A stretch of DNA of 64,000 nucleotides from Moniliella sp. 'wahieum' (taxonomy: Eukaryota), in contig RSEE01000042.1 of assembly GCA_003971905.1 (NCBI GenBank), forward strand, positions 1-64,000, in the 5' to 3' direction. Shown here piece after piece: positions 1 through 64,000 of the stretch (the first letter of the stretch is position 1; each line of letters begins with the position of its first letter). The position numbers were made by a program, and so were the translations under genes. The notes under the pieces were generated by a model. It was not told where the DNA came from. It saw nothing but the letters and a program-made list of their open reading frames with translations, and made no database searches.

Positions 1-749
1 ATGGTCGTCCAGAACGACGTTCGGGTTGATGATCGAGCAAGACAGACGGGGGTGGACGACAAGTCTTTGAAGGACGCCTCCTTTCTCTTGTCGAAGTACC
101 GCAAGATTCTGGAGGACTCGGCAGGGAGGGACATGTAATAGCAACAAACGTAAGAGGCCATTTCCCGATTCGCCTCTGGGCCCCCGAGAGCTACTGGATG
201 AGTTTAAGAAAGACGGGATGGGACGTCGGCGGTGCGGCGCTACGTGCTAACCACTTTGTCAACTCTGCCTCTCCCCACACGACCGACATCCTGTGCGACT
301 TGCTGAATTTGCCTTTGCCCACAGGACTGTCCGGTCGAGGGCGATAATGTCCCATCGACGGACGACATTGTGCGGGCAGTATAGTCATATATCGATGAAG
401 ACGGATCCAAATGAGCTACGAATGATGTTATGATAAGTTGTATCCACCACTGATGTATACTCTTCAAGCTTCACCATCAGTCTACAAGTGTTTTTGACGG
501 TGGCGAGGTCCGCAAGGTCCGATAGAATTGTGGGCCAGAAATTTCGATTAGCTATCAGTGGTTCCAACAACTATTTGGAGCTACTCCGGTGGGTGAGTGA
601 AGGCAAGAGAGCTGGTCGAACAGGCGGCTCTTCCGGGGTGGAGTGTGTCTCGAAGAAGGGTGAGTGGGAAAAGAATGGTGATCGGCTTTGGCCATCATAA
701 TTGGATCTAAGAACACTGAGACTGGCTTTATAGAAGAGAAGGGGAACAA
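1..749 (-). CDS. Hypothetical protein fragment, possibly with a degenerate F-box-like N-terminus; frameshifted, runs off the window start
   Basis: Overlapping minus-strand ORFs 555-749, 385-570, 240-467 and 191-388 can be chained by frameshifts; FWPTILSDLADLATVKNTCRL loosely resembles an F-box. No clear family recognised. Confidence 0.25.
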
Positions 750-1040
750 CGCCTACTACCTAGGGAAGACCAATAGGTCTACAGCGAAAAGGGGAAACGA
801 GGAAAGGGGTAGAACATTGTGTGTGGATTCTAGATGAGCGCGAGTGGTGAAGAGACGATTGCTGTGGGTTTTGATATTTGCCGAGAATCCGAGCAGCGAT
901 TAGCGAGCTATAAAGATAGAGAACTTGAGTAGTGATAGACAGAGAAGCCGAGGAGCGAGAGCGACGGCAAGAGAGCGGAGGGGTGGCTGTGCAAAAAGGG
1001 GACTTGATCGTTGCGGCGACGTGACACAACTCATCTTCTC

Positions 1041-2155
1041 CTACGACGATGCATGATCCATTCGGCGTTGGACGCGATTCCTTTCAGTCTTGGACGAGGA
1101 ACACGGGCGTGGTAGGAGGATCCTTGCGTACTTCGAATCCGGGTGCAGCAGGGCGCAGAATACGCTGCACCAGCTGATCCACCCCTTTTCAAACTCATCC
1201 CGCGCGAGAGCGACAGCTTCAGGAGAAGGATTCGGAGGGTGAGCGATCCAAATCCAGGTCCTCTTGTTCATGCTCGCTCTTGGAATCCTCGTACTCCCAC
1301 GCAACCCTTCTCACCCAGTCGTCATACAAGGCACCCTCCTGGAGCTGATACAGCGTCCAGCACGCTCACGCAACGTGGTACCCGAGGCGGTTGCAAGTCG
1401 GCGTAGCTGGAGCGCCTCTTCGTGCCACGTTTGTTCCATGCTCTCCGGATCATCAATGTCCATAATATCAGTGTTGTGGCTAAACCGATTGATCCGTGAG
1501 AACTCATACGTTCTATCTCCTCTCTCCAGAGGTGACTTGCGCCTCGGGGAAGAGAACGTTAGGGTGCACACGCACCTTGGTGGCATGCAACCGTCCGTGC
1601 TTTTCTTAATGCTCACCTCGATGGGGCTAGCAGGCGAGGGGTTCGATCGGCCCTGATCCAGCTTCCAACACACCGCCGCCCACAGACTGTCGCGCTCGAT
1701 CGAAAACGGTCCAGCTTCGAGCTGCAAGTAAGTGTGCACTCGCTCCGAAATGTCTGTCCCGGTCGGTGAGCGAGTGCTTGGACCTCCATGGTAAGTAGGT
1801 GATGTTTTTTGCGCAACATCTGCTGGTACTCAGGGTCGAGCTCGTCGCCACGGAATAGGCAAGGAGGAGGGGGGGCCAGGGGCGATACCTCCTGAGGGAG
1901 CGGTGGCCCCGCCTCAGTCCCATTCACCTTGGACGGAACTTTCATCTCCCACTGCCTGCTCAAGTGGTACCTGGACAAATCTCTCTCGGCTTCAGGAAAG
2001 AGAGCGTTGGCATGTACGGTGAGCGAGTCGAGGAACTGCAAGCCGTCGGGCTCGGTGTGAACGGTAACGTGGATGGGGTGGGCGCGGTCAGCGTCGGAAA
2101 GAGGGGGGGCGGGATGAACTGGCAGAGTGGCCACCCGTAACAACTCATGGCTCAT
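1041..2155 (-). CDS. Hypothetical protein (frameshifted); 5' end possibly interrupted by the adjacent solo LTR
   Basis: ORFs 1613-2155, 1311-1739 and 1041-1304 have protein-like composition and chain in order; no recognisable domain. Confidence 0.35.
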
Positions 2156-2156
2156 A

Positions 2157-3273
2157 TGTTGAGAGAGCAGACCAGCTCGGCAGTACAGTGACTATTAACT
2201 AAGCGTGAGCACAGAGACTCTCTCAGTGGGAAGCACCAGAGAGCTAGGCAGTACAGTGACTAACTAAGCGTGGGCGCACGGCAATACATTGACTAACCAA
2301 GCGTGAGGACAAGAGACTCTCTCAGTGGGAAGCACCAGACAGCATGCCCCCTCGGCTGTCCATTGACTAACCGCGTCATGCTGCCTCCTTCCGGCTCCAG
2401 CGCATGTAGGCCAACGCCGCCTTGCCCACGCAATGCTCGGTGCACGCTCGCAATCAAGGTCACCATCTGACGCTCTTACTACCGCCCTCCCGAGGTCACC
2501 CCCTGAGGATGGGGAGGCCGTTTTATTCATGAAGAAGATGTTTCCCATCTCGATGACCTTCATCTACGACCACGCTCTTCTCCACACGAGGCTGGTGGCG
2601 CTGTTCGACCACGGCGCCTCTGCCATTCCGTTCTTCATCGCCTCGTCTGCATCCAGCCGTGGTGGGGCCCTTGGGGCGATGCCCCAATCACGCCATCCTG
2701 TATGATAGGCATAACCCCTCTTATCCCCCTGGACGCTCCCTCAGCTCCGCGGTACACTCGTGGCTATATAAGGCCCTACCCTTATCATAGCCTCCTGTTC
2801 CTCTCCTCAGAACCACATCCTCCATTCCAGTCCCCCTTCAGCACGGATTGGTTACCGTCGCGCCTCGTTCCCATCCTTCCTCTTCTCCCTATTGCATTCA
2901 AGGTCGGGCCAGCGTCTGTACTCAGTAGCTGCGAGAAGCGAGCTCTGACCGTTTCTGCTCTGCACAGGTGAGCTTCCTGTTCTCCCATTTTCTGTTCTCT
3001 TCCTGCTTTTCTGGCGCTTGTTCTTGTCCAAGGTTGCATTCAAGGTTGGACAAGTGTCTGTAGCTACGAGAAGCTATCTCTGACTGTTTCCGCTCTACAC
3101 AGTGCAATCAACTTTAGCTTGGTAGGGTACCTACTTCACAGTTAAGGGACAACCGCGGCTCTGGGTTCTCGCTGGTGTGACCGATTTATCGCGCTCAGCC
3201 ATTGATCGCCCACTCTAGTGCTTCGCCTAGCTCTCATCTTTCATCCGAGCTTGGGCTACCGGCGCCACCAACA
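2157..3273 (+). mobile_element. Probable solo LTR (~1117 bp)
   Basis: Starts TGTTG (2157) and ends CAACA (3269-3273), a 5-bp terminal inverted repeat; flanks CATA (2153-2156) and CATG (3274-3277) form a near 4-bp TSD; U3-like internal tandem repeats (2177-2400); TATA box GGCTATATAAGG at ~2762 followed by a pyrimidine-rich tract; internal ~75-bp duplication (2892-2967 vs 3034-3103). Confidence 0.55.
2177..2400. repeat. Imperfect tandem repeats inside the putative LTR
   Basis: GGCAGTACAGTGACT(A..)AACTAAGCGTG-like unit occurs about 4 times; AGAGACTCTCTCAGTGGGAAGCACCAGA occurs twice (2213-2240, 2312-2339). Confidence 0.8.
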
Positions 3274-5629
3274 CATGCCACACCAGTAATGTGGCGTCAT
3301 AGCCCTCATTTCCAATTTCTTCGTCCCGAGCGTCGATCTCGCTTTTTCCCTCTTTCTCTCTCTCCGCACCATGTCCTCTGAGATTGATGAGATCTGAGAT
3401 CCGCCGTCGCCTTAGCCCCGACTGTGACAGCCTAAGCACCCTTAGATCTTGAAGCTTGAAGTTATAAGGTTTAACTTTCAGCGCTCATCTCTCTTACAAA
3501 GCCTCATATTGTGACCCTTCTAGCTTCTCTCACTAGTCACTGTCTTTGGAATCACTTTCCACATCGCCTCTATGCCCAACGCCAAGCCTTTCTCCCACGC
3601 TCGCTGTCCAGCCCTCAGGCCTGAGCTCGGGCCTCTGAACCCTCAGTAGGTCTCATGCCTCAGGCCCTCAGGGCTCATTATCACTCCCCTCCATAGTTGA
3701 TGTTTGCAATGTGGGCTTGAAAAGGGATGAGTAATGCCGCAGGTTGCCCAACCTCTTTCACATTCTCAATTACAGTGTCGTGCTTCTCGCTCTGCAGTAC
3801 GCAGTGTCCAACGTCCAATATTCAACGTTCGCTAACTTCACTAGCCAATGCCCTTCGGCTCGTTGCCTCGTGTGTGCTCGGGGCTCTGCTAGTGGTTTCC
3901 GAGTAGTACGATTGTTAAATGTACATTCCGCGACGTGGTCTTGCCACGTACTCAGGTACTCAGGTACTCAGGTATTCAGTGCTCCCGCCGGGTTTATAGT
4001 TGCTGTGGCAGTGGCAAAAAGCATACTGGGTTTCAAATGCGGGGGGCGCGGGCTCTGGCAGCTCTGCCGCACGCTATCGACATGGAATATGGGCCGGGGA
4101 CCAGAGGGTCGAGGTCCTCTTCTTCTCATCCTTTGAAATTTGGTCGACGATCGACGCTCTGCAAGCTTCAATGCCTGCAATGGTCGCTGTCTGCCACGGG
4201 TACACCTGTCTGCACCTGTCTGCACCCATCATGCATCATGCATCAAGCTTCAAGAGATATATATGGTGGTGGTCTTGGCAGTGTTTGCCCAGTATGATAT
4301 ACTCAGAGTCTCCTCGGTCCGTTTCCCTCCCCGCTGGCACATTCCTAGTCACTTACAGGCCAAGGCCAATGAAATGAATAACCCCACCGGGCGCGACGCT
4401 TGGCCCCGCCCCACCGCCCACCACCGCGCTACACACATGGTGTGCATGGTGGCTGGCGATGTGCCAGCAGTGCGGTGCATACTTGAAGAGCAAAAACGAT
4501 TTCTTGCGGTTCGATGGCTGTGGGTCTGCACATGTGACCATGTTGGGCATTAGTATATCAGTCTGAATGCATGGTGGCCCCAGGTTACGTGGTGTGATCA
4601 TGTGATGCTCAGCGGGGGGAATGCAGGGCACACGATACGTCGGGCGTGTGGGAAGGGTGGACACGTTGCGGGTTGAGTGTTGAGTACTGAGTTGCTGATG
4701 CAACGCAACTGATGAGGCGGACTGGGTACTAGTGCGGAAGCTTGAAGGTTGCCACGTTGGCGATAGAGTGTTATAACCATGTTACGTTGATCAGGTCGAT
4801 CAGGTCCATACAGGGGAGCACAGATCACATGATCTGTCACATGTCCCAGCGATCCGCAGAGATCAACACCAGTGAACGAATGCTTCTGCGCCCGTGCCTG
4901 TGGTGCGGCGGCGGCACCCACACATCCTCGTGCGGTCGAACGCCGATGAAACGATGGACAGATGTGCCGAGGTCACTAGGCCACTAGTCTAGTCACTAGT
5001 CACTAGTTCACTGGTCTGTGGCACTAACATTGCACACTGGTGTGTGGCTAGGCCCTGTGGCCGGTGGCGACGGAGAGACCGCGACGGACATGGGGGCTGT
5101 CCCTCCCACTATCCTAACCGTTCCTGCCCCATCCTCAGGGGCTATTAGCTAGTGTCGGGGTTTCCTGTTGCTGGGCTGTCGTCTGGCGTCTGGGCTGGCC
5201 GCTGTGATCTGACGTCTGACGTGTGACATTGCCCCACGAGTGACATGTGACATGTGACGCCGACGCTGCCCAGCCAAACTTACCCTGCGACACTGTCCCC
5301 GCGCCAAAGCGGGGCTTGGCATGCCGCACACCGGCGCTGTGCGTTCCAGCGCCCCATAGGCACGGCGCCTGTGGCCCCCAGCCCCTGCCCCCCCCAGTGG
5401 GCGCAGCGGCGCGCACGGGCGCAGTGCTGTGGCGCGAGTATAATACACCCACTCTGGCCAGACCAGCTGCGACTGGTCCATCTCCCTTCTTACCTCTTAA
5501 CCCCCTCCCCTCCCCCACCTTCTTTGCTCTGCTGCGTGTCCTCTCTCACTCCGCCGCACCCTCTCTCCTTCTCCACCTCCACCCTCCTCCCACTCGCCCC
5601 GTCGTCTTTTGCCCACCTTCGTTTCCGCC

Positions 5630-7939
5630 ATGCGCGCCACAGTCTACGCGACCATCGCTGCGCTCTGCGCCCTGCCCTCGCCTCTGCCAACCAGGCCCAT
5701 TCCTCTCCCCACTTTGAGCGCCGAAACAAGCTTCCCACGCGCTTCCGTCCCGCCCGGCATCAGCTCGTCCGGCCAAGCCTTTGACGGTCAATCCTTTGAC
5801 TATGGTGCGTCTCTCTCTTTGTCCTTGGTCTTCCTCCAACGTACCGGAGCCCTCCCCCACGGGTATCCGTATACTGACGACGGTTGGATGGGTTTGCAGT
5901 GATCGTCGGTGGTGGTACTGCCGGTTTGACGGTTGCCACCGCTTGGCCCAGAACAGTTCCGTCACCGTGGCTGTGATTGAAGCTGGTATCAGTGGCGAAG
6001 GCGACACGACGCTTACCACTCCCAGTGGAATGGTATGTTTTCTCCTCTTGCACTCTGCCGTTGTAATCGGAAAGAACCAAATACTGACTTATTGTCTTGC
6101 CTCCAAACAACAGTTGTACAACTCGTCCGAACACACCAACAAGGATTGGGCCGATACTACGGTCAACCAGACGGTCTGGGCGGACGCGCTATCTACTACC
6201 CCGCGGCAAGGTTCTTGGTACGTTGTCTCTTTCTGATTCATCATACAGCTGACTGACATGCGTGCCTCGGACTTTCTTTTGACTCAGGCGGTTCGAGTGC
6301 CATCAATGGTATGTACCTTGTCCGTCAACCTGCCGTGGAGCAAGAGAGCTGGGCGAACATTGTATCCAGCATCAGCCGACGGCCAAGACGACCTGGGGAT
6401 GGACAATATGTTCGCAGCGATGAAGAAGTCGAGACGTTTGACCTCCGACAGACGATGTGGTTTCCACCGTGCAGTCTGGTGCGAAAGCCAATGTGCTTCA
6501 GTGGAACGCCTCTTCGCACGGCACATCGGGTGGGATCCATGCAGTTGGCCCGCCGTGTCGTTCCCGTCATTGGAGGGTTTTTGCAAGGCGCTTCTCCACG
6601 CTCAACTTGCCCATCAACAACGACCCTGACAGTGGTAACAATACCGGACCTTCCTCAGTACCTCGGCTATCAACCCGTCTAACTGGACCCGCCCCTTCTC
6701 TCGCGGGCTACGTCGACCCCTACGCGTACCCCAACTTGTACATCCTCGTCGGTTACCAGGCTACCAAGATCGTGTTTGACAACTCGTCGCCGCCGCGTGC
6801 GACGGGTGTGCAGTTTGCCAGCTCAGAGCAAGGACAAGGTGCGCCAAGTGAATGCCAAGAAGGAAATATCTTGTCGGCTGGTGTGGTGGGCTCGCCGCAG
6901 CTGCTGCAACTTTCAGGTGTCGGAGACTCGTCGGTACTTTCGCCCGTGGGCATCAAGCAGGTGGCCAACGTTCCCGGTGTCGGGTTCCACATGCAAGACC
7001 ACCTTAGTGGCGCTATCAACTACACTCCTGCTCCGGGTACCAGTTTGCCAGCTACGTCGATGACGGGTGAGCCAAGACGGACAGTTATGCGAATGCTGCG
7101 GTTGCGTATGTGCAGTTGGTACGGTGACGAACAAGGATGAGCTCATTGCCAACATTTCCTCGTCGATTGACCAGTGGGGTCGCGGCCTACAAGGCCCCGG
7201 CCACGGTGCAGGAAGGCTACCGTGCCGCTCTGAAGGAACTTACCACCAACATTTACCCCAATGATGCGCCTGCGATTGAGATTCTGTGGTTCATGGCGTT
7301 TGGCGGGATCACGGTGCAGTGTGGTTGCAACACCCTACCTCTCAGGGCTCTGTCAAGATTACCTCGAGCAATGCGTTTGACTGCCGGCTGTGGACCCTGC
7401 CTACCTGTTGAACAAGGTGGATCTGCAAGTCCTCCGCAACGGGTGCAAGTTGGCGCGGCAGATTGGCGAGTCGGATGCGGTCAAGCCGTTGTGGCTAACG
7501 AGACGTCTCCGGGAACGGCGGTGCAGAGCAACAAGCAATGGAACGCGTTTATCCAGCAAAGCTTTGCGACTGAGTACCATCCCAGCAGTTCGTGCGCTAT
7601 GATGCCGCTCGAACAGGGTGGCGTGGTGGACGACCGACTGCGCGTGTACAACACCCAGGGATTGCGTGTCATCGACGCCTCCGTCACCCATCACGTTCTC
7701 CCAGCACTTGCTTACGGTTACCTATGGCATTGCTGAGATTGGAGCCGACTTGATTGCGCAGGACAATGGCGCATCGCCTTCCTCCACTTCGCTCGCTGCA
7801 CCCACAGTCATCTGCTCTCTCCGCCTCACTCCACCGCCGCTCCTCGTCCAAGAAGGGCAGCCACAGTGGAGCTGGCACTTTGTCCGTCGGCATGCTCTTG
7901 CCCCTTGTGCTTGCCGCTGCCACGTACCACTTGGCTTAA
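5630..7939 (+). CDS. GMC (glucose-methanol-choline) oxidoreductase, AA3_2-like, secreted, putative GPI anchor
   Basis: Signal-like MRATVYATIAALCAL; FAD motif FDY-(intron 5805-5899)-VIVGGGTAGL..RLAQNSSVTVAVIEAG; GGSSAING; LSAGVVGSPQLLQLSGVG; PGVGFHMQDH; TEYHPSSSCAM..GGVVDDRLRVYNTQGLRVIDAS; SQHL; Ser-rich tail ending in hydrophobic GMLLPLVLAAATYHLA*. Further introns ~6033-6113 and ~6218-6288. Confidence 0.92.
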
Positions 7940-9040
7940 TTCCCTCCCTCCCCCGTCTCTGGCCCGCCCCCTCTTACTCTTCCGTACACGGTGTGACCGT
8001 TCCATTTCCTCCCCTCACTGTCACCCCCCTCCTCCCCGTTTGGTCTCTTTTTTTTGCCCTTCTGGCCGGTTCGGGCCTTACTTCTTATCTGTGCCTGGGT
8101 GGGGGGTTAGGATTGGTCTCTTGGTTTGACGTTTGCGGGGGCTGATCGATCTCAATCTCCCCACCTAATAACCAGTTGATCGTCCCCTCCCCTTCCCCAG
8201 CCCAAATTTTCGGTATGCCAGATGTGACGCATGTGACGGTGTGTTGCCAGCCACGGGCCGCTCTGTACTTCTTACTTTCTCCCGCTTACCGCTCACGCCC
8301 TTTGTGTTTGTTCCTGGCCTTTGTCCTTTGTCAGCTTTGGAGGCATTAGGCCATGGATGAACGACTCTTTGATGACTGGGATGATGATTGATGTCGATGA
8401 CCTCGCTCTCCCTCGCCTCCCTTCCCCCTCTACTGCCCCCCCCCTCCCCCTTTACTTGATGGTAGCGACGATTGAAACGACTTTAACTCTCTTTGGGGTG
8501 CGTACGGTACGTGCACCACCGTCCGGGTGCGTGATGGGTGGTGCCAAGGGCAGAAGATATGCAGGTTGCGGGTGAGAAGTAGTAGTGAGATGTGAGATGT
8601 GAGATGGCCAGGTGGGCGTCAAGCCTTCAAGCTGAACTTCAAGCTTCAAGCTTCAAGCGTGAAAGTTGAAAGTTGAACTGTGCACGCTATGACGTGCGCC
8701 CCCCGTGCAGCTGGGCTGGCCCCGCACCAATCGTTAATCATTAATCACGAGCGGTGGCTGCGAACCCGGGATTGCCACCACCCGAAGCCGGCTGTCGATG
8801 CGAGCTGGCACTCGCCACTACCCCTCTGCGCATCCTCTTGTTCGCCATCGCCCTCACGGTCACCCTCACGGCCACTTGGGCATCCCCCGCTCCGACTAGG
8901 TTTCGTGCGCTCCGCTTCCTCGCTGGTTCTGCGCATCGCCTTGTGTCTGTGCCTCGGTTTCCGTTTCCGGTTCCATTTCGGTGTCGGATCGCTTTCGCCT
9001 GCGCTCCGCTGCTTGCTCACCACGTGCACTTGTCCCCGTT

Positions 9041-10507
9041 ATGAGCACGAGCACGAACACGAGCACCCGTCTGCCCACCGGCTCGAGCGCGAGATACGCC
9101 TCGACCTACACGCCCCCGCCGCGTTGGGCCGACGTGGCCCTCGTAGCTCCCGGTATCGTGCGTGTCCTGGGTCAGAACCGGGTAAGTTTACCTCGAAGGC
9201 ACCAACACTTACCTGCTCTACCCGCCTGCCACCACCACCCTACCTCCACACCTCTACCACTCCTGCCTCCCCTGTGCCTGCCGTGCTCATCGATACGGGC
9301 GAGGGGAAACGAGGCCTACACAGCCCTCCTGCAGCGTGTGCTATTGGGGCTGGATACAGCGGATGGACAACCGATTGACCTGCCTACTTAAGCGACATGT
9401 ACGTTTCCATCCATTCTCTCCTCCCCTCCCCCCCCTGCACGCTTGCCTTGCTTGCCCTGCTTGCCTCTGGTAAGGATGAGGGTGGGGTGCAGGGTGTATG
9501 CGTTTAGGCATACGGACATGGCATGTGGGAATGGCATGAGGGCTAAGGGCTAAGGACCGGAACAGTATCTTGACGCACTGGCACCACGACCACGTGAATG
9601 GTTTGGCGGCCGTGTTGCAGCTCAACCGCGCGCTGCACCCAAGCACGCCCGCGCCCGGATCCATAAACTGCGCAACCCACACACCGATCCTAGCTTGGTC
9701 CAACGGCAGCTTGCGTCCCTGCCTCCCGGGCTTTTTCCCCGCCGGCCGAGTCTGGGTCGGGGGGTCGGGGTCGGGGTCTCTGCCCGGGACCCAGTCCGAG
9801 CCGAGTCCTCGTCCCAAGTCACAGTGGAAACGGCGATTCATGCCCTGGCGCACCAGACCAACGTAACGTTGTCCCCTTACTTTTCGCAGCGGGGCAGCGG
9901 GCCGATTCAGGTACTGCACACGCCCGGGCACACGGTGGACCATACCTGTCTGCTATGGGAGAGCGGCGGGGTCGAGGCACATGTTCTCGGGCGACCATGT
10001 TCTGGGAGCCGGGACGAGTGTGTTTGAGGATCTGGGCGCGTACATGGCGAGTCTGGAGGTATGCGAGCGGGTGCTGGCCAAGCAGGAGCAGGAGCGGAGC
10101 AAGGGCGGGCAGGGACGCAGCTGTTGCCGGGTCATGGGCCGGTGGTGCAGATGGACTGGGGCTGGTGCGGAGAGTACCACGCGCACCGGCTGGCGCGGGA
10201 GAAGGAGGTGGTCTTGGCGCTGCGTGATCGAGGGGAAATGACGCTGGAGGAGCTGGTACAGACGCTGTATGCGCGCGTACCCGCCGAGCCTGGGCGGCGG
10301 CAGGGCGTGGGCTGTGGCTGCACCTGCGCAAGCTGGCGGATGGGCGGCGGCGACGCGTGCGGCGTTATGGCGGGACAGTGGCGGCTGTGGGCGGCGGGCT
10401 GGGGCGCGAGGCGAGCGAGGCGCTGGAGACGCCCGAGACGCTGTCCAGGGCCGTGGGGAGCGCATGGCGGCGCAGCTGGGCCGCTCCCGCTGGCGGTGGA
10501 GGCGTAG
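9041..10507 (+). CDS. Metallo-beta-lactamase fold protein, LACTB2-like
   Basis: VRVLGQNPGKFT..GTNTYL, VLIDTGEG, THWHHDHVNG (HxHxDH), VLHTPGHTVDH, FSGDHVLGAGTSVFEDL..YMASL, LPGHGPVV, and C-terminal YHAHRLAREKEV..LVQTLY..HLRKL winged-helix-like region; probable intron ~9399-9565. Confidence 0.9.
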
Positions 10508-10773
10508 ACTGCGGAAATGGATCCTGCATCTGCATCTTATCTATCGGCCGGGGGGGCAGTATCCGGTGCGTCCAACCCACTTGGGCCGCGGCAGCCGGCC
10601 AGCAGGGGGGAACTGTTGGCCGCAATCAGCAATCAATTAATCAGTCACGCGTTAGTCACGAGTGCCATCCACAATCAGTAGCCACACCACCTGCCAGGGG
10701 GGGTTGGGTAGCCCACCACCCCCACTACCACCACCACCACCACCACACCACCACCACTCTCTCCACCCCCACC

Positions 10774-12785
10774 ATGGAGATCAGCAGCCGCTCAAGCCCA
10801 GCCGCCCCCCGCCTACGGCGCCACCTCCGCCTCCACCTCCACCTCCACCCCGCCAAGCGCCCCGCCCCCGCACCCGCTACGCGCCTACGCCTCCTCATAC
10901 CCCTCGCCAGGGCTACTCCCAGCCCCCCGGCGGCCAAGCAGCCTCTTCTCCTCCATTGCCAACCTGTGCAACACCATTGTCGGCAGCGGCATTGTAGCCA
11001 CCCCCCACGCCTGTGCTGCCGTTGGCATCTGCCTGGTTGTCCTGCTCATTGCTCTGTGCGGCGCCACCTCCCTCTTGGGTCTCTACCTTCTCACCCGCTG
11101 TGCCGCCCGGATCGGCCGGCACAGTACCAGTTTCTTTGCTGTGGCCAGCGCGACGATGGCGCCTGGCAGCTGGGACGTGCGTCGGTTGATCGATGGGCGA
11201 TTGCGATCAAGTGCTTTGGAGTGTCGATTAGTTACCTTCATCTCGGGCCAGCTTATGCCTCAGGTCGTGCTTGGTCTCGTACGTATCTGGGGCACTGTAC
11301 CGCCCGAGTCGGTGCCGGCGGCTTTGTACATGCGCCAATTCTGGATCTTGTTCTGGCTGCTCCTCCTTGCCCCACTCACTTCTCCGCCGCCTCGACTCGC
11401 TGCGCCACACCTCCTATCTCAGGTACGTACCCCTCCCCCCCCCTGCCCCTGCCCCTATGCACTATGCCTGCATGCACACTGCGCTCCTACCGGCACCCTG
11501 CTGACTTTGCCTCTCGAACGTAGTTTCATGGCGGTGTGTTACTGGTGGTCATTGTGGTCTACTTCTTTTCGCCGCCTGTCTTCTCGTCCCAGGCGCCCGG
11601 GCACGTGCAGACGTTGATTCAGCAGCTCTCCCCCCACCTGTCAAGCAAGACTGAGAAATGGTTCAACATGGACCGCCATTCTGAGTGTGTTCCCTGGTAC
11701 GTCTCCTTCCTGTTGGACCGCTGAGCACCTGTTTTGGGTGGAGCTTGGGATGGAATTGGGATGGAATTGGGATTGGGATTGGGATTGCGGTTGGGTTGGG
11801 TAGCCCGTTGGTGCGATTGATCTGGGCAGGTGGGCTAACGTGTAAGATCAGGTTCGTGTTTGCGTTTACATGTGGGCAAAATGTGTTTGCGGTGTACAAT
11901 GAGTGCAGCAGCCTACGGAGGCGCGGCTCAACACGGTATTGGGCACGTCGATTGGTGTGGCGGGGGGACTGTACCAGTTGGTCGCCGTACTGGGCTACAT
12001 GACATTTGGTTCGGCCGTCAGTACCAACATCATTGCTTCTTACCTTCCAACTCGCTATTCGTTGGTGGTGGTGTTGGCAATTGTCGCTCTCACCCTCATG
12101 GGGTACCCCTTACAAGTGCACCTGCCGCGCGTCGTTGGATAAGATCTTTCGCGTCACCCTGGCACGCCTCCCTCCCTGCCCCTCTACTTCTGCTTCTCAC
12201 CGGGGCCGACCGATGCCGAAGCGCAAGCGGCCGGCGCGACGTCCGGCTCGGTCCTGCGCGGGGACTGGGCCGCGGGCGAATCGGGGCTGGGCATGGCCAC
12301 GCCTAACTGAGCATGGTGACAACTGCTTCGGTGGCTGTTGTGCATGAGGAGATGGGCTTGGGGAAAGGGTAGTGCTCACTCTGCTCATCCTCCTTGGTGG
12401 CGGTAGCATCGCATTGGTAGTAGAGACTTGTCTACGATCTTGTCCTATGTCGGCGCTGTGGGATCGACCAGTGTCTCGTTCATCTTGCCTGGTCTACTGT
12501 ACTGGCGCCTGTTCCGGTTTGCGACCCGGTGGACGAGACGCTGGATGGTGCGGTCAAGGTGTTGGAGGACGAGGAGGACGTCGACGATCAACAAGTCCAA
12601 GGTCAAGACAAGAGGAAGACGAAGAGGAAGAACAGAGGAGAGAGCGAGGAGAAGGCGAAAGAGTTACAGGCGCGTCGGGTGACCCGGCGTCGTACGGTAA
12701 CTTCAGCTTGGTTTGAGTGGGGGGGGTCATGGTCCTGTGCGTCTGTGACAGCCAACATCCACACAAGCCTTGTCCCAATCCTAAT
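10774..12785 (+). CDS. Amino-acid transporter, AAAP/Aa_trans family (AVT5/6/7-like vacuolar transporter)
   Basis: SIANLCNTIVGSGI..P, GLYLLTRCA, AIAIKCFGVSISYL, FVFAFTCGQNVFAVYNE, LYQLVAVLGYMTFGSAVSTNII, ILSYVGAVGSTSVSFILPGL; multiple TM segments; introns near 11423-11523 and 11700-11851. End approximate. Confidence 0.88.
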
Positions 12786-13599
12786 CCAATCCCAATCGTA
12801 CTCCCCCCATTATAACCGGTACCCGAGAAACGGTAGCCCACCCGTCCCTCTCGTGCTTTTCGTGCTTTTTCTTTTCTTGGGGTTTCGTTTGCTTCGTTGG
12901 TCAAACTCATTCTTGTTGTCTTACCTTGCCTTACCTTGGCCCCTGCATTCTTCCCCCTTGCTCCTAGAAAGGGTAACCGGGTAACCCTTTCCGGCTCCCA
13001 CTTTCTTCCCTTTTCTTTTCCCTCCCCTCCCTCCCTTTGGCCTTCTGCCTCCATCCATCCACTTGCGCTTTATTTTCCCACAGCCCGCGCCTGGCTCCAA
13101 TTCGGTTCCTATTCGGTTCCAATTCGGTTCCGATTCCTCGCTGCATCGTCTGCGCTTGCATCGTCTGCCATCTTCAGACCTCGGTCCACGTGCAAAGACA
13201 AGGAGCTGGGCCGTGCTGGACTGAACAGGACTGAGTGGACAGCTGTGGTAGCACCTTCTCCCCCCCCCCCCCCCTCGAACGCACCCTCGAACGCCCCCTC
13301 GAACGCCTGCAATGACACGTTACACTACCCGACTCTAACTCCTGGCCGGTGATCTCTGCCCCTTGCCCCTTGACCTTTGACCCCAACCGAGCGACGGACC
13401 ATAGATAGGCGGCCATAGGGCAGCTAAACCCAACGCCTCAACCCGACACGACACAATACAACACAAAATAGGACACGAACAATCACTGCAAACTAAGCCA
13501 AGCGAGCCAAAAAAGACCAAACTAGCAAGCGAGTGTCTAGGAGGATAAGAAGGGTACAACCAACCTGGTACAACCTGGTACAACCTGGTACAGCCTAGT

Positions 13600-16500
13600 A
13601 ACAGTCTGGTACAGGACAAGCAGCATTCGAAGCGAACGCGACAGCGGCACAGCGCACCTCGCGCACCACCGGGACAGAACCGCGTAACCGGATCAAACTG
13701 GAGCGATCGAGATGGGGAACTCCGCTGGACGCTAACTAGGTGGCGCTGCGCGGCCAAAAGATCTGCGACGGAGTCAGATTGGTGGGGACTGGTACGACTG
13801 GGGAGGCCAGTGGTAAGACCAGTGGTAAGACCAGTGTCAAGGCTCGTGTCAAGGCTCGTGTCAAGGCTAGTGGTACGACCAGAGGGGTGATCAATGGTAC
13901 GACCAGTGGTAAGACCAGTAGTAAGGCCAGTGGGGAAGCTTGTGGGAGGGGGCAACTGCGGAGCTGGGCGTAACCCCTGTGGAGCCAAATAAGCGTACGT
14001 GGACAACCAAGTTTGCACATTAGCGTGGTGAGCGCTTTGCAAATCCAGCTCCAACACACGTGCGCGGAGGGACGCTTGCACAAGAGCCAACTAGTGGTTG
14101 GCATGTCCTGTTCGACCACCGCAATGCACTGTGCGACCCGGTCGCGCGTCGCTTTGCTCAGTGGCGCAGCTAGGCCCAAGAGCTGGCCACGGCGGTACAG
14201 CGTATCCAATGCTGCGTGCGCGCGGGAACATGCGTCCCGCGAAAGTGTCGTACGCGCTACCAGGTCCGCTACGTAGCTCGTCACGTGCGTGTAGAGCGTA
14301 GGACCGAGCGGCGCGTTGGTCCAGTCGGTACTGCTAGACGTATCGGTCGTGTGGTGGAGTTGTGGTACCGGAAGTAGTGGGAAATGTGTCAAGGGTAGAG
14401 TGCGAGTCTACCTGTTCGTCCGTGCGTTGGGAACGAATACGAGCTAGGAGTTGGTCCTGGGTGCGAAGGAGGTGGTCCACGTGCCGCACCCGGCCCAGCG
14501 GTACGAAGCGACCAAGTTGATCAGGTGAACCAGCTGTCCCGCTCGTGCGTTGGCGCAGAAAGGAGCAGTGTCCGACGACCATCGTACAACTGAAACGTAT
14601 GTGGCGCATCGGACGCCTGCACATACGCCACTCCCGACGCCAGGTTGGTCACTTCGTCCGGCACGGGCATCGCCGTCGCCATTGGAGTCGCCATTGGAGT
14701 CGCCATTGGAGTCGCCGTCGGCGTCGGGGCCGTACCGGAGGCACCAGCCGTACCGGACGCACCAGATGCACCAGACGAAGGGGGAACTGGAAGAGCGGAG
14801 GAAAGACTGGAGCAAATCGGGATCGCGGTACCAGAGCAACTGGGACGCAGTCAAGACTGCACCCCAAGCACGTTGTTTTTTATCTTTATCTTCCTTTTCT
14901 TTCCGTCGTACAGGGCCGAGCTTGACCAATCGCACCCACTCTTCGTCGACGTGCAACGCGCTGCCCGCGACGCCGACTTGCGAAGGACCAGGTACCGGCC
15001 CACCAGACCCACCAACTGTACCTTGCATCCGGCACGTCGGGGCCGTGAGGACCGCGGTGCGTATTACTTCCTCGTCGTACCCCGTAGGGAGGGAAGGTGC
15101 TTCCCCCCATGTCACAGAGAGTTGGAGTGAAGTCAGGTCGACTTTGTGGTTGTGGTTGTGGTTGTGGTTGTGGTTATGCAGGAGAAGCGGGTAAGGGTCG
15201 ACGCATTTACGTCCTGGTCCTGTCTTGTCCCGCGCGGTGCACGCGTACTGTCCGCATAGACAAATTCACACGCCGTCGTGTTGTCGTAAAAGTACTAGAG
15301 AAGAAACAAAGAAACAAAGAGAGAAAAAAGAGAGAGAGAGAGAGATCCAAGCAGCGTGTTAGTGGGCTGCTTGCCTTTGTAACCAAACCAAACGAGGCCA
15401 GTGGGGAAAAGTGTGAAAGTGCGTATGTGTAAGGGGGGGGGGGGGGGGGGGGGGGACGTACCTCCAACACTTCGTTCGGGATTGAACAGGTAACCTTAGT
15501 ATTCCTCACATAATCAGGGCGGAGCATGCGAGAGCGGTTATTGGAGTTAAAGTGGTCGGTATGAAGCATGAGGAGGGAAAAAGCCAGCACATAAGCTTCG
15601 TCCTGGTTCATCACAGTAGGGACATTGCACGTCGTGTACCGATGAGCAAACGCCTGTAGTACCCGATCAATCTGCTGCGTCTCCTTGGGCAACGTGCACT
15701 GCATCAGCACAGCACGCAAGGCGAGATCTAAGGGGTACCCAGCCCAGTCCCACTGCGCCAACTCCCTCTGCATCGCTGCGAGACATACTGGTTCAGCACG
15801 TGAAGCGAGCATCATCAACACTTCGCGCGGGGGGGTCGAGGCGTGTACCCGCACCAAGAACTGCTGGCTGATTCGTTGGGCGGGGGGAAAGGGTCGAGGT
15901 CGACTGGTGCATGCGCACGGATACCCCATTCCCCTCCTCTATCACCTCTTCCACAGGCGAGGAGACGGGACTGAGGGTCCGAGGGCTGGCGCCAGGGTTA
16001 GCGCGGGGGGAGGTAGAGGACAGTGCGCGACTGGCCCGAGGAGAACGGAAGAAGGAATTGGTCTTCTTCTTGTTCCGTCGTCCGCTTTCCAGCACCCCAG
16101 TACCACTGCCACTACCAGTACCAGTACCACCACTAGGCGAGACCGCCTGCAACTGCAACTGGGACTGGGACAGGGACGGACTGGGACTTAGACCACCACT
16201 ACCACCGGGACGCGAGAGTCCCTGAACCTGAGCCTGGGCCTGGACGTGGGACGGAGTGGGACTGAGACTCGAGAAGCTGGAGGTACTCCCGCTGCCACTG
16301 GGCCCCTGCGAAGCCGACGCTGAAACCGATGCTGAAACGGACCCAGAGGTCGAAACCGAGGTCGTCACACCGCGTGTGTCGGACAAGTCCAGGGACATCG
16401 TACGGTCCAATGCGCATTCACATTCACATGCACCGTGCTGGTGGGAGTGGGTCAGGGTAGCAGCAGGTGTGGGCAAGTGAGCATGGTAGGAGCAAGTGGA

Positions 16501-18818
16501 GCAGCAGCTGTAGGGCTCAGACCCGGATCCAAAACCAAATCCGAACCAGGATGCGAGATGGGACGTTCGACGCCCATTGGGCCCAGCACCGTGGATTCCG
16601 CCAAAGACGTGCGTGATGGGCAGCACACCGATTCGGCCAAGGACGTGTGCGAAGGTGAACGTGACCGCGAATGTGAGTGCGAACCCGACTGCGAACCCGA
16701 GTGCGAGTGCGACGGCGAGACAGACGGCGACGGCGAGGGGAAAGCAAAAGAGGCCATGGGCGCTGGCCAGGGCGGGGGCGTTACCGCGTCTCCATCTCCG
16801 CCTCCACCAGCGCCTACGCCTACGCCTGCGTCTCCGCCCACGCCTACGCCCACACTAACGCTGGGAGACGCCCGTAGGCAGATGGCAAGTCGGCAGATGC
16901 GTTCGCTCTGGGGAGGGAGACGGGGAGGGGGAGGCTAGAGCGTACCCCGAGTGGCGCGGGGGACGTTTGACGTCGTGCTGGACCTGGACCGAGCCGACGC
17001 ACGAGAGCGCTGGCCCAGCTGAGGTCTTCCCGTGCTGCACCCGTCGTCGTTCCCGTTCCCGGTCCGGCGCGCGGCGACGTACCTGTGCTCGTGGTGGTAC
17101 GTGTACTACCAGTAATACTCGGTGTTGTACTAGTGGTGGGGGGGGGGGTAAGCGTACCAGCGGTGGGGGGAAGTAGTCGTAGTAGTCGGACTAGTGGTAC
17201 CCAATGCAGCGCTCGACACCGGCATGGGTGTAGGGATCGGGAGTGTCGTTGCGGTCCTAGTGCGAGGGGTAAGTTCTTGCGACGGAGAAAGGAGCGTTTA
17301 TCCCCCCGCTCACGGTCACGATCCCCACCGCCACCACCAGGGGTGGCAGCCTTACGTTCCGAGCGCGAAAGGGTACTTGCTTTGACCAATCCCAATCCCG
17401 ACCCTGATCCCGATCCCGATCCCAATCCCGCCCCCGCCCCCGCCCCCGACCCTGACCCTGATGCAGACGAAGAAGATTTCCTCCCCCCCGACGACGAAGA
17501 TGGGGGGAGCAAGGGCGCATCGATACCCATGGCAATCCCAATGTCCAGGCCGAGACGGGTGCGCCAGTGCTGGCTTAACTGGCCCTGCATCGTCGCGTCC
17601 ATACTGTGCGCGCGCGAGACCGGTCCGGAACCAAGCGTGGAACCAGGACCAAGCGTGGAACCAGGACCAAGTGTCGAACCAGGACCAAGTGTCGAACCAG
17701 TGGAACCAGTGGAACCTGAACCAACGGGTAGAACGGGACGCAACCCTGTCCGTACGCGGAGGAGGCTTACCACTTCCCTTACCATTACCAGTATTTCCCT
17801 TAGCCTTCCCCTTCCCCTTCACATTAGCCTTGGTCTTACCCTGACCCGATCGCCATCCGCATCCAAATAAAAAACAACGATGCCAACGCGGCTGAGGACG
17901 AGGGCGGAGCGCCCTCCCTGCCTACGCGGTTACGCCAGTGCTTGTTCAGCTCCGATACCAACGCCGTGGAAGGAGCACCACTACCACCACTGCCACTGCT
18001 GCTGCGCGTGACGGTGTGGGTGCTGCTGCTGCGGGTTCCGGTGCCGGTGGGGGTGGGGGTGCAAGTGCTCCCACTCCTGCGGATGCCGGTGCCGGTGGGG
18101 GTGAAGGTGCTCCCACTGCTGCGGGAACAAGAAGCAGGAGGGGCACAGGCCGACTCCGACCCCAAACCCGACCCCAACCCCGACCGCGACACGCCCGCCC
18201 ACCTGCATCTGCATTCCCAGCTCCCACACCCACACCCACACCGTCTGCCCCCCTTCCCCCCCTATTCCCCCTGCACCCACTGCACCCACTGCACCCACTG
18301 CACCCACTGCTGCGGGTCCTCCTTCAGGAGTGGGGGGGTGATCACGCTGATCATCCACGGGCTGCTGGTCATCCACGGGACGCTGGTCATCCACGGGCCG
18401 CGGCTCAGAACCCCACTCCCACTCGGCACCCGCGGGGGCGTAAGGACGTAGTAGTAGCACCTGAAAGTCCAAGGGGCGTCACGGTAGCTTGCGAACTGGA
18501 TTTGGATACGATGCTCGCACCGGACGAAATGGTTGGACCAACTGCGCTTGTGTCGGCAAGTACGCTGGCGGGTACGCTGACGGGTACGCTGGCGGGTACG
18601 CTGACGGGTACGGTGGTGGGGGTGGTGGGTACGGTTGCGGGTACGGTTGCGGGTACGGTGGCGGTACCCTCCGGGGAGTGGGTGGGGTGCGGGATGGGGT
18701 CACAGGTACCATCGGGTGGACGATGTGCCTCGACGCTAGATTGGAGCGGGGTGGGATTCGTCTGTTGGGTATGCGTGTGGGGGAGAAACAGAACCCGAAA
18801 CAAACCAGAACCAGAATT

Positions 18819-18852
<34 letters not shown>

Positions 18853-18861
18853 GAACCAGAA

Positions 18862-18904
<43 letters not shown>

Positions 18905-19928
18905 CGAAACAAAACCAGAACCAGGGAAGAGTTAGGCTGGATCCCAAGCAAGCACAGCAAGTACCAGCAGACGATGATGCACGTCTCCAGCAGCGAGCAC
19001 GGGAAGGGGGGGGGGGGGGGGGGACGTACATCGAACGGCAAACTAGGCTGGGGTAAACGGAAAGTAAACTGTTCCTCGGCTGGTCAACTTGGTCCGCCTG
19101 GTCAACTTGGGGTTCCTCAGCCTCGTTGGTTTCAGCCAGGTCGTACGCTAGTGGCGAGCGGTGGATGGCGGTGGCGAGCGAGAACCGGAACAGGACCGAG
19201 ACCCCGAACCCGAACTGAACCCGAACCCGAACCCGAACCTGAACGGGACCGGGACCGGGGACCCAGCTGCTTGCCCCGGGGCTCCATGTCCATGTTCATG
19301 TCCAGATCAAGATCCTGGTCCTGGTCCAGGTCAACGTACCGGCCATAGTCGGGCGCGCGCCAGCGACTGGGCTCGGGGGGGGTAACCTGGGGGGTAAACC
19401 GGGGGGTAAACCGGGGGATAAACCGGGGGATAAACCGGGGGCAAGACGGTAGGGGAGACGCGGGTGTATGTGTAGGTGTAGGTGTGAGAGTGGGAGATAG
19501 CCGGGAGGTAGGGTAGGAGGTAGTGGAGGTAGAGGGGGAGGTGAGGGAGGAAGGGCAGGTGGGGCGGGTGGAGCTGGAGCTTGCGCTAGGGCGGCGGGAG
19601 GAGGAGCTGTAGCGCGTGTGTGTGTGTGTATGTGTATGTGTGTGGGTGAGTGTAAGGGGCGAAGAAGGCGGAAGGGCAGGGAGGGGCGATGTAGGTGCCG
19701 GTGGGCGGGGTGGGATGCTGGGGCGCGGCAGGCGCGGGGAGATGCGGAAGGAGAGTGGGGACGTGGTAGGGGATGCAGAGGGGGAGGGGGAGGGGGAGAT
19801 AGAGGCTGGTCTGTGGGGGTGCGGGTACAGGTGGGTGGGGAGCGAGCGGGGACGATGGGCCGCAGCCGACGCGGGGGACGGCGGGGCGCGGCAAGTGCGG
19901 GGTGGGGGGCGGCCTGGGGGGACGACAT
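13600..19928 (-). CDS. Sec7-domain Arf guanine-nucleotide exchange factor with PH domain (Syt1-like), very long low-complexity N-terminus
   Basis: Sec7 core at ~15460-15830: LDLALRAVLMQCTLPKETQQIDRVLQAFAHRY..YVLAFSLLMLHTDHFNSNNRSRM..YVRNT (glutamic finger in PKE); PH region 14500-14940: KLGPVRRK..AWGAVLTASQLLWYRD, HTFQL..LLLSA..ERDSW. N-terminal extent (to ATG at ~19928) is inferred from chained Ser/Gly/Pro-rich ORFs, and both ends are uncertain. Confidence 0.8.
18787..18922. repeat. (GAACCA)n hexamer microsatellite
   Basis: Long imperfect run of AGAACC units. Confidence 0.9.
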
Positions 19929-20646
19929 GGCCAGCAGGCAGGAGCCCACGGATGGGAGTGAGGGGGGGGGAGGGGTGGAGGGGTGGAGAGAGGGCAGATG
20001 GATGGATGGTTGGACGGATGGAGGGACGGATGGAGGGACGGATGGAGGGACGGATGGAGGGACAGATGGTTGGATGGATGGAGACAGGCCAGGTACGGTG
20101 ATGTTACTACGGGGTGTGTGCGAGACGCATGTGGGTCCCAACGTACCCATCCATCCTGTGTGCTAGGCGGAGGCAGGAGGGGGCAGAGCAGAACAGGTAC
20201 GGGTGGGTTAGCGCGTCGCCTGCTCGGGTGGAGGAAGCACCGGTGGCTTGTCGCTCCGTGGCCATGCAATATGCCCCCAAGAAGTATGTATTTTCCTCTG
20301 GTTGTACTTGTGTGCACGTGCGCATCCCCTCGTCTGCCACACACGCACCAACCCTAGCGTGCGCCCACCTCCCATGTCCCATGTCCCATGTCCCATGTCA
20401 CATGTCACACGTGATGATATGGGCCTTGCCGCTGGCAGTCTGTGACATGCAAGGCCAGTGGCAACCAAGCGTCCCATGGCCCCATCCATCCTCGTCCACC
20501 ACCCATCGAGGGGGTGTTGCAGCGTGCGCCTACCGACGCCCTCGCCAGCCTACATACCGTGGCAGTGGACGTGCGTGCTTTCCCTGAGGCCTGATGGCCC
20601 TAGGCGCCCACATGGTGCTGGCCCATGTGGAGCGAGCACATCGACG

Positions 20647-20680
<34 letters not shown>

Positions 20681-21135
20681 CGCACAGAAGAGGAGGATGG
20701 AGGATGGAGGATGGATGAGGTGCCACTGCCAGGCACGCACGTAGGGTTGTGCATTTGCATTGCCCATTGTGCACCCTGAGCCTGACATGTGACATGCGTC
20801 GAAAGAGATCAACACACGCCGACGACGCGCGCTGTGCCTGCCGCGTCCGGGGGGGCGGGAGAGTGGGTGTGCCAGGGCAGCTGCGCACGGGTGTCTCAGG
20901 CAGCGCCACACGCCGCGCTGGCCAGCACTCCCCGTGGCAGCCTGCCCTGCCGCAGTAGGGTTGTTGCCTTGCCTCGCCGTTCGCCCACCCACGTCCCACC
21001 ACCTGTGCGCTGGCAGCTGGCACCCAGCGCAGCACCTCCTCCATCTCCCATCTCCCATTCATCCTCCCTCCTCCTTCTTCCCCGCCTCCTCCTTCTCCTC
21101 CTCCTCCTTCTCCTTCCCCCCCCCGTTCGCTCCCC

Positions 21136-22241
21136 ATGTCGGCGCCCTCCCGCCCGCACAGCGCGTTCGGCCTGCGCGACATGCCCGCCAACACCTCCAG
21201 CCTGGCCGAGCGCATTGCCGCCCTCCAGCGCGCCAACTCGGCCCAAGCGTTCACCCCAAACCCCATGGCCGCGCCTCTCTCCCGGCCTCTCTCCCCGCCA
21301 CCACCCCCTCTGGCTCTGCACTGCCTCTGCCTCTGGCTCCAGCCCCACTCAGCAACAGCACGGCGGGGGTATCTGACCCCACCGAGCTCGCTGCAGGACC
21401 GAATTGCGCGACTACAAGCGCATTCGCATTCCGCGTCGGCCTCTCCGCCCAGTGCATTGACGCTCGGGCGTGACCGACTGGTCGCGCGGCGCTTCTCTCT
21501 CGACCCTTTGCCTTCTACCACGCCCTCTGCGGCTGCGGCTGCGCCTACAGCTTTCCCCGTGTCGCATGTGCGCTGCGCAGCCCGTCCCGTCGATGGTCCC
21601 TCGCCCCCTCGGACGTGTCCACGACGCGAGCGAGTCGGCCCCCAGCGTGGTCGTATCGTGCGACGGCGATTCGGTCTCTACGGCCGCTACGGAACATGGC
21701 TTCCATAGTCCTTTGCCTTTACCTTTGCCTTCGCCTACGACCACAGGCGCAGCCACAGGTACACCCTCGGCCACAGGCACAAGTACAACTACAACTACAA
21801 GTACAAATACAAGCTCAACGTTGGACCTGGTGCGCGCGCGGCACAGGAAGCTATCCTGCAAGCCCGGCGGAACGGAGCGCTGAGCCCATCCGAGGGCCAC
21901 GATATGCTCACGAACTACACACGCGTCTGCTACGTGGCGAGCCAGCGACAAGCAAAAGGCCTCCAAAAGGTCGGGTGCTGAGCATCACAAAGGACCAAGT
22001 CCCTGACCACCAGCTTGCTCTCGCCCCCGCGCACGACGCCGGAGGCAACGTGAACGTGAACGTGAACGTAAACCTGAATCTGAACGCGAACGTGGATCTG
22101 AACGTGATGTGTCCAAATCACCCCGACCTACTACTCCCACCGTATCGCGTCAAGCTTCCTTCCGCTCAGACGCTTCGGCTTCCGGGTCCACCTGCCCTCC
22201 CCTTCGCCCCTCCGCCCCCTTCGCCCACTCCTCTCCTGCGC

Positions 22242-22272
<31 letters not shown>

Positions 22273-23205
22273 GGATTCTGTCTCCCCCCAGGCTGAGGCT
22301 GAGCCGGCGGCTGCGTCGGATTCTGTCTCCTCGAGCCTGTGGCTGCGGCTGAGGCTGAGGCTGAGGCTGGGGTTGACCACGAGGCTCACCCCGAGGCTAC
22401 GGCTACGGCTAACCACGAGGCCGAAGCTGGCCCCGCTTCTGACCCCGCGACTGACCCCACGGTGGACCCCGCGAGGGAGGTACCGTCCCCCCCGAGAGAG
22501 CAGGACGACCCAAAGCACACCACGAAAGTCCACCCGACAGACCCACGAAAGACGACAGGAGGCACGGGGCGAAAGACGCCACCAGGGAACTGGGTCCCAC
22601 CCTACCCCTATCCCTATCCCGATCCGTATCCCGCACATCGTCCCGTCGACGCTCTCACCCATTCCCTTCGCCTGTGGCTGTGCCTTCCCTCCGCGTGACC
22701 CGCGTCACGGACGCCCAACGTACCCCTCACCTGCACCACACCAGCACCCACTGCAGCACGCGACGCGGTACCGGCACACGCTGCAGCACCCCGCTCCAGC
22801 ACGCGACGCGGGTCAGGCACCGATTCCAACACGGTACGCGGGTACCTGTACCGACGGCGCCAGCCTCCGTCTCAGGGTCGGGGTCGCAGTCAGGGTCAGG
22901 GTGGCTCGGTTGGGGTTGCTGCGGCCACGTCGTCCCTGCGCGCTAGTGTGTCCCATCGGTCACTCCAGTCGCTACCTCTGTAGCTGAACCAGTGGGTCCA
23001 ACTGTCACCAGTGAGTGCATCAGTACCTGAAAACGAGGCAGTAGTAGCTAAGCCGGTCTCTGGATCGGGACCTGTTCGCGCGCCCGTGCGAAGGTCGGGA
23101 CTGCGTCGATCCCCGGTGGGCGCGTTCGTCTCCCTAGCAGACCTCGAAGCGAGCGACGATGAGTGGGACGAGCCGGGTTGGGCTACTGTCGTGTCTCGGT
23201 CCTAG
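21136..23205 (+). CDS. Hypothetical Pro/Ser-rich protein
   Basis: ATG after a CT-rich leader; repeated SLAERIAALQR / SLQDRIARLQ motifs; central LDLVRARHRKL..RYAHELHTRLLRGE; ends LEASDDEWDEPGWATVVSRS*. Chained through frameshifts. Confidence 0.6.
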
Positions 23206-23695
23206 GGCGGAGGGCGTGGGGGCGGAGGGCAATCTGTCTCGATGGTCAACTCGATCTCCATCTTTCTCTTTTTTTCGTTCTCGTGCTTCTGCCCTCCTCG
23301 GACGCCACCCCTCACTCCCTCCCTCACTCACCCACATTCACATTCACACCCCCCTCACCCACATTCACCACTACACAGCCTCAACCACAGCCTCAACTAC
23401 ACCCTCAACCACACCCTCAACACACCCTCAACCACAACCACTCGCTCATTTTCTTCTTTCTTCTTTTCCCTTCCGTACCACTGGCGCTACCCCCCTTCCG
23501 TACCATTGTCACTACCCCCCCCCTTCTGTCCCACTATCACTAATCGCTACCACCCCCCTCCCATCCCACTGTCCCTACCTCTCCCTCCCATCCCACTGTC
23601 CCTACCCCCCCTACCCCCTCGATGGATTGGATGGGTTCGGGACGGGTTGTGCTTGGGCGCTGGATCGGAAGTCTCTTGGTTCCCTGCCCCTCCCC

Positions 23696-23763
23696 ACTAC
23701 ACTACACTACACTACACTACACTACACTACTACACTACACTACACTACACTACACTACACTAC
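23696..23763. repeat. (ACACT)n pentamer microsatellite; a (CCATCT)n run lies nearby at ~23987-24038
   Basis: Direct reading: about 13 CACTA units between convergent genes. Confidence 0.95.
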
Positions 23764-24125
23764 CCTGCCACTCACCACCCCTACCACCCGCACCACACCT
23801 TACCAACCCACACACACTCTCTCTTTCTCTGTCTCTGCCTCTTGTCCCATGTCCATGTCCCATATCACCAGTCACCAGTCACCAGTTCGTTCACACCAAC
23901 TACCCCCCCCTCGGCCTCAGGGTCTTACCACTCGTCCGTCGCTCTTTCTTTGTCTGCATACCCCTCTCCCGCCGTATCTCCGTCTTCATCTCCATCTCCA
24001 TCTCCATCTCCATCTCCATCTCATCTCCATCTCCATCTCGACCCAAATTGCATTCCTTTGGCCTTGGCCCAATTAGACAATGACAATGAACAGCTGAACA
24101 GCTGAACAGCGGAACAGGTACCACG

Positions 24126-25411
24126 TTAGCGTGTCGCGCCAGCCTCGCCGTACTCGACCAGGCGCTACCGTATCCCACAAACCAAAGACAAACACAAACA
24201 CAGACCCAAACAAAGTGTCAGTTGCTCCACCCCACCCAACACCCAGTACCCAACACCCAACCCCAATACAGAGTACCCCAAGAAAAAAACGTACGAGCAA
24301 GTTACGTTGGAGCATGGCGATGGTCAACTTGCCAATGGCAGGCAAGTACTGGCTTGCGCGGGAGCGGCAATCCTTATCGAAATTCTTTTCGAGGAAAAGT
24401 TGATGCAGGTAGCGCCAGGCTTGATGAGCGCGGTGGGGATCTTGAAATCGGCCGAGGGCACACCGCAATGACCACGTCGGAGCGGGGCACGACCTGGTCC
24501 AAGGTCAACTCAGTAGCTTGGACCGAATGGTGAGCGCGCAAACGGCGTGCAGCATTCTGTGCGCGGGCAGCCTGGACACGCGCCGAGCCCGAACGCTCCG
24601 TATCGGCTCCCACGGACGCATCTTTTTCTTTTCGGAACAGTAGCACACCATCCAAGTCGACGTGTACACTGTGGCGCCATCGTTGGCCAGCAGCGCAGCC
24701 AATGGCCGCCCGACCACTTCGGACCGATTGACAATCGTCACCGTCTGCCCTGCAGCCGATCGCCATAGGCCAACTTGCTATCGTACACCCCATCGCTTCC
24801 AGACACTTGACCACGGCCAACGGCGTGCAGGGTAAGATCGACTTGGCGAATCCCGTGGGCGGTTCGGCGCCGTTTGCGTCTGCCGATGTGGCAGCGACTT
24901 CCGTTGCTGTGCCCGGAGCGCGGCCGACGTCAGCAGGCTTGAGCCAGCGCACGTTGTGGTACATGTTCCAGCAATAGGAAAAGTGTAGGCCCTCTACATC
25001 TTTGCGCGGATCAACAATTTGCTGAAGATACGTGTCCCTTCTTCCGCCAAAGATGGGGTAGTACACCATGACGCCGTCGACGCCAGCATCGGCATTGGCC
25101 GCAATGATCAAGTCTTCCACGTCGGCCTCGAGGGTGGAAGGTGCATCGGACGCAGGTGTGCTCTCGTCCCACGTATGCCAAATCTCAAAATCAATGCCGA
25201 CTGCATCGCATGCCTTCTGGTCCACTCGGCATACGCAATGCTCGGAGCCGATCGGGTGGCCAGGATGCCCACCAGACGCGGCGCCGACTGCCCGCGCGCG
25301 ATGCGCGCAGCAATCTCCGCGGCGGTGGCGGCGGTGAAAGGGTCGCTGATCGAGGACGCCTTCCACAGCTTGCCTCAGGACGGGCGCATCGGCAGGACGG
25401 CTGGTGCTCAT
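24126..25411 (-). CDS. MTD1: NAD-dependent 5,10-methylenetetrahydrofolate dehydrogenase
   Basis: YAEWT..ACDAVG, ANAD..VDGVMVYYPIFGG..DTYLQQIVDPRKDVEGL, MYHNVRWL, KSILPCTPLAVVKCLE, TIVNRSEVVGRPLAALLANDGA, YLPAIGKLTIAMLQRNLL-(intron ~24165-24294)-RLVEYGEAGATR*. Confidence 0.93.
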
Positions 25412-25439
25412 GGCGACGCGGCAGGGACGAGGGACGAGA

Positions 25440-25490
25440 AGGAGGAGGAGGAGGAGGAGGAGGAGGAGGAGGAGGAGGAGGAGGAGGAGG
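25440..25490. repeat. (GAG)n trinucleotide microsatellite in the MTD1 5' leader
   Basis: About 16 GAG units (CTC on the coding strand). Confidence 0.95.
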
Positions 25491-25717
25491 TCGAGGCGAG
25501 GAAAACCACACACTGTGCTCGGCTGGCTGCAGCCACTTTTTGCTCGCTTCTTAGTTTTTAGTCCGCGCACGTGTGTGGCTGCCTAGCCAAAAAAAAACCA
25601 CCTCTTCCGCCTGTTCCGCTGCGGCTGACGTAACGCCGCCCCCTGGGGCGGAAGCGCCGACGGCAACGGCGGAAGGCCGCAGCAGACCAAAGCGGAGCCC
25701 AGCTGAGCGCCGCCTGA

Positions 25718-28296
25718 ATGCGGCTTTTTTTGGGGGGGAGCTCCACTCAGCGTTCGCCCGGCCGTCGCCAACGCCGTCCCCCAACGCTGTCCCCAACACC
25801 ATCCTTCTCCACACGCAGCCCACATACCACGCGCAGTAGTCAGCATGCGCGTCGACCCGCTCCGCTCGCTGCCCATCGAAATCGGGCACGACATCTTGAC
25901 GCGGGCGTGCTGGATCCGCTGGACCTGTACCGCGTCTCGCTCGTGTCGCATCACTGGCACCGGCTCGTTAGCAACGAAGCGGTTTGGCGCGCGGTCGCGT
26001 TCCAGTGGGGCTAGTTTCGACGCGCGAGTTCAGCTGGACGAAGCACGTACCGCGCCACGTGCTAAGCCGATCGTACCCTGCGCGACCTCTTTCTGTCGTG
26101 CGCACGTGGCGCGAACTCGTGTTGGTGTACGACCTGCTTGCGCGTCAACTGGGACGAACGGTAAGTGGTGATCCGGTGCCCATCCCGCGTCCTACGGTTG
26201 CACCATATCTTTTCCACGTGAGTCATCGCTCAGGCGGGGAAAGTGCAGAGATTCGGTTACGACGAGCGTTTATCCAAGACCGCTTTTTGGCCGCGGAGTT
26301 TCTAGCGGTGGTGCCACAAGATAACCTGGCGATTTTTGCGAGTAACTACCACGATATGGAGCATGTGGACCGATGGGCACTGTGGGTTGTGGACTTGCAA
26401 AACTCCACGCTGTTATGGGCGTATTCAAGCGAAGAAGATGCGGATGTACTGAGCATCGCGGCCGAAGAAGGAACGTTGATTGTTCACCATCGATCGTACC
26501 TTGCTGATGCGGTACGCGAGTACCTCGATATCTTCAAACTTGATTCTCACTTGGGTCGCAAGGCGCCGAAACGAGGCTATTTCCGCCGCAAGAGTCGCTT
26601 GGACCCAAGTCAGATGGGCGTCCAAATGTCCATTGCATTGCAAGGCCGTGTAGTGGTAGGGTAAGTGGCTCGTGGTTCGTGGTTCGTGGCTCGTAGCTCG
26701 TGGCTCGTGACTCGTGGCTCGGGTTTTGGTTTGCTTATGCCGATTCCGTGTTCTGACCCTCCCTCCCCCTCCCTGTCTTGTTTTCTCTCCAGACAATCCG
26801 AGTCGACGCCTCGCAGCTTTACATTTTGGGACCTGGCCACCGACGCAACCACTCCCACACGCACTATCCGCATCCAACGCGCCAACATGGAAATGTTCCC
26901 TCTGGCCACAATTTGGTTGTACGTCCATGCTTTCCCTTCCTCCCCTTCTCTTCATCCCCCCCCGTCCTCCCCTTTTCTTCACCCCCCCCCCCCCCCCTCC
27001 CCCCTCCACCAGCATGGGAGCATGTTGGACTGACACATGTCGTGGCTAGGCACCCTCCTTTTGCATGGGCGTGGGACGGGGAGTACTTGGTGGTCACTTG
27101 GGCTAGCCGGGAAGGTCATGCGTGGTTCCACGTGTACCATTACCCTACCGACACGCACCTGGGTCTAGGCGTGTCGGGCGAGACGGAGAGCGAAACCCAA
27201 ACCAACCCGGAATCCAAACCCAAAGCCAAACTCGAAATCGATAAGCGGATGCTGCACGAAGGAATGGTGGACATCACAAGGTACGATGTGCACCCCACGA
27301 CGTTTCAGACGAGTATGCGATGCAAGGCACGCTAGTTGCGATCCCCAGTACCTGTCCAGGAAAAGTGGGACCCAGCGACGGTGATTGCGCCACCGAATCG
27401 GCTTTCGGAGCGGCAACCCGAGATGCGCTTAGCGCTCGACGCGGCCACGGGCAACCGCTGTGCTAACCCTGCATGATACCATGATCCTGGTACGGGATTA
27501 CCGGCAAATGGGCCAGGAGGGGCGCCCGCAACGCTGCCTCGTGCTCAACTTGCATCGGTTCCCAGTGGCCTAGACGGGATGGAAGACGTGACGGACCGCG
27601 GGCCGTTGGCTGCGCAGCACGGTCGTGCGATCTGGGGCCCACTCACGCTGGGGACTACCAAGGCTGGGATGAGGACGGTGTACGAGTATGCTTTCTAGGT
27701 GACGAGGAGACACGCGGGTGCGTCCTCCGCTTCCCAAGATCCGGCAGCGACTTGGTACAGCACGGCCCGCACAGTGGAGCACGGAACTTTCACACCGCAA
27801 CGGGGACCCCGGTATCCTTGGGTGATGCAGCGACGTACTTGGTGGAAGAAGCTGAGTTGGCACGTATGCTCCGGTACGAGCAGTACGAGTACCGCGCGGT
27901 ACAGCTCACTGCTACGGGCGTGTACTTTCTCGTGGTCGCGGTTGGGGACCGAACGGCATTGTCGTTGTTCAATGACGATAAGCGGGCGTCAGTGGTGCAT
28001 GGACTGGACTTTGCTGGGGCAGCTATGCTAAGACTGAACCGACTGTGTGGTGCGGCGTTGGCCAAACGCGCACGATGGACCTGTACAAGCGTATTCGTCA
28101 CGCGCTCCCTGAGCAGGACGGGACAGCACCGGGCGACGAGGAGGATGGATGGGTGGACGCGGAGGACGACCCGGAGGAGCAGCAGGGGCACAACAGCTAC
28201 GTCGACGACGAGATGGTCGACTATCCCTTTGTGGATAGCGATAGGCTACCCGAATTTGTGGAGTGGGACTGGAATCAGCCAACCACGGATTATTAG
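25718..28296 (+). CDS. F-box domain protein with acidic C-terminal tail
   Basis: RVDPLRSLPIEIGHDIL..LDPLDLYRVSLVSHHWHRLVSNEAVWR is a canonical F-box; beta-rich central region; introns 26661-26792 and ~26919-27049; ends ..DEEDGWVDAEDD..EWDWNQPTTDY*. Start uncertain. Confidence 0.8.
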
Positions 28297-29198
28297 CCCA
28301 GCGCGCGGCCGAGGGGTACCGGTTACGGTACGCTTACTGGTTACCGGTTATTAGATGGCTTGTTTGTGGTCGAGTGGCCTCCACAGGGGTACATTGGTTT
28401 ACCCCGCACCTACCCTACCCTCCACCCGGGTGTTGAAGCTTGAAGCTTGAAGTTGCACCGGCTCCAGGCTCTGCTCCGACGACCGACGGCACGGAGGTAA
28501 CGGGGTTAATCAAAACAAAATAGGGTCTGTCGCAACCATCTCGCTCAAGAATGAAGCTTGAGGCCTTGAGCCCGAGACCTCTGACGGCTGTGTTTGCTTG
28601 TGCTCCTACACTGTTATAGCCCTTGTGGGGTTTATTATTATTCCTTTCTCCCCCTGCACAGCCATCTGGGGTCGGAAGCCAACCCACCAGCCACTGCTGT
28701 GGCGCTGAGCCTCTGCTCAGCTGGCGCCTAAGTTCAATATTTACATGTCAGTTGCCACGCTGCCGCTCCAGCCATATACACTTAGTGGATGCCCACGGAA
28801 GAACCCTTGAATCAAGCTAATCAAGCCATCAAAGAGGGGTATATGTACACTATATACGTAGCCCACTGCACTGCAGGACTCATGTACTCATACCTCTCGG
28901 TCTCTGTGCATGAGTACTAAGACTGAGTCTCAGTACTCAAAACTCAGAACTCAGAACTCAGACTCAGAACTCAGAACTCAGGAATCAGGACTCAGAACAA
29001 AGTCTGTGAGCACTCTGATCGAAACACTCGCGCTCTCGTACTCCGACTTGAAGCTTAAGGACATACGAAAGACGCAGTACGGTTGGGGGTCTCTCGTATA
29101 GTGTTAAAACATGTATCGGCTTTCCTTTGGATCAATGGTTACCGATTACCCGGTTACTGGTTACCTGTTACCAGTTACCGGGTAACGTTGACCCGCGG

Positions 29199-29323
29199 TG
29201 AAGCTGAAGCTTGAAGCTTGAAGCTTGAATAAAAGCTAGAGGCTTATTGAAGCTTGAAGCTTATTGAAGCTTGAATAAAAGCTAGAGCTTATTGAAGCTT
29301 GAATAAAAGCTAGAAGCTTGAGC
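29199..29323. repeat. Compound AAGCTT-based array with higher-order unit TTGAAGCTTGAATAAAAGCTAGA
   Basis: GAAGCTT heptamers plus 3 copies of TGAAGCTTGAATAAAAGCTAGA; preceded by GGTTACC/GTTACCA heptamers (29138-29190) and CTCAGAA heptamers (28935-28997). Confidence 0.9.
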
Positions 29324-32300
29324 TGTGACATGTGTGGTGGTCCCCCAGTCCCAACACATGGAACCCAACCCGCGAGAGTCGAAATCTGAATCTCAATCTG
29401 AATTGAGTCTGAATCTGAATCTGGTGGAGCCAATCAAGCGACCCAAATAGGACCGGCATTGGTCAAATCCAATGAAGCCATCTTCGATATTTCCACTCGA
29501 AAAAACAACAGAGATCGAGGTCGAGGCCAGAAGGGAACCGAGGGAAGTGACCTAGTGACATGTGACATGGGACACCTGAAACCGAGTTTCCATGTCGCCT
29601 ATTTGGCGCCCACAAGCGGGTATGGGTATTGCGGCGTGGTGGTCGGTGGATCGGATACATGCACCCTCTGACTCCGGTTCCCAAGCCTCAACATCAAAAG
29701 CTTCAAGCTTAAAAAGAGGGCTTGCAGTACAAGAACTCAGCTAAGCCCTTCCATGCGCTATTATTATAACAAGCTTAGCGCTACCCTTCTCGCTAAGATC
29801 GTCAACGCTAAAGCCGCACAGGGACAGCACTCCCAGATTGAAATCAGGTGCAAAAGGTCGTACATGGGACAAACGGGCGTCGCCCCCCGTCCATCTACTG
29901 CACTGGGCTCAAATTCAAATGAGAGCGGTGCATGGTTGGCTCTGGGTCAAAAAGGGTTGTCATTGTGGATCTGTGGGCATCAGACATAATGCATCAGGTG
30001 GATGCCTTCGGCTTTTACCTTGCTTCTTACGGTCCGGTGCATGGAATCGATGAACGGATAGAATCCCTGCTGCCACGTAAATCGATCTCTACGTATGTAG
30101 TATTGGATCGAAGAGTATATCGCAGGGTATAGGATGTAGTGACTAGTAGAGTACCAATCCATCTAGTTCCTCATATTGTAATGTTGCGGTTCCGGAAACA
30201 ATTACAGTAAGATAGAAGGAAAGGGGGAGGAACCGGTGGCAAAAGCTTTTGAAGCTTGAAGTTGTTAAAGCGTGAGCAAGTTAGAGGCTGAAGCTCTGAA
30301 ACTCTTGTTGCCTTTGAAGCGTGAAAAGCTTTAAAGCTTGAAGCTTGTAGAGGATCCACCCTGCAAGCTCGAGAGCCACATCCGTCGCAGCCTACAGGGA
30401 AAGGAAAGGGTGCTGGCCGGACGCAATACTTTTATGAAGATGTTTACCTTTCGGTATCATTCGGTAAATAACCAACTCGGTTCAGTATATTAATCGGGGT
30501 TTTCGGAGCTCAGCGCCTCAGACCAGTACCCCTATTAGCATCAGGCTCGGGCCTCAGGGCCTGAGCCTCAGGAGGCTTCAAGCAGCTACCTTCAAGCTTC
30601 AGTCTTCAGCGCCGTCAACTTTCAACCTTCAAGAAACACCATACATGAGATCTGAGATCTGAGATTTCATGATACCCTAGAACTCCACCAGGGGGCGCGA
30701 TATGCTGCGCAATGGGATCTGTACTTAATGACCCCCACGGCTTGGCAAGAACCACCTGACATGTGATGCATTTCGTCGACCGTCGTCGGAGTCAGCTGGT
30801 CCTGCATCATGATGCGCATCAAGGAACAAGGTCCAATCAACTAGATCACTGAGTACTGAGTACACTGAGTACTGAAGTTGGTACCGAGTACTACTCCGAG
30901 CGGTGAGTAGTGAGCTACCCTGATGCACCTGATGGCGGAGAGCCTGGCCGGAGATACGGAAACGGGATATGTGGGCGGTGGAGCGGAGCAAGTCCAGACG
31001 ACGCGCAAGGCCTAAGGCCTGTAAGTAAGGCGTAAGGCGTAGTAAGGCGTAAGGAACTACGAACTAGGAACTTGGAACAAGTACTAACCGGACTAACCGG
31101 ACTATCCAGTCTAAGAAGGGCTAGGGTTCTAAGAATGTATATATTAATGGGCGTAGTAGTGATGTCGCGCGTAGTAACAGAGAGACAAGTGCGTTGGTCG
31201 GAATTGCCAATTGGACGGGACCGTTGGCGGGCGGCTATGGATAAATTACAAGACACGAAAAAAGGTGGAGTGAGAGAACGCTTGCATATGGCGTAACTAG
31301 AAATCGGCAGTCTGCTGACTAAGTCGGGTCACGCGATCACGATCAGGCCTCAGGCCCTGAGGGCCTCAGGCCTTAGTCCTCCGGTCGCCTCGGTGCGGCG
31401 CTGGGAAGATATGGAGCTGGATTTGAAAAACGAGTTACTGTAGGCGCTTGAAGAGCTTGACGCGCTTGAAGCTTGAAGAGTAATTGAGTTCCCAGTGGCT
31501 GCCCAGAAAGCGACGCTGGGGACGCAAGAAGAGATGACGAGATGAACCGATCCGTGGTCGATGAGAGTGACTTTATCTGAGACGCCTGAGGGCGGACGGT
31601 GACGCGGTGACGGTCTCTCGTCGATACCATGACGCATCATGCATCATGTCAGGAACATCTATCTGCAATGCTTAATGCATGCTCCAAAGATGGATGACTA
31701 CGTGAGTCAACTCGAGGCTTGATGTCGTGTATATGTCCCCCAAAAACGCTCACTTCCAGGTCAAGTTTCAAAACTTAAGAGCTTCATATCTGAATCTGAC
31801 TCTAGTCAGATTACCCTTGTTGGTAGGCATTAGATCGACCTTATCTGTCGTACGTTGACGTTTTGCCCGGTACAGAGCGAATCGGGACAGTGGCAGTGTC
31901 TTTGCGTGAGACCACGACAGACACTCCTGAACACTCCTCTTTGGCTTCGACATCATTGACTTGGAATGATATTGACATCAGGCCTCAGGGCCTCAGGCCT
32001 CAACACGGCCCCCAGGGTCTCACCAATCACCGATCATGTGGGCTAGTTGATACACACCCAGTGTCACTATGTCACCGCTCACCACATCTGTTGATTACCA
32101 GCGTCACTATCCCCCTCCCCGCCTTCCGTCGTGCTGTTGTCGCCATTTGCTATAGGATCTAGCCTCTGCCCACCTACAATTGCCAAGCGACCAGGGGTGT
32201 AGGTTGGTGTGGCCAAAAGTGGTGACCGGGGTGACCGGTGGCACCGGTGCCATGATGCGAGACGTGATGGACAAAAGACGTTCCCTTCAAGCTTTACATG

Positions 32301-35300
32301 TCTATATGATGCACTTATCTATGGCGCCTACGTTCTGTGAATCGGGATCAGAAGACTGATTTGAAGCCTATAGAGCTAGAAGGACTAGAATATCCAACAG
32401 TACATATTGCGCTAGAGTGCGCTTTGGTCTTCCTAATCGAATGCGCAAATGCGTCTTAAACACGTACGATTCCATCCATTAAAGCTTCTCGGTTACTCTG
32501 ACTTTGTACGACCGAAGGAAACCCACGGATTCGCGTGGAGAACCTCTGGAAATTGCAGGGCAAATGCAATCATGACGGGGAGGTTAAGGCCAAAGGTCTA
32601 AGCCTTTTGCCACAGCAAGAGGCGATGGGGGGTCGAACAAGTCGGAGTATTAGTCACGTGGAGGCTTCGGAGGTCAAATAATTAAAGGCCTAAGGCTTAA
32701 GAGCTTAAGGGGAAAAGGGTGATGACCGATAACGCACCTTGGCTTACAGTATACGGGGCCACGGGTCCCAACAGTTTTGTGAGCACTAAGCCGCGGTGCG
32801 ATCCGTTGAGTAATTAAACCATCAAGCTACTCAATCTATAATGCTCTACCAGGCTCTCTATCTACTCTACCATATACCATGGCAGGCCACGATTGACTAG
32901 TAAGTACTGAGTAGTGCTAGTGATTGTGGCTGGCTGCCTGGTCACATGGTCACAGTGACTATAGGGACCATACGATCGACATGCTGACACTGTGACACGT
33001 CACATGTCACGAGGTCCATCGTGCATGTCACACATGTCACACGCCAATTCACATTTTGCTTTCTTCAGACGTTCAACGTACTCAACGTATAAAACGTCCA
33101 TCGATCAATCATCGAAATCATCTCAGATCTCATCGATCATCCCGCTCTCCAATGCACGATAGAGGCGATGTTTGCAAAGCGTTGGAAGCTAAGCTTGCTC
33201 TCGACTTCGGCGAGCTTGATCGAGATTCCCTCTCGCTCACGATATGTTCCTCACTGGGACCACTTCCATCATTCGCGCATTAGCTAGTACCTGCATTAGC
33301 GCGTAGCGCTTAGCAGTAATACCTTGTCCCTGCAGTGGGACGCGATCGCCTTTATCCTAGCCACACCCGATCGGCGGCATCGCGAGAGATTGGGTGACAT
33401 ATGACATGTGACAGTCTTCGGTTTGAAACGTGCAGGTAGTCGCATGTTGACACTTTACTAGCTTTACTGTTTAACGTTTAGCCAGGAAAAACGTTTGTAC
33501 GGAGTCTCAGTACTGAGCCAATGCACATGTCGCGAGTACGAGTGCCTCAGTACTGAAGGTTGGTTCGTGCCTAACCGCTTGGGGGGGAGAGGCGGGGGGG
33601 GGGATGAAAACGATCAAGAAAAACATGTGTGTAACAAACGTAACATTAAGCATGGTACCGAATGCATGACGTGTGTGCTGCTGAATACCTTTGATGGTGG
33701 CACTGTTGGACAGAGGAGTGGCTAGTAGTCCGCTCTCTGGGATTGAACAACGGTGATCGATTTGATCGATGGTCTCTCCTATGTAGGCCCCGTGTCGGAG
33801 CGTGTGCCTGCTCGCGCGCGATCGAAGATATTAGATCTTAGATCTTAGATCACTAGTCACTTTCTTCTCTCTCTTTGATGGGACAAAGGATTTACAGGCT
33901 CACGAGATCTCTTCCGATATGTTGACATCCGTCCTAGGACCGCGCGGACCCTGAGTCACGTGAGTCAGCTTTCATTCCTTCCGAGCTCGCACCAGTCTTC
34001 TGGACGAGTCAGTCGCAGAAGCTTCTTAGTCAAATACGACGTTCAGTGCTCACATTCTGTGGTAGTAGCGAGGCCGACACGATATATGATAGGCAATAGA
34101 TCCGGAGCGCAGAATGATGCTAGAGCCCAATTCCATCCACACTCACCTCTGCGCCTCTGCAACGCGGCTCTGCAGCCCTCGTTCGTCTCTCCTCAGGCCT
34201 CTCATTAATCGTTGGCCTCACCATCCCCTCTCCCCTCAGGCCTCCGAACGACTCTAGACTTGAGAGGTCTTCCGGCCTCCTCCAAGGCCTCAGCTGGGGC
34301 CCTGAAGCGAGTGAAAAGCGCGAGCCACCATTTTACAAAAGAATTGCGAGTCGTGTGTAGCGTATGTGAACGTATTATCATACACACCTGCAAGCCCAAC
34401 GCAGGGCCCGCCAAGCCATCTATCACGTGCGGCGTCCCAGCTGGAACCGATCGAGCGAGAGTGAGACTTGCATGAGAAGCGCATTGCCAAGAGTACAACA
34501 CAAATTATACCCAAGGCCCAATGGTCACTGTAGTTGGCCTACAATGCATAATGGCCAATTGTGTATTGGCCAATCATCTACAATCTCACCGTGGCCCAGT
34601 GGCCCTGGCTTGCTGTGGCATATGTGACGGTGCGTGTTGATACGTAACAGTTCGATGGTCAGTCCAAGTCAATATTCAATCGAGAGTGGAGCCGAGGTGG
34701 AAGATGGCGGAGGTAAGGGCCAGATGATGAAGGAGTATGGGCATAGGCAGTAGGGAGCATGGCGCTTGGAACAGGAGATCTGAGAGGTCGTGGTCCAATA
34801 TCAAAACACGTTCGACGTTTTGCGACCAGACTACGAGATACAAAGACACCGCCAAACCAAATTCAATCACAACCAATTGATCATTGGATCATGCATCCAT
34901 CCTGAATCATTAATCACATCTCCGACTTGTAGGGCGTCCTCAGGCCTCAGGCATGGCCTCAGGCCGGTTAGGCCGATCATCGATCAACCAGGGCACAGTA
35001 ACTCGTCTACTCCGTACGTCGGTGAAATACTCAGACTACTGAGTACTGACCTATATTCAGTTCTCACACATGTGCGCCAAGGTCCTCTCTCTGTTTTCAT
35101 TACCTCTTGCGCTACAACGTCGCCCAGCTTGGCGCCCCGATCGATCACGTGCGTCGTGTGCTGATGGAGGGGTCTGTGTGCGGAGTCCCACTTGTGATTT
35201 GTGATGCATGCTTCAACAGCTTCAACCAGCTCATTAATCTTTGCATCACATGCATCACAAAAGTTGATCAAGTCACTCACTATTCACATGATTCACACAT

Positions 35301-36043
35301 CCCACCCAGCCCATCCTCGCCTGCATCTCCGATCAGCGTTCAGCCTCAGCGCGCGATCAGCTCAAGCACCCAGCCTGATCTCAATGTAAGAGGGGGGAGC
35401 CTTCCGACACACGAGTAAGCTCTCCGTGGGTGGCTCTTGGGGGATGCAAGATGGACGACAGGCAAGGCAGAGTGGAGCTTTGAAACACGGTGAGCATTAT
35501 ATTATTACTGAATAGCAGCGCCAAGCCTTCTGCGGGATGCTGAGGCTTGCTCAGCGCGCTCAGCCTGTGAATATAATGCAGCCTGGGGTCTGGGACGTCT
35601 CCAGACTGAGTTGTGCATTGTTGTTCCGCGGTCCAGCGCTCAGCTCAGCTCCGAGGGGCAGCGCGGGGGGAGTCTGGGCCTGAGGGCCTGAGATCTGGGA
35701 ACAACCGTGGGGCACCGTCACGCGTCAAACCTGAGGCCCTGGGGCCTGATGGTGAGCCTGATGGAGCAGAGCCCACAGGAGTCTCTTCTCCCCTTGTCTG
35801 CATGTCACCGCACGAGGGTCACCCATTGACTAACTGCATTACATGGTACGTTTGCTAGTTATTCGTTACTAGTTACTAGTTACCACCAGTTACTAGTTAC
35901 TCTAGTGGCCAGGTACTCCATAACTCAATCAATACTCAGTACATCTCAGGACTCAGTCTGAGTACTCATTGTATTCAGTCTGTGTGCTCACAGTACTCGT
36001 GCAGTCTGGAGTATTCTCGCCATCAGTCACTAGCCACTCGTCC

Positions 36044-36104
36044 CTTCAAGCTTCAAGCTTCAAGCTTCAAGCTTCAAGCTTCAAGCTTCAAGCTTCAAGC
36101 TTCA
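36044..36104. repeat. (CTTCAAG)8 heptamer array containing AAGCTT palindromes
   Basis: Eight perfect CTTCAAG copies plus a partial copy; the longest perfect member of the intergenic heptamer family. Confidence 0.97.
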
Positions 36105-37403
36105 CTAGCTCCACTAGGGACTAGTAGCAGGCACCCTAGTCCTTGATGCTTGAAGCTTGAGGGCTTGAGCGATGATCGATGGTCAGTGACTAGGTGGCTA
36201 GTGATTAATGGTGACTTGTAGCCAAAGCCACTAAGGCACAGGCTACGTCACTAGTCACTCGTCACCGCGTCACCGTGACCACTCAAGTCACTCACTTGTT
36301 ACTAGTTACTCGTCAGCAGTCACGTATATAGTCACTAGACGCAAGTGCTGATTTAGCCGCCCAACATGCTTTGTGGGGAGAGGGACTTGGGGAGCCGCAA
36401 GGACCAAACCCTGGGACGATTGGCAATTGCCAATTATTGGACTGGCTTTGCGCACCGTCCCGCTCGTTGCTGCCTCGGCCTTTCCCCCTGCGCTCCCACG
36501 GCCTCTCCGCAGGCCGCACCCTGCAGAAGGCTGGAATTTGTTATGCCACACCGCCCTGCTACACTCTGCCCACAAACTCTGCAGCCCGGCGTTACGGTTC
36601 CGGTGGCGCTCAGCCCTTGGTGCTCATGCACCAACGCTGTCTGCCCTCGCCAAAGTACGGGATGCCTATCGGTATTGACAATGGCCATCACCCGCCTCAT
36701 CGTCCCGATCCCATCATCCCAGGGTGCCGCTAATCATTTGCTGTGTTTTTCTCGTGTGTCCAACAGTTGTCTCGCAGCACGAACCTGCCAATGTCCGGGT
36801 CAGGAACCCGATGGCGTTGGCAGCCAGCGGCAGTAGCTAGCTGTGCGCTCCGTTCTCGAAGCTATCTGAGATCTGGGTCTGAGAGCGGCCGTAGCAGTTG
36901 CTCGTTCTTACACGTTGCGTTATATCGATTGCGACTGCGCCCCTCCCCCCCCCCACTCTTTTTCTTTTCATCTCTTGTGCGTGGAACATGCCAAACTGCG
37001 TTGCCTCTTGTAGCTTGGCACAGAGACACAGAGCCTATAGCCCCCCCCTCCCCCCTTACCCGATTCAGGTCCCCGTGCAGGGCTCAGTCGCGCTCACCGT
37101 TCAATATTCAATGCTCAACACGATTCACCGTTGACAGGGCCAAACTCAGACCAGACTTGGACTTCAGGGCACTTTGACCGGTTGAGCTTTGACCACCCCA
37201 GATTCAGTACTCAGTCTCAGACGCGGGCTCCGCATGGTTGCAAGGCCCCCCGCCTTTTCTTAGCTCCACCACCATTGCTTTCGCCACTATCATACGCTGC
37301 GCTACACGTTGGGTACTTTAGCGTGCAGATCTGACCGTGTGTCCTTGCGCTGCCTGTGTTTGCTGTTTGCTTGCAGCGGCCCCCTTGTCTGCGAAACGTC
37401 TCC

Positions 37404-40400
37404 ATGCTCGCCAACGTTCGCCCCCCCGTTCTCGGCGCCACCACGCCTACCGCTTTGCTACCGGTCTCCGCATCACCTACATCCCCGCCCCATCCTCTAC
37501 GCCAACATTCCTTCTCGCCATCCCACTCTCATGCCCATAACCAGCAGGTCTTGCCACAGAACCAGACCCTACCCCACTCCCACTCCCATTCCCACTCCCA
37601 ATCGCCGTCCCAGGCCCCATCCAAATCCCCATCCCAGGTCCAGGTCCAGGCCCAGGCCCAGGCCCAGGCCCCATCCAAATCATCCTCTCAGTCCCAGTCC
37701 CACCCTCAACATTCTCCCCGCCCATCCCCCCACTCCAGCTCTGGCGAGCCCAGCGAGTCGCCCGGCGCATCGACCAATCGAGTCCGTACTCGGCGAGCTT
37801 GCGATTCGTGCCGGAGCAAGAAGACACGTTGCTTGATGCGCGATGACGAATCCGTATGCGAGCAATGCAAACTCTACTCGTGCGGTACGTTATTCTGCCC
37901 TCGTACCCTTCTTATCCCCCTCAGAGGGGGGAGGGTGGGGGACCTAATACAGTGTGGCTGACCCTTGTGTGCCGGTTACGTTGCTCCCCTTCGTCCTGCG
38001 TAGATTGCACCTTTTACCTCCCCATTTCCGAGACGCGCTTCAAACGCAAGCGCAATCGTCGCCCCGAGCCGGGCGAGGACCTGTACCACGACTGGCGAGC
38101 GAGCCAGGGCAACCCACTGAGCCTGCTGGGCCCCGGAATGCTCGCCAGGGAATTTGATCCCATCCCCGAAATCCCCCGCTCCACCTGGACATCAGGATGG
38201 CAGTATGCCCCGCCAGTCCACTCCCCTGCCCAGGGCCGCGCTTTCCCCCCTTCCGCCTGCCCCGGCTAGGCATCCCCCCCCCTCTCTGCCAGCTTGCCCC
38301 CGACCCACATCGCCATCCCCACGCCCACCCCACCCCACCCCCCTGTCCAGCCCTCGGTCCATGCCCTCGGTCCAGACCCAACCCAGACCCCGACCCCTCT
38401 CCAGCCCTCGGCTCCTGCCTCGGGCGCGCTCCTTGGCTTTCCAAGCATCGGCCCAGTCAGTGACGAGCAGGCGGACGGGCAACGATCAAGGAGACTGCCG
38501 TGCTTGGCCCCACGTCGATGGCCTTCCTGTTGCACTCGTCGGCCTATGTGCCGGAAGAAGCGCTGTGTACGCTAGACCAGCAAACGCACCAACAATTCGA
38601 CTCGAATGCCCAAGGTGATGGACATGTGCGCATTGACCCCATCCCACGCCAGGTACGGGACAAGACAGGGGAAGAGGCGCGGTATGCTGTGGCTACACCT
38701 CATGTGGTGCAGAGCCAACTCTCGCACGATGTGCGAGAACACTTGATCGCCTCGTACTTTGACTCGGTCGCGCCCCTGCACCCCGTCCTGAGCAAACACG
38801 ACTTTGTCCAGATCCAACCTTCGGCACCTGTCTTGCTCGTCTCGAGTATCATGGCTGCCGCGGCGCTGAGGCGTGACGTCCCTTCTCTGTCCTCTCGGCC
38901 GCACGAACGACGGTGAATGCCTTGCTGCGCGACTCGGACGTGTTATCCAGCTGTACGTTTGAGACGCTGTACGCCATGCTCATTCTCTCGGCGCACCAAG
39001 ACTTGCATGGATCGTTTGCTGTGCAATGCAATACCCGGTGTGGAACCGGGCTGGACTGGCCATCCGACTTGCCCAGGGATTGGGACTGCACCGCCACGCA
39101 GTCGACGTGCCGCTGACGCGGGCCGAAGCGGCGGTACAGGCGCGCAAACGACGCTTGTGGGGCCAGGTGGTCATGTACGATCGATGGATCTCCATCCAAC
39201 TCGGTCGACCATTTGGTGTGGACTTGACCGAGTGCGATGCGCCCTTGCCTGGTCCCGAGGAGAGGCCGACGACCCCACCCTATTGCACCAAGCAAACGAC
39301 GATACACTAGTGTTTGCGCGGGCGCTGGTGCAAGTGACGCTGCTCCTGGGCCGGGTGGCCAAGATGATCTACGGCCCGACGGGACTGATGAAGGTGACGG
39401 ATGGCATGGTGCGTCAGCTAGTGAGCGACTGGACCAATGGAACGCCGTTGCCCATTGGGCTGATATGGGAGCGTACGCCCACCGCCCGCGCGGGCATGCT
39501 CCACGTCTTTCACGCCGCAGCACAGATCTTACTCCACCGCGTCTTCTTCCGCTCGTCCTACGTCTGTCCCGCTCACATTGGCTTTACCGTCAGCCCCGAA
39601 CGACTGGCGCTGCTGGTGCACTGGGCCAAGCTGAGCGTACTCTTTGCAGAGACGAACGACGTGCCCCTCGACGTGTCGGGGGCAGTGACTTACTCGCTCG
39701 TGGTCTGTGCGACGATGCTCTACCACAGCTGCATCACCACGCGCGACGCGGACGCCGCCCACGCTCTGGTTCGTCTGCGCGAGACGCTGCACACGCATGC
39801 GCCGGCCCGAATCGCAGTGGCAAACGGTGCGCGACAGGACGGTGCAGATCGTGGGGTTGCTGTGCGACCTGGCGAGACAGGCTGGCCAGCTGGACCAGCA
39901 CGGCCGCCTTCCTAGCCCACTCAATCCCACATACGGCGTACGTGCCAACAACGCCACTGCCGCCACGGCTGCCACTGCAGCCACTGCCGCCAATGTCGCT
40001 GCTGTGCCCGGCGGCCTCCCTGTCCCCATCAGCGACGAGACGTCAACCTTGGCTCACCCCCCGCTTCTCTTCGGCATCACCCTTGTCGCCCTTGCCGCCC
40101 AGCTGGCCGATGTTGTCCGTCAGCATGCCTTTCCCCGTCGTCCTGGACCCAGCGTACCAAGCACGACTCCCGCCCGCCTGGCTTCCTCCGCTTCCTCTCT
40201 TCCACGCTACCCACCACCCCCGCCCCCGACGTACCCGCACCCGCACCCACCACGACCGAATTTGCTTCCCTCGTCACGCCCGTCCGTTCGACGCTGGTCA
40301 CCCACCCCACCCTCCGAGTTTGGATGCGGGTCCAACGATGCGACACGCTGCGACGCCGGCTGGACCGCCCGTTCCCGTGCCCGTGCCCGTCCCCACGCCT

Positions 40401-40773
40401 GGCGCCCATACCTTCCCCCCTCATACGCAGGAACCGTGGACGACAGTCCCTCAGCTACAGATGGACGCTTCGGGCGACTTGAACCCGTTCCTTGTTGGTA
40501 CGTCCTTTCCCCTCACCCCACTTTTTTTTCTTGCGGCTGTTAGACTTGAGATGGCGACCAACGTACCACGTACGAAAGAGAATGCTAACCCCTGCTTCTC
40601 GTTCTTCTCGTTGCTGAGAAACGATGCCCAATGTGGTGGAGTATGCGCCTTGGCAAGACTGGGAGCCCAGGGTGTCCACTTCACTTGCCCCTCCTACTGC
40701 TTCTACAGCCGGACCAACCTCGTTATTGCTTGCCCATCCGCATTTGCCACACCAGGGTCCCAATTTCCAATAG
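37404..40773 (+). CDS. Zn(II)2Cys6 transcription factor with fungal-specific TF (middle homology) domain
   Basis: RTRRACDSCRSKKTRCLMRDDESVCEQCKLYSC-(intron 37885-38003)-DCTFYLPISETRFKRKR gives Cx2Cx6Cx8Cx2Cx6C; LGPTS; HLIASYFDSVAPLHPVL; AGLAIRLAQGLGLHR..RKRRLWGQVVMYDRWISIQLGRPFGVDLTECDAPLP. 3' end approximate. Confidence 0.92.
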
Positions 40774-41447
40774 GATGCACTCTCAAATCTGCTTTCTTCT
40801 TTTTGCTTTCTGCTTTCCTTGGTCCTGTGTCGCACAGGAGGTACAGCGAGATCAGCCCCCTGATCGGTTGAACCTATCGCTAGTCCCTACAGCTTGTAGA
40901 TGCACAACATGATAGAGGTGAGTCATCTGTTGAAGTAGGTGTATAGGTGTAGGGATACGATGGCACCATGTAGGGTTTGCCCTGCTGCCTCTTTTTGCCT
41001 GTTCTCTATCAACGGTGGGATTCCTGCCCTTGTACCACCCCGGTCCTAGTCCACCCCAGCCAAAGACGCCGCAGCCCACTTCTGCAAGGTGGCCCCCGCG
41101 CCGTGCAGCCGTGCGGACGGACTGTAAGCTCATGGCCAGTGGAAATTGTTGACGGTCTCATCTCTCAGATCTCATCTCAGTATTGATCATCACCCATCAA
41201 CTGTTTCTTTCATCTCCTAGTACATGCACACCACACTACGACTGCACAAAACCTCTTTCTGATCCAGAATGCGCCTAGGCTCAGAGAGAACAAAAATGCG
41301 CTGAGCATTGACATTGGCAGTGGCAGTGGCAGCCGTGACAGTGACAGTGACATTGGCATCAAACGGGGCAGATAGAGGGGTGAGTTCGGGTCCCAGATCA
41401 AATGTCAAAGCAAGAAGGACATTCTACCCGGAGAACCAGAGACACAA

Positions 41448-42863
41448 TTACAGTTCGGCCTCCTGCTCATACCCCCCCTCCTCGTCGTCGAGGTACTCTT
41501 CTTCGCCATCGTCGATCCCAGCCTCGGCGTACTGCTGGTACTCGGCCACGAGAGGTCTTGCAAGTTGGATTCGGCCTCGGTGAACTCGAGTTCGTCCATG
41601 CCTTCCGAAGTGTACCAATGCAAAAACGCTTTGCGACGGAACATGGCCGAAATTGGTCCGACACGCGCTTGAACAAATCTTGAATCGCCGTGGAATTGCC
41701 AATAAACGTCACTGCCATCTTCATCCCGCGCGGCGCAATGTCACAATGGGCGGTTTGGACATTGTTCGGGATCCATCGACAAAGTAGGACGCATTCTTGG
41801 CTTGTGTCGCTTGCATTTGATCTTCCACACTCTTCATCGACATGACACGGAAGTACCTCCACAAGTGAGGTACCGTCCCTGTCCGCGGGTCCGCCGCGGC
41901 CATCATGTTTTTGCTTTCAAACATTTGCTGCGTAAGCTCAGGCACCGTCACTGCGCGGTACTGTTGACTACCACGAGCGGTGAGCGGGCAAAGCCCACCA
42001 TGAAAAAGTGCAGACGCGGGAAGGGAACCATATTGACCGCGAGCTTGCGCAGGTCCGAGTTCAGTTGGCCTGGGAAACGAAGACAGGTGGTAATGCCCGA
42101 CATGACCATCGAGACCAGATGGTTCAAGTCGTAGTACCCGGGCGCGGGGAGCTTGAGCGTCCGGAAACAAATGTCATACAACGCCTCATTGTCAATGCAG
42201 AACGTCTCGTCCGAGTTCTCGACCAACTGGTGCACGGACAAGGTCGCATTGTACGGCTCGACCACCGTGTCGGATACCTTGGGCGAAGGCAGAACCGAAA
42301 CGTAGCCATCATACGGTCGGGGAACTCTTCCCGGATCTTGGAGATGAGCAAGGTGCCCATCCCGGACCCCGTACCTCCACCGAGAGTGGGTGATTTGGAA
42401 GCCTGCAACATGTCGCATGCCTCGGCCTCTTTGCGCACCACATCCAGCACCGAATCCACAAGCTCAGCACCCTCGTGTAGTGGCCCTTGGCCCAATTGTT
42501 GCCAGCACCCGACTGGCCAAACACAAAGTTGTCGGCCGGAAGCCCGCCCATCTGGCCCGACCGAATCGAGTCCATCGTACCGGGCTCCAGGTCGACCAGC
42601 ACGGCGCGCGGCACATAACGCGCGTTGCTGGCCTCGTTGCTGGGGGTAGGCGGACACCAGAGTGACACGTGTCAGTGCGCTAGATGGAGGAAGGGGGGCG
42701 GGGGGACAACATACTAGTACACATCGATCCGCTCCAGCTGGAGGGGCGAGGTGCCGACGTAGGCGCCGGTGCCGTCGATGCCGTGTCGTCGGAGAGGACC
42801 TCCCAGAACTTGGTGCCGATCTGGTTGCCGCACTGGCCGGTCTGAACGTGGACGATCTCGCAT
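41448..42863 (-). CDS. TUB2: Beta-tubulin
   Basis: [130 protein letters not shown], acidic tail; one intron ~42640-42715; many 1-nt deletions. Confidence 0.97.
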
Positions 42864-43369
42864 GGCGTCGAGGAGGCGGAGGAGGAGGAAGGGAGGAGGA
42901 GGAAGAGGTGGTGGTGGTGGGGAGGCGGGAGAAGAGAGAAGAGACCGCACACGGATCGCGGAAGGACTGGCGAACCAAAAGCCTTCGAGAAGATTGGAAG
43001 CGACGCGTGTTGGGGAGGGACGATCAGCGATCCCCACGTCACCCATCGCCCCCACGCGTCCCGTCCGCCTTTTTGCCAACAGGAACAACTTCAGGGCAGG
43101 CGTGAAACGGACGGGTGCGCCTCCTCGGCGGCCCATTCGCCTCCGTCCACCGTCTCGAACACACCGCCTCCCCACCGCCTCGCCGCCCCCTACGCCACCT
43201 TTTTTTTGCGCACCGTCGCGACCCCCTCCTCTCTCGCCTTTCTTTCGGGTATGGGTCGTGCCCCATCGGGAGCGCGGCGGGCAACGTGGGGGGGCGCTGA
43301 CGTAAGCCAGCGGCTAGTGGCGGCGGCGGATCGCCAGGTGTTCTCGCTTCCATCTTCCGTCGGGCGGCG

Positions 43370-43970
43370 ATGGTGTTTGTGCGCGCTGGGCTCGCCGTGC
43401 TGGGCCGCGGGCGGCGTCCCCTCGGCGCGACGCGCTCGCTGCTCGCCATCCCGGTGGTCGTGCCGGCCCCGCCTTCCCGGTCGCCTTCCCGGTCGCCTTC
43501 CGGTTCGCCGTGCCGGTTGCTCGCCGCGCTGTGCAGCAGTGCCCGCGCGCCTCGGCGTTACAGGCACTGCCGCACATGATCACCCAGAAACCATGGAGCG
43601 CCAAGGTGATCATCCTCATGTGCCTCGCTAGCTTTGTGGGCTCGTTTCTGATGGGCTACCGCGCGAGCGAACAGTGGGTCCAAGATAACCCAGCTACGTC
43701 TTTCAGCGTCTCGGTTCCGCCGGGCCAGCCGTGGCCGAAGTTGCTGAGCGTCGCCTACGGGACCGAGCGGTGCTTCCTCGGATGCTACTGCTTCGGCCGA
43801 GGGAGGAATTGGACGAGGTCCAGCGCGCCAAAGCCCAATTGGCTGCGCGCAAGAAGGATTGGCGATCAGTGTTGCCGAGGCGTGGGACCGCAGCATGCGC
43901 GCGGTGAGCTTCGTCGCCCATGGAGAACGTGCTCAACGTTTAGCACGTAGGCGGATCCATCCGCCATTCG
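43370..43970 (+). CDS. Small hypothetical single-TM protein, possibly mitochondrial
   Basis: Arg-rich, acid-free N-terminus MVFVRAGLAVLGRGRRPL; TM segment VIILMCLASFVGSFLMGY; coiled-coil-like REELDEVQRAKAQLAARKK in a shifted frame; divergent from beta-tubulin. Confidence 0.5.
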
Positions 43971-44514
43971 GAAACGAAGAATACCAAGCTCGCGTTGTGC
44001 GGAATGGACAACAAGCGCGCCCGTTTGTGGCGGTGGATTGATTGCCTTCTTTGTCTGAGGTTGGCTGGGCGTTGGGAACAACCAAGGTCTAGCCGTGGTC
44101 TCTCCTCTTCTTCATCTCTTCGCTTCTCTCTTCGCATCTACATCTGTATCCTGCTATCCTACCACATTTGTGTCCATGAAACGTGCATGTAATGCAGAGC
44201 CAACGCATAGGATAGGAGAAATGCCAGGAAAAAGCAGTAGCAAACAGGAAGAGCAAGAGAAAGGGAAAGGGAAGGGCAAGGACAGGGAAAGGGCAAGGGA
44301 AACCAGAGGGAAAGAGAATGTAGGAGGAGGAAAGCAGCAAGGGCAAAGGGGAAGAAAAGTCCAGACCTGCAGGGGAGCACCAATAAGTTCGTTGGTTCGT
44401 TGGTTAATTGGATCGTTGGTGAGGTAGGATGGAGGGCCAATCAGGTGGCAATCCGGCCCGCAAGGCGGACTCAGACTCGATTGGTGGGCGCACGCGCTCA
44501 ACATGCTCACATGC

Positions 44515-47500
44515 TCACATGCCCTCGGTCAAGACACGTTCAATCAAGTGATTCAGCACCTCCTTCTTGGCCCAAGGAAGTCGCATACTTCTTCTCGAGC
44601 TGCAACCAGAATTTGCTTTTTGGCAACTTGGGACAAATCGGCCGTGGCCAAGAGCGTACATCCGCTTCCAACATCGCGTCCGTGGGAAGTCCCGATGGAA
44701 CCCCATACGCACTCTCTCGCATCGCACCGGGCGCCGCTCCCCCCCCTCCGGGCGTAGCGTAGCCCCCGTACCCACTGCCGTACCCCGTACCCGCCGTACC
44801 CGGGCCCACCAGGCGTCATGGTCCCCGCCCCAGGCCCTGCACTCGCCAACTGGTGCACCGATCCCGTACCGTACATCGAAGCCATCTGCGCTGGCGTCGT
44901 GTACCCAGACCCGGGACCGTACCCCGCCGGACGCACGTGGCCCGAAAGGTGCGATGGAGTGTAGACAGAAGCATCGGGATCTTTCAGGTCGTTGCCGCCG
45001 TACTGCGAATGCATGTCCCACTGCGACCCGTACATGCTTCCGCCTCCGCCTTTTCGCGCAGCGAAGGTGCCGAAGGCGCATAGAGCGTAGGTTGCTGTGA
45101 AGCCGACGCATCGGGGTGCGTACCGCCCTGCACAATCGAGCCAATCGAATGGTTCGACCCACGCTCCCACAGCTCATTTTCGTAATCGCTCCATGTCTTG
45201 AGCGGAATCTCAGCCGGGTCAAACGCACCTTCTTCGTGGATGACTACTTTTGACCCGTCTCCCAGTCACGACACGCGTTGCCCCATGAAAAGTCGTCCAT
45301 GTGCCAAAAGGAGTAGAGGGGCAAGAAGAGCGACCAGACGGGGATACCGACAATGTACACCGCCATCCACCCAATCATCTCAAACTTGCGGTGCAGCAGG
45401 AAAATGATCGCTTGCAGACCATAAATCGCGCACAACAGAATGATCGAAGTAAGGGGGATCGTGCCCAGGTGAGCGGCCACCTCGACAATCAGGTACACAA
45501 TGTACGCCACCGTCACGGGCGCAATCACCGTTGACAGCAAGTCAATCATGACAATAAAACGCATCGAGAACTGCGTCGGAGCACACCAGACACTAAGATC
45601 AGTCACTTCGTCCGTGGAGAGCAATAACAACAACAAAAGAGAATAAAAAGAAAAAGAAGGGAACCAGAAGAATCCAACAACGTACACAGCAAAATCCGCA
45701 CAAGCCCGGTGTCCAAATCAGCTCAAACAAGTTGTGTACCGTAGAGTTGATCCAGCGACGACGTTGGGAAAGCAAGACCCCCCAAGCATCGGGCGCCGTC
45801 GTCTTGCACTTGGCCGCACCGATGAACTGGGTCTTGTATTGAGGGAAGTGTTTGAGAACAAGTGTGGTCAGGTACCGGTCCTCGCCCAAGTGGAGCAAGT
45901 TTTTGGTGTGCAACGTGTCTACCCGGTTCTCGCTGTACTCGTCCACCACCACTGACGCAATGAAGAGCGGGCGGTGGGTGTCAGGCGTGCGAAGACGGAA
46001 CATGGAGAAACACCGGGCAGACAGGTAACACTGGCAAAGAGCGACTCGAACGCTTTGGTCAGGTAATGCGAAATGTAGTATTCGTATACTTGCAGCATGG
46101 TGATAAAGCTTTGTTTGGCATTGCTCAATGCCGTCTCGCCACAGAGCCCAACCACTTTCTTGTCCTTGGTAAAGAAGGAAATAAAGTGAGCTAGACACAT
46201 CGTATCCACCTCCGTATCGGCATCCACTTGCAACAAGTACTCGTAAAACGACGGGTTAACCCCAATCACGTTCTTGATCTGGTGGTACATTTCCAACTCC
46301 ATCGGCGTCATCGGCAGACCAAAGTGGACCTTGTTAAAGAAGCGCATCAGAATCAATTGCGAATCCCGCTTGCCTCGGTTGCCTGGGCGTGCCCGCTCAG
46401 TCGGCTTGCCACACTTCGCCACCACCAAGTAGGGCACCACGTGGCCCAGATGCTCGTACAGCCCCGAATAGATTTTGGCCATGTTGTGTTGTTTGCTCCC
46501 TTCGCCAAGCGAAAAGTAGGAAAGCGGCTCGGATCCACATTAGGGTTGGCCCCCAAAATGTCAAGCACATGCGCGGCGTAGGACGGTCGTTGCCACTGCC
46601 CACAATCATACCGTCACAAATGATCAGCAGCAATTTTCTCTTATCGTCATACCGCATCGCAGCAATCGAGTTGAGCGTCTTGCGAATCTCCTCGTCGCCT
46701 TCAGTGTAACAGGGTACTTGGCAAATCACAAACTTGTCCGATTCCGGCGGCGTACGCGTCGTAGTGAACTGCAGCGCCGACAAGAACTTAAACCCAATGA
46801 TCGAGACCATAAAGATGGACAGAGCAAGAAGAATGTAGTTGGCAAACTTGCACGCCGTGTCGTTCCGATGGTCCACCTCTCCAATCAAAAAGAGGTTGCG
46901 TAGACACACACGCTGCCGTTCCTTGATGGCCGGATCAATCTTGAGGGCATTCAGTTTCTTCGTAATGTCACCACCCTGTGCCGACTTGAACAGAGCAACA
47001 ACCGAACCATCGAGGAACGCAGCGTCCACCCCATCCGGTACCTGTTGGCCCTCGGGGGCTTGGAGAACGCCTTGGTCGCCTTGGTTAACATAATCCGTAA
47101 TCTCATACACCTTGTCTTCGTAAATCGCCACAATCCGGCCATCGCCAACAAAGTCCTTGACGGCCGACTTGGTGTAGCCCATGAATCCAACACGCGCTTG
47201 CGACCGCATCACCCACATCTGCTCATAGTACCAATCGGGACGAGCGTCATTGGTGTGGATGGTGCGGAAGTCGTGGTACTGCATGTTGGTGTCCGTCTCA
47301 TTTGTCGACGAGAGCTGGACCCAGGGGGACACAGTGCCCGTCACACCGTTGCACAGCGCATTGACCTGGACAGGGAAGATAGGGGTGGCATCTTGCCCGG
47401 TAGCGCATCAGTTGCTTGGTCGGCACGACCGGGATCGTGGCCCGATGGTTGGTCGCAATTTTGGTCAGGTCAAACACTTCCCCGCGGATGGAGGTGAAGG

Positions 47501-50500
47501 CATGAGCTGGATTCTTGTGGCTGGCAAACTCTTGGGCATTGTACACGTGCTGCGTGGGGCAAATGACGCGACCGAGCACGCAATAACAAACACGCACACC
47601 CGCACGTAAACCAAATCATCAGGTTGATCGCCAACTTTTCCCGCCAGGCCATCCGAATGTCGGGCCGCTTCATCCCGCACCAATTCAGCACAAAGCTCGG
47701 GACCAGAACGTCAAGGCCCACGTGATAGCAACCCATTGCTTGCGCGCCGACGTCGTCGGCACTTCCTCTGCCACGGCCCCTTCGTCCAATTTGCGCGCTA
47801 CCTCTTCGTCTCCGCCCACTGACGTCATGGGCTTTCTCCACCGGCTGGCAGGCCAGCAAACATATTGTGCGACGGCGCATACACGTCCGACCCCATCACC
47901 GATGCGGGCGCAGCAGAGCCCGAACGGAGACTGCGAGCGTCCTCGCCAAACTGGTCTTGGGGAACAAGAAGTGTTTCGCCGTCGTGTGCATGCGCTCCGT
48001 CGCCCGGCAAGCTCCGCGGCTCCGTGTCCTGCATCTCGTGGTCTGCAAACATGTCACGCGTATCGTCGTTATTGAACCGGGTCGATTCGTCCAGCAGGCC
48101 ATTGGGCGAATACGGATCGACATACTCTTGTCGCGCCAGCCCTTGCTCGTCAGCCAACACACGTTTCTCATGCGCGCGCATCTCGTCCGGATCATTAGCA
48201 CGGATCTCATCCTCCAGCTCGCGGAACGCAGAAAAGGTGAGGAAGGCCTTGACCCGCCCAGCGGCAGCATGGTACTCGTCCCAATCCATCACCTCCTTGG
48301 CCGACATGAACTTCTGCTTGGCTTCACCGCCGATCGCGCCGGCCAAGTTGAGCGCGCGCAACGACGGAACATCGGCGTACCGCTCGCAAAATTCCGCATA
48401 AGTCATGCTCACGCTAAAGTCGGCCACCAATTTGCGTGCCATCTCGGCCAAGCCAAGTGAAGCCACCTGTTCCTTGAGAACCCGGCCATCGACCTGATTC
48501 GGCAGCTGACTCTCGTTGGGACGGAGACAGAACACAAACCAAGGCTTCGTTTCATTAAACGTCTCAAACAGGGTCTTGAACGCGGAGCTAAATTCGCCCA
48601 ACACGCCACAGATGGCACCAGGAGCTTTGCTGTCTTTACCCGCGTTCGGCGCCTCGTAATCATCTTCCTCCTCTTCCTCTTCACCCGCCCGACGCACCGT
48701 CCCACCCCGGCGCAGCGTCGCGCCGCGATTGGGACGGCGCACTGAGGGCGCCCGCGTGGGCTCAATGGACTGCTGGGCCGCCACAACGGCACGTTGGTTG
48801 CGCGGGTCGGTTTGGGTTTTGAGTACGTTGGAAGCAAACAAGGACCGAATGAACGGAGAGTTGGAACCGGGGCTGCCGCCTGAAGCGGGGGACGACTCGC
48901 TGATGCTTCGCAACGGCGCTTCGCCCGCCGAACTGCCCTTGAGCAAGCTAACAAAGTCGGGGTTGACAGCCTCGTCGTTCTTTTCCAACAGGCCCTCCGA
49001 GGTGTAGGTCACCGGGCCTGCATAGTGCGAGACGGTAAAGGTAGCAAAGCCAGAGCGACCTACGGGACCCACCTTGAAGGCCGGATGGTTGCCCCAGCGC
49101 TTGCCAAACGCATCGACCATAGTGTGGTCGTTCTTTTTGGGCATGCGCCGGGTCTGATCGTCAATAATGTGGATCAGACCGCCGGGCTGGTTGAGGAAGA
49201 GACGAAGGGATTCCGAGTTGTCAAAGTAGCTCACTTCGGGAGCGAGGTGGGCAATGCCCTCGTCAATGTACTCGTCGCGCTTGCTTTCAAAGATGGAGTT
49301 GAGGCACCAGTGGTGCAGGTACTCGTTAGCAAAGTTGACCACCAGCTGGTCGAGCGAATTGGCGTTGCGCGCGGGCAAGTTGACAAAGCCAGGAATGTCG
49401 ACCAATCCCACGTAGCAATCAAAGTTGTCGCGACTGAGTTTGGAATTGAGCTGTTCGCACAGCCACGAAGACAACAGTCCATACAAGTTCTTGGCCAAAT
49501 CGTCCCGGTTCGCCGTTGCGCCATCAGCGTCGCAGAGGATGGTGCAGACTTCATGGCGGATCAATTTGGTTTTGTACGTCAGTGCTTCTTGCAGCGCCAG
49601 GGTCGTCACACCGAGGAAGCGAGCGGCCAAGCCAAGGGCCGCTGGATTGCGCACCGACGCAGCGTCGGCGGTACGGGAGGATTCCTGGTAAAACTCCACG
49701 TTACCCAGATGGAGGATGGCGGCGAGGACCTGGCAAATGTTGGCGACTTGCTTCTTGGTCAAACCCACATTCTTAAAAGCCTGCTTGAGTTTGGCAAACT
49801 TGATCGCGTCAGCACGGAGCGTTTCGGGGTGCAGGCCGCGGCCGCCAGCCTCGAGGTAGCGGAAGGGCGCGCCCTGTTCAAATGCCATAAACTCTTTCTC
49901 CTCCCCAGAGGCACCGGCAAAGAGGTAGTGCAGCACATGGAACGTCCGTTCGCCCGCCGCATGGTTGACGACCAAGTTCTTCTGAAGGAAATACTCGAGC
50001 ATCTTGCACCCTAGCAACTTGCCCGACTCGTGGAACTGCATCTCGCTGTACCGCGCCACCGCCGAGGCATCCGAATTGTCCGGGGTATAGTGCTTGCTGA
50101 AACTATCGAGGATGAACTCGGCGGCAGGGATCTGGAAGGCGAGCTTGCTGCCCCGCTTTCCGGGCGGGGGACGCCGAGCTCGAGGAGGGCCTTGATGGCG
50201 AGGCGGCGGATCTCTGACTTGCCGGACGCCGTCTCACCGCTGAGAAGGAGGGAAGGGGGGAAGGTCAGTCAGTAGGGGTGCCCTGCACAACGGGGGGGTG
50301 GGGGGGCACGTACTCGATGAGCAGGCCCTGGTCCTGGCCGGTGCGGAGCATGTAGTAGTAGGCGCGGCCGACGAGCTGGAAGATGTGGGGGGGGAGGATG
50401 CGCATGCGGCGCTCCTTGCGGGGCTCGCGGGTGTCGGCGACATACTCGCGGAGCGTCTCGAGGGCGTTGACAGAGGCAGAGGCGGTGGGAGCGGCAAAGG

Positions 50501-50660
50501 AGGCGGAGGCAGGGGCGGCGCTAAAGGGGTTGAGGGCGACGAGGACCGAGTCACTGATGTCGGTGTAGACGAAGCCAGAGAGGAAGCGTTCGCGGACGGC
50601 GGCAGCGAGGGCGTCGCTGCTGAGGCTGGGCAGCTCGGAGAGCCGCTCGAACGAGGCCAT
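44515..50660 (-). CDS. mcs1: Class V chitin synthase with N-terminal myosin motor domain (myosin-17, Mcs1/CsmA type)
   Basis: Myosin head: [21 protein letters not shown]-loop [55 protein letters not shown]; cytochrome-b5-like [12 protein letters not shown] core: [82 protein letters not shown] tail. Introns ~50242-50312 and 45571-45685. Confidence 0.96.
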
Positions 50661-51289
50661 GGCCAGCGGACGGGAGGGCGCAGAGGACGGCGGCGGGCGG
50701 GAAGGCGCTGGTGGTGGTGGTGGTGGTGGTGGAGGCGGGCGGGAAGGCGCTGGTGGCGGCGGCGGCGGCAGCGGCCGAGGGGCTGCCGGGAGGCGCAGGC
50801 GGAGCATCCAGCCGTGGCGATCGCCGCCGCCGCTTGCCACCGCCAGCGTGCACACTGGCCCCGTGCCGCGCGGCGCCGGGGCTCCGGTGGTGGGTGGTGG
50901 GTGGGCTGCCGCGCACGGGGGCAGTGCGTCCTGCGCCAACCCTACGGGGTGCTTCTACGATCCAACCCTACGCCTGCGCCACTGCGCCACGGCGCCACGG
51001 CGCCACCCACGGCGCTCTGGTCTCCCCCCCCCCGCCCGGCGATCCAGCCAACCCTAGCTACGCGCACGCCACGCGGCTGGAAAGCAATGCGCTCTGGCAA
51101 ATTTCAATCCTCCACGTGAGGCGTTCCAAATTCCACCACAGCCGAACCCCCTCGAGCAGCATCATGCATCAACCTTCAATAGACTGGCAGAACAACTAAG
51201 CGCGTAGTGCTAAGCCCTCGTTTCCATCCCCACACCCCGTCTTTCCACGCCATTCCAGTTCAAATCCATTCCGCAGTCCCTCGCCGCCA

Positions 51290-52532
51290 TCAAAAGTCCT
51301 CGTCGAGGGTAAAGGTGTGCGTGTCCTTGGCCACGCCGTCGCCATCGTCATTCTCATTGTGGTTCACGCCCGCAATCGTATACTCCGCCACCTTCTTCTC
51401 GAAAAAGTTCGTCTTGCCCTGGAGCGAAATGTTCTCCATAAAGTCAAACGGATTGGCCGCATGGTAGATCTTGTCGTTGCCCAGCGCCACCAGCAGCCGG
51501 TCCGCCACAAACTCAATGTACTGGCACATCAGCTTCGCGTTCATCCCAATCAACGCCACCGGCAACGCATCCGTCAGGAACGACTGCTCAATCGCCACCG
51601 CTTCCGAGATGATCAGCCGAATCGTATCCGGGTGCGCACGTTTGCGCAGATGCGCAAACAGCAAGCACGCAAAGTCGGTATGCAACCCTTCGTCCCGCGT
51701 GATGAGCTCGTTGGAAAACGTCAGGCCCGGCATCAACCCACGCTTTTTCATCCAAAAGATCGACGCAAACGAGCCCGAGAAAAAAATGCCTTCGACCGCG
51801 GCAAACGCAACCAAGCGTTCCGAGTATGACGCGCGTTTGTCCTCGATCCACCGCAGCGCCCATTCCGCTTTTTGCTTCACCACCGGAATGGTCTCAATCG
51901 CATCAAACAGGTACTCTCGTTGCGCTGGATCACGGATGTACGTGTCAATCAACAACGAGTAGGTTTCCGAATGGATGTTCTCCATCATGATCTGGAACCC
52001 ATAAAAGCACCGTGCCTCGGCCGATTGCACCTCTTGCGAAAAGTTCGCAACCAAATTCTCATTCACAATCCCATCCGACGCAGCAAAAAAGGCCAACACG
52101 TGCGAAATAAAGTGCCGCTCATTGTCGTTGAGCTTGGTGTCCCAGTCGTGCAAGTCTTTCGACAAGTCCATCTCCTCAGCCGTCCAGAAGGAGGCTTCGG
52201 CTTTCTTGTAGAACTGCCAGATCTGCGCTCGTGCGTCAGCAAGGCTAATAAACCAGGGCAAAGGGAAGAGGGGGGGTTATAGAGAAAGAGAGAAAACTGA
52301 CCTCGTTGAATTGGATGGGGAAAAGAACAAAGCGCCGCGGGTTGACCTTCAGCAACGGTTCCTCCGACTCGGGCAAGTCCACCTCGCCTACGAACCGATG
52401 TTCAATCGAGTCGAGCGGGTGCGGGCCGAGGGCCGCCTGGGCCGTGGCTCGCTTGGCCCGGTCCACCGCGTCCATGTTGAGCTTGGCAAACTCGGGGTGA
52501 GCATCGTCGTGCGGGATGGAGGACGCAGACAT
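51290..52532 (-). CDS. RNR2: Ribonucleotide reductase small (R2) subunit
   Basis: [16 protein letters not shown](intron 52223-52301)[65 protein letters not shown]-terminal FTLDEDF*. Confidence 0.98.
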
Positions 52533-52870
52533 GTGTGTGTAGGGGGGGGGGGAAGGAGGCGTCTCGAGGGGGGGGTAGGGTGGTGGGGGTGGTGGTGATG
52601 AGGAGCAAGTTGAGCGCTGAGCTGAGATGGAAAGAAAGAAGAGAAGGGGGGCTGCGAAACCATTCACTGAGGCTTAATCATCGATCGTCCAATTCCCTCG
52701 GCCGCGTGGAGCGGCCGTGGCGAGGAAAAAAAGCAACCCTAGTTAGTATGCCGAGGGACTGGGCTGCACTGCGCAGTTCTGAGCTCTGTTACCAACCCTA
52801 CCGCCGCCCGCACGACGATCGGCCCCTGGCCGCGGACGCCCGTGCACACACAGTGCCAGTGCCACACTTT

Positions 52871-53415
52871 GACGCGACGCGACGCGGCGCGACGCGTTTG
52901 GTCGCCGCCATCGCGCACTCAATTCTTCGCGCAAAATCAGCGCATGGCCGCACCTGCTCGTACTACTATGGTAGGACCTTGTACTGGGCGCGTGTGGTGG
53001 TGTAGTTGGTTCGGATCTGGTGTGGTCCCACTGTGGTACTTGAAGCTTGACCCTTCGCCGAGTTTTCTTCCCCTCCTTCCCTTCTTCCCGTTCTTCTCTT
53101 CTTCCCTCCGGCCTCCGTGCCGCTTTGGCGGTGGGTATATGTTAGGATGGGTGACCTGCTATAGGCCAGCGTGTGCGAGAATGGGTTGATTCAACCACCG
53201 TATATGGGTGTTGGTCGACTTTGCTGTTTGGACCCTTTAGGCCTACTAGTAGTTTAACAAGCTTCAAGGTAAACTTATCGCTTAAAGCTTAACGCGTAAC
53301 GCGTAACGCATAACGTCTTGTTCCGGTACGTTGAACGCGTCGGTGTCAAACTCAAAGAAGAGAGGTGGGAAGTAAAGCCTAACTAAGGCATTTTTGCAGT
53401 GCTGGATTAACGCGT
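52871..53415. promoter_or_regulatory. Cluster of MCB-like (ACGCGT) elements upstream of RNR2
   Basis: Perfect ACGCGT at 52892, 53292, 53299, 53335 and 53410, plus tandem GACGC(G) repeats at 52871-52897; MCB/MBF control of RNR genes is established in yeasts. Confidence 0.6.
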
Positions 53416-54499
53416 AACATTTAACGTTTAACGTTTATAACCTCCCCCTGAGGACCTGAGATCTGAGACCCGGGTTGTGAGAGATCGGACGATTCCATCC
53501 CGCCCCGCCCCGCTTCGCCCCCTTGTCTGTCGAACTTGTGTTACACGACAAGTTACTTCTAGCAGCGCAATCAATATTCATGCACATGCAGTTCTTTGTT
53601 CTTTTGTACCAGAACTATAATCTCCGACTTCCCTAGTACTACTCCGGGTGCACGTCGCACTTACAGTCATTTTGTGCGCCCTCTGTTCCCAGATCCCATT
53701 TTGTTCATGCCTACTACATTGGCGCGCTTGTACGTGGCCAGGGGTGCATGAAGTTTCATGCGACAAGCTTCAAGCGACAATGCGACAAGCTTCAACATCT
53801 TTCTTCGATATGGCACCACATGCTACGTCGAACGCCGAATGTCTAACGTCGAACAGCAACCGGTGAACTCGATGAACGTTATGTACGCGTTATTTATGAA
53901 CAACAAAAATGGAAACACGATCCCAGCATCCAGCTTCCAGCATCCAACATCCAGCTTCCAGCGTGCGTGTGCATCCGTGACAAGGGAGAAAAATACATAT
54001 GGCACCTGTAGTACCCAATCCTCCGACAAGAACGAGGGGCCACGCGCAGCAGCGTCCAACGCCATCGGGCGCGAAACGTTCCTGCTCACGGCGAGGAGAG
54101 TCGGGAAGCGACCAGGGGGACAAAGAAAGTGGGGAAACAAGAGGAGGGGCGGAGCGCGGGGGGGGGAAGCAAAAGCTGTGAGGGCAGGGGGAAGGGGCGC
54201 AAGAGTGGTGCAACAGCGAGGGGGACAGGAAGAAAGGGAAAGAGAGAAGAGGAGAGGTCGTAGCAGAGGGGGAGAGGAGGGAGAGAGAGAAAAGGACGGA
54301 TCGAGTAGGGGAAGGGAATATAATGTACCCCCCACACCTTCTCGTGGCTTGGTGATCCCCATGTGCAATGATGAGTGTTGTGGTTGCCTGACCGCCGCCA
54401 GACAACTACCAACCAACAGCTGCATCCAACACCGTCTCGAGCGCACCCGCACCCATACCCATTCACCCGCATGCACCCACCACTCCACCCCCCCCCCCC

Positions 54500-57227
54500 C
54501 CCCCCACAGAGAGAACCCTCGAGCGTAGATGCAAGACCAGTCGTGCAACTGCGAGGGTCCTGGACCGGCTTGCCTCACGTCCAAAGCACCGTTACGGCGC
54601 GGTACCACAATGGCCGATGGGCGGCTCGGGTTCGGGGTTATTGTGTGCCTGGGTGATCCAGGGTCGGATGGGCACGTCGGCGGACGCGACCCATTTGGTA
54701 CGTTTGTACAGTTTCCAACCGAAAAAGATGAGCAGGTTGATAACGGGACTGGCATATGCCGACACCATATTCTGCGCTGAAAATTCGTGCTTGACAAAAA
54801 TACTAAATCCGTTCGTTAGCAGTACAAAGATGCACATGCCCAACCCGATCCAGCCAATGTACGGTTGCCCGCGCGGACACCACGGCAGTTCCGAACCTTG
54901 GATGCCTTGCGCTTTCATCCCATAGTGCAAGCACAGCGCGTTGATGCAGATCGTGCCCCCTGTACCATCGGAATCCCCCCCAAGTAATCAACCCCAACCG
55001 AACCCAGCCCAATCAAAACAAACCAAAAATAACAAAAACAAAGGAGGAAAGGCAAAACGTCAGTCATCTCGTCCCAAATCCCGATCACCACAACATCTCG
55101 ATGCAAGACTTACACCCCCACAAGGCACACGACGAAACAATGGCCGACAACCATCCAAACACTTTGGTCGAGCTATCGGACACAGTCGTGTACGCCAACG
55201 GGATCCAAATGCAAGCAAACGTGACCCCGACCCAAGGCACCCCCCACCGATGCGTCTGAGGAAAAATTTGGGTGCTTTGCCCATGCGAGCCATGGCCATC
55301 GCCGTACGCGACGCGGCCAAGATGGACGAGTTGCCAGAACTCCAAGCACTGGTAATCACCACCGCATCTGCACAAAGTAAACGTGTACAGGGTTAGTACA
55401 ACCTGGGGACTTGGTGCGACATCCACATCATTCCAAATCAAATGAAGGGGACCATCGAAGAATCTGAGCGGATGGGGAACGGGCAAGGGCACAGACAGGA
55501 CTGTGGGCAATCAAATCACGTACTAATGATACTGGGCAACACCTTGATCCCTGCGCGCTGGGCTGCAATGACAAATGGCGAGGCGGACGACCCGCCCGAC
55601 TTGCTCAACAACAACGGATCCGTGCACCGCACCACGAGCGTGACCATGAAAATCGCCAAAATGTAAAACAGTCCGATCCGAACAAAGATTCGCCGCGTGG
55701 CCTTCTTCATTGACCGACGCGGACTCACCGTCTCTGCTGCAGCAATGCTGATGGATTCCACCCCGGAAAAGGAGAACACACCACCGGTCAGAACACTCCA
55801 AAATCCGTACCAACGACCTGCCGCCCCTACGCAGGTAGTGCCCGGCAAATGCGCCGCCGTGCCGCCAGTACTCAAACCCAACTGATCCCACCGACAAACC
55901 CGACGATCACCAAATGAAAATGAGCAAGCAAAGAAGAGGAGGGGGGAGATGAGAGAGGGTCAATTATTATGCTCGCTCGCTTGTTGCGTCGAGGAAGAAA
56001 TGCGCGGAAGAAGCGGAAACAAGGATAAGGAGAGAAGGAGAGTAAGGAACGTACTGCGATGTCCTTTAGGTCCGGCACCAAGGTCAATGCATAGAGAAAG
56101 GATGATGACACCGACAATCAACAGGATCTTGATGATTGCCATCCAAACTCCACTTCGGCATAAATGCGGACCTGTTTCCCATGATCGCCATTAGCACCAA
56201 ACCCAAATCCAAACCCAATGTCAATCCCAATCCCAATTCCAATCCCAGGGTCAGCCCATCTGCATCGTAAGAGAAGGAAAGGGGAGGTGATCCCAACAAC
56301 GTACAAGGAACATGTTGGACGCAATGATGGCCACACCAAAGATGGTAACGAAAATGGCAGGAGACAGATCGGTCCACCAGGATACCAATACGCACGCTGC
56401 GACCAATTCGTTGGGAACCGAGATGGCATGCGAGTAAATCACGTTCCATCCGGCCGACATGGCCAGCGCATCGTCCGACACCATTGGGCGTGACGCACCC
56501 ACGCACCCGTAACAGGCATCAAGGTGGATACCCAGCCAACGGACCACATGACACAAAATACCAAGGCGATACCAGTAGGTACCCCAGTAGCAACAACACC
56601 GGACCCGCATGCACCAAACTCTTGCCAATTCCAAGAAACAGACCGGTACCAATCGCACTGTTGGATCATCCAAAGGGAAGAAGCAAAAAAAAATGAAAAG
56701 AGAGTGAGTGAGCCGGACAGAATGTGGGAGAACAGGTTAGGCAAGGTGGAAAAATAACGTACCAGCAAGTGCAATCATTTGGATGCTACCACAAGCAACG
56801 GGAAAAAGAGTACCACACACACACGCCCCACTCGTCAGTACCACAACTACCGGCCCCGAAAAAAAGGCAAAGGGCAAAGGAGAAGAAAAAAGGGGAACGT
56901 ACTGCCGTTGCTCCATGCCGACGCGGACGCCCTCATCAGGAAAGTACCGAGCCTGATCCGCAGGGCTAATGTCGGTCAGGTCACCCACGTCTTGCACTCG
57001 CCTGCCAGGATATCTTCGGCCGTCGGCGAATAATCCGCGACGGCGGTCACGGGTTTGAACTGCTGCTCGACATCGTACTTGTCGCCGAGACTCGCCTCCT
57101 TCTCGCTGGCGCCGGGGGTGGGGTGGAGGCCGTCGGCGCCGTAGCTGCCGCTGGTCTGCGGCAGCTCGGGCACGGGCGGGGGGTAGGAAGGCGTGCTGGA
57201 CGGGCGGCGTCCCGAGAGGCCAAACAT
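54500..57227 (-). CDS. Amino-acid permease, APC/YAT family (Put4/Dip5-like)
   Basis: RGMEQR(H)..IQMIALAG..IGTGLFLG, AMSAGWN, YAEVEF..IIKIL, FSFSGVESISIAAAET..PRR, RIGLFY, ASPFVIAAQRAGIKVLPSII, TSAWSSGNS..SR, GKAPKFF, KAQG..LPW..GQPY; about 6 introns. 3' end approximate. Confidence 0.92.
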
Positions 57228-59722
57228 GGTGGTGTGGCAAGGGAGGGGAGATCGGAGAGGCGGGGGTCGAAGCAAGTGCACCGGCAGAGGGCGGCAACTA
57301 GTGGGATATATCTGGGCAAAGCAAGCGTACGTCGGTATGTATGTGTACGTTCCTAGCGCCGTGCGATGGATTGCTGGGTGCCGGTGCTGGGTGGTATGCT
57401 CCGAGGGACGCTGGATCGAGTGCTGGCTGTTAGCTGTGCTGGCTCGGGCGAGTGCAGCGGCTATGCGCTATGGCGAATTGATAGTGATCCTCTGAATCAG
57501 CGCCGTCTTGGCATCTACACTGCCCGTATGCCCCCGCTTGAAGATCAGGAAGAGGGGCAGTGTGCATGCGGGGGTGCCTAGGCCGCAGCCTGCACCCACG
57601 TTCTTATCAGTGGAGGGCCAGGCACAGGGCAGTGGTGTGCTGCGGGGTCGCGGGCAGCGGGGGGGGAGCGCGGGGGGCAGCAGCAGGCGGCTCTCAGCTG
57701 CTCTCGGCAGCCAAATGGCCGAGGCCGCTGCGATGCCGCCGCGCCCCGCTCCGCAGCAGTGTGCCTCTGCCCCGCACGATGGGGGGTGGATGATCCCCGA
57801 CATTTGATTATCGATAGGCCAAAATAAGATAACCCCGCAGTCCTAGTCGTTGCAAGGGGACGCGTGGCACGTGACGAGGGCAGCAGCACCAGCGCAGTGT
57901 GGAGACAGCTGAAAGGAGCACGCCACTGGTGCGAGCGCTCGCGCAGTCGAGTCGCGTCCTCCCTCCCGAGTGCTCCCCGAGCACTCCCCCCGCTGCGGTG
58001 GGTTGGGCACGGCCAATCCCACGCGTGGACAAGCGAAGAGAGTGGGCCATCGCTGCAGCAGGCAAGCAGAAGCACGGGCACGGGGCAAGTTGTGTGTTGT
58101 TGGATTAGCCCACGTGTCGTTCATCTCTTATTGCTATCGCTTCCCCCCTCCCGCTGCGGCCAGCCAGCGCTACTGGGTGTTGGTACATATGATGGGCCAG
58201 CGCACGGGTGGCGTGGTGGCGGCAGAGCGCTCATATCATAGGAAGTAGTACCTAGTACCCACACCGCATCCCACTGCACACTACTCCCCCGCATCCACAT
58301 CCCCTCTCGGCTAAGAGGATGTAGGATCTAGACCCTCCTCCCCTGGCCGTTGCCATCCATTCTTCTCGCGCCAGATGGACCAACGCGTGGCACATTCCTC
58401 CCCCAACCACTCCTCTCCAATACATGACCGCCCCCCACCCGTATACTTCTGGCCACACTCTCTTCCCTATCATATCTTCCCATTCCCGTTGGCATATCTA
58501 TCACCCCCCCCCCCTCCCATCTGCTCTTCGTGCAACGTGCACCGTGAACCTTGAGGGCTATCTTCGTGGTCACAGTCGCTTGTCTGCATCCCCACAACAC
58601 TCGTCCAGCCCATTTGGTTCCGAAGGCCTACTACCATCAATTGAAGCAATACTCAAGAACGTATCAACAACTACGTATCCTCCGTATCAACGTTCAACGT
58701 CCTATCTATCAGAGGCCACAGGCGCAAGGCCTACTAAGACTGGAAGCTGGATTGGTAATCGATAATCGAGATAATCGACGATCATCAACGTTCAACGTTC
58801 AACGTTCAACCCCCCCCCCCGGCCTACCGATGATACGGGGCTCACATATGTGTGTGAACATGTGTGGGCAGGTGTGGGCCCGTTGTTGCGCCAGGGAGTC
58901 GAACTGTGGTCCTAATCCGAGAGCCTGGCCCCGACTGCTCATTAGCTTCACTGCAAGCTTTTCAAGCTTCAAGCAAAAGGCGCTCAAGCAAAAGGACTGA
59001 GTTGGCTCAGTGAGTTACTAAGTTACTGAGTATTGAGTACAGAGTTCTCAGTCAGTTAGATAGGTTTTGCCAATTACTAGTTACTTGGATAACTGTGATG
59101 CCTATGTGATGGCGGATCATCGATGATCGATGATTCTCACACGGACAGCTGAAAGATAAGTTTATCAGCGAATGGGAAACGGGATCATCGGATGCGCATG
59201 CGCGTAAGCGTAAAGCTTGAAAAGCTTGAAGCTGGTGACGCGTGACGCGTGAAGCTAGCTCGTGGAGCATACAGAGCTCAGCTGAGGAAGAGGAAACCCA
59301 CACCCCACTGCCCCCCAAACAAACCGCCCAAACACAAAGGAACGCAGACACCCGAGAGAGGACGAGGATGAGAGCACGAGAGCACGAGAACACGAGCACG
59401 AGAAACGAGAAGACAAAAGGCTATATATAGCCTCCGTAGTGCCACACCACTGCGTCTCAGAACCTCACTAGTAGGGTGTGTCTGTAGCTGGAAGCGATCA
59501 TTAAGTTCCTAGGTTGCATGCCATTATCGATTATCAGTCTACTGGCTCGCTAACGTCATCGATCACCTGCTACATGTGTGTCACAACAAAATGATTGAAG
59601 ACTGTCTCTGTATGGGGACAGCATGCACGCCCATGAAGCTCTCGGACTAGGACTGGCGCGATGCCTGATGCCTGAGAGATGTGAGTCCCACAAAGTTAGA
59701 TCTACCAGGCACAGGGAACGTG

Positions 59723-59968
59723 TGCTAGACTGCAGCTGGGAAACGCTATGGGCAGCACGAGAGATAAGCTTCAAGGCGTGCAAGAAGGCAGGGCAGTTAG
59801 CCACAAGTCCTTCAAGCAAGCTCAAGGGAAGAAGATAAGAGTCAAGCAAGCAAGTCGGAACAGACAAAGGGGTGGCGTTGGCCACGCAAGGTTCGAATCA
59901 CCCGAACCAGCGAGCATCACCGATCCATTGGAGAGAGTGCAGGTGAACCCTAGCACTACCCTCTAGCA
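59723..59968 (-). repeat. 3' LTR (246 bp) of the copia element
   Basis: 7-bp perfect terminal inverted repeat TGCTAGA (59723-59729)...TCTAGCA (59962-59968); immediately preceded on the minus strand by polypurine tract GAGGGGGG(C) (59969-59977). Confidence 0.85.
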
Positions 59969-62900
59969 GCCCCCCTCGGTGAGCTCGCCAGGCCAAAGGT
60001 GGTGAGGCCAAAGAACATCGAGACGAAAGGGAGAAATGATTCACGGAGCGAGCGCCAACATGTATTTTTTCTGGTGAGCAGGAACTGGTTAAAACAAACG
60101 CATCGTGGATGCGGAAAAAAAACCCAGTCCCGCTGCGATTAATTTGTGTAGATGAGAAAGCCAAGACGAAGAAAAGAAACCGGTCTTGAGAGAAAGAAGG
60201 GCTCCGGAGCCCAACGTGGTTAGCTGCCACCGCCACCACGCAGACCAAGTTGCTCCGCCCTAGCGTCGACTGCGCGGCCCCGAGATCGTCTGTGGTGAAC
60301 ATGTCAGCCGGATTGTGCACCCCCGCCACTTGCGCCAAGAGGAGCACGTTGGCGGCAATGAGTTCCCTCAGAAAGTGGTGCCGCAAATCGATGTGCTTCG
60401 AGCGCTTGTGAATGGTGTGGCCCTCGGCCAGCTTGCGGGCGCCGAGAGAGTCAGTGAAGATGGTGGGCACCCCTCCTCATGTGGTAAGATTTCCCGGAGC
60501 AAACAGCCTGAGCCACACAGCTTCCTTGGCCGCATGAGCCAGGGCAACATACTCCGCTTCGGTGCTCGAGAGTGTGACCATGAGTTGCGCCGCGACGACC
60601 AAGAAACCAAATGCCAGCCACAAAGAAAACATACCCAGAGGTCGAACGCCGGTTCGCCGGGCACCCCGCCCAGTCGGCATCGCAAACCATTGAGCAACGG
60701 CGCATCAGCGTGAAAGGAGAAATGGAGGACCTTTTCCGGTGAGCGACGAAGAAAGCGTAGGACCTGAAACGCGGCATTGAAGTGATCTGGTCCCCGGTTA
60801 GCCATGAAGCGACCACACACGCCCACAGCTTGAGCAATGTCAGGGCGGGTGTAAGGGCAGCGAAGCCAAGGTGACCAATAAGCCCGCATACTGACGACGA
60901 TCCGCAACTGGCCTGGCCCGAGAAAGGTAGTAGATGCGCCGGGCGCGAGCAGGTCGAGGGGGGAGGTGAGGTTAGTTTTCCCCATAATGCGCAAGCACAC
61001 CCTCCACGTCCCCGCTGGCTGAGGAAGCAGGTACGGGCTGCTTGATCATATCCACCTTCACCCTAACAAGTAGCTGAAGGGCCGCCATCAGTCACGGGCA
61101 ATTGCTTGGCAAATTGGCGCTTGGCCTCTTGCAAGCGCGTCAAGTCGGCACAGCCCAAACAGTATCATCCACAAAGCAGGCCACCAGAACCAAAGCACTG
61201 CCCTGGCCGCGAAGATATACACACGGTTCCCCTTGCAACCGGTGGTAGCCGAGACGGAAGAACACCCATCCAGATGGTCGTGGAAAAGCTTGCCCCCCTG
61301 GCGTAGGCCGTAAACACCCTTGAGCAACTTCCAGCACTTGCCCTCCGTGTCAGGACCCCTGAAGCCAGGCGGGATGGCCATGTTAAACCTCAGTGTCAAC
61401 TGCCGCATGTAAGTATGCCGCCTCCACATCCATTTGATGGACATGCAGGCCAAAACGACACGCCAAGGAGAGCAAGACCCGGATGGTCTCACTCCTGACA
61501 ACGGGAGCAAAAACCTCGTCAAAGTTCACTCCTGAACCTGGGTCCGTCCATCGGCAACGAGACGGGCTTTGTGCTTGGTAACCTGACGAGTGTCATCCAG
61601 CTTCGCTTTAAACACCCACTGGCACCGAAGAACAGGAACATTGGCAGGCCGATCCACGAGCTCAAAAACCGCGAGTTCCCGCATCTTGTTCACCTCCTTA
61701 ACCATGGCAGCATGCCAGACGGGCCAGTCTGGTCGCTGGCATGCCTCTTGAAACGACAGGGGTTCAAGCAGCTCGCCATCGGCGCTACGCTCCTCTTGTA
61801 CGCGAAAGACCACGCCCTGTGCTGTGAGCGCTAGTGGTTCCTGCACCACGGCAACTGCATGCAGGGCCTGGGTCGCGTAGGCTCCGCCGGTGGCCACCGG
61901 ACCATGCAACAGCCCGGCAGCAAAATGGGCAAGGCCAAGAGTGACCTGCGCAAGCAGCCCCCCTGGGACAGGAGCCAGGTCCACAGCATCAAGTTCGACT
62001 GCCAGCTCCACAGCAAGAGCCGATCGAGCACGCTTCCTGGGCTCGTCAACGAGTGCTGGTGGATCAGCTTCACGCTCACGCTTGGTCACGTCGAGCATGC
62101 GCCGGAACTCCGCGCGGGCGATGTCCCTCCCGGGTGTTGTAGGGGACGGTGGGGTGGTAAGGCCCGGCGGTCCGGGTGGGTGGACGCCGCGGAGGAAAGG
62201 AGGGGAATGTCACCAGCAATACCATCTTCACCCACTGCTGTGGGATAGGGTTGAGCAAGGGGATCAAGGGATATCACGTACATAATCGTCCTGGAGGCGC
62301 GGCTGCTCCTCCAGCCGACCCGACTCTCCTCAGCAAATGCACATCGTAAACTGTCACGATACGGTCCAACACCTCGACCCAAACACGTGACCTTTGACTT
62401 GGCCCGGCAGGTCACTGTAACCCAGGTACACCCCTCGAACGGCACGTGGAGCGAGGTATTTGCCGCTGAGTTCACTAGCTTGTGTCCAGGCACGTCGATT
62501 CCCACCATGCAGCACAACCCAAGCAGTGCAACCAAACACCCGCAGAGCAGACAGAGTGGGGGGTTGGCCCGTCCACAGTTCATACGGCGTCTTCCAGGCA
62601 TGCGCTTTGCTGGCGAGGCGGTTGTGAATGTATCCGGCGTGCGTCGCAGCATAGGGCCAAAACCGCCCGGCAACTGGGCGTGGTGCATGAGACAACGGGA
62701 CAACTTCTCAATCTCTTGGTTCATTCGCTCTGCGACGGCGTTCCCTGTGGATTCTTGAGTAGGAGAAGCTGTCAAAAGGCAACCTGAACGAGCAGCCCAT
62801 GTCTTGACCTCATTAGTCCATAATTCGCCTTGGTCCACACGTAATTCTTTTGGATGTTTTTCTGTTTCGCGATGAATTAAGGTAGCCCACTGAATGAGGC

Positions 62901-64000
62901 AGGGTGCAGCACTGGCCTTGTCCTTCAACGGCCAGACCCAGGTCATGCCACTGTAATTGTCCACCACGACAAGAATGTAGTGCCAAGGTACCTTGTGCTG
63001 CAAAGCATCTGGCTCATTCCAAGGGCCCACCACATCGGCTGACACCAGGTCGAGGCGGGCCAAGATGAGACGAGAATCATTCCCCCGCCGGGCTCGCGAC
63101 TTGGCAGTACGGCAAACATCGCAGGAAGAAAACTCAGGAAACGAAGGCGGCCAAGATCCCCCTTTGCTGGCCGTAGACGTGTGTTTCACGGCCTCAGCGC
63201 CGGCATGGCCAAGCCGAAGGTGCCACAACCAAGCTGACGCGCGCGTCAAGTCGGGGGCTGGGTCTCAGCTACAGGCCGAGGAAAGAGTTTGTCCCGCAAC
63301 TGGTCATCAGGATCATTCAAAGAGTCATCCTCAGTCTCCGATAGAATAGGGAACGCTAATACTGCACCGTCCACCTGGCAGTCATCCGTGCACACTACCA
63401 TTTCCGCTCTGGGGTAGGTGCCCTTCAGTGGAACCCCGAGGGAAGTGCCATTCTTGGTGAAAAACACCACCTCATGGTCCCGAAATAGCGTACTCCCACC
63501 CGTGGCTGCCACTCCTTGGGTACTGAGGAGATTAGTAATGAGGTCAGGTACCAGCATAACCCCATTGAAGTGAAGCGCCTCCCACTTGCGCTGGGATGGA
63601 TCATATTGTAGGAGGCGTAAGGTGCCATTCACCCCAGCGACCGGCAGTTTCTGCCCCCTGCAGTGACTACCGAGGTGGGACGGGAGGGAGGCACGAAGTT
63701 TTTCGCCAAGCTTGCATCATTGACAAGGCGATGGGAGGCTCCGCTGTCAAAGATAAATTCAGCCGAGCGAGGTGTGGAGCAAGGTGGAGATGGGATGTTG
63801 TTGTAGAAGAAGAAGGGGGGGAAAGAAGGGGCGCGGTGGGCGAGTGATAAACAATGCGCTCAACAAGTCCTCTGCGAGGATAATGAGCGCCTCACCCCGC
63901 GCGACCCCTATTCGATATCATCAAACCCCGCGGCAGGCTGCCCATCCTCCTCTGAGACGGAGAGGTCCATTACCGTTAAGCCGTGCGCCAAGGCTTGAAG
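59723..64000 (-). mobile_element. Ty1/copia LTR retrotransposon (gag and 5' LTR lie beyond the window end)
   Basis: Copia domain order PR-IN-RT-RH: protease FIFDSGASH (~63735-63760); WHLRLGH and CDVC zinc finger; integrase LVSADVVGP, VVDNYS, RVDQGE, NAVAERMN; RT EPLSFQEA..W..AM, CQWVFKAK..KARLVADG, HQMDVEAAY, KGVYGLRQGG, FVDD, TRPDIAQAV; RNase H CDADWAG..RRSTSGY, SSTEAEY, KHIDLRHHFLRE, NPADMFT. Confidence 0.97.

Follow-up and report, generated by a model that had tools for sequence, protein, structure and literature searches.

What produces the short tandem arrays that recur in the non-coding DNA of this contig, in which a 6-bp palindrome plus one nucleotide is repeated every 7 bp, and why do these palindromes begin with A and end with T? 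We analyzed the whole stretch of 64,000 nucleotides (the window). It is nuclear DNA of a Ustilaginomycotina fungus; the best named matches of its RNR2 come from Ustilaginomycotina, at 82-84% identity, which bears out the guess of a smut-type fungus made in a preliminary description of the sequence. Genes were mapped solely by Pfam matches to stop-to-stop open reading frames (ORFs).

We counted as an array any perfect tandem repeat of at least 2 units and at least 14 nt. By this definition, the window holds 70 period-7 arrays, from 2.0 to 8.7 units long, where an order-3 Markov model predicts 3.5. Seven is the commonest array period among periods 4 to 12 (70 arrays, versus 64 of period 6 and 22 of period 8). 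Of the 70, 36 have a 6-bp palindrome plus one nucleotide as their unit (7.7 expected, p 8e-17); these 36 units are as close to their own reverse complement as a heptamer can be. Such maximal self-complementarity was found in none of the 64 period-6, 22 period-8 or 19 period-9 arrays of the window. The A....T class makes up 34 of the 36 palindromic arrays (p 1e-18); T....A has 0, and G....C and C....G have 1 each. No palindromic array (0/36) overlaps an ORF with a Pfam match. The arrays are as follows (forward-strand positions; x, number of units):

3388..3401, AGATCT+G x2.0, perfect period-7 array
3448..3461, AAGCTT+G x2.0, perfect array
4227..4245, ATGCAT+C x2.7, running in register into AAGCTT+C
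4989..5007, ACTAGT+C x2.7, perfect array
5208..5222, GACGTC+T x2.1, one of the two palindromic non-A....T arrays
5240..5258, ACATGT+G x2.7, perfect array
8585..8606, AGATGT+G x3.1, non-palindromic unit that retains the A....T frame
8637..8658, AAGCTT+C x3.1, followed in register by AAGCGT+G and AAAGTT+G x2.6 (to 8677)
8734..8747, ATTAAT+C x2.0, perfect array
20370..20409, CCATGT+C x4.3 passing in register into ACATGT+C x2.3; the outer pair is broken in CCATGT, yet it expanded
20783..20796, ACATGT+G x2.0, perfect array
21009..21022, CAGCTG+G x2.0, the other palindromic non-A....T array
28300..36300, ORF-poor stretch of 8 kb, about 50% G+C, richest in arrays, with 20 of the 34 perfect A....T arrays
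28433..28452, AAGCTT+G x2.9, perfect array
28941..28981, AGAACT+C, two adjoining arrays (x3.1 and x2.9), non-palindromic, without a predicted fold
29205..29262, AAGCTT+G x3.6 and x2.3, within a higher-order repeat reaching about 29320
29555..29569, ACATGT+G x2.1, perfect array
30334..30347, AAGCTT+G x2.0, perfect array
30646..30665, AGATCT+G x2.9, perfect array
30848..30863, AGTACT+G x2.3, perfect array
31007..31041, AGGCCT+A x2.0 (31007-31020), then AGGCGT+A x2.4
31343..31356, AGGCCT+C x2.0, then CCTGAGG/CCTCAGG units with alternating C/G spacer
31464..31478, AAGCTT+G x2.1, perfect array
31634..31648, ATGCAT+C x2.1, perfect array
31989..32002, AGGCCT+C x2.0, perfect array
33831..33851, AGATCT+T x3.0, perfect array
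34938..34952, AGGCCT+C x2.1, perfect array
35865..35901, ACTAGT+T x2.7 and x2.0, perfect arrays
36044..36104, AAGCTT+C x8.7, longest array, with the only strong predicted fold-back (-16.7 kcal/mol, z -7.1)
53290..53309, ACGCGT+A x2.9, about 0.6 kb upstream of minus-strand ribonucleotide reductase small-subunit ORFs
53420..53437, AACGTT+T x2.6, perfect array
58687..58700, AACGTT+C x2.0, perfect array
58756..58769, ATCGAT+A x2.0, perfect array
58785..58810, AACGTT+C x3.7, perfect array
58961..58974, AAGCTT+C x2.0, perfect array
59119..59134, ATCGAT+G x2.3, perfect array
59235..59252, ACGCGT+G x2.6, perfect array

All previously listed arrays that we reread or recomputed lie within a few bases of where they had been placed, with these exceptions: ACCGGT at 28338 and AGCGCT near 33300 are present, but as degenerate arrays only; ATCGAT at 36170 is present, but merely as a partial two-unit array; and ACCGGT at 32223, described as a period-7 array, actually has a period of 9-10.

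The same bias appears when single hexamers are counted. We found 321 A....T palindromic hexamers, against 167 expected under an order-1 (z 12.7) and 192 under an order-3 Markov model (z 9.4), and the entire excess is located in period-7 context. Palindromes of the C....G and T....A classes are at expectation and those of G....C are below it, so the proposed enrichment of A....T over the other classes was confirmed. At offset 7, a hexamer is repeated unchanged in 27 A....T cases and in 0 of each other class. The A....T array pattern is thus real and far beyond chance. Six array-rich zones, totaling 12.55 kb and with boundaries set after the arrays had been seen, contain 51 period-7 arrays and 1, 7 and 8 arrays of periods 6, 8 and 9; the other 63 period-6 arrays lie outside them. 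Near-perfect period-7 context accounts for 16.6% of the bases in these zones.

Within the 34 A....T arrays, 11 different hexamers occur, 12 arrays are exactly two units long, and start and end phases are spread across the unit. The spacer was said to be any base, but this needs correction: it is G in 14 arrays, C in 13, T in 4 and A in 3, and the share of G or C (27/34) exceeds the G+C content of the zones (p 0.001). The unit can therefore be described as T-S-A plus a 4-bp palindrome. Among the 34 non-palindromic heptamer arrays, 13, 14 and 7 retain 2, 1 and 0 complementary pairs; as a set they are close to random heptamers, with no enrichment of near-palindromes. Of the 13 units with one broken pair, 8 do keep the A....T frame, as had been suggested. 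In length, palindromic arrays do not clearly exceed the non-palindromic ones. Different A....T palindromes also stand in register, with 10 cases at offset 7 versus 1-3 at offsets 6 and 8-13, which exceeds independent array decay only weakly.

When the window was compared with itself by BLAST, the only similarity was from array to array and never extended into the flanks; each array is a locus in its own right, and the set does not stem from copying of a dispersed element. In 63 imperfect in-register units flanking the perfect cores, the mismatch rate is 0.22-0.33 at each of the 7 positions. The surrounding units decay by point substitution without positional constraint, and since this decay is even, nothing is visibly conserved. 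Taken together, the many words, the lack of common flanks and the even decay fit a mutational generating process better than selected sites. The preliminary description had argued that one sequence-specific factor is insufficient, and these observations agree (11 hexamers in 34 arrays). It had also proposed a shared generating process; a mutational origin fits better, but its specific versions, nicks at T-N-A or P-nucleotide repair, find no support, as nothing in the window points to either.

Arrays of the same kind occur in Agaricomycete metagenome contigs from independent assemblies (L077, L046, L011, L085, L088, L115 and L026/L040). Between two paralogous promoter copies of the Lactarius-like contig L077, a CTGAGAT array shows an indel of 7 bp and a GAAGCT[T/C] array one of 14 bp. 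Unit numbers also differ between L038 and L120, which are 94% identical; L026 and L040, at 99.1% identity, show no difference among the arrays listed. Arrays thus gain and lose whole 7-bp units in these fungal contigs of other organisms. Heptamer arrays may serve as polymorphic markers for smut-type fungi, and where they sit in promoters a change of unit number could alter expression. We also examined 122 prokaryotic loci seeded with (AAGCTTC)3. Their 133 other period-7 arrays comprise 122 non-palindromic, 5 G....C, 4 T....A, 2 C....G and 0 A....T arrays, so that the rule appears in 0/133.

Bacterial heptameric repeats were reportedly surveyed by Mrazek et al. 2007. Rehm et al. 2015 (PMC4692102) describe GGGAATC of Xanthomonas and GGGGAYT of Nostoc as intergenic heptamers and record that bacteria generally prefer period 7. 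Like the window arrays, the repeats described there prefer period 7 and lie between genes at many loci; their length and sequence vary between close relatives, and some arrangements can form stem-loops. The function of the bacterial repeats is given there as unknown, with a polymerase-footprint or slippage origin proposed (PMC4692102). They differ in that each genome uses a single G-rich, non-palindromic word or a few of them and in that hairpins arise from two opposed arrays, whereas the window, from a eukaryotic host, has many words (11 palindromic ones, without G-runs), each an A....T palindrome plus one base.

We consider it about evenly probable that the arrays are lineage-typical, quasi-palindromic heptanucleotide microsatellites in the non-coding DNA of basidiomycetes, which mutation creates and slippage alters. 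Like eukaryotic microsatellites, among them the variable tandem repeats of promoters, they are head-to-tail short units in non-coding DNA, within the 1-9 bp unit range and at independent loci, with neutral decay and, in the contigs of other organisms, whole-unit gain and loss. The CCATGT+C variant, despite its broken outer pair, attained 4.3 units, which matches a generic slippage prediction. An array would be born by local 7-bp tandem duplication and would afterwards be altered by replication slippage in the manner of other microsatellites, with period 7 probably favored generally, as in many bacteria. Self-complementary units may be additionally favored at birth or early growth. A two-unit slipped strand or flap could fold back with a T-S-A triloop and a 5-bp stem and so, we propose, escape removal. 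The odd period would impose one mismatch per 7 bp and spare arrays the instability of perfect palindromes, which would fit the absence of tandem 6-bp palindrome arrays. In their unit symmetry and polarity the arrays depart from the usual description of microsatellites. The preliminary description had supposed such a rule to be without a known description; we found none in the literature searched, and the strict rule of an A....T palindrome plus one nucleotide is apparently undescribed. Fungal microsatellite surveys usually end at 6-bp units, so 7-bp arrays may have gone uncounted.

We then considered folding. Each model of four palindrome-plus-N units gave a 5-bp stem, a 3-nt loop at the odd center, a mismatch, and then a 6-bp stem. 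The two longest tracts have predicted-fold z values of -7.1 and -5.0 relative to shuffles. Arrays of 2-3.7 units are predicted at -1.7 to -5.2 kcal/mol, with z -0.2 to -1.1 versus shuffles (the z range covers four arrays of 2.9-3.7 units), and the mixed tract at 4227-4260 has z +0.2. By these models, stable hairpin folding is predicted for the longest array only; the claim that arrays fold into hairpins would hold for that one, while typical arrays of 2-3.7 units fold no better than shuffles. Like CTG/CAG repeats and AT-rich palindromes, the arrays are self-complementary tracts with regularly spaced mismatches in which single-strand fold-back is possible; unlike them, they have another unit length, most are too short for stable folding, and no disease-type expansion is seen. 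At equal G+C, nearest-neighbor means are -7.25 for A....T and -7.30 for T....A units, and units of the G....C and C....G classes come out more stable. Modeled hairpin stability would thus leave the A....T polarity without explanation, and the exclusive use of 5'-T-N-A-3' junctions, not A-N-T, G-N-C or C-N-G, would not follow from the slippage and fold-back model. If the pattern is genome-wide and found across Basidiomycota, it would be a clean, countable signature of an unknown bias in short-repeat birth, the step of microsatellite evolution that is understood least. The 34 : 2 polarity, which this fold model does not predict, would then give a direct way into that step and into the recurrence of period 7 from bacteria to fungi.

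There is a modest chance that a dedicated, polarity-specific process continually seeds basidiomycete non-coding DNA with units of T-S-A plus a 4-bp palindrome, and that slippage merely lengthens them. DNA synthesis that copies the opposite strand, or a hairpin, at a T-N-A nick would be one example, and an unrecognized nuclease or transposase-derived activity another. If true, a visible part of the spacer DNA (16.6% of bases in the zones) would be built by a mechanism of mutation that is new.

It is also unlikely that the arrays are selected cis-elements retained for their function, either as symmetric binding sites or as promoter and spacer signals that act through shape, cruciforms or nucleosome exclusion. 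Every array does lie outside ORFs with a Pfam match, and ACGCGT x2.9 stands about 0.6 kb upstream of ribonucleotide reductase small-subunit ORFs; ACGCGT matches the MluI cell-cycle box found at DNA-synthesis genes in yeast. The second ACGCGT array, at 59235, has no ribonucleotide reductase neighbor. In L077, both paralogous copies have a TATA-like TTTTATAG about 15 nt upstream of the CTGAGAT array, but these promoters differ in unit number. Neighboring units that differ by a complementary pair make up 8 of 67 distance-2 neighbors at offset 7, with 0 at other offsets, slightly more than independent decay predicts. Against selection, the 11 words in 34 arrays share nothing beyond the outer A/T and the spacer class, and decay of the 63 flanking units is uniform over the 7 positions. 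The densest arrays fill the 8-kb ORF-poor stretch without fixed distances from genes, and short arrays have little predicted structure.

It is improbable, finally, that a T-N-A-cutting enzyme writes the units, by 7-bp duplications or footprints that a cut-and-paste transposon leaves each time it inserts and excises or by a hairpin-forming nuclease and P-type nucleotides. IS1031-type elements typically duplicate a T-N-A target and PIF/Harbinger elements a T-W-A target, and short palindromes remain after excision of the hAT type. The arrays resemble these in their invariant T-N-A junction and 7-bp register around four variable inner bases. The 12 of 34 arrays of exactly two units have the length that a single target duplication would give; two tandem odd palindromes xyT-N-Ay'x' automatically yield an A....T hexamer at their joint; and 7-bp odd palindromes centered on T-N-A are also somewhat enriched outside arrays (191 versus about 147 expected). 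However, a degenerate copia-type retrotransposon is the only mobile element recognized in the window, where 0 inverted-repeat elements have 7-bp duplications and none with T-N-A duplications is convincing; the 13 candidates with 3-bp duplications have arms of 10-16 nt, several being array words. At least 11 inner tetranucleotides are too many for transposon-terminus residues, arrays reach 8.7 units, paralogs differ by whole units without an element, and array start and end phases are spread over the unit. A sequencing or assembly artefact or a by-product of base composition is hardly credible, since arrays of 14-61 nt are presumably shorter than a single read, neither order-1 nor order-3 Markov models reproduce them, and the pattern recurs in independent metagenome assemblies and is specific to class (34 : 2) and period.

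All perfect tandem arrays in the window with two or more units and a length of at least 14 nt were recomputed. Among periods 4 to 12, period 7 was the commonest, with 70 arrays where an order-3 Markov model predicts 3.5; periods 6, 8 and 9 gave 64, 22 and 19 arrays, respectively. A unit made of a 6-bp palindrome and one extra base occurs in 36 of the 70, compared to 7.7 expected (p = 8e-17). As many as 34 of these 36 palindromes begin with A and end with T (A....T; p = 1e-18); the others are a single G....C array (GACGTC, at 5208) and a single C....G array (CAGCTG, at 21009), with no T....A array. Maximal self-complementarity was present in none of the 64 period-6, 22 period-8 and 19 period-9 arrays checked. 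The preliminary description had proposed that A....T palindromes form arrays of 7-bp period, and these counts, together with a re-reading of the individual sites it listed, show that such arrays are real. Single hexamers tell the same story. The window holds 321 A....T palindromes, against 167 (order-1) or 192 (order-3) expected, and C....G, G....C and T....A palindromes are at or below expectation. A neighbor with no more than two mismatches lies 7 bp to one side or the other of 134 of the 321, versus 11-16% in the other classes. The 187 that lie outside a period-7 context equal the expectation, and the entire excess is in that context. Within the window, the rule therefore stands up to Markov controls, to the other palindrome classes and to periods 6 and 8.

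Seven-base odd palindromes centered on T-N-A, the joint between neighboring units, number 318 (160 expected). The 34 A....T arrays use 11 different hexamers, AAGCTT being the most frequent with 9 arrays. The spacer was originally thought to be any base, but 27 of the 34 arrays have G or C there (p = 0.001), and the best notation for the unit is T-S-A, where S is G or C, plus a 4-bp palindrome. The same T-S-A joint is found in several period-8 arrays, including GGCCTCAG and GGGCCTGA. Non-palindromic heptamers had been said to keep the same frame. This is true of those retaining two of the three pairs, where the outer A....T is preserved in 8 of 13, but not of the 34 non-palindromic arrays as a set, which resemble palindromes no more than random heptamers do. 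At offset 7, one A....T palindrome directly follows a different one in register in 10 cases, compared to 1-3 at other offsets. Eight of these pairs differ by one complementary pair, an excess that is only suggestive since independent double substitution already gives about 3-4.5. Array phases were compared for signs of a fixed cut site. Starts of the 34 arrays lean toward phases 3-5, the second half of the hexamer (25/34); ends do not mirror this, with 17/34 in phases 0-2.

By gene content, the window is fungal nuclear DNA. Our evidence base is this 64-kb window and the contigs fetched for comparison. Genes were assigned through Pfam matches to open reading frames (ORFs):

Genes and mobile elements in the window, from Pfam matches
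46397-50954, minus strand, chitin synthase fused to a myosin motor
51293-52276, minus strand, ribonucleotide reductase small subunit
within the 13300-24100 surroundings, minus strand, Sec7-domain protein ORF
60000-63720, minus strand, degenerate copia-type retrotransposon (integrase, GAG-pre-integrase and RVT_2 matches over several broken frames)
in the window, tubulin
in the window, GMC oxidoreductase
in the window, two amino-acid transporters
in the window, THF dehydrogenase/cyclohydrolase

The best named relatives of the reductase, at 82-84% identity, are Ustilaginomycotina (Pseudozyma flocculosa, Testicularia, Thecaphora, Ceraceosorus, Ustilago and Tilletiaria); one further record is 95% identical. 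No Rfam families or tRNAs were found in the window.

None of the 36 palindromic arrays overlaps a Pfam-matched ORF. Six array-rich stretches, at 3.3-5.3, 8.3-8.8, 20.3-21.05, 28.3-36.3, 53.2-53.65 and 58.6-59.45 kb (12.55 kb in total), were delimited after the arrays had been seen and contain 51 arrays of period 7, 1 of period 6, 7 of period 8 and 8 of period 9. Outside them lie 63 period-6 arrays, many in the repeat-rich 13-24 kb around the Sec7-domain ORF. Bases in a period-7 self-match of at least 6 of 7 make up 16.6% of the stretches and 3.6% of the remainder. The largest stretch, 28300-36300, is 8 kb of about 50% G+C with one stop-to-stop ORF of at least 135 aa, and 20 of the 34 perfect A....T arrays lie in it. 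It may be an exceptionally long spacer, a group of small genes or a chromosomal region of a special kind. The G+C-rich region 13300-24100, with very many repeats of period 6, 12 and 18 surrounding the Sec7-domain ORF (AGAACC x24 at 18784-18924 is an example), probably contains long low-complexity coding tracts. Homopolymers occur in it (G23 at 15433, G18 at 19006) and at its edge (C15 at 13260).

Could the arrays be selected cis-elements? Three ACGCGT words with 7-bp spacing lie at 53290-53309 (also 53285), some 0.6 kb upstream of the small-subunit ORFs of ribonucleotide reductase, and a further ACGCGT array is at 59235-59252. In yeasts, ACGCGT is the MluI cell-cycle box, which drives DNA-synthesis genes; the array upstream of the reductase may have been co-opted, or its position may be a coincidence. 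One strand of T-N-A always reads as a stop codon (TGA or TAA), and with period 7 it falls in all three frames; we know of no reason for selecting such stop codons. In 63 imperfect in-register units beside perfect cores, mismatches fall at all 7 positions at rates of 0.22-0.33. In these decaying units the T, the S and the A show no sign of constraint, being kept no better than the inner bases. The arrays look to have been born perfect and then to have decayed freely. CCATGT+C, which has lost the outer A, still reached 4.3 units beside ACATGT+C. We regard selected cis-elements as an unlikely explanation.

An enzyme acting at T-N-A, either through the nick or hairpin-opening process first suggested or as a transposon, would account for a shared joint between different words. 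However, no terminal-inverted-repeat element with a 7-bp duplication was found in the window, and we think this explanation distinctly improbable. Nor did the window yield a transposon with T-N-A duplications: its 13 candidates flanked by 3-bp duplications have 10-16-nt arms, and several of these arms are array words. A dispersed repeat family is ruled out, as self-BLAST similarity exists only between the arrays themselves. We also considered that A....T could derive from G....C by C-to-T change, and that TCG could be lost by 5mC deamination. Words with an inner CG (ACGCGT, ATCGAT, AACGTT) are found unbroken, and few arrays are half-converted.

We then considered folding. Single strands of four palindrome-plus-N units are all predicted to form a 5-bp stem with a 3-nt loop at the odd center, a mismatch and a 6-bp stem; in the A....T class the loop is T-N-A. 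In the nearest-neighbor model at equal G+C, A....T and T....A are equally stable (-7.25 and -7.30 kcal/mol), and G....C and C....G are more stable. Long tracts are predicted to fold well (36044-36104, -16.7 kcal/mol, z -7.1; 29198-29262, -15.4 kcal/mol, z -5.0), but arrays of 2-3.7 units reach only -1.7 to -5.2 kcal/mol (z -0.2 to -1.1). The suggestion that arrays fold into hairpins with one mismatch per 7 bp is supported by the predicted geometry and by the modeled folds of the long tracts; short arrays are predicted to fold weakly. Because T....A is equal, G....C and C....G are stronger and short arrays fold weakly, modeled hairpin stability explains neither the birth of short arrays nor the A....T polarity, and as the cause of the latter it is ruled out within this model. 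DNA loops fold better when a 5′ pyrimidine and a 3′ purine close them than in the opposite arrangement. Such a preference would bar A-N-T and G-N-C joints but not C-N-G.

Scanning metagenome contigs for (AAGCTTC)3 gave at least 121 loci (L-numbered here). Most of those listed have the seed word alone, and array density in them is far below that of the window. Additional A....T heptamer arrays occur in several contigs whose G+C is about 50%:

Further arrays in metagenome contigs matched by (AAGCTTC)3
L077, AGATCT, ACCGGT and additional AAGCTT arrays
L046, AACGTT array; ATCGAT abutting AAGCTT in register
L011, AACGTT abutting AAGCTT
L085, ACGCGT array
L088, AGCGCT array
L115, ATCGAT array
L026/L040, AAGCTT followed by a period-8 AACGTT array

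L077 is Lactarius-like, with a helicase fragment 85% identical to L. psammicola. All 24 named matches of L046, out of 28 (the other 4 unnamed), are Agaricomycete, and L064 and L069, from the same record series, have fungal-type genes (ICE2, a polyketide synthase). The similar arrays in several of the contigs listed make an artefact scarcely credible. Besides AAGCTT, the 121 loci listed contain 8 A....T palindromic arrays and 7 of other classes, the latter in contigs that differ in composition; two of the 7 lie in L025 and L064, which are fungal-type. Beyond the window, therefore, the A....T rule is a strong bias and not absolute.

Related contigs show how arrays change. At 1200-19900 of L077, a helicase (AAA_11) gene and its upstream region are present in three or more tandem copies, a natural experiment in how arrays are gained and lost. 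Between two of these paralogous upstream regions, a CTGAGAT array shows an indel of 7 bp and a GAAGCT[T/C] array one of 14 bp; (GAAGCTT)3 is present in one copy and absent from the other. Unit number also differs between L038 and L120 (94% identical); L026 and L040 (99.1% identical) are the same across the printed array region.

In prokaryotic genomes, the same scan found at least 122 loci (L122-L243), largely in Pseudomonas, Stutzerimonas and Xanthomonas. Among the matches listed, (AAGCTTC)n of 3-12 units is widespread in these and other bacteria and often adjoins arrays of AAGCTGC, AAGCTCG or AAGCTAG; the commonest fungal word is thus also a bacterial heptamer repeat. Other period-7 arrays in the loci listed comprise 122 non-palindromic ones (AAGCTNN in many cases), 5 G....C, 4 T....A, 2 C....G and no A....T. 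The period-7 preference and the word AAGCTTC are therefore common to bacteria and the window, but the palindrome rule is not seen in the bacterial loci. The bacterial preference is on record, and Rehm et al. (2015; PMC4692102) relay the idea that seven bases correspond to the length of DNA held by polymerase. We class the arrays as heptanucleotide microsatellites, a known kind, the new part being the symmetry and polarity rule. This rule had seemed undescribed, with the smut literature to be checked, and searches of open-access full texts turned up no account of fungal arrays of palindromic heptamers.

The arrays occupy many independent loci, are non-coding (outside Pfam-matched ORFs), decay neutrally and have no period-6 perfect-palindrome counterpart; those of relatives change by whole units. 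In a mutational-microsatellite reading, to which we give about an even chance (the readings considered here leave some of the probability unassigned), arrays would be born by 7-bp tandem duplication and later altered by slippage. Period 7 would have a general advantage, and self-complementary units an extra one through fold-back of slipped strands or flaps, with the odd period providing a protective mismatch. Runs of CCTCAGG/CCTGAGG at 30540-30575, 31343-31372 and 35660-35760 alternate C and G at the central base, producing longer near-perfect palindromes; this hints at occasional inversion of a unit instead of direct duplication.
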